Assembly (NCBI GenBank): GCA_965240325.2
Contig: OZ251243.1
Coordinates: forward strand, 682,001 to 746,000
Direction of reading: 5' to 3'
DNA length: 64,000 nucleotides
Origin: Rebecca billardiae RCC1528
Taxonomy: Eukaryota; Protista; Haptophyta
Of the stretch, positions 1-64,000 are shown piece after piece. Numbering within the stretch: position 1 is the first letter of the stretch; each line of letters starts with the position of its first letter. A program made the translations under genes and the position numbers. Under the pieces are notes generated by a model, which was not told where the DNA came from, searched no databases, and saw only the letters and a list, made by a program, of their open reading frames with translations.

Positions 1-1
1 C

Positions 2-3000
2 GACAGCAACCCTGGCGGCGGCATCTGCGTCTTTCCCTCGTGCTGCGACCACGGATCACACGTCGCCGGCACAGTGCTCGGCAGCACGGTCGGCGTCGCG
101 CCGGGAGCGACGCTGCACGGCGTGCGCGTGCTCGGGTGCTCCGGAGGCGGCTCGACGGAGGACATCCTCACCGGCCTCGAGTGGATCGCCGAGCACAGCG
201 GCAGCATCAAGGTGGTCGTGATGTCGCTCGGCGGCGGGCGCGACGACGCGCTCGACGCCGGCGTTGAGAACCTGGTCGCGCAGGGCGTGTCGGTGGTGGT
301 CGCGGCGGGGAACGAGTATCAGGACGCGTGCAACACCTCGCCCGCGCGCGCCGCCTCCGCCATTGCCGTCGGCTCCACCAACGAGCCCACCTCGGGCGTC
401 GACACCGTCAGCTCGTTTTCAAACTACGGCGCGTGCGTCGACATTTTCGCGCCCGGCGGGGCGATCACGTCGGTTGGGGTGGTCAACGGGGACACCGCGG
501 CGCTGGACACGTTCTCGGGCACGAGCATGGCCGCGCCGCATGTGGCGGGGGTGTTCGCCCAGATCGGCACCGCCCTCGGCGCGAGCTCGTACACGCCAGA
601 TGCGGCGTGGGCCGTGCTGCGCGCGCGTGCGCAGAAGGGCCTGCTCAGCCCGACGCCGGCCGAGGGCGCGAGCTCTGCGCCCAACGTGCTGCTGCAGGCG
701 ATGGGCGGGCTGCCGCCGCCGTCGCCGCCCGCGCCGCCCGCGCCGCCGCCCGTGCCGCCCGCGCCGCCCGTGCGCACGCGCACGCTCGAGGTGGTGCTGC
801 TCACTGACGATTGGCCAGAGGAGACGGCGTGGGCTGTGCACGACACTGCTGATTGGGCGGTGCTGCAAGCCGAATATCTGGAGGACACGCAGGCGAGCGT
901 CGAGCTGAGCTGGGAGCTCGAGCTCGAGGCGCCGGGGACATACGCCTTCCGGCTGTACGACAGCTACGGCGACGGCATCTGCTGCGAGTCCGGCGACGGT
1001 TCCTTCTCGCTGCGCGTGGACGGCGTGGAGATACATAGTGGCACGCTGCAATACGACGGCACCGGCTCTACCTATAAATACGGGTACGAGTTCGGCGTGA
1101 GCGCGTTCCCGCCGCACCCGCCGCCGGTGCCGAGCCCGCCGCCGAGCCCGCCGCCCCAACCGCCGCCGATGCCGCCGACGCCGCCGCCGCCCTCGCCGCC
1201 GCCCTCGCCGCCGCCCTCGCCACCGCCGCCGCAGCCGCCGCCCTTGCCGCCGCCGCGCCCACCGCCACCCTCGCCGCCGCCATCACCGCCGCCGCCATCG
1301 CCGCCGCCATCGCCGCCGCCATCACCGCCGCCGCCAGCGCCGCCACCAGTGCCGCCGCCCTCGCCGCCCCCGCAGCACCCGCCACCGAGCCCGCCGCCGA
1401 GCCCGCCGCCGAGGTCGCCGCCGGACCCTCCGCCCAGGCCGCCGCCGAGCCCGCCGCCGCCGCTGCCGCCGCCCTCGCCGCCGCCCGCATCGCCGCCGCA
1501 CCCCCCGCCCTCGCCACCGCCAGCCCGGCCGCCGTTGCCGCCTCCTTCCCCACCGCCCACACCGCCGCCTTCGCCGCCCCCGAGCCGCCCACCCTCGCCA
1601 CCGCCACGTCCGCCGCCTCGTCCGCCGCCCGCGCCGCCGCCCGCGCCGCCGCCCGCGCCGCCGCCACGGCCGCCGCCCCTGCCGCCACCGTCGCCGCCGC
1701 CGCACGCGCCGCCATCGCCACCGCCATCGCCGCCGCCCTCACAGCCGCCATGGCCGCCGCCGCACGCACCGCCCTCGCCGCCACCCTCGCCACCGCCCTC
1801 GCCTCCACCCAGCCCGCCGCCCTCGCCGCAACCACGGCCGCCACCCTCGCCGCCACCGCGCCCACCGCCCAGGCTGCCACCGGCGCTCCCGCCCTCGTCG
1901 CCACCGCGCCCACCGCCCGTGCCGCCGCCCCGCGCGCCGCCGAGCCCACCGCCGGCGAGGCCGCCGCCTCCGCCGCCCAGTCCACCACCGAGTCAGCCGC
2001 CAGGGACGCCGCCACCTCTGCCGCCGCCACCACCGCCGCCGCTTCCCCCGCCCTCGATGCCTCCGCCGCCACCGCCACTACCGCCACCAGCGCCACCGCC
2101 AAGCACGCCACCGGGCCCACCGCCAAGCGCGCCGCCGAGCCCTCGGCCGCGAGCACCGCCGCCGCCGCGGCCGCCGCCCTCGCCGCCGCCCTCGCCAGCG
2201 CCATCCTCGCCCCCCTCGCCCCCGCCATCGGCCCCGCCCCCGCCGCGTACCTTGCCGTTCCCACCTCCGGCGCCGCCCTCGCCTCCGCCCTTGCCTCCAC
2301 CACCGCTGCCGCCCTCGCCGCTGCCACCACCGCCACCGCCTGCGCCGCCGCCGTCGCCTCCACCCTCCGAGCCCCCGTCACCACCTCCGTCGCTGCCGCC
2401 GTCGCAGCCTCCGTCGCTGCCGCCGTCGCAGCCTCCGTCGCAGCCACCGTCGCCGCTGCCGCCTTTCTCCCCGCCACTCTTGCCCCCTTCCTCGCCGCCG
2501 CACGCCCCACCGCTGCCACCGCCGGGGCTGCCACCATCGCCGCCGCCGAGCTCACCGCCGCCGCTGCTGCCTCCGGGCGCCCCGCCCTCGCCGCCACCGG
2601 CACTGCCGCCGGTGCCACCGCCACGGCCGCCCCGGCCATCGCCCCCTCCCCCGCCGTCTCCGCCTCGTCAGTCCTCGCACGTCCCACCGCCCCCGCCGCC
2701 ATCGGGGCCGCCGCCGCGCTATCTCCCAGCGCCGCCCCTGGCGAGCCCGTCAAGCCCACCGCCGCTCTCCCCGCCGCCGTCGACTCTCCCTTGGCGGCCG
2801 CCGCGGCCGCCGCCACTGCCGCCACCGCCGCCACGGACCACGCCCTTCCCTCCGCCGCCGCCGCCCGCGCGGCCGCCGCCCTCATCTCCACCGTCACTCC
2901 CACCGTCGTCGTCCCCCCGCCCCCCTCCGCCGCACAGTCCGCCCGGCCCGCCACCCGGCCCGCCGTCGGCCCACCCGCCGCCGCCGCCGCCGTGGCCGCT

Positions 3001-4326
3001 GCCGCGCTCACCACCGCCCTCGCCGCCGCCGAGCCCACCGTCGAGCCTTCCTCCAAACGCGCCGCCCACGTCAGCGCCGCCGAGCCCGCCGTCTCAGCCG
3101 CGGCCACCGCCCAGCCCGGCAACATCGGCATCTGCGCCGCCCTCGCCGCCGCCATCCCCGCCGCCGCCCAGGCCGCCTCCGCCCTCGCCGCCCCCTGCGT
3201 CGCCCCCCAGCACGCCACCGCAGCCGCCACCGAGCCCACCGCCGCCGCCGCCGAGCCCACCGCCGCCGCCGCCGAGCCCGCCGCCGCCGCCACCGAGCCT
3301 GCCGCCACCCCCATCCAGCCCACCGCCGCCACCACCAGGCACCCGGACCTTTGCCGCCCTCACGGCCAGCGGCTCCCCGCAGGAGTACGAATCAGCGGAG
3401 GCGCGGGGCGGCCTGGCGCAGACGCTCGCCGCCGTGCTCAACGTGAGCAGCTCGGCGGTGCGCATCGAGGCGGTGCTGGCGGCGTCCGTCCGGATCATCT
3501 TCAGCGTGTTCGAGCGCGCGGCCGCGCAGCAGCAGGGCGGTGGCGGCGGCGGCGGTGGGAATGGCACAGGCAGCGGCGGCGGGACGGCCGATGTGGTGAG
3601 CACTCTGAACACGCTCTCGACTGCAGAGCTCTCGATCGCCCTCGGCGTGCCAATCACGGAGCAGGTCGAGTCGGTGCAGGCGGGCTGCACCGACTCGTCT
3701 GCGCTCAACTTCGATTCGTGCGCAACGTTTGATGACGGCCGGTGTGAGGCGGCGCCAAGCCCGGCGCCGCCGCCTCGCGCACCGCCGCCGCGGGGCGCCG
3801 CCAGCGCGGGTGGCAGCAGCGGGGGCGACGACGGCGTCAGCGGCACCGGCGGCGACGACGGCGGCACGAGCGTCCCACGGGCAGCGGGGGCCGCGGCGGC
3901 GCAGTCCGCCACCACCGACCGCCTCGAGGCAAGCGCTCTGCTGATCGGTGTGGGCGGGGGCGTCGTCGGCTGCTCACTGCTCGCGTGTGCCCTCGCCCTG
4001 GTGCGCCGCAAGCGGCAGCGCACACGCGGTGGCGCGGCCACATTCCCCGAGGGCGGTGCGGAGGAGGCGGGCCCGACGCGCCGCGCCGCCAGTGGTGCCG
4101 CCGTGCCGCGCGGCGCAGCGGGCAGCGCGCGGCCGACGGCCACTGTGCTTCCGGTGCGGCCTGACGCACCTGCAGGGCCCGACTCGGCCGGCACACGCGA
4201 CCCACCGGCCGCCTCCGCGCAGCGGGGCGCGGCAGCTGCAGCTTCGCCCCGGGCAGACACCAAGCGTGGCACGGCCGACGCTGCTGCCGCGCACGGCGAG
4301 CAAGACGTGGCCGGGCCCAGCGTGGC
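2..4326 (+). CDS. Subtilisin-like (S8) serine protease with long Pro-rich stalk and C-terminal transmembrane helix; partial at both ends
   Basis: Open frame from position 2. Catalytic His motif DHGSHVAGTV, oxyanion motif VVAAGN and Ser motif SGTSMAAPHVAG are present. These are followed by a DDWPEETAW..DSYGDGICC domain, ~740 aa of Pro-rich repeats, a GCTDSSALNFD..ATFDDGRC motif, and a TM segment LLIGVGGGVVGCSLLACALALV ending in RRKRQR. The frame runs into the N gap at 4327. Confidence 0.9.
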
Positions 4327-4426
4327 NNNNNNNNNNNNNNNNNNNNNNNNNNNNNNNNNNNNNNNNNNNNNNNNNNNNNNNNNNNNNNNNNNNNNNNNNN
4401 NNNNNNNNNNNNNNNNNNNNNNNNNN

Positions 4427-6973
4427 CGGTGAGGGCGGCGGGCTCGGCGGCGGAGACGGTGGCGGGCTCGGCGGCGGCGATGGCGGCGGCGATGGCGGCG
4501 GACTAGGCGGCGGGCTTGGCGGTGGGCTCGGCGGCGGCGATGGCGGCGGCGATGGTGGCGGCGGGCTCGGCGGTGGCGACGGCGGTGGCGATGGTGGTGG
4601 GCTTGGAGGGGGGCTCGGCGGCGGCGGGCTGGGCGGCGGGCTCGGCGGCGGGCTCGGCGGAGGGCTCGGCGGTGGCGAAGGCGGTGGCGAAGGCGGTGGG
4701 CTCGGCGGCGGCGAGGGCGGCGGGCTCGGCGGCGGCGACGGCGGCGGCGACGGCGGTGGGCTCGGCGGTGGGCTCGGTGGCGGGCTCGGCGGCGGGCTCG
4801 GCGGGGGTGACGGCGGCGGCGATGGCGGCGGCGGGCTCGGCGGCGGCGACGGCGGCGGCGAAGGAGGCGGGCTCGGAGGCGGGCTCGGCGGCGGCGGGCT
4901 CGGCGGCGGCGACGGAGGCGGCGACGGCGGTGGCGTTGGCGGCGGGCTCGGCGGTGGGCTCGGCGGTGGCGACGGCGGTGGAGAAGGCGGTGGGCTCGGC
5001 GGTGGCTGCGGCGGCGGTGATGGCGGTGGGCTCGGCGGCGGCGAGGGCGGCGGGCTGGGCGGCGGGCTCGGCGGCGGAGATGGCGGTGGCGACGGCGGAG
5101 GGGGGCTTGGAGGCGGCGACGGCGGCGGCGAGGGCGGTGGGCTCGGTGGCGGGCGCGGGGGTGGCGGGCTCGGCGGCGGCGACGGTGGCGGACTGGGCGG
5201 TGGGCTCGGCGGGGGCGAAGGTGGTGGGCTTGGTGGCGGGCTCGGCGGCGGCGAGGGCGGCGGGCTCGGGGGCGGCAATGGTGGCGGGCTCGGCGGTGGG
5301 CTCGGCGGGGGCGATGGTGGCGGGCTCGGTGGCGGGCCAGGTGGCGGAGAGGGCGGAGGAACGGGCGGCGGCGGGCTAGGAGGCGGCGAGGGCGGTGGGG
5401 ATGGAGGCGGGCTTGGCGGCGGAAGCGGCGGAGGTGGGCTTGGTGGCGGGCTCGGCGGCGGCGAGGGCGGCGGGCTTGGGGGCGGCGATGGCGGCGGGCT
5501 CGGCGGCGGGCTCGGCGGCGGCGACGGTGGTGGGCTCGGCGGCGGGCTCGGTGGCGGGCTTGGTGGTGGCGATGGAGGTGGTGACGGCGGCGGGCTCGGC
5601 GGCGGGCTCGGTGGCGGCGATGGCGGCGGTGATGGCGGCGGCGGACTCGGCGGCGGACTCGGCGGCGGTGACGGCGGTGGGCTCGGTGGAGGACTTGGCG
5701 GCGGTGGGCTCGGTGGCGGACTCGGTGGCGGCGAAGGAGGCGGGCTGGGCGGCGGGCTTGGCGGTGGCGACGGCGGCGGCGATGGCGGTGGCGATGGTGG
5801 CGGGCTCGGTGGCGGGCTTGGCGGCGGCGATGGTGGCGGGCCCGGCGGCGGGCTCGGCGGCGGCGATGGCGGCGGGCTGGGAGGCGGCGAGGGCGGCGGG
5901 CTCGGTGGGGGAGAAGGTGGTGGGGAAGGCGGCGGCGTTGGCGGTGGTGGGCTTGGTGGCGGCGAGGGCGGTGGATTCGGTGGCGGGCTCGGCGGCGGGA
6001 GTGGTGGCGGGGGGCTAGGTGGCGGAGAGGGCGGAGGCGACGGTGGCGGCGATGGCGGTGGTGACGGCGGCGGCGATGGCGGCGGCGAAGGTGGCGGGCT
6101 CGGTGGCGGGCTCGGCGGCGGGCTCGGCGGCGGCGATGGCGGCGGCGAGGGTGGCGGGCTTGGCGGCGGTGGGCTTGGGGGTGGCGACGGCGGCGGCGCG
6201 GGTGGTGGGCTCGGAGGCGGGCTCGGCGGCGGTGGGCTTGGGGGTGGCGACGGCGGCGGCGATGGCGGTGGCGATGGCGGTGGCGAGGGCGGTGGGCTCG
6301 GCGGCGGGCTCGGCGGCGGGCTCGGCGGCGGGCTCGGCGGAGGCGACGGCGGCGGCGATGGCGGCGGCGAAGGTGGCGGGCTCGGCGGCGGGCTCGGCGG
6401 CGGCGATGGCGGCGGCGAGGGTGGCGGGCTTGGCGGCGGCGGGCTCGGCGGTGGCGACGGTGGCGGCGAGGGTGGTGGGCTCGGAGGCGGGACCGGCGGC
6501 GGTGGGCTTGGGGGCGGCGACGGCGGTGGAGATGGCGGTGGGCTCGGCGGTGGCGATGGCGGAGGCGACGGGGGCGGGCTCGGCGGCGGGCTCGGCGGAG
6601 GCGACGGCGGCGGCGACGGCGGCGGCGAAGGTGGCGGGCTCGGCGGCGGGCTCGGCGGCGGGCTCGGCGGCGGCGATGGCGGCGGCGAGGGTGGCGGGCT
6701 TGGCGGCGGCGGGCTCGGCGGTGGCGACGGCGGCGGCGAGGGTGGTGGGCTCGGAGGCGGGATCGGCGGCGGCGGGCTTGGGGGTGGCGATGGCGGTGGA
6801 GATGGTGGCGGCGATGGTGGCGGCGATGGCGGAGGCGACGGTGGTGGGCTCGGAGGCGGACTTGGCGGATGTGAAGGTGGCGGGCTGGGTGGTGGGCTCG
6901 GTTGGCCCACGGTACGCGGGCTCAGCAGCGACAGCACCAGCCAGGCCACCATCCACCACACACTCGGTTGCAT
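4427..6973 (-). CDS. Secreted extensin/pherophorin-like (Ser-Pro3)n protein, 3' end lost in gap
   Basis: ATG at 6973 gives MQPSVWWMVAWLVLSLLSPRTVGQ (signal-peptide-like), then >800 aa of SPPP/SPPPP. Varied synonymous codons indicate constraint at the protein level. Confidence 0.85.
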
Positions 6974-7762
6974 CTGCCCGTTCCGCGGCGCAGCACGGCG
7001 TGTGTAGCGATGCGCCGCTCGTCGATGCGGGCGGTGCGCTCCATGTGAATAAGCATCGCGGACACAGCTTCCCAGGAGTCGCATCATCGGGCTAGGCATC
7101 AGGCGAGCGCCGGCCCGGCACGCTCCGCCGCGGTTGCTTTCTTGAACGGGTGTGGCGACGGCTGCGAGCCGCGATCACGGCTTGTACGGGTACCGTACAT
7201 ATTGTCTTATCATCAAACATAGCAGTAAACTGTAGGTACCCACCCGCATCGAATGAAATGGCATGGCCGAACCGAAGTTTTTTTTCAATCATGGACGGGG
7301 GGCACCCACTAAACCATATTTGGCCAGTGGGGTGTAACCGCCGGGCAGCGGCGAAGAAAAACAGCGCGGGAAAATGAAACAAATTCGCTTGAAGCGCGCT
7401 CCGCGCCCTGCCGGCGGCGGGCGGTGGGAGCCGCGCTTGGCGCGAGGCGCTGCGGCTGTCGAGTTGCCGTGCGAAGGCGGCGCGTTGCTTGCGTGGCATC
7501 GGAACGCTTACATGCTCCGCTCTGCGCCCTGCAGCTTGCTCCTTGTCGACTCTGCCGCGCCTACGATCAGCGCGCATGCAAGCGAATCAAGCGTCACCTC
7601 AGAATGAGCTACGCCGGCCTGAGCCTTGCGCGCCTGCCTGGCCCGCGATGCAATCAACTCGGGGCACGAGCTGCGGCTGAGCGAGGAACCAGTACTTGCG
7701 CGCATGGCACGCCGCCTTGAGCCACCGATCGTGCATGTCAATGAGGCTTTGTCAATGAGGCT

Positions 7763-9560
7763 TTAGACGGCGACGAGGCGCGAGAAGACGAGGACGTTGG
7801 CGTAGAAAGCCACAAACTCAAGCACCGGCATCGGCAAGAGCAGGTCCGCCGCGCGCAGGGGCAGGCTCCAGAAGAGGCCGTGGCCGTAGCCGCCGAGCGA
7901 CGGCACACTGGCCCCTTCTTTGGCGGCGTCCGAGTAGAGGATGAACTCGGGCGCGGCAGGCGGCGCGCCGGCCGCAGAGGGCGGCGTAGCGACCGGCGTG
8001 ACAAACAGCATGCCCGCGCGGGCGAGCAGCAGGTCCGCCCACAGGCGGCACGAGCGGAGCAGCATGGGGGTTCGCCGGATCGGCTGCGCGGGGTGCGCGC
8101 TGAGCTCGCCAAAGTTGGCGTACATGCCGTAGAAGTAGGAGCCGTCCGCGGGCGAGAGCGGGCGGCAGTGCTCGAGCAGGCCACACGTGCGCCGGAAGCG
8201 CTCGAAGGGCACGGGCACGCCCGCTAGGACGTCGAGGAGCACGCTGCGGGCGCGGAGGATCTTGTCGGGGGGGATGGCGAGGATGCCGAGGGAGCAGTGA
8301 AACGCCGCGCCGATCCACTGAACCGACAGCCCAAGCTGGCGCAGTGGCGCTTCTCCGGGATGGCCATGATGATGCCGAGGCGCGAGGTGACGCTGTGCCA
8401 GACGAGCAGCAGGCGCACGAGGCGGTCGAGGCCGACGACCGTCCAGCACGGGTCGTCGGTGAACACATGCCCCGAGAACAGGCGCAGCTGCGGCCGGCCC
8501 GTGGCGCGCGCGAGCTCGCTGCGGCGCGCGACCCACGCTCGCTGCGCCGGCGGAACGGCTGGGTCTGCGAGCATCGCCTCAAAGCGCGGCAGCTCCTGCG
8601 CGTCGAACTCGGTGGCGACGATGTGCATCACGGCTGAGCTGAACCGCTGCGCGATGTTGCTGCTCGCGGCGAGGCCGAAGCCAAGGCGGAGCTCGGACAC
8701 GATCGCGAAAAGCGTCGTGAGCGCGTCCGCATCGACACCGTCACGCGGCACCCAGAGAAGGCACGTCTTCCAGAGCTCGGCGGTCGCGAGCGGGAACTGG
8801 TTGAAGAAGTCCTTCATGTCATCGGTCCAGGAGAAGATGGGCAGGCCGAAGACGCGGGCGCCGTCGAGGAGGACGGCGTCGTCGTGCATCTTGTCCGCCG
8901 CCTCAGGCATGATCTCGCACGGCCATTTGCGCTGCGCGCCGCCGCCGAGCGCTGCGGGCGCGGCGGCGCTCGGCGCGCGCGCCGCAGTGAGCGGCGCCAG
9001 AGCGTGAGGCGGCGCCGCCGCGGCGAGCGCGTCGACGGAGTCCGCAGCAGCGGGAGCCTCCACGCCCGGCAGCGCGTCGTGCAGGCCGATCGCCTCGTTG
9101 ATCGGCACGACGCGCTCACCGTCCGTGTCGAGCAACGGCTTTCGCGGCGCGCCGCCGTCGGTGGTGCGCCGGTAGCGGTCCGGCTCGAGTTTGCGCGGCG
9201 TGGAGCCCTGCGGGCCGAGGATGCACGGCATGAACGGGAAGAGGTCGTGAAACTCGTACCAGCCGAGGTCGGAGAGGCGCAGCAGCTCCTTGTGCACCGA
9301 GCGCGCGCCGACGGCCAGCGTGGTGAGGTGGGGCAGCAGCACGAGCTGCAGGCGCAGGTTGGCCTTGAAGCGCACGCAGCTGCGCACGAACTCGAGGAGC
9401 TCCTGGTCGGGCCAGTCCGGCCCCAGCGCGGCAGCGAGGGCGTCGGGGCGCAGGTTGCCAGCCGGGAGGGCAGTCACGTCGAGCGGCTGGAACGCGCCGT
9501 CCACGCGCCGGTGCGCAAGTCCCAGATGACGCCACGCGCGCGCTGCCAGAAGAGCCCTAA
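7763..9560 (-). pseudogene. DIRS-type (tyrosine-recombinase retrotransposon) RT-RNase H fragment
   Basis: RT motifs WTDDMKDFFNQF, LGFGLAASSNIAQRF and VFTDD. A frameshift near 8340 continues as QLGLSVQWIGAAF..FILYSDAAKEG..LEFVA (RNase H N-terminus). Truncated at both ends. Confidence 0.8.
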
Positions 9561-9621
9561 GTCGATCGGCGGCGGGTAGTATCATGGCCACGTACTTCTC
9601 GCCAGCGGACACAATCGTAAT

Positions 9622-12010
9622 TATGGCCCGCGGTGCAGGGCGGAGCGCGTAGCGTAGAGCCCCGCCGGGGGCCCTCACTACGTTGTCAAAAAGATCTTTT
9701 GATCAAAGAAAAGGGGACGGGGGACGATTTTGAGGGGTGTTGGAGGGTGAGTTTTCGCTTTTTCGAGGGGTACGTTGGCCCATAGTGCTCTGCATTAGCA
9801 ACTACGCGCTTGACGAAATAAGCGCGCCCACGCCATTCCGCATAAGTCGATGGACGGACGTGGGATCAGATACCCCGGGGGTGAAACAAGTGAGTATTTT
9901 TGTCCTTCTTGTATGCTGGAGTACGAGTTTGCCGAGCGACGTTTGATTGTTTTGGGTCGAAAACAGCTATGAGGCCAGATTCTTTTGAATAGCGCTTGCG
10001 AAAAGAAGTTACCCGCCTGTCTCGATGGATGAACCGCCTCATGGTATTGAAAGAGATTCTTTTGAATAGCGCTTTTAAACCAAGTTACCCACCTGTCTCG
10101 TTGGATGAACCTCCTCATCATATTGAAGAGATTCTTTTGAATGGCGCTATTTAAAGCCAGTTACCCGCTTGCCTCGATGGATGAACCGCCTTGATAATAT
10201 TGAAAGATATTCTTTTGAATAGCGCTTGTCACAACCAAGTTACCCGCCTGTCAGCTGTCTCGTGCTCGCGAGCGGCGCGACGACATCGGCCCGAGCGAGG
10301 ATGCCGCCTTCAAAGGCGCGCACCGAGTGCGTGCGCGACGGGTGCCGGCCGGCCGCTGGTCTCGACCTATCGCCCTCGGCCCTCCCCGAGCGCGCCTGCA
10401 GGTACCTCCGGACGCGCATTCGGCTTGCTCACTCGATCAGCTCACTCACAGCTGCCGGTCACGCAGCCGCGCGGCGGCCCCGCGACCAGGTCCGCGGCCC
10501 AAAGTGTGTGTGCGCGCCGCGCCGGTGCCCTCGCGCCGGTGGCGTGGGCTGGCTGGCCGCTGGTCTCGCCCACGCGCCCCACTCGCCCCAAGCGCGCAAC
10601 GCCTGCGGGAAGCGCCGGCACCTGCGCGTCGACGCCCGTCCCGCCGCGGCCCGCGCCATCGTCGATCGGACCGCGTGCGTGCGACTCCGTCCGCGCCCGC
10701 GCGCAGGGTGGGAGGGGCTGATGCAGGAGCAGATGCAGGACTACCTCGAAATTGCACGCGACGAGGAGGTGCCCAGCGCGCACTTTACGCTGCGCGCATC
10801 ATCGAGTGGTCGCCCAGCGAGCGCGGCAGCTGGCCACCGGGCCGGCTGACGGCGGGCGCAGCTGCCAGCTGCGGACGCGCAGCGGGCGCGGAGTGGAAGC
10901 CGGCGCAGCGGCCGGGCAGCGGCGGCCGGCGCGGCAGCACGCTCGTATACATCGCGGCAGCTACCGCCGTCGTGCGGGGAAAGCACACGCTCTCGGCGGC
11001 TTCCAAGATGCCGACGGGCCACGGCGTGCACTCCGTGCAGGCTGCGTGCGCACTGCAGTGGCTGTGTCGAGCTGCTGCGGCGTGTGCTCGAGGCGCGGCG
11101 CTCGCACGGGCTACGCGGGCGCAGCGGGTGCGCGCAGCTGGCGCACGCAGTGCCACGTCCTGCGGCGCCAGTTTGGCGGCCGTCCGCCCCCCCGAGCTCG
11201 AGTTCTGCGCGCTTTGCGACGGCGCGGCCGGCAGCGCCCATCTGCCTGCTTGCTTGGGCACGCCAGCATGTCCGCCGCCGGGCCTGCTGCGCGCGCCGAA
11301 GCTGGAGGGCGGAGGAGGGCGCTGGGCTGCTCCTACGGCGTGCTGCAGCCCGGGCAGGCTCTACCGCGGCGCGGCGAGGCCGTCGCGCCTGCTCGCCGCC
11401 GTCGAGTCGCCCGTGCTGCGTGACCCTCGGCCGCACGTGCTCGCTCGGCGGCACCGCAGCACTAGCAGGCGTCCCATACCAGTATACTCGAGCCGCTGTG
11501 CGCACCCAAGGCGCGAGCTGCTCGAGCGGGCCAGGTGGGCCCAGGGGGTGCGTGCAGCTGGCACACGCAGCCCCGGCCCGTGTCATGGGGTGTCGGTTTG
11601 ACGGTCGCCAGCCCCTGTGGGCTCGAGCGCTGTGCGCTTCACCACGGAGGTGCTGGCAAGTGGCAGCGCCCCGCGGCGCGCAACGGCGGGGCAGCATGGC
11701 CGCCGCCGGCGCCGCCGCACATGCCGCCGCTTACGGGCAGTCGAGAGCTTGGGGCAGCACCTACGGCGCATGCTGCAGCTCGGGGCGGGCTCTGCCAGCC
11801 TGTTGTGGCGTGATCGCGCATTTTCCAGACCGTCGACTCGCCCGCGCTGCATAATATTCCATTATTCGTTTGCCGCGCGTGCTCGACGGCGCTCCGCGCT
11901 GCTGCTGCCGCTACGGCCGCGCGTTGGACGGACAGCATATGCCGACGGAGGGTGCACCGCGGGCCCCTAACTACGTTGGTTCTACGGAAGGACCGCGGAA
12001 CGCGGTCATA
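9622..12010 (+). mobile_element. Helentron/HINE-like non-autonomous element, copy E1
   Basis: 5' GGCCCGCGGTGCA (9625-9637), its inverted copy TGCACCGCGGGCC (11953-11965), then a terminal hairpin GACCGCG-GAA-CGCGGTC (11991-12007). The same termini recur at E2 and E3. Confidence 0.7.
9978..10252. repeat. AT-rich minisatellite, ~76-78 bp x ~3.6, inside E1
   Basis: (G/T)ATTCTTTTGAAT(A/G)GCGC recurs at about 9978, 10054, 10130 and 10208, with conserved AGTTACCC..GGATGAACC between. Confidence 0.85.
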
Positions 12011-12097
12011 TTGTGCGCGCATGCCAATATAACACCAGCGCACATGTAAATAAGCTAGACGGCCGCAACGACGGTCGTATATTTATTCGTCATCATG

Positions 12098-12101
<4 letters not shown>

Positions 12102-12136
<35 letters not shown>
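12102..12136. repeat. (CT)n microsatellite
   Basis: Pure TC run between E1 and E2. Confidence 0.95.
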
Positions 12137-12138
<2 letters not shown>

Positions 12139-12166
12139 TCTATATTATTTATTCTAGACTCCGATG

Positions 12167-14021
12167 ATGGCCCGCGGTGCAGGGCGGAGCGCGCAGCGTG
12201 GAGCCCGCTCCGTGGGCCCTAACCACGTTTCAAAAAGATCTTTGATCAAGAAAAAAGGGACGGGGGACGATTTTCAGGGCTGGAGGAGACCGAGTTTCGA
12301 ATTTTGAGACCCTCTCTAGACACGCATTACGGAGAAAAGGACGCGCCCACGACAAGTTCATATTAAAGCGTGGAGTGACGCCCGTCCAAAACACTTCATA
12401 CGCCCTTTAGGATCCCTAACGTAACGAACCGTTACAAGCGATTTTTTCGGCCAATGAGATTCAAGGAGCGACGACGTTTGATGATCAAATGTTGACGCCC
12501 CCCTAACCCAAGTTTTTTTTCTTTGATCGCGCAACCACAACGCAATGATCTTCATATACTATCTCCCTTGATGAATACTGGATTCGGCCCTCTGAGCTCT
12601 GGAGTCGCCTCGCCGCCTCGGCCACCGGCAGCCGACGAAGCGAACGGAGGCCGAGCGGCGGCCCGCTGCGGCAGCGCACGATCGTTCAATCCGACGGACT
12701 CAGCGCAGGTGCGCGCGGCTGCGGCGGGTATCCCGACGACGGTCGTCGGCGTCGCTTTCGTGCCCGCTCACCCCGTGCGCCCCGCCCTGCCGATCCCTCA
12801 TCGGCCCAGTCAGTGCGGTTTCCAACCGAGCACGACCGCGCGGACACCGGGACACGAATCGATGTCGACGCTCGCGCGCGGAGAGCAGTCGGCGACGGTA
12901 CGAGGAGGAGACCGCGGGGCATCCTAACGCGTGAATCCAGGCGGCCTACTCCGCAGGCGACAGCAGCATCGGGTGTCCCTCGAGTTCATCATGTTATTGA
13001 CTGCGCAGCCGTGAGCTGACTCATCGGTGAAGCCAAAGCCGCCGACGGTAGCGTACTCATCGGACGATGCTCCTCGTGTGTGATATTCTGGGTGCGAATG
13101 CGCATGGCGCGTGGGGGCGAGGCGAGTTTCTCGCTGTGTTTCCGCAGCTGACCATGCGCGCGCCCGCGCGCGCCACGCCGCACGCCGCGCAGCTGAACTC
13201 TCGGCATGTTCAAGCGCGGGCGGTCGCGAGGACGTCGGCGGTTCAGCCGCGTCTCGCCAAGCCTGCCATCTGGCAGATGATCTGCAGTGCGGAGCCTTCG
13301 CCTGATCCAGTCGGCGTGGTGCGAGCGGGTAGTCCAGTGCTTGCTGGACGTTTTGTCGGGATGTGGAGCAGCCACCACGGCCATCTCGCTCGCCCAAGCC
13401 CTCGCTCGCGCCGTCCATGGCCGAGCTGTGATGGCTCAATCCACGTGCGGCGTGCTGACTGCCACTGAAGCCTGGAGCCTCTGGCTGCCGACATGATGCA
13501 GCGCGGCGCGGCAAGCAGCGCGCGCAGATCTGCGGGCGACGAGACTGGGCGAGTCCGAGTCGCAGCACGAGCTGGACCACGCGCACATCTATTTTGCTCT
13601 CGTCCGCCGCATCCGAGCTGTCTCGAGTCTCGACGGCTTGACTGGCGCATGGCCATGGGCGGGCGTTTGGCGCGCGACTGCTCGGAGCTCGGACTGCGCG
13701 CCGCTGACCGTGAGCGGCGGCTCTCACTCACTCAGTGACTGAGAGCCAGCTCCGGCGCTGATGGGCACGACGGATGCCTGACTGCCTGACACGAGAGCCG
13801 CAGGCTGATCTGCGAGCGGCGAGTCCGCGCGACGATGGCGAGGTAAGTTAGTGGCATGTAGCTATGCGACTGGCCGGGGCGACGCTGTGTCCGTGGTGGT
13901 CCGGGACGGAGCGGGTGGCACACCGCACAGACTGTCAGACGGCCGGCACAGACAGACTCTGCATCGCGGGCCCCCACTAAGTTGGTTCTGACGGAAGAGG
14001 ACCGCGGAACGCGGTCCTCTT
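12167..14021 (+). mobile_element. Helentron/HINE-like non-autonomous element, copy E2
   Basis: 5' GGCCCGCGGTGCA (12169-12181), 3' TGCATCGCGGGCC (13960-13972), hairpin AAGAGGACCGCG-GAA-CGCGGTCCTCTT (13995-14021). Confidence 0.7.
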
Positions 14022-14352
14022 ATATATGCGCGATATTTTAATAGTTCGTCAGTCTTTCAGACGACGTCGTCGTGGCATGCCTGCAACGGCGGGCAGGCGT
14101 CAGACTCGGAGTCAGTAACTAGTAAGCTGTCACGACCACGTGATCACGAAATCCCAGCCCTGCGCCGCTCCGCTACAAGCAGTCGCGAAAGTCGACCAGT
14201 GCCACTGGTCGCGCGCGCTTCTCGCGCGCCCGCTCGTCCACTCACTCCTGCGCAAGAGGCGGAGCGGCGCGCGGCTTGCGCATGCAGGTAACTTACTCGT
14301 GCTTCCTCGCTCGGCTGCAGCTCGTGCCCGGCGAGTTGATCGGCCCTGGGGG

Positions 14353-15474
14353 CTAGCTCCCTCGCGCGTAAGGCACTCGCGACAACACATCCGGCGGCCC
14401 GGACCACACCGCGTCGAGGTGGTCGAGCAGGGCCAGGTGGAGAGGCTCCCACACCTCCGTGTCGCCGGTGAAGTGCGTGCAGTCCGGGCGGTTGCCGTCG
14501 GTGTGGAACGTGCTGTTTGCACCAGGCGCGCCCGGGTGCAACGGCATGGCGACGAGCGCGTCGAAGGCGCGCAGGATAGGCAGGTCTCCACGTGCGGCCA
14601 GTGCGGCGTCGCGCTTCCACCCGGCCACGGCCGGGTCGTATCGCGGCGGCAGCGGCGCACACCGCCCGTCGTTCCGCGCGGGGAGGAATGCTCCCCAGTG
14701 CCGCTCGATCGGAATGCCCGCGTACGCAAAGTGCTGCGGCGTGGGCTCGCGTAGCACGCAACGCATGGCGTGCGCGGTGCAGGCGGCGTCGGCCGCCTTG
14801 ACGACGAGGGGAAGGTGCCTCTGGTAGATGTGCTTGTACGCCGGCTCGAGCACCAGGAGGTCGAAGCTGTGCGCACGCGCCAACCTCACGATCGTCTGCA
14901 CTGCTTTCTCCATCCGGCGGAAGTATGAGCCTGGCAGGTTGATGTAGAGGAGGTTGTACGGAGAGGTGGCGTTCGTGCGACTCAGATGCATGCCGAGCGA
15001 GCTCGTGCGCACGTGACGTGGCAGCAGCTTCAGCTCGCGCTTGAGCATCTCGCCCCAGTACGCGTACGCAGGCTCGGGGCCGTACCGAGCCTCGCGCCAC
15101 TTCCGGTAGTACCCGCGGAATGGAAGGCCGACGTAGCACAGCAAGCTCTCGTACCATTGCTGCGTGATGGAGTCACCTATGAACATCACACGTCGGCGGA
15201 CCAGATGCCGGCGCAACCGGGCAGGGCCGTCGTTGCGAAGCAAGCGCGCCGCAGAGACGTACCGGCCGAGTGGCGCACGTGCAGGGCCGCTGGCGGCGCA
15301 CGAGCGGTACATGTGCGCGTTGGAGCAGCAACTCGGCAGCGCGACGAGCGAGCTATTCGCCGCATCATCGAGAGGCACCCACCACTCCGAGTGCACTGGC
15401 TCTAATGGCATCGCCGCTGCTGCCGTGCGGCGTAAGGCCGCGACGACGAACATCGTAGTCAGACCACCCTTCAT
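14353..15474 (-). CDS. TBL/PC-esterase (SGNH-like) O-acetyltransferase/esterase-like protein
   Basis: VMFIGDSITQQWYESLLC (GDS motif) and PDCTHF (DxxH motif); hydrophobic N-terminus; intronless. Confidence 0.75.
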   Translation of the reverse strand: MKGGLTTMFVVAALRRTAAAAMPLEPVHSEWWVPLDDAANSSLVALPSCCSNAHMYRSCAASGPARAPLGRYVSAARLLRNDGPARLRRHLVRRRVMFIGDSITQQWYESLLCYVGLPFRGYYRKWREARYGPEPAYAYWGEMLKRELKLLPRHVRTSSLGMHLSRTNATSPYNLLYINLPGSYFRRMEKAVQTIVRLARAHSFDLLVLEPAYKHIYQRHLPLVVKAADAACTAHAMRCVLREPTPQHFAYAGIPIERHWGAFLPARNDGRCAPLPPRYDPAVAGWKRDAALAARGDLPILRAFDALVAMPLHPGAPGANSTFHTDGNRPDCTHFTGDTEVWEPLHLALLDHLDAVWSGPPDVLSRVPYARGS

Positions 15475-16970
15475 CTCTGCGCAGGCGGGCTCGTCCTTGT
15501 ACCATATTGTACTGCGCCGGCAAGGGCGGTACAGTTTACTATGATTTAACGTGCACACTTGGTTAAGGCGTGATTAACGCAGTAGCGCCGGTCTGTTTTT
15601 CCGCGGGGGGGGCACGCCCGGATTTAACCGTGCCGCCCCCGCGGCTTTGTGCAACATCAAGGAGAGTCCGGACGCTTCTCGTCGCCGCCAAGTGCGGGGA
15701 CCCCTCGCGACGGCCGCGCCGCCGCACCCGAGCGTGCCGACCCGCGCCTCGCGTGCACACGCGCATTTGGCGGGGCGCGCGCGGAGCGCGCCGCGCGCGG
15801 GCGCGTCGGCCCGTACGCTCGGAGCCCTCTTCCGGAAAATTCCGAGCGCGCCGCGCCGCGCCCGTCGCGTCGCGCTGCGGCGTGCGCCGTGCACGCGTTC
15901 AGTTCGGCTCGGGTGCCGCGCGCCGCCGCGGAGCGGAAAGAGAGCCGGGAGCGGGTGCGCTGGCGCGGGCGGGGTGTGGAGGCACGCTACGGGAGTCTAC
16001 TTCTCGTGCCGCGCGCGCGCGCCCGCTCGGCGCCGTCGCTTGGCGCGGCCGTAGGCGTCAAAGCGTCGATGGTTGGCCTCGCTGTCGAGAACCGCGCTAA
16101 AGGGGGGGCCGCCGCCTGGGGGCCGATGCGGGTAAAACGCTTGACGAGACCGAGCACGGTGCTGACGAGACCGAATACGCACCGGCACCGGCCCATGGAA
16201 GCCCGCCGCGCGCTGCGGCCGCGCGCCGCGCGCACATCAGGCGGGGCGCGCACGGAGTCCGCCGCGCGTGGGGGCCTCAGCCAGTACGCTCAGGCCCCCG
16301 GGGGAAGCACATGCGACCTCGCCGCGCCGCGCCCGTCGCGCCGCGCCACGGCGTGAGCAGTGCGTCCCGGTTCGACCAGGGTCGCGGCGCGCGCCGCTGC
16401 GCGCTACCACTGGGGCGGATGGTGCGCACCGCGCGCGCGGGGGCGGCTGGTGGAGGCGGGCGGTGACGGCCTGGCTCGTCTGCCGCGCGCGCGCCGCCCT
16501 GCGTTGCGTCCTGAACTCTCCGTGCTCGCAGGGTGCGGATGCTGCACGAGAGCCAGTGCTGCCGTGACTGTCTGTGACGGGCTGGGCTGGGCTGCTAGGC
16601 GGCTGCGGGCCTCCCGTGTGGGTTGGATGCATGCCCGCTGCGACGCTGGCCGCAGGATTGCGTCCTCCCGCTTTGCCTTGCCCTTGGCAGCTGCGCCACC
16701 GTTGTGTGGCATGTGCTGCCAGGTGCCGCGCTCAGGTGGTCGGGCGGCAGCTGTCTGCCGCCTGCTCGCGCGAGGCTGGCTCCTCGGGCGGCTGGATGAC
16801 CACAATCGCGGATGGCTTGGTGCGGACGGGGTGGTCTTGGTCCCCTGTCTCAGCGCCAGCACGTTGCGGCTGCAGCAGCCGCAGGCGTGTCTGCTTGATC
16901 CGCTTGATGGGCTCCGGCCGGCAGCCCAGACTCCATTTTACCTCTCACATCTGGGCCTTGGGGCAGTGAG

Positions 16971-18030
16971 AGTGCACTCGAGCGAAAACGTGCCAGGCTA
17001 GGCATGCGCGGCCCAGTGCGGGCTAGGCATCGGGGGCGATGCCTAGCCCGGCCAGGCTAGGCATTCGCCCATACCCTCGCGTCGTCAGAACTTTCGGAAA
17101 CGAAAGTCGCGCAAAGCCAAAGGCGGCCCCGGTCTTCTTTCACGGCGGCGCAAGGGGCGCGGGGGCGCTGGCTCGCGATCCGAAGGGCAGTCGCTCGCGA
17201 CCTCGCTTGGGCGGCGGCAGCGGCGCTGCGGCATACTGTTTGCCACCCGCGCGGCTGTGTGCGATCGCGCGGTCCCGTTCGTCGCCACGCCGCGCGCGAC
17301 CGTTCACGGCACAGTCTTTCCGCACTGTGAGCACCCCTTGCCAGCGCACGGCGGCGGAGAGCCCAGACAGCCCGTCACGCGCGCGACGTCCTTGTGGGAT
17401 GCGATGTACTCACCCTAATGCTAGCATGCGCCTGCGTTTTGGTGAGCCTGTTCAGCATCCAGACCACTCTCTACTGCTGCAAGATGAGTCATCGTCTGCC
17501 AATCGGTCAACGAGGCATGGACAGCGCAGCAGTCGTCCATGATCCTCTTGCCCACCCCGTGGGCAAGCGCATGCCTCCGGGAACCCAAAGAACCTGGGTA
17601 CATCGCATCCCACAAGGACGTCGCGCGCGTGACGGGCTGTCTGGGCTCTCCGCCGCCGTGCGCTGGCAAGGGGTGCTCACAGTGCGGAAAGACTGTGCCG
17701 TGAACGGTCGCGCGCGGCGTGGCGACGAACGGGACCGCGCGATCGCACACAGCCGCGCGGGTGGCAAACAGTATGCCGCAGCGCCGCTGCCGCCGCCCAA
17801 GCGAGGTCGCGAGCGACTGCCCTTCGGATCGCGAGCCAGCGCCCCCGCGCCCCTTGCGCCGCCGTGAAAGAAGACCGGGGCCGCCTTTGCGCGACTTTCG
17901 TTTCCGAAAGTTCTGAAGACGCGAGGGTATGGGCGAATGCCTAGCCTGGCCGGGCTAGGCATCGCCCCCGATGCCTAGCCCGCACTGGGCCGCGCATGCC
18001 TAGCCTGGCACGTTTTCGCTCGAGTGCACT
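16971..18030. mobile_element. Foldback element with ~435-bp TIRs and 7-bp TSD
   Basis: 16971-17409 is the near-perfect reverse complement of 17598-18030. CAGTGAG is duplicated at 16964-16970 and 18031-18037. An alternative reading is GAG termini with a 5-bp AGTGA TSD. Confidence 0.9.
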
Positions 18031-18339
18031 CAGTGAGCTGGTGTCAGGTGTGGTGCGATAAACACCGAAGGCTGGTGGCAGCTTACTAATCAGAAGATGG
18101 CTCAAACAACCAGAGGTCACAGCACACCATGCATCGTGCCCGGACCGTGCGCGGTCCGGCAGTGCACAGACTCACAGTGGACCGGATGTTCTTCCGGGTG
18201 AGGCGGCACTCGCCGCCGCAAGGGGAAGCGCATCAGCAGGCGGCTCCGAGTCGCAGCTGCATCGCGTTGCGTTGCCCCCCGGGGGCGCGGCGACGGCCTC
18301 GGCGAGCGTGCCCTTGGGGCCGCAGCTGGGCTCGCACAG

Positions 18340-20780
18340 CGACATGGCCCAGTCCTCGTGGCGCGATGGCCCGCGGGGATAGGGCCTCCCCCGACCGCCG
18401 GCTCTTCGCGGGTCGGCGAGGGTTGCCAACAACCTGCAACCCTGCAACCGAGAAGCGCTCGTTGCATTCCGCGGCGCTGCCGCAGACGGTCGGGGCGAGC
18501 GTGCCCTCGGGGCCGCCGTCGGTGTCTCATGGAGACAGGGTCCAGCCCTCGTGGCTCGATGGCCCGCTGGCGCTCTGGCCTACCTCAGTCGGCCCTTCGG
18601 GAGTCTGTGAGGGTTGCCTGCAACCTGCAACCGGGAAGCTCACGCCGCATATCGCGGTGCTGCAGCGGACGGTTTGGGCGTGTGCGCCCTTGTGGCCGCC
18701 GCCGTTGTCTCATGGAGACAGGGTCCAGCCCTCGTGGCTCGATGGCCCGCTGGTGCTCTGGCCTGCCTCAGTCGGCTCTTCGTGAGTCGGTGAGGGTTGC
18801 CTGCAACCTGCAACCGGGAAGCTCACGCCGCATATCGCGGTGCTGCAGCGGACGGTCTGGGCGTGTGCGCCCTTGTGGCCGCCGCCGTCGTCTCATGGAG
18901 ACAGGGTCCAGCCCTCGTGGCTCGATGGCCCGCTGGTGCTCTGGCCTGCCTCAGTCGGCTCTTCGTGAGTCGGTGAGGGTTGCCTGCAACCTGCAACCGG
19001 GAAGCTCACGCCGCATATCGCGGTGCTGCAGCGGACGGTCTGGGCGTGTGCGCCCTCGTGGCCGCCGCCGTCGTCTCATGGAGACAGGGTCCAGCCCTCG
19101 TGGCTCGATGGCCCGCTGGTGCTCTGGCCTACCTCAGTCGGTCCTTCGTGAGTCGGTGAGGGTTGCCTGCACCTGCAACCGGGAAGCTCACGCAGCATAT
19201 CGCGGTGCTGCAGCGGACGGTTTGGGCGTGTGCGCCCTTGTGGCCGCCGCCGTTGTCTCATGGAGACAGGGTCCAGCCCTCGTGGCTCGATGGCCCGCTG
19301 GTGCTCTGGCCTGCCTCAGTCGGCTCTTCGTGAGTCGGTGAGGGTTGCCTGCAACCTGCAACCGGGAAGCTCACGCCGCATATCGCGGTGCTGCAGCGGA
19401 CGGTCTGGGCGTGTGCGCCCTCGTGGCCGCCGCCGTCGTCTCATGGAGACAGGGTCCAGCCCTCGTGGCTCGATGGCCCGCTGGTGCTCTGGCCTACCTC
19501 AGTCGGTCCTTCGTGAGTCGGTGAGGGTTGCCTGCACCTGCAACCGGGAAGCTCACGCAGCGTACAGCTGTGCTGCAGCGGCCGGTTTGGGTGTGTGTGC
19601 CCTTGTGGCCGCCGCCGTTGTCTCATGGAGACAGGGTCCAGCCCTCGTGGCTCGATGGCTCGCTGGTGCTCTGGCCTGCCTCAGTCGGCTCTTCGTGAGT
19701 CGGTGAGGGTTGCCTGCAACCTGCAACCGGGAAGCTCACGCCGCATATCGCGGTGCTGCAGCGGACGGTTTGGGCGTGTGCGCCCTTGTGGCCGCCGCCG
19801 TTGTCTCATGGAGACAGGGTCCAGCCCTCGTGGCTCGATGGCCCGCTGGTGCTCTGGCCTGCCTCAGTCCCGGGCTCTTCGTGAGTCGGTGAGGGTTGCC
19901 TGCAACCGCCTGCAACCTGGAAGCTCACGCAGCATTACATTGCGGTGCTGAGGCGCGGCGGACGGTCTGGGCGTGTGTGCCCTGGTGGCCGCCGGCGCCG
20001 TTCGGTCTCATGCTGAGACACGCGGGCGGTCCCGGCAGGCCCGTGTGGCTCGATGGCCCGCTGATGCTCGGGCCTACCTCAGTCCCGGGCTCTTCGTAAG
20101 TCGGTGAGGGCGTTGCCTGCAACCGCCTGCAACCCCTGGAAGCTCACGCTAACACGCAGCACATTGCGCGGTGCTGTTCGGCGCGCGGACGGTCTGGGCG
20201 TGTGCGCCCTGGTGGCCACCGCCATCATGTCTCATGGAGACAGGGTCCAGTCATCTTGGCTTGATGGCCCGCTGGTGCTCGGGCCTCCCTCAGTCGGCTC
20301 TTCGTGAGTCGTCGGTGAGGGTTGCCTGCAGCCTTTATACCTCATTCGACCCTTCGTGCGTCTGTGAGGGTTGCATGCCTGCGACTTGCAGCTGAAAAGC
20401 TCGCGCAGCATCACTGCAGCATGCAGCGGTGGCTGCAGCTTACGGTCTGGGCCGATGAGTGTGCCCTCGTGGCAGCTGCGTTGTCTCATGGAGACAGGGC
20501 CCAGCCCTCATGGCTCGATGGCCAGCTGGTGCTCTGGCCTCCCTCAGTCGGCCCTCCGGGAGTCGGTGAGGCTGGCCGAGTGCAGCCTGCAACCAGGACT
20601 GGCTCACGCTGCATACTGAAGCTGGGCTGCAGCGGGCGCGGGTCCGGTCCGAGTGGGCGTGTGCGCCCTCTGGGCAGTTATCTCCTCATGGAGATAGGTT
20701 TCAGCCCTCGTGGCTCGATGGCCAGCTGGTGCTCGGGCCTACCTCACTCGGCTCTTCGTGAGTCGGTGAGGGGTGCCTGC
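18340..20780. repeat. 183-bp tandem satellite, ~13 units
   Basis: TCTCATGGAGACAGGGTCCAGCCCTCGTGG recurs at about 18525, 18708, 18891, 19074, 19256, 19439, 19621 and 19804, then in degenerate units to ~20780. Confidence 0.95.
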
Positions 20781-21859
20781 ATCAAGGCTCGAGCAGTTCG
20801 CGTGCGCTGGACTGACTCGTGCGCACTAGCGGTGGGGCATGCCATTGCGCACACCGGCGGTCAATGGACCGACTCGCCAGCGGGGAGGCAGGACTACTCG
20901 AACAAGGGACTGCCCCCGCTGCCGCAGCCAGTGCCAGCAGTGGCACTGGCAGCGCAGATAGCACCTGATGGTGCTATCTGGCCGGTGATGGCCATCAGGC
21001 GCGCATGCTCCACTGATGCATGCGGCACTGTGCTGCATCATACATACTATGCAGCGAGCAGGCCAGAAGTGGCCGAGCAGACCTCTGCAGTCTCCCTGTG
21101 CGCCATCTGAGGCAGCGATGGGAAGGGATGACGCCGGGTGCGGGCAACCGCAGTGGCCAGGAGGGCAATCAATGGGGCTAGGGCGGCCACACGCCCGCAC
21201 TCACACCCAGCCGACGCGGCTGCTGCCGACAGCGCAGCGCCGGTCGGCAGGATGAATGCGGGCGGAGGGGCCGTCCGTTCCTGGCAATGCCTCATCCCTC
21301 TAATCCCATGCAAGCCTCCGCTTAAGGCGGCAGGCAAGGCATAGGGTCTGCTCATCTCTATTCCATATGCTGATCATCAGCAGTTGGATAAGTGATATGG
21401 TTGATTGGCTGACAGCCACGTCAGCGCCGCCGTTGAGGCCCATTTGAGATGGGCAGCGCAGCTGACTCAGTCAGGGGACCTGGTTGACCCAGATGCCTGA
21501 TTAGTGGTGCGATAAACACCGAAGGCTGGTGGCAGCTTACTAATCAGAAGATGGCTCAAACAACCAGAGGTCACAGCACACCATGCATCGTGCCCGGACC
21601 GTGCGCGGTCCGGCAGTGCACAGACTCACAGTGGACCGGATGTTCTTCCGGGTGAGGCGGCACTCGCCGCCGCAAGGGGAAGCGCATCAGCAGGCGGCTC
21701 CGAGTCGCAGCTGCATCGCGTCCCACCCAACCCACCCTACACAAGGAAGCTGCAGTGCAGTCATATCGTCTACTCATCATTGGACGTGTGATCCCCACCT
21801 GAGTCTGACCCTGCCTTGCGCTTCCCGCGGCCGTCGCCAGCCTTCGGCTTTGCTTCTGC

Positions 21860-22744
21860 TGCACATGGAGGAAGCGGCACCCCACCTTGGGGCAGCTGCC
21901 GCTCCGCTGGAACGAGTGGCACACGCCCGTGACTGGTCGTCTCGGAGCGCTGGCACGAGGGCCGTGTCGTTCACCTCGTCCAGCACCATGTGCTCAGGGA
22001 GCAGGGCACGCGCACTGCTCACGCCCCTCCGGCGATGGCACGGATGCCCCGGCGGCGAGGACGTCCGAGAACTGCGGGAACGGCGGCACTTGGCCGCCGG
22101 AGATCTCTCCGAGTGCCCGGGGAGCTTCTTCGAGGCGTTGAGCGGCCCGGGCAGCAGGACGATCGAGACGGTCTGGTCGTTGACAAGGTGGGCCTCCTGC
22201 CACACGCAGCCTTTGGTCAGCAGCTGCTGGGGCTTCTCGTCCTTCGTGGGCCGCGATGGCTCCCGCCGGAGCCGAGGCGCCTCGTCACGCGGCGGCGGCA
22301 GTGTTGCGGGCGCCAACGTCGGCATGGCGGCGGCGGTGATCGTTGACATCTCCCGCTGCTCCGCCGACCGATCGGCTGATCGTCACTTCGACTTGGCCGT
22401 TGCGGGCGGCCAGCGTCGCGCTCTCGAAGGCGTCCGCCCACGGGCCGTCGCCCGGGGCGGGCGCCGTCCTCAGCGTCTCGATCACCTGGTTCGTCAGGCC
22501 GCGGTCGCTCTCGGCGCCGGCGACCCCGAGCAGCTGCAGCAGGCGGCAGGCCGCGTGCCCGCAGCCCCTGACGGCAGCAGCGCGGCGGGCCGCGCGTGCG
22601 CGACGCACCCGGCGCCGGCTCGGCGCCGGTGGCGTCCAAGGCGAGTTTCACCGCCGCCACCGCGTTCGCGCGAGCGCGCGCCACTGCGGCCGCCAATTCG
22701 TCGGGCGCCAGCGGCGCGTCGGCGGGGTTGGGGACGGCTGCCAT
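21860..22744 (-). pseudogene. Disrupted gag-like ORF with CCCH zinc finger
   Basis: CHSFQRSGSCPKVGCRFLH (C-x8-C-x4-C-x3-H) at ~21870-21925, with Ala-rich frames broken by frameshifts upstream. Confidence 0.45.
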
Positions 22745-22859
22745 CGGGGCGCTCGTTGCGCGGCGGCTGATTTCCCGCCCGCGGCCCCGGCCGCACGGTG
22801 ACCCTGCGCACCCCGGACACCCGGGGTCTTTCGGTCCCGGATCGGCCGTCCGCACATGC

Positions 22860-24610
22860 GGCATGGCGGCCGGTGAGTTCGGCGTCGCAGCGGACGCACA
22901 GCGCCGGGAGGCGGTGCGCGCGCAACGCGACGTTATGCGCCGGCCGCCCGTCCACCAGGCGGCGACGTCGGTCATCCCAGGCCTGGTGGTGGCCACCGCA
23001 TACCAGCGGCCGACGCTCAAGCAGCAGCAGTGGCACTCCCAGGATCGAGGCCGCGTGCCAGATGGAGCACCCCTTCAACGCGCCTGTGCTCGGCCTGGCA
23101 CTCGACATGCGCGCGGCGGCCTCGTGGATCTGTGCACCAAGAGGCACCTCGGTCCACGACGCCCGACTGGCTTGGTTCCACACCGTGAGAGGTGGCGGAC
23201 AGCCTGTCTGGCTGGTCGGCTGAACTGCGTCAGCTCGGACCGGGTTCCATCCGCCGACCCGAGCGGGTCTTCGGAACGCGGAATGGTAAGACCGTCGGCA
23301 AGCCCCATGTGGCTTTCATCTGGTCTGCGGTGTCCAGTGCGTGGGCAATTGCGCGGACAGCGGAGTCTTCCGAGCAGATGCGCAGCACGCCTGCCTCCGC
23401 ATGGCGGACCTGGATCACGCCGGGTGGGATGCGGCGGTGGAGGAGCAACTCCAATCCCAGGCTGCCGGCGCCGCTCACGCAGACGTCCTTGAAGCACTGT
23501 GGGCCCACACCCAGCAGGAGGTGCAGGACTGATGGGCGGCGGAGATCGGCTCGTCGCCAGACGTCGATCGCCTCTTCGGCAGGCACAAGTGGCGTGCCCA
23601 TAATCCGCCGCGGGGTGCCACAAGGCGGCAGGGTCAGCCCATGCGACAACGCCAAGGCCTCCTTGCACAACTCGTGTACAACGTTGCACGAACGGCTTCG
23701 GTGCACCTTGGGCGATTTCCCGGCAGGGGCGGCTGCCCTGTTCAGCGACGTGCTGGGACAGCTGGGCCACTCTGGATGGTCTATGATGCTGGGCATCGAG
23801 GACATGGAAGCAGGGTATCGCCTGATCCAGTGCTCTCAGCCACGATTCACGTTGCTCGCGCACTGGGACCCATTCCGCTGACGTGTGGTGTTCTTTCGCC
23901 TCCAGGGGTCAACTCTGGCCTGAAGAGCGCGGTCATCCAATTCAATCGCCTGGCTGAGTTCGTCACCAGGGTCGCAGTGCTGGCGCTTCCCATCTGTGTG
24001 GGGCACTACTTTGAGTAGGACTTTGCTGTGTGTGAGCCCACCTTTGCGAAAGGAGGGCAGGGGCTGCTGGTGGACCTGGGCCTCCTTATGGGCTTCCAGG
24101 TCAACCAGGCCAAGTCTGGTGAAAACCTTCCTAAGGGTCATACACGACTTCTCTGCTTTTGCTCGCAGCGGCGAGCTCAGGTGCAGCGTGCATGCTGACA
24201 GGATCTCTTTGCTGGTGGATACCATCGAATCCATCCTTGCAGCAGGTTGCATTGCCAAACAGTCGGACATGGGCAGCCTTCTGGGCAAGCTGCAGTGGGC
24301 TTCTTACCGCTTCTGCAGGGCCGCCCTGCAGCCTCTGTTCAGCAGGGCTCTCTCTGGGAAGGATCACTTCCAGCACTAGTCAGGGGCAGTGATGGACTCT
24401 CGCCGATCTATGGCCTCTCTCCTATTCATGGCCGTCATGCTGGGGGCCCTGCGCCCCCGGGTCTTCCGCTTCCGAAAGCACAGGCTCGTCAACACGAGTG
24501 CCTTGGCAGGTCTGCTCACTGGCTACTCTGGTGTGCGCGACTCGGCCCACATTGTGCACTCGTTCTGGGCCTTGGCAGCTGCTTTGCGCTGTGAGGTCTG
24601 GTCGACTATG
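22860..24610 (+). pseudogene. Degenerate DIRS-type RT/RNase H
   Basis: QGGRVSPCDNAKASLHN, GIEDMEAGYR, GLKSAVIQFNRLAEF, GHYFE* (decayed YxDD), SLLGKLQWAS, NTSALAGLLTGYSG..HSFWALAA..CEVW. Multiple stops and frameshifts. Confidence 0.8.
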
Positions 24611-25990
24611 GGCAAGTACATGGTCGCGGCCACGCTGGTGTCTGGGACGCTGCAGCGTGCTGCAGGCCCTCGCCCTGTCACCTGGCAGCCGGCATCAACG
24701 CCAGGCGGGCAGGTGTCAGGGCAGGGCAGGGCTGGCGGCCCGCGGCGTGCCCGGCCTGGCCGGGCACGCCGTCAGCGGATAGGATCCGGCAGGACGTGAG
24801 CTCAGCTCCCTCCTGTCGGCGGCCGTCCGCAGGGCTGCTGGCAGCGGTGCTGGGCCTGTTGAGGGCTGCGGCACCGAGGTCGCCCGCCCGAGGGCGGGCG
24901 ACAGGGGAGGGGCTAGGGCGGCCACACGCCCGCACTCACACCCAGCCGACGCGGCTGCTGCCGACAGCGCAGCGCCGGTCGGCAGGATGAATGCGGGCGG
25001 AGGGGCCGTCCGTTCCTGGCAATGCCTCATCCCTCTAATCCCATGCAAGCCTCCGCTTAAGGCGGCAGGCAAGGCATAGGGTCTGCTCATCTCTATTCCA
25101 TATGCTGATCATCAGCAGTTGGATAAGTGATATGGTTGATTGGCTGACAGCCACGTCAGCGCCGCCGTTGAGGCCCATTTGAGATGGGCAGCGCAGCTGA
25201 CTCAGTCAGGGGACCTGGTTGACCCAGATGCCTGATTAGTGACGCCGGGCATCAAGTCTGAATCGGCAGGGAGGCGGAGGGAGCGCACCACGTGAATTAA
25301 CGTGCGACTCGTGCGACAGGTGCCTGGTGACGTCTCGCCGTATGGCCACTTGTGGGCCAACCGGCCAGTGCACGGCGCTGTTGGCTCGCTCGCACTGCGT
25401 CTGCGGCGCCTGGCCAGCACCAGGACGCGTTCGTAAGATTCGTATAGTTTACCGCGGATCGTGTCGGACGTCACAGCCGATTGATGCGCGTCAGTCAGGT
25501 TAGCCAGCACGAGCACAGCCAGGGGGAAGCTATGCCGGAACCAAGTCGTGCTGCACAGGTGGCGCCACACCGCACACGAGGACTCGCCGGCTGCGGGCTG
25601 GTCACTCCATCACTCGCACGGGCCACACCTCCGACCTCGACTGTCTCCTATGCTGGAAGCAGAGATCGTCGTCTAGAATGTGACGAGGGAACCTTGCGGG
25701 ATGGTCACGGCGCTGGATGGACAGAGGGAGCGCTGCTGAGTGCTGGCGAGGACATCGTTTGCGCAGCACGGCCGGACGGCCGCGGACCATTTCTTCTTTA
25801 CGGTTATGTGGCGGTGTAACCTGTCCTGCCGGTGCCGCTGCTCCCCGTCCTTGCGACGGGTGCGCAAGGGCCCTTGGTCTTGGTCCGGGTGACCACAAGC
25901 CTCCCTTGGCAGTGGGGTGGGTGGGTAGCCGGGCGGGCGGCCCCAACGGCTCCGAGCTCAAGGCTCCCGCGCGTCGTCGGCACTGTGGAG

Positions 25991-26899
25991 ATGCTCGCCT
26001 CGGCTGGCGACGTGCGCCCGGGCGCGCCCGCGCCCGTGGTCGCGCCCGCGCGCTCTTCGTCGCATCCTGCTGACTCGTTGGACCGAGCCGCCTTGCGCCC
26101 GCGCTCGTCGCCGCCTCTCGTCGCACGAGCCGCGCGCTGCGCGCTGCGCGGCCCGCTACATTTGGTTGTGCTCGGGCTGGCGATGGCGCTGCTCCCGCGC
26201 GGCGCGTGCGAGGGGCCGGTGACGTGGGAGCGGTACCAAACCCTCGAGAAGACCGCCTGCCTGACCCCCAAGCGCGTGCTGGACGTCGGCGCCAACCGCG
26301 GCGCGTGGACCAGGATCCACCGGCGCGTGTGGAAGTCCGCGCAGTTTGTGATGGTCGAGCCGAACCCCGACCACATCGAGTCGCTCAAGCTGCAAGCGTT
26401 CCCGTACAAGATCGCGCTGCTGGGCAACGAGACGCGCAACGTCACGTGGTACCGCAGCCCCAAGACCACCGACAAATGGGGCCCCTACCAGTACGCAGAC
26501 ACGGGCAATTCCATCTTCCGCGAGGCCACGCGCCACGGCGGCAAGCGAGTGCCGGAGACCAGGCGCATGGAGCGGCTGGACGACATGTTCCCAGACGAGA
26601 CGTTCGACCTGATCAAGGTGGACGTGCAGGGCGCCGAGCTCATGGTCGCGCAGGGCGGGCGCCGCCTCTTCTCGCGCGCGCAGGCCGTGCAGCTCGAGCT
26701 TTCTGTACTACCATTCAGCGCGGGCGCGCCGCTGTGGACGGAGGTGCAGGCGTACATGCACACGATCGGCTTCTTGCCCGTAGACGTCATCGAGATGCAC
26801 TACATGAAGGGCGTGCTCGCGCAGCTGGACGTGCTCTTCGCGCCCGCGGACGGCCGCGTCGCCAAGCAGTGCGCGCGGCAGGCGCGCATCTCGGCGTAG
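25991..26899 (+). CDS. FkbM-family SAM-dependent methyltransferase (start uncertain; alternative ATG at 26183)
   Basis: VLDVGANRGAWT, MVEPNP, DLIKVDVQGAELMV and LAQLDVLF motifs; hydrophobic segment before the domain; intronless. Confidence 0.88.
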   Translation: MLASAGDVRPGAPAPVVAPARSSSHPADSLDRAALRPRSSPPLVARAARCALRGPLHLVVLGLAMALLPRGACEGPVTWERYQTLEKTACLTPKRVLDVGANRGAWTRIHRRVWKSAQFVMVEPNPDHIESLKLQAFPYKIALLGNETRNVTWYRSPKTTDKWGPYQYADTGNSIFREATRHGGKRVPETRRMERLDDMFPDETFDLIKVDVQGAELMVAQGGRRLFSRAQAVQLELSVLPFSAGAPLWTEVQAYMHTIGFLPVDVIEMHYMKGVLAQLDVLFAPADGRVAKQCARQARISA

Positions 26900-28178
26900 C
26901 GCGAGCCGGAATGCCGGATGGCAAGTGACGAGCAGCCGGGCGGCGCGCCTGACGCCACGCGCCCGTTCTCGCAGAGTCAGAGCACGCTCGCGTGCCCGTG
27001 GGCCATCGCCGTATTCGCGGCGGCGGCGGCGGTTGTACTCGGCCGCGCCGGACGGGCGAAGGCCCGCAGCCGCCAGAGCAGGCACCGCGAGCGGCGCCGG
27101 GGACGCCGGCATTGACACGACGGCCGGAACGCGCGGAGATGCACTGCAGCGGCGCGACGAGACTTTATTCGTCATATACTTTTCCGGCCGCGCGAATTCC
27201 CGGCGGGTTAACTCCCAACTGACGAAGCAGTTGCACGCTACTCCGACGAGTATTGCTGCGGTACTCCGCTCCGAGACCGAAGTCTTTAGTGAATCAGCGC
27301 CATATCATAAATAATATATATATACTTATAATTAAGCGTCTAATAATATTGCGATTTGCGCGTGCGACGACTCGCGAAGACCGACTAAGTCCGCGCCGTC
27401 AGACTGATTCGAGTGCCGATTCGTGAGTTCGTGATGACGACTGATGAATATATATAATCTGATACTGAGTCGGCGGCGCGGCGGCGCCCGGTCGCCCGGA
27501 CATGACAATCCTAAGACCCCGATCTGACTCTGAGCACTTGAGCAGAGTCGTCACTCACGGGGACACTGGACTCAGTAGTCAGTGTCACGGATCACTCACT
27601 CTGATTATATGTATATATAACATACATATGTGGGGTTATTGGCATCACAAAAACTGAGTGTGTCCTCGGCTGTGGGGCGCCTGTCCAGCCGGTGCTGGCA
27701 GGCTCCCTTCGGCTTCGACCCCTGCCTGCTGTGCTGGCCCTGGCCGGATCATCACCTTCATCCGGACGGCCGGCTCGGAGTCTTCTCCAAGCTGACTCCA
27801 TCATCCAGGCCGGCCAGCCAATGAGCGGTCGAGGCCCTCTGCAGGTCAGAGCCTGGCAGCAGGATCCGCCAATCAATCGAGCTGATCCTTCCGCCAGCTG
27901 CTTGGCAGCTTGCGGAGCTTTGGCAACCCGAGGAGCAGCCGAGCCTGCCAGGAGCCCTGCCCCAAGCCCACGCACGCTCAACGCTAACAGCGAACCTCGC
28001 TCTCGTGCCTTAGTCGCACGAATATCCCATTGTGATCGTGTACCATCGATCATCATCGGCGTATCATCTGGCGGAGCAGTGCGGAGTCACCTGTGGTGAC
28101 TACCCTGCCTCAGCCATGAGATACGCGGATCTGAGAACTACCCGACCTCAACCGCTGTTTGGCGTCCTGAGTTTCGGA

Positions 28179-28356
<178 letters not shown>

Positions 28357-28381
28357 TAATATTATATTAATATTAAATAAT

Positions 28382-29677
28382 TATGGCCCGCGGTGCAGGG
28401 CGGAGCGCGCAGCGTGGAGCCCGCACCAGCGGGCCCGAACCACGTTTCAAAAAGATCTTTGATCGTCAAGAAAAAAGGGACGGGGGGCGGCGGAAAAAAA
28501 GGGACGGGGGGCGATTTTTAGGGCTGGCGGAGACCGAGTTTCGAGTTTTTGAGATCGCATAGAGAGGTCTATTAGGCCGAAAAAGAGCGCGCCCAGCTGA
28601 TTCCATAAGTAATCGATGGACGGGACGTGAGCCTGGCCGTGACATTAGTGTAACGGTTCGTTACGAGCGAATCGTACTCGTCTTCCCGGATCGCGTGACG
28701 TCCGGACTGGGCCACATCCGGATCGTCGGAGGTGACGTGCCCCGGCACGATGGGCGATGGCGGATATGCGGGACGGCGCCTGCACGTGCCTCCGGACCCG
28801 CCTCCCGCTTGCTGCTCACGCAGTCAGCTGCGACCGTGGCGCATGATCGCAGAAGCAGTGCCGGCAGTACGGCCTGCATCAGCTAGTGCCGCGCCGTCGT
28901 GGCGCGCGCGGTACGGTTGCGCGTTTGCAGCGCTCGCCGGCTCGGCGACGGCACGCGCGTGCGGCTCAGGTGTGTCAAATGCGGTCTCGTCGGCGCGCTT
29001 TCGCCTGCCACCTCGTGCACCCGTGCCGCCAGTTTCATCGTCTTCATGAGGACTGCTGCTGCTGTCGCCATCCGCTCTCCATCACCCCGAGTCGCCGGTC
29101 GCGCGGCGCGCGCGGTAGGCACTAGGCAGGGCGTACGGTCACTCACCCGTGCAACGGGTCAAGTGGCCAGAGTACGTCTGGTCGTTGGCTGGCACGGGCC
29201 GCAGCGCTAAAGCACCCTGCTGTCACACCCGACTCCTTCAGTACTCCGAGCTCCGCGGCACGACTCACTCGGCACGATCGCGGACGGGTCGGATCCGAGC
29301 TGATCAGCCAGAGTTGGACACAGTTTGGCAGCTACTAGTAGTAATTCCGATGCCGATGGCACGATCGCGGACGGGTCGGATCCGAGCTGATCAGCCAGTT
29401 GGACATTTGGCAGCTAGTTGTCAGACGGACGTCCGATTTGACGACCGGTGCCGGGTGCGGTCTCAGGTCCGCTGCTGTGATTGTGTGAAGTGTGAATGAG
29501 TCTCGCGGTCGCGCAGGCAGGGCGACGGTCGGACTAGTAATAGCTTATATTCAGTCATCTCAGAACCGACTTCAACTGGCGAACTGCAACTACGGCGGAG
29601 AGCCGCGATTGCACGGCCACCGCGGGCCCCCAACTGCGTTGATTCTATGCAGAAAAGGACCGCGGAACGCGGTCATA
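28382..29677 (+). mobile_element. Helentron/HINE-like non-autonomous element, copy E3
   Basis: 5' GGCCCGCGGTGCA (28385-28397) with a nearby inverted copy GCACCAGCGGGCCC. 3' TGCAC[GGC]CACCGCGGGCC at ~29610-29628. Hairpin at 29658-29674. Confidence 0.7.
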
Positions 29678-29846
29678 ATAGTTATAGTGATTACACTACT
29701 GATGCCGACACTGGCACTGCGTAGTACGATTCTGAGTGCCGACTGCGGACTGCACGGCTGACGGTGACTTATTCGGAGTCTACTATTTGAGTGGCTGCTT
29801 GATCCGTGATACTATTCTAAGCTAATATATGCGCGCATTTATCATA

Positions 29847-32479
29847 CACAGTGCCGGAAAACTGCTCAGGGTGACGTTTTAAGTTGTCCGCACCACTAGT
29901 CGAATCATCGGACAATTCTGAAGCGGTGCGCCTAAATTCGGCGCACCATAGGCGCGTCGAATCGTGGCACAGACCTTGGTAGCAGGCCACACCTGAGCGC
30001 GCTGCGCGCGCCGACGCGCGCTCGGCGCGGGCAAAAAATCATGCGCCGTTGGCATTACGCAGCCCCGCGCAGCGCTGTGCTCGAGCTCGGCGGCGGCGAA
30101 AGCGGGCGGGCGCACACGGCGGTGCCCGTGCGCGCTGCTCCGAGCGCAGCTGCGGCCACCCCGGCGGCATACCGCCGGTCGAGGGCACGAAAACCGATTT
30201 TTCGGGAAAATGCAGAGCAGCGGCGCCCGAGCGCGCCCGAGCTCGTCGCAGCACAGTCTCCTGGTGGCTGCGCCCCGTGAAGCCACGCCACGCGGGGCGC
30301 TGGCGTGCGCGTGGCCTGCGCCCACCGTGCGCTGCCCGATCATGGCCGTCGACCGCTCCGAGCGCCTCACCACGCGTGCTCGAGCCCACCGATACTGACG
30401 CCCGAGCACGGTGCCGGCAGCGCTCGCAGGTGGGCGTCGGAGAAAACACGCCGGCCGAACGAGCTTGAAGCGTCCGCCGCGATGCCAACGGCAGCGGACG
30501 ACGTGCGCACCACCTCGGCGCCAGTCGCCCAGCCCTTGCGCGGCGGTGCGGGCTCGCTCGTTCGCCGCCATCAGCTGCGCGCGCGCAGCCCGATCACTGC
30601 CCGCTGGTTCTGTTGTCGAGCAGCTGCGGCCTGCCACGCGCACTGCCGGACATTGAGCCACAGCGCGAGCACGCGCCTCGTCTGGCACGCGCGAGCACTC
30701 AGCATCGTGCGTGGCCACCATGACGCGCCCATCTGCGCCAGCAGCGATGAGCACGCCGCCGTTCAGCTCGCATCGGGCTCGCTCGCGACGCAGCAACGCG
30801 CGGCCGTAGCGGCAGCAGCGGCGCCGTCGAGCACGCGCAGCAAACAAATATGCAGCGCGGGCGAGTCGACGGTCTGGAAAATGCGCGATCACGCCACAGC
30901 AGGCTGGCAGAGCCCGCCCGAGCTGCAGCATGCCGTAGGTGCTGCCCCAAGCTCTCGACTGCCCGTAAGCGGCGGCATGTGCGGCGGCGCCGGCGGCGGC
31001 CATGCTGCCACGCCGTTGCGCGCCGCGGGGCGCCGTCGGCACCTCTGTGGTGAAGCGCACAGAGCTCGAGCCCACGGGGGCTGGCGACCGTCAAACCGAC
31101 ACCCCATGACGCGGGGCTGCGTGCGCCAGCTGCGCGCACTCCGTGGGCCCACCTAGCCCGCTCGAGCAGCTCGCCTTGGGTGCGCGCAGCGGCTCGAGCA
31201 CACTGGTATGGGACGCCTGCCTGCGGTGCCGCCGAGCACATGCGGCCGACGGTCACTCAGCACGGGCGACTCGACGGCGGCGAGCAGGCGCGACGGCCTC
31301 GCCGCGCCGCGGAAAAGCCTGCCCGGGCTGCAGCACGCCGTAGGAGCAGCCCAGCGCCCTCCTCCGCCCTCCAGCTTCGGCGCGCGCAGCAGGCCCGGCG
31401 GCGGCCATGCTGGCGTGCCCAAGCATGAAGATGGGCGCGGCCGGCCGCGCCGTCGCAAAGCGCGCAGAACTCGAGCTCGGGGGGGCGGACGGCCGCCAAA
31501 CTGGCGCGGCAGGACGTGGCACTGCGTGCGCCAGCTACGCGCACCCGCTGCGCCCGCGTGGCCCGTGCGAGCGCCGCGCCTCGAGCACACGCAGCTGCTC
31601 GACACAGCCACGGCAGTGTGGCTTGTGCGCGTGCACGTGATCAGTCTCAGCTCTGAGGCGCGCGCTCAGGAGGGCTGCGGCCGGGCCGAGCGCGATCTGC
31701 GCGGACGGTACAGCCTGGCGGCTCATGCCAGCCAGCCCAAAGCCCGCTCCGCCATCCGCGTCATGGCGCTCCAGCCTCTCGCGTGCTGCGCTGCAGCCGC
31801 GCTCGGCAAAGACGTCGCCCAGCCCGCCTTGCACGCGGCTGAGCAGTGGCAGCCAGGCGAAGCGTCGTCGCGGGCGAGGCTGCGCTGGGTGATGCGGCTC
31901 GGGTCGGTGGGCAAGTCGCACCCCGCCGTCGGTCGCCTCCACGCCTCAGGCTCGCTCGAGGTCAAAGACAACTGCGCGGCGCGGCGTTTGCGCGGGCGGG
32001 CCGCGGGCGTGGCGGGGTGTACGCGTGCAATGTCACAGCCTCCCACACAATTTCAGGAGGGTGAGACGCACCGCCAGCGGCACCCGCACACAATCCCACC
32101 CTGCGCGAGCCACCTGCCGTGTCGACTGAAGCATCAGGCTCGGGCGCAACCGCGGGCGGTGCATGCAAGAAGCTCGCGAAACGCACCGCGCGCGCCGTGA
32201 GGGCGAAAGGAGAGCACCCGTCAGGGCGGCGAGGAACTTGCCCAGCGCCACGCGGAAGACGACCCCAGCCCGCGTCGACGCATAGTCGGGCCCGCGAGCA
32301 GCCTCGTCGGTCTTCGCCGAGTAGATCGCGCCGCGAGCCGAGGCACCGCTCGTTTGAGGCTCCGTCCGCCGCGAAGTCGCGGCTTCCACCCGAGTTCCAC
32401 TGTCCGGCCGAGACCGGATTCGCTGACTCGAGCTGCGGACCGTCCGAAGCGTCACGGAAAATTCCAATCCTGCACTGTG
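29847..32479. mobile_element. Non-autonomous TIR element with CACAGTGC termini and 2-bp (TA) flanks; CMC/EnSpm-like
   Basis: TA|CACAGTGCCGGA..GTGACG on the left and CGTCAC..TCCTGCACTGTG|TA on the right; no transposase recognised. Confidence 0.55.
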
Positions 32480-32694
32480 TATGTCGTATTACGTATGTAT
32501 ACAATATATGCTTGCATGCATCACAGCTCAGAATCAGTTGAATTCATGTCACTTGTCGTCATCAGCAGTGACGACAGCACTCTTAGTCGGAATGAAGCGG
32601 CGGAGAGCCGGAGATGACAATGAAGCGCGGCGGCAGAGAACCGGAGATGACAATCGTTATCGGTCAGCGGAGGCGGGCGACGATGGCTACGTAC

Positions 32695-33807
32695 TTAGAC
32701 GCAATAGGCCAGCTCCTTGTTGGCGCCCCGGCGACCTTTCCTCTTGGCGATCGTGGCGGCCTTGGACAGCTGCAGCCGCGAGCCCTCGCCATCGAGCGGC
32801 GGCAGCCGCGCCTGCGTCTCGGCGCTGAGCGGGCAGTCAAAAGGTGGGCCCTGCTGCCCGCCTGCCCCGTCACCGCCGCGAAGCCCGAGCTTGGCAAGGT
32901 GGCGCGCGCGCTCGACGCGCAGCTCGGCGCGCTGCGTGTCGAGCCACCCAACTGGGTGCTCGGCGCGCCAGCGGCGAAAGCGCCGCAGCGCCAGCGCGTA
33001 CAGCAGGAACGAGTTGCGCGCGCGCCTGAAGAGGAACTCGCGCAGCGCGCCGTCCCGGAGGCACACGCGCTGGAGCTGCGCAAACGACGCGCGTGTCAGC
33101 CCGGGCGGCGGCGCCTTGCGCAGCACGGGTAGCGCGCGCGCAAAAGGGCCGAGGCCCACGCGCAGCCGCTCGGCGAGGAGAATGTAGTAATCGTCCAGCT
33201 CCTCCGTCACCCCCACGTGCATGCGGCCAAATGCCACCCCGCCCTTGGGGCTGCCGAAAACGTTCTCGTACTCCCACAGGTGCGAGCACGAGCGTGCGCG
33301 CCTGTGGCGGATCAGATCGGCCGCAACGCCGGCAGCGGTCGTTGCGTTGCCGCAGCGGAAGTAAAAGTAGGCGGACAGCGTGTGCGCCATCGGCTCGCGC
33401 AGCACCGTCGTGATTACGTTCGGCGTGCCGCCGAAGCACGCGGCCAGCTGCGGCGACGGCCTGCCCAGCACAAAGAGGCGGCTCACTGCGTGCTGGTGCA
33501 GCAGGCACGCGGTGCCATGCGCGCAGCCTACGCGCGCGCACGCGGCGGAGATATCGCGTCGCACAAAGCCCGCCGGGGCCGACGTGTTCGCACGCGAGGC
33601 GAGCGAGAAGTCTGCGCGCGAGAACGTGTAGAGCGGCATGCCCAGCCGCTGCGAGGACTGCGCGAGCGCGATGTACGCGGCGTACGCAACGGACGTTGAG
33701 GCGCACTTGTGTAGCTTAATAAAGACTAGCGATGGCACTACGCGGTCATCCGACGCGAGCGCGCGTGCCAGGGTCCCGAGGTGGACGGCGACTATCAGCG
33801 CCGCCAT
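32695..33807 (-). CDS. Sulfotransferase-like protein (Gal-3-O-sulfotransferase/Sulfotransfer_2-like)
   Basis: Signal-like MAALIVAVHLGTLARALA; 5'-PAPS motif LVFIKLHKCASTS; 3'-PAPS motif TTVLREPMAHTLSAYFYF; VGVTEELD. Confidence 0.8.
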   Translation of the reverse strand: MAALIVAVHLGTLARALASDDRVVPSLVFIKLHKCASTSVAYAAYIALAQSSQRLGMPLYTFSRADFSLASRANTSAPAGFVRRDISAACARVGCAHGTACLLHQHAVSRLFVLGRPSPQLAACFGGTPNVITTVLREPMAHTLSAYFYFRCGNATTAAGVAADLIRHRRARSCSHLWEYENVFGSPKGGVAFGRMHVGVTEELDDYYILLAERLRVGLGPFARALPVLRKAPPPGLTRASFAQLQRVCLRDGALREFLFRRARNSFLLYALALRRFRRWRAEHPVGWLDTQRAELRVERARHLAKLGLRGGDGAGGQQGPPFDCPLSAETQARLPPLDGEGSRLQLSKAATIAKRKGRRGANKELAYCV

Positions 33808-33926
33808 CGTCGCGGGACGGTGGTCGTGTGGACGCGATTTACGCACCGCCCAGGCGGCCCAGCCTTCTAATGGCCCTGTAACGGCCGGCGGCGGCCGGCG
33901 GGTCGCTCTGCGCCGCCGCCAACAGA

Positions 33927-34467
33927 AAGGACAGTGGCACCCCGGGGGCTTTGACCCCGCGCCCCTCTCGCGGGCTCTGGCGCGCGAACGCGTATCCGCT
34001 AGTGGCTGCCGAGCCGTAGATTGGCGCTCTGTGCACCAACAAAGACATCCCCAGCCGCATGTTGCCACTCGACACCTCGTCTCGCCTCGCGCGGAGCCAA
34101 CTTGTGGTGTGCGGGAGCCACCCGTAGCACACTGGGCCGTGTAGCGACGCGCGTGGCGGGTCAACAGTGCACCGCATACTTGCGTCTGCCCCATGGCACG
34201 TCATGCACCACCGTGTGCTCCGACACACTCCCGACTCGCGACGCGCCGCGCGCAGCACAGCCTGTGCTTCGGGTAGCTCCTGCACACCACAAGTTGGCTC
34301 CGCGCGAAGCGAGACGAGGTGTCGAGTGGCAACATGCGGCTGGGGATGTCTTTGTTGATACACGGAGCGCCAATCTACGGCTCGGCGGCCACTAGTGGAT
34401 ACGCGTTCGCGCGCCAGAGCCCGCGAGAGGGGCGCGGGGTCAAAGTCCCCGGGGTGCCACTGTCCTT
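33927..34467. mobile_element. Foldback/MITE with ~210-bp inverted arms
   Basis: AAGGACAGTGGCACCCCGGGG..GCACA (33927-~34131) is inverted at ~34255-34467 with scattered substitutions. TSD unclear. Confidence 0.8.
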
Positions 34468-34634
34468 CCCGCCGCACCCCTCGCACAGCGAGGGGTGCTC
34501 GACCGTTACGGTAGATTAGATGCACCTGCGATTTACGCGAAGGTCCCGGGGTGTGCAAACATAGTAAACTGTAGGTGAATTGAGAATAGGGCGGGCGGAG
34601 TGGAGGCTGGCTGTCCGCAGTGGAGTGGTGACAT

Positions 34635-34933
34635 GGGGCATAACCAGCCCCAGGTGACTCGGTCGGTGGTTTGAGGTTGGGTGGCCGGGTGGTGGTTGGT
34701 CGTGGGCTGGCCAGGTAGCCGGTAGGGCTGGAGGCTTCGGCCGCCAGTCTGATCACCCGGAGCCCGTTATAATAAAGGGGGCATAACCAGCCCCAGGTGA
34801 CTCGGTCGGTGGTTTGAGGTTGGGTGGCCGGGTGGTGGTTCACTGTGGTTGGTCGTGGGCTGGCCAGGTAGCCGGTAGGGCTGGAGGCTTCGGCCGCCAG
34901 TCTGATCACCCGGAGCCCGTTATAATAAAGGGG
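34635..34933. repeat. Tandem duplication of a ~145-bp unit
   Basis: GGGGCATAACCAGCCCCAGG..CCCGTTATAATAAAGGGG occurs twice, with a partial third copy near 34978. Confidence 0.9.
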
Positions 34934-35912
34934 ATGTTATTTTTGAAAGGAGGTGATTCGAGGAATTGAAGGAATGACCCGGAGCCCGTTAGTCGGGCGT
35001 TACGGGCGTTATTATAAAGGCCAAAGGGGAGTTTATTACTTCATCAAGTGCCACTAATGTTTAGCACCCGCGCGCCATACGTACTTACACTACTCCGACG
35101 GCACCGCGAGTAGCTTTTGTGAATGGATATCGGGATGGAAACGCCGTTTTCGAAACTCACCAAAACTGCCGGCCGCCCCGGCACCGGGCAATCAGTCGTG
35201 TCGTCAGAGTATGTATATCAATATCATCGATCCGCATATCGTCGCGCCGCATCGTCACTGATCACAGCCGCTCATGACGAATCCGGCCTTGCTTACTAGT
35301 TTCGAACTGCAAAAATGTGATCTATAGCCGGTGCGATTCTGCCGGTGCACTAAATATACCGAGACTATCACCTTTGAGTTTGAGATCGCGTATCTCCCAA
35401 TAGTGAGTCCCATACACTAATGTTGCCGAGATCGCGTCGAGATTGAGGTCGTATATAGCTATAGTCTGACAGTATAGCTATATATATATATATATGTGAC
35501 AAAGTTTCTTTCGCAAAACTTGTATCAGTTGTCAGCGTGACGCACTCAGCGTGACGGTCCACTGACCCCAGGTCATTATTCACGTCAGAATATCAGACAT
35601 CCCGAAGTTTGAGCAGAGCCTCGTCATCTCAAGACGACAGAAAGTTGGATTATATTTTGGGCCACACACCCCACAGTGGGGCTCTGACCCCTCGTCCGTT
35701 CACTGTCTCACTGTTTCACGGTAACTTCGGGTTTTAGTCTGCTGAACAGTTACAGTAAGCTAATTTACAGACGCCCAGGATTGGTGGCGGTCTGGTGCGG
35801 CAGCACTACCGAGTACGGAGTCGGCGGAGTAGCTAGCTAGTGCGGCAGCTGCCAAGCCCAAAGTAGTCGTGGCCGCGGAACGAGTCACGGAATTGATCGC
35901 GAGTAATTTAGT

Positions 35913-37645
35913 TAGGGGGGCCAAACCGCCCATTTAAAAATGAAAAGCAAAGTCGCGTCGCATTTTCGCTCCGCCCTCGGCCTTTTAGGGTGGCGCGGAG
36001 CCTTTTTCTCGGACCTCGCTCGAAAATCGAGCTCCGACGCCTTCGGGCGCTCAGAGCTCGGTTCCGCTCCAGCACGAGCGGCCGGAGGCAGTGGACCGCC
36101 GCGCGCTCGCGACCTCTGAGACGCCGAGATGGTCTCGGGTGCGCGCGCGCGTGACGCTGGTGGGCGCTACTGACCCGTGCCTTTGCGCCACCAGCGGCTC
36201 ACCACCCGCTTCTTGGCCACCTCGCGCCGTGCGCGGCGCGCGGCGGCCGGCTTGAATTGGTGCGCTGCGTACGCCCGCTACGCTACCGCACGGTGTGGCG
36301 CATGATCAACTCGGACCAATGAGATCGATGCTCGGACCAATCGTCCATGTATGTCTGTGAATGCCCAGCTCGCCTAACCTGCCCTACTGCGCCGGAATCG
36401 CCGTCAGCAGACCGGCGCGAGCTCGCGCACAGCACCTCCGCGGAGCTCGCAACTGTCATGTTCCGCTTGTAGGGCCCGTGTTTGCACCTGCCGTGGCACT
36501 TGCGATGGTCAGTACGTTGGGTATGGGTCACGTGTGCCCTCTGATGGCGTCTGGGCGCCTCCCATTCGCCTCTCAGGACGTCGCGGACGTGCTCGCAGGC
36601 AGCGGTTGGCTCATTCGACAGGTCCGACGTGCACTCGACCGTGCCTGCAAGCGCGCCCCTGTGACGCGCATGCCTGCAGAAGCAGATGCAGATGGGCCCT
36701 CATGCACCCTGGTGCGCCCAAGACCGGCGGGAGCGTCAGAGACCGTCTCAATCTTGACACCTTGCACACGCCGGCGCTTGCCGTTGGGCTCCGCGCAGCC
36801 AGCCAGGAGCGCCGAACAGCGCCGGATCAGCCTCTGTAGGCCGAATATCCGCCCCTAACCCAGAAATAGCGCGGAACAGGGTAGTGCGTACCTATGTGGA
36901 CCAATCCCATCCAGCCTGGTTTGGTGCAGACACGCCAGCCACCGCCTGGAGCAGACGTTTGCTGCCGAATCGCATGCTCGGCACTGTGCCGCACTGCGAC
37001 GACGACAGATTTGACCTGCCTCGTAGGTCTCGGCCAGGGAGCGGTGACGGTTGGCTCGAGTGACTTTAAACCTTGACTATGACCGAGAGCACTCCCGGGC
37101 TGAGGACGTGGGGCCGGTGCTTTCGGTCTAATATGTCTGCAATACGCCGTACGCGTGGCCGTATACACAGTCTGAAAACGTATCTCGCAGCTCGAGATCA
37201 GATGAGGCTGTATTCATCAGCATGGCGCCTATATACACAGTGGGTATGTAACGATCGGTGGCTTCTAGGAAACTACATATTTGACAGCCTGCCAGTACAC
37301 CGCCTATATCGCATGTTGGGACCTGCTGCTGCTGGGGACTCAGAACGATCTCGCTGAGATGCTCTAACAAAGTGAGGTCGACATGGTCTATATGTCACAT
37401 ATAGGACGACCGTTACATGCCGTTTCCAATAAGTTCAGGCTCATTCTAATAAGTAAATATGCTAGCCGTTACGCCCTATATTCAGGGTATGTGCACCTGA
37501 TTTTTTTACATGGCCGGCCCAGACCCCTCCAGAGGGCAAATGATCCAGCCCGAAATCAGCTCTAAACACTCGCTAGGAGTAGGAGTACAGTAGGACCCGC
37601 GCTCGTGGCCGTCAGTAATGCTACAGTGCCACTTTGGCCCCCCTA
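35913..37645. mobile_element. hAT-like deletion derivative
   Basis: TIR TAGGGGGGCCAAA / TTTGGCCCCCCTA. ATTTAGT is duplicated at 35906-35912 and 37646-37652. A possible transposase remnant (FLEATDRYIPT) lies on the minus strand at ~37130-37370. Confidence 0.7.
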
Positions 37646-38002
37646 ATTTAGTCGTCGTGCTATATTATGCAATACCCGGTCCCGCCATTGGACTTCATCG
37701 GCACTTAACTCCGTGCAGTGTGGCGACGAGTGCGCTTCGACGAGGAGTGTCAGACGACAGTCTCAGCTCACAGATGGCGCCGGCGGTTCCGGTCGTCGCC
37801 AGCGTGGCCCCGACGGTGCGATCGGGCCGCAGGAACTTGCCGCGTCGCGAGTGTAGCGGTCCGCAGTCGAGCACAGTCGCGCATGGTCGCCTGATCGTCA
37901 CCCTGCGGCAGATGCCGCGGCATCCCGGGCGCGCGCATCGCCGGCTCTGGCTCAGCAGCACGCCCCGCGCGAGAGCCGCAGGGCGGCAGTGTGCCGAGGC
38001 GC

Positions 38003-38708
38003 CTACGCGCGGAACCAGCCCTTGCCCTCGTTCCAGTAGATCTTCCCGCTTACGCTGCCGAACGAGTCGTTCGACGTGGGCGATCGCCTGCGCGCCGGGC
38101 GCACCGCGGCGCGTGCGGGCGGACGCGGACGCGGACGCTCGCGTCAGCTGCAACGCAGCCAGCGCGGGGCCGGGGCGCAGTCGGTGCCTTGCGTCTGTCG
38201 CGCACCTGAGGTCACCGCTCACAGACGCCGGCGGCGGCGGGGCAGCCGCCGCCGCGGGCGCGGCCGGAGGCGGCGGCGCGGCAGCAGCCGGCGCCGACGG
38301 CGCCGCGGCGGGTGGCGGCGGCGGCGGCGGCGCTGCGGCGGCTGGTGCCGCCGCGGCGGCAGGCGCAGCAAAGTCCTTGAACGCGGCAACGTCACCGGCG
38401 TCGTCAACCATCACGACGACTGGCGTGCCCACAGGGATGTCCTGCGTGCCGGCGGGCACGAGGATTTTTGCCACAACGCCATCGTCGATCGACTCGAAGT
38501 CCACCGTCGCCTTGTCCGTCTCCACCTCCGCGAGCTTGTCACCAGCCGCAACGCTGTCGCCCTCCTTCAGCGTCCACGCGACGATGTTGCCCTGGGTCAT
38601 GGTCGGCGACAGCGCGGGCATGTCGAGCACCTTATGAGACGGGAGCGAGAGCCTCCTCACGAACATGGCCGGGCCGATGCGCCCAAGCGCCGCGCGCGCG
38701 AGCATCAT
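38003..38708 (-). CDS. Mitochondrial stand-alone lipoyl-domain protein (PDH E2/E3BP-type lipoyl domain only), 2 exons
   Basis: Presequence MMLARAALGRIG; MPALSPTMTQGNI..EVETDKATVDFES (lipoyl-Lys); Ala/Pro linker; intron 38088-38205 (GTGCGC..GCGCAG); short tail ending YWNEGKGWFRA*. 195 aa as spliced. Confidence 0.75.
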
Positions 38709-38859
38709 GCTTTCCCGCTGTGTGCGTCGACGCCGAGACCGCGAAAGGGACCGCCGAGCGCGCCGACGAATCGCGAGTCCGGGTGCCGCTTCACGTGGCC
38801 CCCAAGCTGAAAGCGGGCAAGCGGCGGGCCACGCGGGATCAGGCTCGAGGCCGCCAGCC

Positions 38860-39450
38860 ATGCTGTGCCGCCGCTTCCTCAGCTCGGGCGCGGCCGAGCT
38901 TGTGCGGCAGCAAGCGCGGCTGCGTGCGCGGCTCGACCAGCCCCCGCGCGTGGCGGGTGCGGACGTGCAGGGCCTGTGGCGCAAGATGCTGCTGCGAGAT
39001 GACATGCGCCAGGTCCGGGAGAGCGTGACGGAGGGCCTGCTCGGCGCGCTGCGATCACCCTCGGCTGAGGCCGGCATGCTCTCCGGCGAGGCGCTCGCCG
39101 CCGCGGTGCCGCAGGCGGTGCCGCGCGCGCTGCGCCTGGTATGGCAGCGTGAGCAGAAGTGGCTCGCGCTGCGCCGGCGAGGCCACCGCTTGCCAGAGCG
39201 TGTCGCTCAGCTGCACGCGCGAGAGCCCAAGCTGGCACGCATGCTGGCCTCATTCTGCGCTCGCGTTGATCGTCCGGCGGCGGGCGTCAACCCGCTCTTC
39301 GGTGAGGCCACGTTGCGGGCAGCCGTGCCGACGAAGCGGCGCGCACCGCCTCGCGACGCCGATGCGGCCTACAGGCGGCAGCTGTACGCGCAGGCGAAGG
39401 ACAATCTGCGCTTCCTCATCAGCCGGGCGGCGACGCGAGGCGGCGCGTGA
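38860..39450 (+). CDS. Hypothetical protein, possible mitochondrial presequence
   Basis: MLCRRFLSSGAAEL.. 196-aa ORF with host-like GC3, divergent from the lipoyl gene across ~150 bp. Confidence 0.6.
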   Translation: MLCRRFLSSGAAELVRQQARLRARLDQPPRVAGADVQGLWRKMLLRDDMRQVRESVTEGLLGALRSPSAEAGMLSGEALAAAVPQAVPRALRLVWQREQKWLALRRRGHRLPERVAQLHAREPKLARMLASFCARVDRPAAGVNPLFGEATLRAAVPTKRRAPPRDADAAYRRQLYAQAKDNLRFLISRAATRGGA

Positions 39451-40065
39451 GGTCCCGCGCGGCATGTGGGCGGCGAGCAGCGGCGCACCTAATGTGGCCA
39501 GCGAGCGCGAGCAGCACGCCCGCGCGCTTGGCTGCGCGCACGCACTCCGTGAACGACCTGAGAGGCGCCCGCAGCATACGGCGAGGCGCGGTGCATCGCG
39601 GCGGGTCTCAAGTCAATCAATCCTATCGATCTATCACAGTATTCTGATTGGTGGCGTGCCGCGCACCTGCTGGCCGGAGGCACCCCCGTTGCACCGGACA
39701 GGCGGCGGGCAGTGCAAGCTCTGACCTCACTCCTCAGAGTCCGCCCGAGTCCGATGAGCGATGGTCCGCTGATCTGTGATCACTACTGATTATAATATTA
39801 TAATATAGAATACGATCATATTGGCATTACCGCATTACGGCCCGGCGTCTAAACACTAAACAGTCTGATCGGGATTCGGCGGTCCCGCGAGGCCCGCACC
39901 GTAGGCGTAGCCGGCCCCCCGGGCGTAGCCGTACGGGCGACCACTTAGCACTGATGACCAGGCCCGGCGGGGAGGCCGGGCAGACCGTCTGACTATCAAT
40001 GTGACAATATGATAAATTGATAATCATCCAATCCGGAGCCGCGGTCAACAGACCCAGCAGCAGCA

Positions 40066-41051
40066 GGCTCTGGCGGTCACTGTCCGGGACGTCCAGCAGG
40101 GGTGCATTTAACCATTTGGGGGGGTCTGGGGGGGGGGCTCCCCCCAGCCCATCGAAGGACCAAATACGCCTCAATAGGGGCCCAACTCGCCAGATTTGCA
40201 TGGGCGCAGACTGCCGCAAATGCTGCGCTGAGCCTGAGGGCCGGAGCCGTGCAGCGGCGTCGATTGACAGCGTCAGCTGTGCGCCGCCTCGCGACGACCA
40301 TGCGACGCCTCGCACAAAGCCCTGATCTCGGCGTCTCCCTCGCTAGTCAAGACGTAGCGTAGTGCTGGATCGAGCGACGCATTGACCGCCGCCGCGGCCG
40401 CCGCACCTCGGCGCGCTCGCGAACTCGCTGAGCCGTCAGCCAAGCGCGAGCTCGTGCGCACGCCCGCGCCTCCGCGAGCTGACGGCACGGCCCGGGGCGC
40501 GAGCAGCTCGACGCCGACAGCGCGCAGCTCGCTCGAGTTGACGCGCAGCTTCTCGCCCGGCGGCGACTCCCAGTGGCGGCAACCATCGGACGTGCTTCGG
40601 GCAACGGCAATCCGTATGGCCAGGGCAAGCCAGGGTCACCGTGTACCTGCGCTCGTTGGGAGATGCGCGCGCATTGTCCCACCCACGCGAGCGCGTCAGC
40701 GAGCCCGTCGTCATCGGATGGTCCTCTATCTGCTTGGCCAGCTGACGTCTCCGCGCGCCGGGCGCGGCTGCGACATCACCCGACATGGCCGCAGCTCACC
40801 GTTGGAGTCCGGGAACTTGAAAAAAAAAGTTCAGCACGATGGAGTCCTCCGTGTTCGACGTGACGACGCCTTCGAACACGTCGAGGCGTGAGAAGACGTC
40901 GATTACTTCGATGAGGACTACGTTACAGTACTTCGTCCGCCGCCCCGGAGATCTTTCGATTGGTACCCTCATCGCTCCCTGGCTCCCAGGGGTTCGACTA
41001 AATGCACCCCCCCCATAGGGTCAGTGGACGTCCCTGACTGTGGCTGGAGCC
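40066..41051 (+). mobile_element. ~0.98-kb non-autonomous TIR element, copy 1, 4-bp TSD AGCA
   Basis: Imperfect TIR GGCTC..CAC.GTC.GGGACGTCCA plus inner GGGGTGCATTTA; AGCA at 40062-65 and 41052-55. Confidence 0.85.
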
Positions 41052-42253
41052 AGCAGCCTGCTGGCACTAGCTAGTGAACATGACTGATGAGTCCTAATGA
41101 CTACTCCTGTACGACGCCTATAAGCTACTACGCGGTCCTAGCCGGTAGGCGCCGCGGGCTGCCCGGCCCCGCGCGGTCGTCCGCCGCAGTCGGCAGTCCG
41201 GACATCCGGTCCGACTCGGCCTCAGCGGGTCAGGCCGGAGGCCGGCCAGAGGTCGGCCTGCAGCTCGGGCAGAGCGCCCGCACCGCCATCTGCGGAGACA
41301 GCACCTGCTCCTTCGCGTCGCGCACGGTGTCGCGGTCGTTTGCTGCGCCTGCTCGGCGCACGCGCGCGTGCGTCACGCAGTGGGGTTTCGCCCAGTGTGT
41401 ATTTTCAGAAAGAACGGCCCGATGTCGTGCGTCCCCAAGCGCATCGGCACGTTCCGCATGCCGAGCCGCTTCGCGTGCGTGTCCAGGAATCAGGATTTCT
41501 GATCTGTCTGGGGTGAGAGCGCTAGCCCGCCGCGGGGCCCGCCGCACCTCTTCGCCGCGTTGAATCGGCGTTTGCGCACAGTGCCCTTCTGCTCCGCCTC
41601 ACCCACGGTTGGCAAGGCGTCACGGTTGGTTGCCCGTCGTCCGCGCGCGCCAATTCTTCGGTATGGGTGCGGTTGCCCGCCTCAGGCAAGCCGCAAGGCG
41701 GTTGCAGGCTGCGACGTCGCAGTGGCACTCGGTCTCGCGTCGGAGTGAGCGCGCCGGGCTGCGCGCCGTGTGTCTCGCCCTCGTGGCTCTGATTGATGAC
41801 ATTTGACTTCGCCCCGGTCGAGTGACTAGACCGGACGGTGGACAGACACTCTCGATACCGCCCTTGCTCTCGAGATCTCTCTCTCTCTCTCACTCTCTCA
41901 TCACTCACTCACTCTCACACGGATCATCCAGTGATGATATCGCGCAGTGTCAATGTGATGCTGGCCGCCATCGGTGATGGCGATGCCTGTGATGATGCCA
42001 GCAGACTCTGACACGGCTTCTCCGTTCTCGTCCGCGATCCGCATGGGAGAGTCGAGAGGCCGAGAGGGGTGCAGCACGGGCTGGCAGTTCACAGGCAGCA
42101 CTGACTCACTCCGCGCAGCTGGCGCACTTTAGACCGTCTCAGCGATCGCCGACGTCCCCCGTAGGCCCCCAAGTGCCTCCGCTGGCGTCGACGGTTCGCA
42201 GCAATCCAACCCTCGTCGCATTTCTTGCTAACTGCTGTGACGTCGCGCAAAGC

Positions 42254-43063
42254 TCAACGAAGCGCGCTCCGCGCTGCCTCTGCGGCGTCGCGCAGGATCT
42301 TCCTGCGCTCGTTCGGGTCCGGGGTGTAGTGGTACCGTGCCTGCAAATCGCCATAGCGATGCTCTGCGCCGAGGGTGAAGAGATCCGTGACTCGTAGCAG
42401 GCCGTCCCAACTCTCCTGCTCTGGGCAGCTGCCCCACTTCGACATCACTTGCTGCTGACCCTCAGCGACTGCGCGCAGCTCCTCCTCAGGGCACGGGCAC
42501 GCCGGCTCAGCAGGCGGGTGCGCGGGCTTGAGAGCGGCCCATTGGATGTCCGGGAAGACGAGAACGGCACGGAATGCGAACCAAGGCCCGTAGGTTGGGT
42601 GCAGGCTGAACTTGCTGTGCTCCGCGTCGTAGTACGCCATGCCGCATAGGTGGCCCACTGTGTGCACCGAGCAGCAGCGGCCATGAGACTCCACTGTCTC
42701 AAAGGCGTACACGACTTCGCAGCGAGAGGAAGGGGCGACGACCTGGAGCGCTCCCTCGATCACTTGCTTCGTGTACTCATCGAGCGGGTCCGCGTGCTCG
42801 ATCACGGCCGATCCCTCCGGTGTGGACAGGTGCATCGCAAACGCATCCCACATGGCCCGAGTGTTCCCGATAACGACTGCGAGGGCGTCGTCATTGCCGC
42901 CTGGCAAGCGCAGCTCGGGCTTGTCGGCGATCTGATGGAAGCGGTTGTAGTCCCCCACGCAAAGAATCGCCGAAAGGTCGAAGCCGCGCTGCGTGCAATG
43001 CTGCGTGAGCTTGCTCACCATGCCCTCTGTCCAGTCACGGCCCCCCTCGTCGTTCGCCGCCAT
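42254..43063 (-). CDS. MMACHC: MMACHC/CblC-like cobalamin-processing protein
   Basis: LAVVIGNTRAMW, DPLDEY, GHLCGMAYY, SLHPTYGPWFAFRAVLVF and terminal YGDLQARYHY motifs typical of the family; intronless. Confidence 0.85.
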   Translation of the reverse strand: MAANDEGGRDWTEGMVSKLTQHCTQRGFDLSAILCVGDYNRFHQIADKPELRLPGGNDDALAVVIGNTRAMWDAFAMHLSTPEGSAVIEHADPLDEYTKQVIEGALQVVAPSSRCEVVYAFETVESHGRCCSVHTVGHLCGMAYYDAEHSKFSLHPTYGPWFAFRAVLVFPDIQWAALKPAHPPAEPACPCPEEELRAVAEGQQQVMSKWGSCPEQESWDGLLRVTDLFTLGAEHRYGDLQARYHYTPDPNERRKILRDAAEAARSALR

Positions 43064-43106
43064 CGTGCTGGCTCAGACTCATTCTACTACTATGATTTAA
43101 CGACTA

Positions 43107-43580
43107 CAGTTTGCTATGATTTAACGTGCACACTTGGTTAAGGCGTGATTGACGCCATCCAACACTGCACAAAGACACCGCCACAAAACAAGTAAGAATA
43201 CTGAGGGCCAGGCCTTCTGTGTGATAAGCTACCCCAGTCATGCCGCTTGATACACGCCTTCCCCAACCGACAGTGGTCAGGGCTCCACGTTCCATACTAC
43301 TACATCCTGTCCGCGTGCTGTTGCATCGGCGCCCGGTCGGCGAGTTCGGACGACGACGTTTTGTGGACGACGGTGGGGCGAGGACGACGGGCGCTGGCGC
43401 GCCGCGAGGCGGCCGCAGCCCTCATTGACGGGCCTCATCCAGGCCTCGCAGGCGGACGGCTGAACGAATTTTCCGGCGGCGCAGCCATCGGCGACGGCTT
43501 CATGGGCGGTGACAGTTTGAGTTGGCGGGCGTCGATCTCGCCTGCCTGAGCTGTGTGCGTCTCTTATTCTTAGTAAACTG
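43107..43580. mobile_element. TA-flanked MITE with CAGTTT(A/G)CTA termini (Tc1/mariner-like)
   Basis: TA|CAGTTTGCTATG on the left and CTTAGTAAACTG|TA on the right. Further copies of the right end start at 43650 (inverted, ~180 bp) and 44026. Confidence 0.65.
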
Positions 43581-44445
43581 TAAGAGACGCACACAGCTTT
43601 ATATGATAGGCAGGCGACAGTCGGACTGAACTTGGTCGATTGCCCGGTACAGTTTACGACTAAGAAGGTCAGAAGGAATAAGAGACGCACACAGCTCAGG
43701 CAGGCGAGTCCGAGATTGACGCCCGCCAACTGTCACCGCCCATGAAGCCGTCGCCGATGGTAGCGCCGTCGGAAGATTCATATTTCATTCAGCCGCCCGC
43801 CTGCGAGGCCTGGATGAGGGCTGCGGCCGCCTCACCCGCATAGATACGGTGTACTCATTTGATGATTTAACGCCGACACAGGTCCTGACTCCCTCACACG
43901 CAGGTAGGACGGCGCATCAGGATTCAGGCGGTCCGTCCCGCCAGCCCCGGTGATTACTGATTTATTGTCGTCGCGGTAAGCTAGTGCCCGATCGTCGACA
44001 CGAAGACTGTAGTACACTAGCAGTACAGTTTATACTAAGAATAAGAGACGCACACAGCTCAGGCAGGCGAGACCCTCACTATCATACCGATTGCCATTTA
44101 TGAAGTATTATATATATATTCATAATCACAGTCACAGAACACCGTACTTCACTCGTAAATCAATATGCTCCATACCGCCTATAGTTACAGTACTCACTCA
44201 GTAGCCTGCTGGCCTACTGGCACTGCCCGTTATAACTCAAATTGCAGCAGTCAGCGGTACCGACTTAGACCGTAAGTCTAAGACTACCGAGTCCGGGAAC
44301 GGTATAATACTAATAGTGATGTGTATATCAATATTACATATATAGTTATTGATATATATATATATATATAATACCTTGTCACGGACGCGGGCGTGTAGCG
44401 CCCGGTGTTGCCGAGTCGGCCGGGGCTACTACTCACAGTCTAGTA

Positions 44446-45416
44446 GGCTCCAGCCACAGTCAGGGACGTCCACTGACCCTATGGGGGGGGTGCATTTAGT
44501 CGAACCCCTGGGAGCCAGGGAGCGATGAGGGTACCAATCGAAAGATCTCCGGGGCGGCGGACGAAGTAACGTAGTCCTCATCGAAGTAATCGACGTCTTC
44601 TCACGCCTCGACGTGTTCGAAGGCCTCGTCACGTCGAACACGGAGGACTCCATCGTGCTGAACTTTTTTTTCCAAGTTCCCGGACTCCAACGGTGAGCTG
44701 CGGCCATGTCGGGTGTCGCAGCCGCGCCCGGCGCGCGGAGACGTCAGCTGGCCAAGCAGATAGAGGACCATCCGATGACGACGGGCTCGCTGACGCGCTC
44801 GCGTGGGTGGGACAATGCGCGTGCATCTCCCAACGAGCGCAGGTACACGGTGACCCTGGCTTGCCCTGGCCATACGGATTGCCGTTGCCCGAAGCACGTC
44901 ATGGTTGCCGCCACTGGGAGTCGCCGCCGGGCGAGAAGCTGCGCGTCAACTCGAGCGAGCTGCGCGCTGTCGGCGTCGAGCTGCTCGCGCCCCGGGCCGT
45001 GCCGTCAGCTCGCGGAGGCGCGGGCGTGCGCACGAGCTCGCGCTTGGCTGACGGCTCAGCGAGTTCGCGAGCGCGCCGAGGTGCGGCGGCCGCGGCGGCG
45101 GTCAATGCGTCGCTCGATCCAGCACTACGCTACGTCTTGACTAGCGAGGGAGACGCCGAGATCAGGGCTTTGTGCGAGGCGTCGCATGGTCGTCGCGAGG
45201 CGGCGCACAGCTGACGCTGTCAATCGACGCCGCTGCACGGCTCCGGCCTTCAGGCTCAGCGCAGCATTTGCGGCAGTCTGCGCCCATGCAAATCTGGCGA
45301 GTTGGGCCCCTATTGAGGCGTATTTGGTCCTTCGATGGGCTGGGGGGAGCCCCCCCCAGACCCCCCCAAATGGTTAAATGCACCCCTGCTGGACGTCCCG
45401 GACAGTGACCAGAGCC
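44446..45416 (-). mobile_element. ~0.97-kb non-autonomous TIR element, copy 2 (inverted), 4-bp TSD AGTA
   Basis: Reverse complement of 40066-41051 with few differences; AGTA at 44442-45 and 45417-20. Confidence 0.85.
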
Positions 45417-45789
45417 AGTACTACTAGTCCGTGTAGCCGTACTAGCTATAGTACTAGTAGCTACCGCTGTTGACTCAGGAACACTGCGTGCACTGAGCAC
45501 TCACTCCGTCATCCGTGGGCGTGAGGCCGGAGGCTGCGTTACGACCGTCGACCATTCACATTGGTGCCCCACTGGCCACTAGGCGGCCAGACGGCACGCC
45601 CGGCCGCTCTCCAGCTCGGCCCGGTCGGGCCAAGTGCAAGCCCAAGGTCGGGCGGGAAGGCTGGATCGAAGTCACGTGGCCGCAGTCTCGGCAGTCATCA
45701 CGTCGTGGCCATGATCATGGTGCAGCGACACTTCATGCGGTTCAAGAGCCCGCCGCCATCGGGTGGCGGAGTGTGGTCGAGGGCCCGGC

Positions 45790-46635
45790 TCACCCGCCAT
45801 CGGGGAACGGGTACACGGCGCCACCGCCGCGCCCGCCGCATGCTTTGCACGTCGCGACACCGTCGACGCAGCCCGCCGGGCATGGCCTGCGGCTCGCAGC
45901 CTGCTGCAGCTCGCGCCCGCTCAGCCACCCCGAGTGCCACCGCGTGCGGTCGCGCAGCTCGGCTAGAGGCACCCATGCGGTCCTGCCGTCGCCCGTGCCC
46001 TTGCTGCTGACGGCCGCGACCTGCGCGTACACTCGCTTCGCCTTGAAGCCGAGCTTGAGTACCGTGACCAGTAGCCGGCTGTTGCCGCCCCCATCGTCCT
46101 CGCCGCTCGCGCCGTCGTGCATGGTCACGCGCGTCCACCTGGAGCCGATGATCTGCGCCGGGAGGGGGTTGTGCTTGTGATACCCCCCCAGCGCGAGCTG
46201 CCCCTTCCCCAGGCACACCGTGCACGCCACCTGGCCCGTCGAGTCGCACTCCTCGCACACCGCCTCCGCGCGCGCCACCTCGAGCAGGCTCTCAATCTTC
46301 TCCGCCGATGGCGTGTGCGCGGCGGGGCGGAGATCGGGCTCATACGCCTGACGCAGCGAGCGCCGGAGCTCGGGCTCGTGTGCGCTGCCAGAGACGCTGC
46401 GCGGAATCGTGCTCGCGTACGCGCGGTGCAGCTCCGAGCGCAACTTGGCTGTGGATTCGCCCCGCGCGCCCTTGCGTGCATGCGCGCGCGTCGACGACTC
46501 CGTCGACATGCCGGCGTGCACGCGAGCGGGTCGATGCAAGCGCACATGCGATACGCTCGTCGGCGCACAGCGGTGCCCACCCACGACAAGTGCAGGCACG
46601 AGCAGCACCGCGAGCGTCTCGGACGCGCGCATCAT
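45790..46635 (-). CDS. DnaJ-type zinc-finger protein with Trp-rich (TIGR02450-like) domain, probably plastid-targeted
   Basis: Signal plus transit-like N-terminus; CEECDSTG, CTVCLGKG, then NP..IIGSRWT..WVPLAELRDRTRWHSGW, then CPAGCVDG, CKACGGRG. Confidence 0.7.
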   Translation of the reverse strand: MMRASETLAVLLVPALVVGGHRCAPTSVSHVRLHRPARVHAGMSTESSTRAHARKGARGESTAKLRSELHRAYASTIPRSVSGSAHEPELRRSLRQAYEPDLRPAAHTPSAEKIESLLEVARAEAVCEECDSTGQVACTVCLGKGQLALGGYHKHNPLPAQIIGSRWTRVTMHDGASGEDDGGGNSRLLVTVLKLGFKAKRVYAQVAAVSSKGTGDGRTAWVPLAELRDRTRWHSGWLSGRELQQAASRRPCPAGCVDGVATCKACGGRGGGAVYPFPDGG

Positions 46636-47394
46636 GCGCCGATTAGCGCGGCGAAGAGCCCGCCACCGCCTTTGGACCAACGGGCCACCAGGTCACCCGG
46701 GGTGACGTCCCGCCGCCGCCGGCCGTCGCCGGGCGGCCGCCGGCGGCGGGGCGCAGCGTCAATTTCAAATGCTGACCGAACGGGCATCGAGCTGCGAACA
46801 AAGCGCCGTCGTCCGTCGGGCTGCCGATGACGATTCACGATTTCACACCAGTCCAAACGCGAGATTCTGCTTGATCGATCTACTCGATCGGGCTGCTGTG
46901 ACGGTTTGTAGGTTGGTCTGTAACTGTGAGTGTAAGTTGCAAGCGACACGCTGCAGCAGGAACACAGCAGCGAGAAACAGCACCATATCGGATATCCATG
47001 GATACTGTGTGCATGGCACATCGTCGGAAGGGATGAACAGTCGGCGTGGCGGCAGAGCGCACTCACCTAAAGAAGCCACTGTGGCTTACCCGGCCAGGTT
47101 CACTCTGACCGTTGTCATGGGCCGCGTGCTCGGATGCGCGCACTGCGCGCGCGGCCCGTTGCGGCCCACGGCCAGCACTGATGGCACGGTCGAGCATGCG
47201 GCATAGGCTCATGTCGACTGCCCGGCGCGTGTGAAAAGTCAACGCAGAAGGGGCCCGCTCGCCGTGGATGCCCCCCGGCGAGTGACGTTCTTCGTCCTCC
47301 ATCTGAGCGCGCGGCGATCGCGCGTCCACGTGCCCAGCGCCCCCACGCGCCGCCGCGCCGCCACGCTGGAAGGTGCAGCTCGTACTCAGGGCTC

Positions 47395-47856
47395 TTAAAC
47401 TCTGCGCTCCGAGTCGCCGAGTGCGTCAAGCTCCTCGGCCCACGCCGCCACGCGGCCGGTCGCGCCACACGCCGGGCAGGGCACCTTGTTTCGGCCACTG
47501 CACACTCGGCACTGGCACCTGTGCACGTTGTCCCACGCGTCGACCAGAAGCTGGGCGCCAGCGCCCCCGCAGAACGAGCACATGATGGCGCCAGCGCCGG
47601 CGCACCGAGCGCACGTGCGTTGCACGCCCGGGCCCTGGCAGCCGTCGCCAGTCTCCGCACGGATGGCCCAGCCCAGCTGCAATGCCCTGCGCGCACGCCG
47701 GGCTCTGTCCGCTTCACTCGGTGGGTGGGCGGGGCCCGAGCGCCTTAAGATCTCATCCGCCGACGCCATCATGCGCACCCTGCCCGCACCAGCAGCGGTC
47801 GGCGGCGTCGGGCGCACCGCCGCGAGGGTGGAGAGGACGGCCAAGTGCGGAAGCAT
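47395..47856 (-). CDS. Small DnaJ-like zinc-finger protein, probably plastid-targeted
   Basis: MLPHLAVLSTLAAVRP.. presequence; CARCAGAG, CSFCGGAG, CRVCSG and CPACGATG repeats. Confidence 0.75.
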   Translation of the reverse strand: MLPHLAVLSTLAAVRPTPPTAAGAGRVRMMASADEILRRSGPAHPPSEADRARRARRALQLGWAIRAETGDGCQGPGVQRTCARCAGAGAIMCSFCGGAGAQLLVDAWDNVHRCQCRVCSGRNKVPCPACGATGRVAAWAEELDALGDSERRV

Positions 47857-48125
47857 CGCGCGGGCGGAGGCACCGGCGGACCGGCCGCTAACCGGCCTGC
47901 CGCCGCCGCGGAGCTTGCAAGTTGCCGCCCAAGTCCTGCTGAACCCGTGAAAAAACAAAAAATATAAAAGCGGACGCCAATACGCCATCGTTATTGTGAC
48001 GAACGCGGACTTCGTCTTCGTCGTCCAGGACGCACGGGTACCGACTTACCGACTTACCGGTACTGTCCTCCTATTATTAGTAACGCCGCCGCCGCCGCCG
48101 GGTCGTCATCGCGACGTCATCAGCG

Positions 48126-49550
48126 ATGCTCCGCACCGCAGTCGTGGGCGTGCTGCTCGCAGCAAGTGCCGCGTGCGTTGCGCGCGCAGACGCGGTTCCC
48201 GAGGCCTCGCGACCGAGCGCACCGCTCGCTGTGCGCGCGAGGCGCCTCGACGCGCGCGCGAGCAAGCTACAGCTCTGCGGCGGCAGCCTCGGCGCCCGGG
48301 AGCGCGTCCTCGCGCTGCGTGGCGGCGGCCGGAAGCGCAGGGCGATCGAGCCGATCATAGCGCCAGTCGTTGCGTCGTCTGACACGAGCTCTGCCGACGA
48401 GTACCGCGAGGCGATCAAGTGGACGATCATCACGATGACCGCCGCCATTGCGTTTGGGTTTGGGCTCATTCCTTTCAAGGGGAAGCACGCGGCGATGGAC
48501 TACTTTACGGGCTTCCTGATCGAGAAGATCCTGTCAGTGGACAACCTCTTCGTCTTTGTGATGCTCTTCGACTACTTCAAGACGCCCGAGGAGTACCAGC
48601 GCAAGGTGCTCACCATCGGCATCATCTCGGCGATCGTGCTGCGTGGCATCATGATCTCAGTCGGCGTGCAGCTCGTGCAGCGCTTCAGGCCGGTGCTGCT
48701 CGTGTTCGCGGGGATCCTGGTGATCTCCTCGATCAAAGTGCGCGCCCCGCGCCGCGCGCCGCGCGCGAGCTCGAGCCGGGGCCCTCGCCGCGTGACGCCC
48801 GGACTGAGGCGATGCTGAGCACGCCCGCGGCACCGCGCGAACGCTTGACACCGCGCGCGCGCGCGCGCGCACAGATGGCGCGCGAGGCGTTGCACGTGCA
48901 CAGGCAGGGCGAGGCAGAGGAGGAGGAGATGGACGAGAACGCGGTCGTGCGTCTGGCGGGCTCGCTCTTCCCCTCGACGTCGCGCTACGACGGCTCCAAG
49001 TTCTTCACAGTCAAGAACGGCAAACGGTGCGGCGCACAACGCGCGCGCGCGCGCACGCGCGGTGGCCACTGGCTTCCGCCGGCAAGCAGCGCTCGCCACT
49101 GCGACTCACGCCACGCCACGCACGCGCCCACCCGCCCGGCGCGCGCGCGGCAGGTACGCGACGCCGATGCTGATGGTGCTGATCTGCATCGAGCTCTCCG
49201 ACGTCGTCTTCGCCGTCGACTCCATCCCTGCCATCGTCGGGATCACCAAGGACACGTTTGTCGTGTTCACGTCCAACATCTTCGCCATCCTAGGGCTGCG
49301 CAACCTGTACGTGCTGCTCGCCAAGGCGGTGAAGGACCTGGTGTACCTCAAGGCGTCGGTGGCGATCATCCTGGGCTTCGTCGGGCTGAAGATGGTGCTC
49401 GAGTTCACCAGCGTGCACATCTCGTCCGTGCACTCGCTCATCGCGGTGCTCTCCATCCTCTCCGTCGGCGTCGGCGCCAGCCTGTGGGAGAGCAAACGCG
49501 CGGCCGCGCTCGAGAAGGAGAGCAGGCGCAAGCTGCTCGGCGTGTTCTGA
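48126..49550 (+). CDS. terC: TerC-family integral membrane protein, 3 exons
   Basis: YFTGFLIEKILSVDNLFVF, IELSDVVFAVDSIPA, FTSNIFAILGLRNLY; introns 48738-48874 and 49027-49153. Confidence 0.92.
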
Positions 49551-49783
49551 GCCGCCGCCGTGCTCTCTGCGCCGTGTGCCGAGCGCGCGCAAGCAGCGCG
49601 AGCAGGCGCAGCCGCGCTGCGCTGCGCTGCCGCCCGGCCCCTGATGGCCGACGCGGACACAGTCCGTGTCGCACTGCGATGAGCGCGCGTGCTGTGCTGC
49701 CGCGTCCCGCCGGGTGCAGTACGATGGCTGCCGCCCACCACGTGCCAGCGGCAGAGTCGACTGTATAGAACGGTCTCAATATT

Positions 49784-49890
49784 GAATGAATGAATGAATG
49801 AATGAATGAATGAATGAATGAATGAATGAATGAATGAATGAATGAATGAATGAATGAATGAATGAATGAATGAATGAATGAATGAATGAA

Positions 49891-49968
<78 letters not shown>
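49784..49968. repeat. (TGAA)n followed by (TA)n microsatellite
   Basis: About 27 GAAT units, then a TA run. Confidence 0.97.
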
Positions 49969-49970
<2 letters not shown>

Positions 49971-50740
49971 ACGCGCGTAGTGAAGTCTGCGATTAGTCGT
50001 CGTCTGAATTCAACGACCGGCCTTGGGGAAGCATCGCTGCATCATCGCCCATCGCCCCATCGGGCTCGGCGGACACTGATCTGGCGAAGGGCCGAATAAC
50101 GGGCATGTAGTCGGCCCGACAGACATTTCAGAACATCGGGTCCTCATCATCGGCCAGTCAGCGCCCGGATGCAGTAGTGATGCCAGGACTTAATTATTAA
50201 TATTTTAATTGATTGGCGGACGTGATGATAGACCGTCGCCACTCGCGGGAGCGCAGCTAGTATCGGTCGGCGGCGCGGCATCGCGGCGACCCTTAGAGTA
50301 TTATGCAGCGGGGCCACTGGGCACTCGAACAGCAGTCAATTATTAATTACTCTGACGATTCACACTGTTACGGCTAGTCTTAGTATAGTACTATAGTAGT
50401 AGCATCTAATCATCACCTACCGGACAGCTAATCATAGTTACACTGTCAGACCGACGGACGTACGTAGATTCACAGCTGACTGGCTGGCTTCGTGCTTTGC
50501 CTGACTGACCAAGTGCCTTCACGCCATTCAGTGTGAGTGTCTGAGTGACGGTCGTAGTCGTACGCTAACTACTCCGCCTAACTAGTCCGACGAGACTCCG
50601 ACCGTGTCCGTCACGGACACGTTGAGCGGTCGTAACGGTCAATAACGGACACGGTAAACGGTCAGAGCGGCGCCGGTCACTTAGCTATGATATTGATACG
50701 ATCGTGCTGCATGCTGCATGAATTCTGACATTCCATACTA

Positions 50741-51277
50741 CAGGCAAACGTGGGCAATAAGAAGTCAGGGATCTCACGGCTCGTCTCGGTTTCTTAGCCG
50801 TTCGGTAGCCCGAGCGCCTACGGAGTCTCAGTTTCTTAGCTAGGTCCGCCCGCCGTGCAGGCGTGGGGGGCGCAGGCGGGGGCAGAGCCCCCCGCTAAGT
50901 CCTTAGGCCAGGCCGGCGAGGCCGAACAAAACGTTATTGGGCCATTTTGGAGCAAATCTGGCATGATGTTGCATGGATGCCGCGGTGCACTGGCCAGGAG
51001 TCAGTCGCAGAGAAGTCGGGACTTGGCCTGTACTCGTAGTCGGGCCGCGCGCCGCGTCCCGCGCGCGGGCACTGCGCCTCGGCGGACCACGTGACGTCAG
51101 CCGCGACGGCAGTAGCTACTAGCTAGTCCCGGTTTCTCAGTGTGACTAGTATGATGCGCGTATAGCGAACCAGCCGCCAATATAATCGCTAGTCTCCGCC
51201 GTTTCTAGGCCAGATCCGCAGATAGCAAGCCCCAGTTTCTTAACGTGGCGCAGCTCCTTATTGCCCGCGATTGCCTG
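50741..51277. mobile_element. TA-flanked MITE with 24-bp TIRs starting CAG (Tc1/mariner/pogo-like)
   Basis: TA|CAGGCAAACGTGGGCAATAAGAAG versus CTCCTTATTGCCCGCGATTGCCTG (3 mismatches); the right TA is displaced by a small insertion. Confidence 0.75.
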
Positions 51278-51793
51278 CATCATGTAGCTAGTAGTTCAGA
51301 TGCCTGATCTCAGATGGCATTCTTAGAATCAGTAATTTTGTAATATATGGGGGGCAGGGCTGCGGGTGGCGCACTGTCTGACCTGGACGGAAGGCGCGGA
51401 CGCATTCTATGTGTCTGTTGCACTCTGAGCCTGACGCTTGTCCGATGCTGCCACGTCGTTAAATATATGAAATAATTATATCAAAATAATAACGTTAAAA
51501 TTAATTAATAGTTAGTTTAAAAAATGATGATGAATATGACGACGCGACTGCTGACGATGAGGCTACACATCATCGTCGAACACTGCGGGCTTGTGCTCAG
51601 AAGACGGATGCTGTATTCACGAAGTCGCAGCCTGCGAGCGGCTGCTCCAGTCATCGGATCATCACTCATCGTCGTCCATGACTAGCAGCGCAAGCCGCCG
51701 CGAGGCCGCCCGCCGCCCGGCCGGCGCCAGCTCGGGCGTCGCCAGTGGACCGCCCGAAAAGGACTAGCTGCCTGCGCCACGGCGGTAGCGAGA

Positions 51794-53949
51794 TCAATCC
51801 TTGTCCTTCTTCTTCTTCTTCTTGGCGGACTTGTCGCCATCCGCGTCGTCCGCCTGGCAGCGGGCATCGCGGGGCGCGAGGCGGCCAGTCACGCGCGAGC
51901 TCGGTGAGCAAGGGCTCACAAGGCCGCCCCGAGCTCCATGCCCGCTCGGCAGACAGCGCTGGAGGGCTCGGGGCGCGTGCCGGCGCCAGCGCCGCGCACC
52001 TTCGCCTTCGCCTCCTTCTCCTCCTTCTTCTTCTTCTTCTTCGGCTTCTCCTCCTCCACCTCCTTGTCCTTGCCCTTCTGCTTGCGCTTCTTCCCGCCGC
52101 CGTCCTCGGCGCCGCCCTCGGCCGCGCGCAGCTCCTCGACCGCCTCCTTCATGACGTCGACGTTCTTGCGCGGCGTCTCGCCCGTGTCGTAGAAGCGCAG
52201 CCGCTCCTCCACCTGCTCCTTGAGCTTCTCGCCGAAGAGGCTCGACTGGAGCGCGGCCGGCGCGCGCGCGCGCGCGCGCGCACGCGCGTGAGCGGCCGGC
52301 GCGCATCGCGCCGCTGCGCCCCGCTCGGCAGCGCGGCGCGCGGCCGGCGCGCGCACCGGTTCCTCAGAGAAGGCGTCGATGCGGCTGGCGATCGAGCACT
52401 TGTTGGCGAGGTACCGCGAGATCCGCCCCTTGTTCTTCGTGCCCGCGCGGCCGATGAAGGTCGAGTGGAAGATCAGCCCGTACTTGGGCGTGTTCCCCTT
52501 CGTCTTGAGCGCGCGGAACAGCGCCTTCTCCGCGCCCAGGATCTGCACGGTACTCGCCGGGTATTTTGAGAGGTTGGTGAGCGAGCCCGCGTGCGAGATC
52601 AGCCGCGCGCCGACCGTGTCGCCGATGAGCGCGGCGAGGTTGGGCGCGACCGCCGTCATCTTCGAGTGCAGGTACTCCGCGAGCGACTGCCGCGCGCGCA
52701 GTGCGGCGCGCTCGTGGCCGGCGTCAGACGGCGCGCGCGCTGGCGCGGCGCTCGCCGCGCGCACCGCGAGCCACGCCGCCCCGCCCGCGCCGCGACGCGC
52801 CCGCCCTCGCGCGCGCTGTGCCCGGACGCGCCTCGACCGCGCGTCGGCCGCGCGCCCAGCGCGCGCGCGCGCGCGCGCCGCGCCACGCGAGGCACACCTT
52901 GCGGTACTCCGCCAGCTTCGCCACGCGCTCGGCGAACATGTGGATGTTGAGCAGGTCGACGTCGGAAATGTCCATGCCCATCGACGTCTTGGACGCCTCG
53001 TACACGAGCGCGCCCTTCTCCGCGTCGAGCAGGAGCTCGCCGAGCGCGGAGACGCGCTCGGGCGTGAGCGAGTCGCGCCGCTTGATGAACTGCGCCGCGC
53101 GCGCGTACAGGTAGTTGTCGTTCACGATCTTCACCAGCTCGGGGAAGTGCCACGAGTACCACTCGCGCACGCGCATCGCAAATGTGTTGATGTCCTTCTC
53201 GAGCAGGTCGAGCAGCGCGATCGACTGGATGATGTGCTTGTCCGTGCGGTTCACGTCGAACTTGACCTTGGAGCGCGAGTACGCGTGCCCCAGGCCGAGC
53301 TGCGCCTTCTCCACATCGCCCTCGCGCATCACCTGCGCCGCGGCGCAGCGTACGGCGCGCGCGCCCCGTTGGCCGGGCGTGGGGCGAGTGCTCGCGCAGT
53401 CGCCAGAGCCCCTCGCCGTTCCGCTCCCTGGGCCCTCCGCCCCTCCAGCCCGCGCAGCCGACGCGGCGGGGTGCACCGCGCCACGCACAGCCCGCTCTTC
53501 GCCGCAGCCGCCGCGCGCGCAGTGCGCACCTTCACCAGCTTGCTGAAGTGCAGCCGCACTCCGCGTATCAACTCGAGGCACAGCTCGTTGCACACGCACG
53601 GGATGCCGGTCGCCTCCTGGACGGTGCCGCCCACCTTGGGGTCGGAGACGCCCAGCGCGAACTTGGCCTTCTCCTTCCCTCCCTTCATCGACTTGGCCAG
53701 GTTGCTCTCGAGGAACTCGCGCAGGTCGTCCGTCATCATGCCGTCTGAGACGTCGTTGATGTTCTCGAGCGCATTCTCCGCCGACGTGAACGGCTTGAAT
53801 GCCTTGAGGCTGCAGATCTGCGAGAAGCGGCCAAAGTCGGTCATTGCGCGCTGCGACTCCTCGCTCTTCACGCCAATCTCCTCCGAGCCCTTGCGCTCCA
53901 CCAGGGCGTACCCCGAGGCGCTCTCGAAGAGCAGATATCGTACCTCCAT
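51794..53949 (-). CDS. NOP56: Nucleolar protein 56 (box C/D snoRNP), 5 exons
   Basis: [85 protein letters not shown], Lys-rich tail. Confidence 0.95.
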
Positions 53950-54357
53950 GGCCGCGACGCCCGAGGTGCCAAGGCTACGGGCTGCCCCTTCCAAAGTCCG
54001 GCCCGGGCGGGCGCGGGCGTGGTCCGGTGCGCAGCCGGCTACCACCCCTCCCGCACCGGCGGGCGTGACTCGGACAGTCTCGGTTGATCAACAGCAAAAC
54101 TTACACCGACGCGCTTCAACGCTACCACGAGCTCAGCAGTGGCTTCAAGGCAGGGCACCCACGCCCCGGCGCCCAATGATCGGGGATGATTCGGGCGTAG
54201 TCGCCATGCGACCAATAACGCCAGTGACGCGGTTTTAATTCATCGTCCCGGGCGACATCCCGCGGATCCCGCCATCCCGGGATTCTCGATCGGCAGTCGT
54301 CACGTCAGATTCCCGTCTAGCGCGGCGGCGCGCGCCGCGTCCTGGGACTGGCACCAC

Positions 54358-55792
54358 TCAGGCCGCGCTGTAGAGCGACAGCATGTGCCGCTTGTAGATC
54401 GCCATGAACTTTGCAACGAACGCCTCCAGGTGGAAGATGGCCTTGGTGCCGCTGCGCATGCGGTGCTCGTACTGCGCGGCAGAGTGCAGCAGCTCCATCT
54501 GCACAAGCGGCTCGCCCTTGAGCTTGGCGAGCAGCGCGCGCGTGAGCCCCTCCATCACCATGTCCGGCGGGATGCAGTGCGCCAGCAGGTCGTACAGCTT
54601 GCCGCGCACCGTGAGCAGCTTCGCCGGCGTCTGCTCGCGCATGCAGTCGAGCGCGATCTCGTTGATGTAGCGCTCCCAGTCCGCCTGCTTCACCTGCTGC
54701 TCTGCACTGAACGGGTACTGCGACACCTGCGCAACGGCCGGGCGGCAGGGCGGGGGACGGGCGCGCGGCGGGCTGAGGCCGCAGCGCCCGACGCGCGCGC
54801 AGAGCACCCCGCTGCCCGCGGGCCGCGCGCTCGAGCTGGCGTACGGCACGCTGGCGCGGCGCGCACCCGCGCAGCCTCGAGCAGCAGCAGTGCCTTGCGC
54901 AGGTTGCCGCGCGCCTCCGCCGCGAGCCGCTTGGCGAACTCGTCGGGGAGCGTGAGCGACTCCTTCCGCGCGGTGGCGTGCAGGATGGAGAGCACGTCCT
55001 CCTCCGCCGGCGCCGCGACGCGCAGGCAGAGGCAGCGCGAGCGGATCGGCGCGATCACCCGGCACGCATTGTTACACGTCATTATCACGCGGCAGGTGGC
55101 AATGTACCTGCGCGGCCGCGGCGCGCGGGCGGGCGGGTGGCAGGGGGGGGCGGGGCGAGCTGAGCTGGTCACGCAGAGCCGAGCCGACGCCGCGCGGACG
55201 CGGCCGGGGCGCCCCGCGGCGCTGGCACGCCTGCCGCGGCACAGAGGCGCATCTTGATGCAGGCTGCCGGCCGGCTCGCAGCCAGCCGGGGCGCCACGGG
55301 AGGCGGGGCGGGCGCGCACTTCTCCATCGTGCGGCGGAGGGCGTGCTGGGCGTCCTTGGAGAGATTGTCCACCTCGTTCAGCACGACCACCTTAAACGGC
55401 ACCCACGCTCGGCTGTCCGCCGTCGACGCCGTCGGAAGCGGCGCGGACGCCGCGATGTCCTTGATCACCTCCTGGACGACGTCACGGTCGCGGTTGCCCG
55501 CGTCGCCCGGGTTGAGCTCGAGGTGGTGCGGGCTGGAGAGGATGGGCACCTCAACGCTCGTCGATCCCACCTTGAACTGCTTGTGCTCCACCTTCACCTG
55601 CTCCACCCTGCTCCCGTAGATCTCGCGAAGCAGCGCGAGCACGCGCGTCTTCTTGCCCGCGCCCGAAGGTCCGTACAGCATCATGTGCGGAAAGTCGCCG
55701 CGCTCGACCATCTTCTTGAGCGCATGTGACAGCTCCACGTGGTAGTCCAGCTCGCCGAACGAGCGCGGCCGGTGCTTGTCCACCCAGAGCAT
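54358..55792 (-). CDS. RFC3: Replication factor C small subunit (human RFC3 / yeast Rfc5 type), 3 exons
   Basis: MLWVDKHRP, GPSGAGKKTR, VVVLNEVDNLSKDAQHALRRTMEKY, IAPIRSRC, KAIFHLEAFVAKFM. Confidence 0.95.
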
Positions 55793-56055
55793 CGCTCGGC
55801 ACTCGTCGCGGCAAAAATGCGCCCTGCCGCGGCCGCTCCGCGTGTAGTGCCACCGGTCGTGCTCCTTGAGCGCAGGCCCGCAGGTTGGGCGCCCGGACCT
55901 GGCCGGGCGCCGGACTTTGAAAGGGTCTACAAAGCTTGCGAGCGTACGTACCCCCATCATAGTATTTGACGAGCCAAAGTTCAGTGAAAGTTGCCCAATG
56001 CCCCATCTGCCGGCCGCAAGAATAAACCCGAAACGCCGGCCGCGAGCGCGACAGC

Positions 56056-56209
56056 ATGTCGGGCGCCGACGGGCAGCTCTTCGAGCTGCCCAAGATGCCC
56101 GAGACGGGCGCGCTGGGCTCATGGGCACGCGAGTCAGCGAATCAGCTCTCCTTCTCCTTTGCCGAGCAGTCTACCGCCGCCGAGCCGCTCTACCCGCTCG
56201 CGGGCGCGC
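56056..56209 (+). CDS. 5' fragment of a hypothetical protein, truncated by gap
   Basis: MSGADGQLFELPKMPETG.. with host-like codon use, divergent from RFC3, running into the N gap. Confidence 0.4.
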
Positions 56210-57277
56210 NNNNNNNNNNNNNNNNNNNNNNNNNNNNNNNNNNNNNNNNNNNNNNNNNNNNNNNNNNNNNNNNNNNNNNNNNNNNNNNNNNNNNNNNNNN
56301 NNNNNNNNNCGGATGAGGCGAGGACGATCTCGAAGGCGCACGGCGCAGAGAGGGTCGCCGGACATTCCTGCGACAGCTGAAGCCCCGTGCCGCCTCCGCA
56401 GCCCGATCCAATGGCCGCAGCCGAGCACACCACGGCTGCGGCGCTGCTGTTGTTAGGCCGGAGTAGATGCCGACGCGCTGCTAGCGGTGAGCGGGCGCCC
56501 GGCTGCCAGCAGTGGTCAGGAGCGCTGATCATGATGACGACTCGTACGTGACTTGGACTGTAGTCCAGGCTCGGCGCACGCGCCGCACCGCGCCACGATG
56601 CGATCTTAGAGTATAGCTAGAGCCTAGACGACAAAGCCGCGGCATATATATAGATATATATAGATATAGATATATATATATAGTTATATATATATATATA
56701 GTTCATCAGATATAATAATAACGGTTTCGACGACTTATCAATATCGGTCTCGGGTTGATGGGGTTACCGGCATAATGGGGTTGATGACCCGGGACGCGCA
56801 CCCGTGCTCGCGCGAACTCAGCCGCAGTGGCGTCGGATTCTTACGCCACTCGGCACTCGCCCGATCATACGCGGGCCGACTCGGAACGGGTCGTCGAATG
56901 AAGGGCGGAAGGCGGCCCGGATGACGATGACGACGACGTGACTAGTAGTAGATGAATATATGACGATGATACGCTCGATCCGTGTGCGAGTACTCTGTAC
57001 TGCGGTCGCGGACTGCCGTACGGACGTAGACGGGGCACGGGCTCAGGGCTGCCGCCGGCGAGGTCGGTGCCACACGGGCGGCTTCTCGTGTGATGTGCGC
57101 GTGGCTAGCTAGAACAGTAGCCTGAGACTCGGAGCGGGGGCCGACCGGACGGAGTCTCGCCGACACCGCGCATCTGACGCATCTGATCATGGGCATGGCG
57201 CAGGGCCAGGTCACTCAGGTGGCCCCGCGATCAGCGATGTGACATCGGTCAGTGATGAGCACTGGTGTCATATGGCC

Positions 57278-58819
57278 CTAGTAGTCCCCGCCCTGGATGA
57301 TGCGTCCGAGCGGCGGCGGGCATTGCGGGACGGCCGAGTTGTTGCCGATGTGCGCCTGGTACATGCTCGGGCACATGGCCTGGAAGTGCGTGCCGCCAAA
57401 CCCGCGCGTCTTTTTGCGCAGGCCGCCCTCGGCGACGAGCATCGACCGGCCCGGGCGGTCGAGCTCGAAGACGACGACGTAGCGCGGGTCAGTCCCGTTG
57501 CCCGACGCGCGGTGCAACGCGTTCGAGTCAAAGATGAAGCCGCCACCCTTCGGCCCGCCCAGCGCCTCCACCTTGTGGTTGGCGTTCACCCAGTCGCCAT
57601 CGTACTGCGTGTCGTGCAGCCGTGACTGCGCAAACCAGTGGTAGTTGTGCGTGCCCGTTGCGACGCGCGTCGCGCGGCCGGTGATCGGGTGGACGTCGTG
57701 CAGGAAGAGGAAGATCTTGAGCCGGCGGCCCGCCTGGTCGTGGTGCCACGCGGCCACCGGGAAGTTCGCGTCCGTCGCCGTCGGCTGGATCGCCGACGCC
57801 TTCCAGCCAAAAGTGCATGCGTGCGGGCTGCCCTCCGCGCCCAAGTAAGCGTCCACGGCGAGCCGGAGCGCGCGCCACTTGAAGATGGGCGCGAGCTTGG
57901 CCTCGAGGCCCTGCGGCCGCTTGCCCGGGTCGCCACTGATCTTCGACCTCTTCAGCAGCTTGATGGACGTTCTGGCGATCGCGTCCAGGTCGAGTCCGGG
58001 GAAGTGCTCGATCCGGGCCACGCCATCTCGGTCAAGCGCCTCGAAGATGGCACGGCCCTGCTCCGCGCCCGCGCCGCGGAAGATCGCATCGAGCTCGTGG
58101 CGCGGGCGGTAGCGCGCGGGCCAGTCGGCGTGGACGAAGCGGGAGTGGATCGTCGCGCCGGGCATGTTGGCGTTGCACTTGTCCCCCAGCCACGAGTCCG
58201 GCACCGGCGTGGCCGCGTGGACGCGCTCAGCGAACGGACGCATCGGACCCATGTGATCAAAGTAGAGCTGCCGCAGCGCGCGCAGGGGCGGCTCGTCAAG
58301 CAGCTCGCGCAGCAAGGCGCGGGGCGACTCGTCCATCCGCTTGCGGATCCACGGGCCCACGTCGACTCCCGCCTCGCTCACGGCCACGCCCGAGCTCAGC
58401 GCGTGCGCGGCGAGCCTAGCGAGCGTCTCGTTGCGGACGAGAGCACAGAAGTCCTCATGGTAAGCCGAGTAGGCCGTCGCCATGAGCTCGCGCCGCGGCC
58501 CGAGGCTGACGCTCTGGGACCCAGGATTTCGTGTGGCACGCCTCGCGCTCGACGGCGTGAACGGGTGCGGGATCTGCGCGAGGATCGGCTCGAGGCTGCC
58601 GAGGGCGCGGCCACGCTCGCGAGACTCGATGCAGTCTAGGGCGGTCGTGGTGAGCGTGCGCCTCGGCCCGTGCTGGAGGGGGGCGGGGTGCTTGGCCCGA
58701 CCCCTCCTGCCGTACTTGCCACCGCCGCTACCGCCGCCACCGCCGCGAGAGTGCCGACATGCGGCCTCGGGTGCCACGAGCAGCAGGAGGGTGGAGACAG
58801 CCAACGCGATCCCCATCAT
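57278..58819 (-). CDS. Secreted PhyH-like Fe(II)/2-oxoglutarate dioxygenase
   Basis: Signal peptide MMGIALAVSTLLLLVAPEAAC; LDRDGVARI; WHHD (HxD); KIFLFLHDV; FIFDSNALHRAS (distal His). Confidence 0.8.
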   Translation of the reverse strand: MMGIALAVSTLLLLVAPEAACRHSRGGGGGSGGGKYGRRGRAKHPAPLQHGPRRTLTTTALDCIESRERGRALGSLEPILAQIPHPFTPSSARRATRNPGSQSVSLGPRRELMATAYSAYHEDFCALVRNETLARLAAHALSSGVAVSEAGVDVGPWIRKRMDESPRALLRELLDEPPLRALRQLYFDHMGPMRPFAERVHAATPVPDSWLGDKCNANMPGATIHSRFVHADWPARYRPRHELDAIFRGAGAEQGRAIFEALDRDGVARIEHFPGLDLDAIARTSIKLLKRSKISGDPGKRPQGLEAKLAPIFKWRALRLAVDAYLGAEGSPHACTFGWKASAIQPTATDANFPVAAWHHDQAGRRLKIFLFLHDVHPITGRATRVATGTHNYHWFAQSRLHDTQYDGDWVNANHKVEALGGPKGGGFIFDSNALHRASGNGTDPRYVVVFELDRPGRSMLVAEGGLRKKTRGFGGTHFQAMCPSMYQAHIGNNSAVPQCPPPLGRIIQGGDY

Positions 58820-59071
58820 GATTTTAGATTTCAGCTTGTTCGCTGCTCAGCGATTGGCGGAATTTCACCGTCACACACCTTGGCGCGCGCGCGCGCGCGC
58901 GGTTGTCATCCAAGGGAGCAGTGTGTCATCATCACTCCGAAGCAGATTTGGCCGATGAATCTCCAAAGTCCAATAAATCTCCCGCGATTCGGTCTCACGA
59001 GCTCACACTGCTTCCCCGCTGCGCTGCATACAGCATACAGCATCGTGCTCACTGCAGGCGGCCTTGCCACC

Positions 59072-60577
59072 ATGCTGCTGCTCGCGCTGCAAGCCCTTGC
59101 GGCGGTCGTCGCGAGCGCGTTGATGCAGGAGGAGTGCGCGCAGCTGCTGAGCTCGCTCACGGGCTCGCCGATCTTCTCGTCGAACGACACCCTCGCCTTC
59201 GTGCCGCACTCATCGCCGGGCTCGCTGCCAACCACGCCAGCGGTGGACAACCAGGCCATCATGGCCGACGTGTACGCCTGGCGCCAGCGGGCGTTGTGCG
59301 CAGAGCTGTCGCGCGACGTTCGCGCGGCGAGCCTGCTGCGAGAAGCATTCGTTCCGGGTGGCATGCGCGCGAGCGAACTAGGCGTCGAGATGGACGGCTA
59401 CTTTGCGCACGCACGCGCCAGCGCGTCGGAGCCGCTGCTCGACGCGCGCGCGGTCAGCGTGGACGAGCGCGTGCGGCTGGTGAGCAGGCTGCTCATGGGG
59501 TCCACCGACTGGGCGCGCGCGGCTGGGCGCACGCCCGACGCGATGTGCGGGCCGGACATGGCCCACGGTGCCGAGTTCAACCGACGCCGCCTGGAGACCA
59601 ACGCGCCCGTGCAGCACGCCCCGCCTGAGCGGATCGCGCAGATCGTCGGCGCGGACCCGCGCGCCGCGGCGATGTTCCGCGCCCTCGAGCGAGATGGGTT
59701 CGTGCGTATCGACCAGTTCGACGGCGGTGACGTCGCGCGCGTGGCGAAGCGAACCACGAGCGCCCTCGATCGGGCCGCGCGCCGCCTGAGCGCGAAGGAC
59801 GCGCACAGGGTGCAGGTTTTAGCTCCACAGAAGGACTCGCGCGCCGTGGTGGCTGAGATGACGCGCGTGCTGCACGAGCCGAGCCTGCGACGGGTGCTGC
59901 ACGCGTACCTCGCGCCGCACCTGCCCGCGTACAACATGAGCGGCAACGCCTTCTACCGCGCCACGCGGCTGGTCCCGTCCTTCCACGACAAGGCGCAGTT
60001 CCAGGCGGGCCACTGGCACCACGTGTGTGCGGCACTGCGGGCGCGCGCCACGGCCGTGCGCCTCCTCCGCGCCGAGCCTTTCCTCGCGTGTGCTGCGCGC
60101 TGTGTGTGGTGTGAGCGCGCGCGCGCGCGAGCGACTGACGTGCTGTGCCCTGCGTGCCTCGCGCAGGACGGCGTCGGCCGCCAGCTCAAGCTCTTCTACC
60201 TGGCGCACGACGTGAACGAGACCGGCGCTCGCGCCATGTGGATCGCTCCGGGCTCGCACAAGCTGTACTACTACAGCTCCACGTGCTACCTCGACTCGCG
60301 CTTTGACGAGGGGTGGGTGCGGCGAAGGTACGACGTACAGCGGTTGGGCGGGCGCGCGGGGGGCGGGTTCTTGTTCGACACGAACGTGCTCCACCGCGCG
60401 TCGTGGGAGGATGTCGGTGCGCGGCGCGATACGCTGCAGGTGCAGCTCGTCTCGCCCGGTAAGTGCGACGCGCTCGTCCAACCGCGCCCGGGTGCCCCAC
60501 GCGTGACTTACTGGACATGCCCGTTCCATAACGGGGTGCCGGTGCTCGGCATGGAGCAGCACGGGGTCAGGAGATAG
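59072..60577 (+). CDS. Secreted PhyH-like Fe(II)/2-oxoglutarate dioxygenase, paralog, 2 exons
   Basis: Signal MLLLALQALAAVVASA; LERDGFVRI; WHH|D split by intron 60023-60166; KLFYLAHDV; FLFDTNVLHRAS. Confidence 0.8.
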   Translation: MLLLALQALAAVVASALMQEECAQLLSSLTGSPIFSSNDTLAFVPHSSPGSLPTTPAVDNQAIMADVYAWRQRALCAELSRDVRAASLLREAFVPGGMRASELGVEMDGYFAHARASASEPLLDARAVSVDERVRLVSRLLMGSTDWARAAGRTPDAMCGPDMAHGAEFNRRRLETNAPVQHAPPERIAQIVGADPRAAAMFRALERDGFVRIDQFDGGDVARVAKRTTSALDRAARRLSAKDAHRVQVLAPQKDSRAVVAEMTRVLHEPSLRRVLHAYLAPHLPAYNMSGNAFYRATRLVPSFHDKAQFQAGHWHHVCAALRARATAVRLLRAEPFLACAARCVWCERARARATDVLCPACLAQDGVGRQLKLFYLAHDVNETGARAMWIAPGSHKLYYYSSTCYLDSRFDEGWVRRRYDVQRLGGRAGGGFLFDTNVLHRASWEDVGARRDTLQVQLVSPGKCDALVQPRPGAPRVTYWTCPFHNGVPVLGMEQHGVRR

Positions 60578-60848
60578 CACGATATGAGGGCGGTACCGCC
60601 CGCACTACCGGTCGTTCGGCGCCGGTTCCGAGCCTTCAAGGAGTGACTCGACCGGCGGGCCGTGCGCAAGGCCACCGTTGCCTTGAAGCCGCTTCGGGCA
60701 AGCCGGGCGAGGTCGCATTTGGCGGGCCGTACGTCCGCCCCTTGTACTAGCTGCCCGGGGAAAAGAAAATAAAATGATCGGCTACGCCGATCTTCGGGTA
60801 GTGAACAACGAAGTTGATGGCGCACGGCCCTGGTAGTTGTCGCGTTCT

Positions 60849-61470
60849 TCACCGAATCACTACGATGCGCGCGCCCGGCGCCGTCGCCGTGCAGGAGGCG
60901 CGGGCGCGAGTAATCCGGACTCGATCGACGGCCTCGGGGGTCTGGGCCGTGTCGAACTCGACGCGCAGCAGCCGCAGCGCCTCCGCCCGGTGCGCTTCGG
61001 GCAGCCCTGCTGTGGCCGCGCGCAGCGCTGAGATCGCGCTCGGCAGCCCGCCCGTCAGCCTCGCACAGCCTCGCGCGCCGGCGGGATCGGCGCAGCGTCG
61101 GACAAGCTCGCGCAGCTCGTCGTCGGCGTCGGCGGGGAAGAGCGTCGCGAGCAGCCGCGGCTCGAGCCTGTCTACGATGTCCCGCAGCCGCAGCAGCCGC
61201 TCCTTGCACGCCCTCGGCGTCTTCCCCTCGAATGCGGGCCACGCGCGCCTGCGAGGTCGCGTGCAGCAGCGCATACTGCGACTGCAGCAGGCCAATGTCC
61301 CGCGGCTCGAGCCTGTCTACGATGTCCCGCAGCCGCAGCAGCCGCTCCTTGCACGCCCTCGGCGTCTTCCCCTCGAATGCGGGCCACGCGCGCTGCGAGG
61401 TCGCGTGCAGCACGTGCGCCGATACTAGCCTGGTCCATCCCGATTTTCGCCACTGAAAAAGCCTTTTTCG
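60849..61470 (-). pseudogene. Disrupted ORF with Myb/SANT-like helix and internal duplication; probable TE remnant
   Basis: AWPAFEGKTPRACKERLLRL is duplicated (~61157-61270 and ~61302-61411). A related DIGLLQSQY segment recurs at ~63371-63398. Confidence 0.35.
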
Positions 61471-64000
61471 GATTTTGGGCGCCTCATTTCTCCCGGGATG
61501 TGCATGCTCGTCGCTCGTCGCGCTCGTCAAAAATCGCCACCGGCCGTCCGACGGCTCGCCGCGACGAAGGTCGGAAGGGGCTCGAGAGCCTCGACTGGAC
61601 GACTGCGCCGCCTCATGTCAGGTGTAGTGCTGGACACATCGTTCGGGTGCCCCGGCGGTGTGCGTGCACACCTTGAGCGACATGTCTGCGTTGCTTCCGC
61701 CGCCCGCGGTCCGTCGCCAGGTCGACTTCTCGCCCGACGGCGCGCGTCGAACGCTCAGCTGCTGGGTTGCGCTGCGCCTTCGAGAAGGGGCACCTCCGGG
61801 AATATGCGCGGCACGCGACGGCTCGCATGGGGCACCGCCTACCCCTAGCATGTACTCGATGCCACCACCAGCGTTGGGCGCGCTGCGCATCGCCAACGCT
61901 TCATCCGGCCAGTCCCGTCACGTTTGCGCATGGGTCGCCCAAGGCGGCGGCAGTCGATTTGTGCTTCTCGTGGAGCTGTATGACGGGCTGGGGGCGATCA
62001 GGACGGCTCGCCTTGCGGGGCTGGGTATGTACAGTTACATTGTAGTGGCTGCCGGCTGACTCCCATCCCCTGGGTGCTGCTTTACCGTCGTGGCCTTTGC
62101 TGCGAGCACAAGGTCAAGGATCGTACCGCGGTCTGCGAGGCAGAGTCGACGGAGTCGTCGCTTGAAGATGGTTGAGAGCGCTCATACGTCTTCCTTGGTG
62201 TCGTGCAGCTACTCCAGCACGCAAGGCTCGCGCTTTGGCACGTGTTTGGTGTCCATGGGTGGCACATTGTGCCATTCGGGTGGCTCGGAAGCACGTGCTC
62301 GGGTGTCTTCCCCGTTTACGTGCGGTGGGTCAAGTCACCACGCACGGCCAGAGCATGTCATGGCACGCGGAGGGTGCCCATGAACGATCCCCACCCCGGT
62401 GGTGGCCGTAGGCGCACTCGAAGCGGTCGCATCGTCACCCGCGGATCACATCAGTCCGCCGTTGAGGCTGTCGGGCGAGCAAGGACGTGCGATCTGACCC
62501 TTGGACGAGCAGCTAGAACCGCGATTATGCCTCGTCTAAGGACGCACATGTCGTCGTTGTAGGCAGTACGGATGCCCCAAGTGAAAGGGCGGGCGTGGCA
62601 CGCGACTTGACAGCTTGAATGACTCGATGCACGCCGCCATGGACACGCGATCCGGATCCGTTGCGAACCTGCCGTGTGGCTCACGGCGGCGCGCGTTGTG
62701 CCGCAGATCGGCCAGTCGCCACGCAGGAGATGGTCTCCAGACCAGGTCCAGCACCTGGCCGACTGCCGCACGCCTGGCCGGGTGGGAGTCCGGCCCTCTT
62801 CTTGTCTGCAGGAGTGCGCGGAACGCCAGGCGGAGCCTCGTCCGACCACTGCACCCCGAGCGCCGCACTAATCGTGCAGCCTGGGACAGCTACCCACCTA
62901 TGGCGAATATGTAACGACATAGTGACATTTAATTATACAGACTCAGAACGCATATTTATGCGGGTACATTGCCCATACTATGCGGGTACAAATGGGTAAT
63001 ATAGTCGATCTTGCAGTAGTTGAGTACGGCCACTTGCGCACAGACCAGAGCCCATCCTAATGGCCTGTACCAAGGTTCATGCTCGCCTCGACGTACGCCA
63101 ATAAGTAAGTTCGTGCATTTTGGCTCATTTCGGCTAAGTACTTACCCACATTCAGACTGACGATTCTCTATGTGTCCGTAGTTGTCCGCGGCGCGCGCGC
63201 GCACGCTCACGACGGGCCGCGGATGCGATTTTTAGGCCGAAACTTTTGCTCCGCCCGGGCTGGGCCCATTTGCTACGCTGTTTCCGGGTGTGAGCGCGCG
63301 CCTAGGGGCCCGCATTCATTTGGCGATAAAATCCCCGAAAGTGCTCCAGTGCGTTTGGACCAGGCTACCGATACTGCGACTGCAGCAGGCCAATGTCCTG
63401 ATCGATCGTCCACGACGAGTCGTTCTGCGTGTAGAAGCGCAGGACGCGCTGGTCGTGCATGGTGCGCAGCGCGGTGTGCAAGCGCGCGAACGCGCGCTCA
63501 GGCGAGTCCTCCAGCAAGAGCTCGTCCTGCGGCTCGGTGCCCGCAAAGAGCCTTTTCGGCTTTGAGCCTCCGATCGCCCTCGGTCGCTCGGCGACTCGGC
63601 GTGTGCCGGGGCCGCCAAATAACGCTTACGGGTAAGATTCCCTCATTTGGTCATATCACTTATTCGGCCACGCCCGCACGGGGCGCATATCTGGTCGAAG
63701 CGAACCGCCGTTTTTGTAAGTTTGTATAATAAGTTAATCTCATAAATGGTACGGCGAAACGGTGCGAAAACGCGTGCCTAGGCGTTTTTGATTAGGCGAA
63801 GATCTGGCAGCCTGGCAGGGTTCATTTCGCGGGTACCAATGGACAAACGAGCCGCGATGACGAACGTCGTGCCATAATACGTTGATACTGAAACGTTGTT
63901 TTTGAAGTGTGGTTCTCTTCAGAGGAGAAGGATAATAGGAGACGATACTTTACTCTTTGAATTGGAATCAGCAAACCAAAAGTGTATATCAGCAGGAGAA

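Follow-up and report, generated by a model that had tools for sequence, protein, structure and literature searches.

Small derived insertions with complementary junction bases in young repeats of the haptophyte Rebecca billardiae and their possible origin as transposon excision scars

What kind of process adds a few bases at a time to repeated DNA, and leaves these bases in a recurrent relation to their neighbors, is the question raised by a stretch of 64,000 nucleotides from Rebecca billardiae RCC1528 (assembly GCA_965240325.2, contig OZ251243.1, positions 682,001 to 746,000), which is called the window in the following. The window belongs to contig 26 of an assembly comprising 72 Mb in 41 contigs, has a composition of 58–80% G + C and contains microsatellites and many repeats. 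An earlier note, made from the letters alone, had listed within it a series of micro-insertions, mostly of the form NN-x-NN with x being complementary to an adjacent base, and had read them as footprints of transposons. For the present analysis, sister pairs and gaps in the window were listed by comparing the window with itself. The statistics are based on 305 kb in total, consisting of the window and 60 genomic loci merged without overlap, and mutations were counted in three repeat families only (B, A, and A2). For family A, 30 genomic loci were sampled and 12 full copies aligned, and for family B a consensus from 35 copies served as reference. The polarity of indels was assigned by copy alignment, followed by a majority call and by re-placement against the consensus. 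After polarising, a clean set of 119 small insertions was obtained. An Rfam search of the window gave no match.

All nine strings cited in the earlier note are present in the window at the positions given there (Table 1), and the extra bases turned out to be derived insertions wherever sister copies allow their polarity to be determined. The family-A copy at 40066–41051 carries five such insertions (+CGG at 40074, +GG at 40136, +CG at 40587, +CAT at 40774, and +TACAG at 40924), all of which are missing from the inverted sister at 44446–45416 and from 10 further genomic copies. As they are unique to one of the 12 family-A copies, they are derived insertions and not deletions in the sisters. Other insertions are common to 2–8 copies and have hence been inherited. 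One of them, at 11460 in family B, combines a flipped base (i.e., a base replaced by its complement) with one palindromic base, which is the form of an Ac/Ds-type scar, and was passed on through transposition. The insertion at 11654 consists of a 5-bp duplication and a 2-base filler with one base flipped, and the one at 28461 precedes a duplication of 24 bp whose filler is 7 bases long. The proposed form NN-x-NN applies to the events at 28461, 40074, 40774, 43654, 7220, and 19905, but not to the one at 20308, which is a plain duplication. At 40924, the Tc1-type form that had been claimed (TA, CAG, and a second TA) is indeed present.

Table 1. Small insertions and candidate donor elements in the window (coordinates of the window; a dot marks features without strand)
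Feature	Coordinates	Strand	Basis
AG-C-AG +3 insertion in a copy of the MITE terminal repeat	7220..7225	+	against another terminal-repeat copy, 43569-43582
Family B, 2.4-kb element, main source of polarised events	9623..12009	+	copy alignment
+6 insertion common to 8 family-B copies	11460..11465	+	copy alignment
+7 insertion, seen in no family-B copy but that of the window	11654..11660	+	copy alignment
Palindromic MITE, 5-bp target duplication AGTGA	16970..18031	.	sequence
CC-G-CC +3 insertion in two units of a 183-bp satellite (other at 20122)	19905..19910	+	against sister satellite units
Plain 3-bp tandem duplication GTC-GTC in one satellite unit	20308..20313	+	against sister satellite units
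TC-G-TC +3 insertion in a 5' fragment of family B	28461..28467	+	against 35-copy family-B consensus
Family C, 2.6-kb element, CACAGTG...CACTGTG ends, 2-bp target duplication (TA here)	29847..32479	+	copies 99-100% identical
Family A, 1-kb TIR element, 4-bp target duplication (AGCA here)	40066..41051	+	copy alignment
GG-C-GG +3 insertion (TGG to TGGCGG)	40074..40076	+	private to one of 12 full copies
+2 insertion in a G run, homopolymer slippage or assembly noise, outside the signature	40136..40137	+	copy alignment
+2 insertion CG between T and G, first base complement of the right neighbor, one-flipped class	40587..40588	+	private to copy
CA-T-CA +3 insertion	40774..40776	+	private to copy
+5 insertion, TA to TA-CAG-TA, form of the canonical Tc1/mariner-type scar	40924..40928	+	private to copy
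MITE-like unit, CAGTTT... ends bordered by TA, candidate donor kind for TA-CAG-TA scars	43105..43582	.	sequence
13-bp insertion (6-bp duplication, 7-base filler) in one arm of a palindromic element	43420..43438	+	sequence
AC-G-AC +3 insertion in another copy of the MITE terminal repeat	43654..43660	+	against 43569-43582
Second family-A copy, inverted	44446..45416	-	self-comparison
Family D, TAGCCTGG... inverted ends	61426..63367	+	at least 39 copies at 96-99%

Young copies of the three counted families contain 164 private substitutions, 148 small insertions and 11 small deletions. These are made up of 86 substitutions, 100 insertions and 5 deletions in family B (one divergent copy left out), of 58, 33, and 3 in family A and of 20, 15, and 3 in five young copies of family A2. 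The micro-insertions are real and derived, as the earlier note had supposed, and with 148 vs. 11 events they are far more common than deletions. In the divergent B-like copy, several apparent deletions are more plausibly explained by insertions that the B lineage acquired.

Replication slippage, the null against which such insertions had to be held, is rejected, as most events arose without a prior repeat and the 119 events include only 6 in microsatellites and 13 in homopolymers. Their anatomy can be described by an ancestral string p D n that has become p D F D n, with D being the duplicated bases and F a filler. This D-F-D structure, in which both copies of the duplication are kept, is found in 76 of the 119 insertions. 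Events with a 2-bp D form the largest class of +3 insertions, and in all nine clean ones (ab-x-ab) x is the complement of an adjacent D base (4.0–4.3 expected; P = 2e-4 to 8e-4). The same was seen by eye in 13 of 13 events of the unfiltered list. The complement rule proposed for the middle base of NN-x-NN thus holds and x is not random, but as a scar form NN-x-NN is one subclass only, duplications with flipped junctions being more common. Reading x as the transition of the base expected in a perfect duplication fits four of the nine events, the same number as expected.

The flipped junctions follow rules of their own. In two-base fillers, both bases correspond to comp(n)comp(p) in 18 of 38 events, vs. 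4.2–5.4 expected, and at least one base is flipped in 37 of 38, vs. 21–23 expected (P about 1e-8). As controls, the swapped rule fits five events and the transition rule none. A break with blunt ends, both capped by a hairpin, would produce comp(p)comp(n) and was rejected with a fit to only 5 of the 38 fillers. If the hairpins are modeled as closed at a distance of one base from the end, 26 of the 38 are accounted for, vs. 7.4 by chance. When junction bases are compared with those of a perfect duplication, 55 of 76 positions show the complement, 16 another transversion and 5 a transition (binomial P = 4e-12). The small share of transitions among these changes also led to the rejection of a duplication followed by point mutation. 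In one-flipped +6 events, the complement of the last D base stands beside the flip in five of five cases, and these events as well as two 3-base fillers contain a palindrome centred on the flipped base. One-base fillers with L ≥ 6 have p = n in six of six cases and x as the complement of both in five of six, which would be expected if two 1-nt overhangs anneal. Fully flipped events imply that the number of bases between the two cuts (T) was 2 in ten cases, 7 in five cases, and 8 and 9 in one case each. A CAG filler recurs in three of five undirected +3 events. About 30% of the insertions, namely CG in non-matching contexts and long fillers whose duplications reach 24 bp, fit no rule. A non-random complement rule of this type is the kind of mark that hairpin-capped ends leave.

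The outcome at the junction depends on the length of the insertion. The clean set (n = 119) contains 13 events of 1 bp, 37 of 2 bp, 21 of 3 bp, 16 of 4 bp, 3 of 5 bp (a dip in the distribution), 11 of 6 bp, 9 of 7 bp, 3 of 8 bp, and 2 of 9 bp. Among +2 events, 29 of 32 are altered and 3 perfect. Of 11 +4 events that arose de novo, 9 are perfect duplications and 2 are altered, vs. none of 19 perfect among events of +6 to +9 (P = 4e-6). A junction chemistry which shifts with length should not be the product of one generic process, and is what should be expected of several enzymes. The further idea of the earlier note that the “stuttering” intergenic DNA was built from such events gained no support. 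In the window sequence as a whole, ab-x-ab with complementary x shows no specific excess, and the same holds for its low-, mid-, and high-GC parts when perfect 3-bp tandems are left out. An excess that had been apparent in AT-rich parts was caused by these tandems and disappeared with them.

The best single reading, and one that we regard as somewhat probable, is that the micro-insertions are excision scars of several kinds of transposons. It is preferred because of the length-dependent outcome together with the presence of young families having target duplications of 2, 4, 5, and 7 bp. According to this reading, each micro-insertion would be the heritable scar of a staggered double-strand break that was rejoined almost without loss, so that the T bases between the two cuts became repeated. 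With T = 2 and T = 6–9, the bases at which the left copy ends and the right copy begins would have been turned into their complements, sometimes with one palindromic base next to them. Such flips could result if each broken end had formed a hairpin whose closure lay one nucleotide away from the end of the duplex and which was opened afterwards, as hAT-type transposases do with flanking DNA. The form NN-x-NN would represent T = 2 with one palindromic base added, clean +4 duplications would be what is expected for blunt flanks, and TA-CAG-TA would be a Tc1-type scar. The most likely source would be the excision of numerous young cut-and-paste transposons, namely those with the target duplications mentioned above.

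Such elements are present. In family A, the target duplication could be read in 11 of 11 copies, with at least 80 matches in the genome, and a nested 1.1-kb element likewise has a 4-bp target duplication. Family D has one of 7 bp (61419–61425 and 63368–63374). Family B appears to be Helitron-like, as it has no target duplication and a GAA-loop hairpin adjoins its 3′ end. In family C, the flanks of 56 exact 5′ ends in the genome include TA 15 times, CA five times, TG four times, and CG not once. In 13 of the 15 cases with TA in front, a second TA follows the 3′ end, which gives a duplication of 2 bp. Both kinds of donors that had been proposed therefore exist in the window as candidates, namely the CAC-ended element of family C and the MITE, whose ends at 43105 and 43582 read TA followed by CAGTTTAC. 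The sites of +2 and +3 scars lie between C and G, C and A, T and G, or A and G, and never at TA. Family C, which prefers TA and never uses CG, was rejected as donor of the 2-bp class. A six-frame Pfam search of the genome, which is weak on intron-split genes, found no CACTA, P or hAT RNase-H (PF14372) domains, and gave one broken hAT domain (PF05699) and two MULE domains. A Pfam scan of long open reading frames in the window for transposases found little. The reading as transposon footprints is thus partly supported by the complement rule, the Tc1-type scar and the kinds of donors, but it is not matched by the targets of family C or by the near absence of hAT, P, and CACTA domains in the Pfam search. 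The insertions that fit no rule, the bulk sequence with no excess of the motif and the weak correlation between private insertions and substitutions per copy also count against it. Any link between a scar and a family would be that of a candidate donor. It is conceivable, if rather improbable, that most +2 and +3 scars originate from no resident transposon family at all and were left by a hairpin-forming nuclease, either a host enzyme or a domesticated one, that makes breaks throughout the genome. Through such a nuclease, small insertions would have become as frequent as point mutations.

Transposons would not be needed at all if nearby nicks or staggered breaks were filled in and joined by ordinary host repair, giving tandem duplications of any length. 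We consider this possible but on balance unlikely, and the alga would then exhibit a very strong form of a known mode of insertion. That most events are duplications, the longest of which (20 and 24 bp) extend far beyond any target duplication, would fit with such repair, as would the marginal hot spots, i.e., recurrent sites with different lengths at one spot (P = 0.05), and the scarcity of hairpin-type transposases in the six-frame Pfam search. Fill-in by Pol alpha-primase yields small tandem duplications at breaks (PMC8355091). However, fill-in predicts neither complement flips, which were seen at 55 of 76 positions (P = 4e-12), nor palindromes centred on the flipped base. The opposition of perfect +4 and never perfect +6 to +9 events (P = 4e-6), the dip at +5 and the recurrent CAG filler are not predicted either. 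Duplication by fill-in and end joining would lead one to expect perfect or randomly altered junctions and a smooth length spectrum, neither of which is seen.

The insertions might also have been born with each copy as errors of rolling-circle or gap-repair synthesis during transposition of the repeats, and would then not be genome-wide. The weak correlation between private insertions and substitutions per copy (rho 0.15 and 0.41) would be in line with this idea, and so would the lower ratio of insertions to substitutions in divergent lineages, which is 10:46 in two old A2 copies and thereby lower than in the young ones. Yet the same classes of insertions recur in the Helitron-like family, in two TIR families, in the satellite and in the ends of the MITE, and the flips show a two-sided symmetry that speaks for a pair of break ends rather than for a single polymerase. 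Copying errors are therefore a quite doubtful source. As for errors of sequencing or assembly, homopolymer events such as +GG at 40136 (13 of 119) could be noise, but the events are structured insertions of 2–11 bp that obey sequence rules, and several of them are shared by 2–8 copies, which means that they were inherited; such artefacts are a highly improbable explanation.

In nearly all genomes studied, small deletions outnumber small insertions, and indels are several-fold rarer than substitutions. In the young repeats analyzed here, there are as many insertions as substitutions and more than ten times as many insertions as deletions, and about half of the insertions bear the chemical signature of hairpin-capped ends. 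If these insertions are excision scars, the movement of transposons would be a mutational force of the first rank that steadily lengthens the DNA of a free-living alga, and the scars would keep a record of past transposition even at sites that have lost their element. Otherwise, some other hairpin-forming break activity would be at work.

Small tandem duplications are also the subject of the patch-mediated model in rice. Excision that gives rise to small insertions and fillers across a whole genome has been described in rice, where the scars lie at known polymorphic elements and are mostly deletions or fillers (PMC5023962, PMC4423477). Unlike in rice, insertions are as numerous as substitutions here and the complement rule is followed. 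Small tandem duplications which originate from filled-in breaks are known as well (PMC8355091). They resemble the +4 class in that a few bases are newly duplicated where no repeat existed before, and differ in that no flipped junction bases are predicted for them.

The Tc1/mariner (Sleeping Beauty-type) scar TA-C(A/T)G-TA is matched exactly by the event at 40924, and MITE ends with CAG bordered by TA lie in the same window. However, this is the one full example, and three further CAG fillers come without the second TA. The P nucleotides of V(D)J recombination and Transib-type elements offer another likeness, with ab-b′-ab amounting to a duplication plus one palindromic base, and the CACAGTG ends of family C resemble the heptamer of the recombination signal. 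Family C differs from Transib-type elements in its duplication of 2 bp instead of 5 bp, and its preference for TA does not match the scars. Elements of the hAT group have 8-bp target duplications, and Hermes, which belongs to this group, was reportedly found by Zhou and colleagues in 2004 to nick one nucleotide into the flank, which would explain the flip. In scars of Ac/Ds, the base beside the break is changed to its complement, short palindromic additions are centred there, and one-base microhomology is observed (PMC5873905). The insertions described here differ from these scars in the implied stagger, which is 7 or 2 bp and not 8 bp, in the hAT transposase signal, which is almost nil, and in having been read from alignments of repeat copies rather than at known excision sites. 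They share with Ac/Ds the target duplication kept on both sides, the flipped base beside the break, the palindromic additions and the one-base microhomology.

Among the repeat family A2 and the divergent copies L023 and L024, the ratio of insertions to substitutions falls to about 0.2 in older lineages, and deletions there are as numerous as insertions. The cause is either a recent onset of the insertion process or constraint on the lineages of master copies.

The Helitron-like family B, whose insertion sites are AT-rich and without target duplication, ends in a CCGCG-GAA-CGCGG hairpin followed by TCAT and resembles a Helitron2-like family located just past the end of the window. One of its copies (locus L053, C10:2161115...) carries a 418-bp insertion with a short A run at its end, at the same position as a 6-bp scar (a derived micro-insertion) that is common to eight family B copies. 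This insertion may be a SINE-like retroposon.

Repeats and other features of the window
Feature	Window position	Remarks
GC-rich periodic stretch	1-7100	about 7 kb; 100-N gap at 4327-4426
Family B	9623-12009	plus 30 loci (L031-L060)
7-kb repeat	18292-25241	at least 4 near-full copies in the genome
Family C element, 2.6 kb	29847-32479	2-bp target duplication
(TGAA)n and (AT)n microsatellites	49783-49970; 56640-56700	

The 7-kb repeat contains 13 units of a 183-bp satellite and has direct terminal repeats of 333 bp (21174-21506 = 24909-25241). Elsewhere, microsatellites of the types (TGAA)n and (AT)n, both long, adjoin each other. The GCC/GCG-rich stretch, with a G+C content of 73-80% and a period of 9, 12 or 15 bases, has its periodic sequence on opposite strands on the two sides of the gap; the likely explanation is a pair of huge repeat genes rich in Gly, Ala and Pro, or else a collapsed repeat.

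As at least 56 near-identical copies of family C are present in the genome, this family must have been active very recently. An internal segment of 825 bp is 90% similar to part of family B (30794-31618 vs 11051-11926), and no Pfam domain was found in the family C ORFs. The termini of family C have exactly the sequence of the V(D)J heptamer, CACAGTG.
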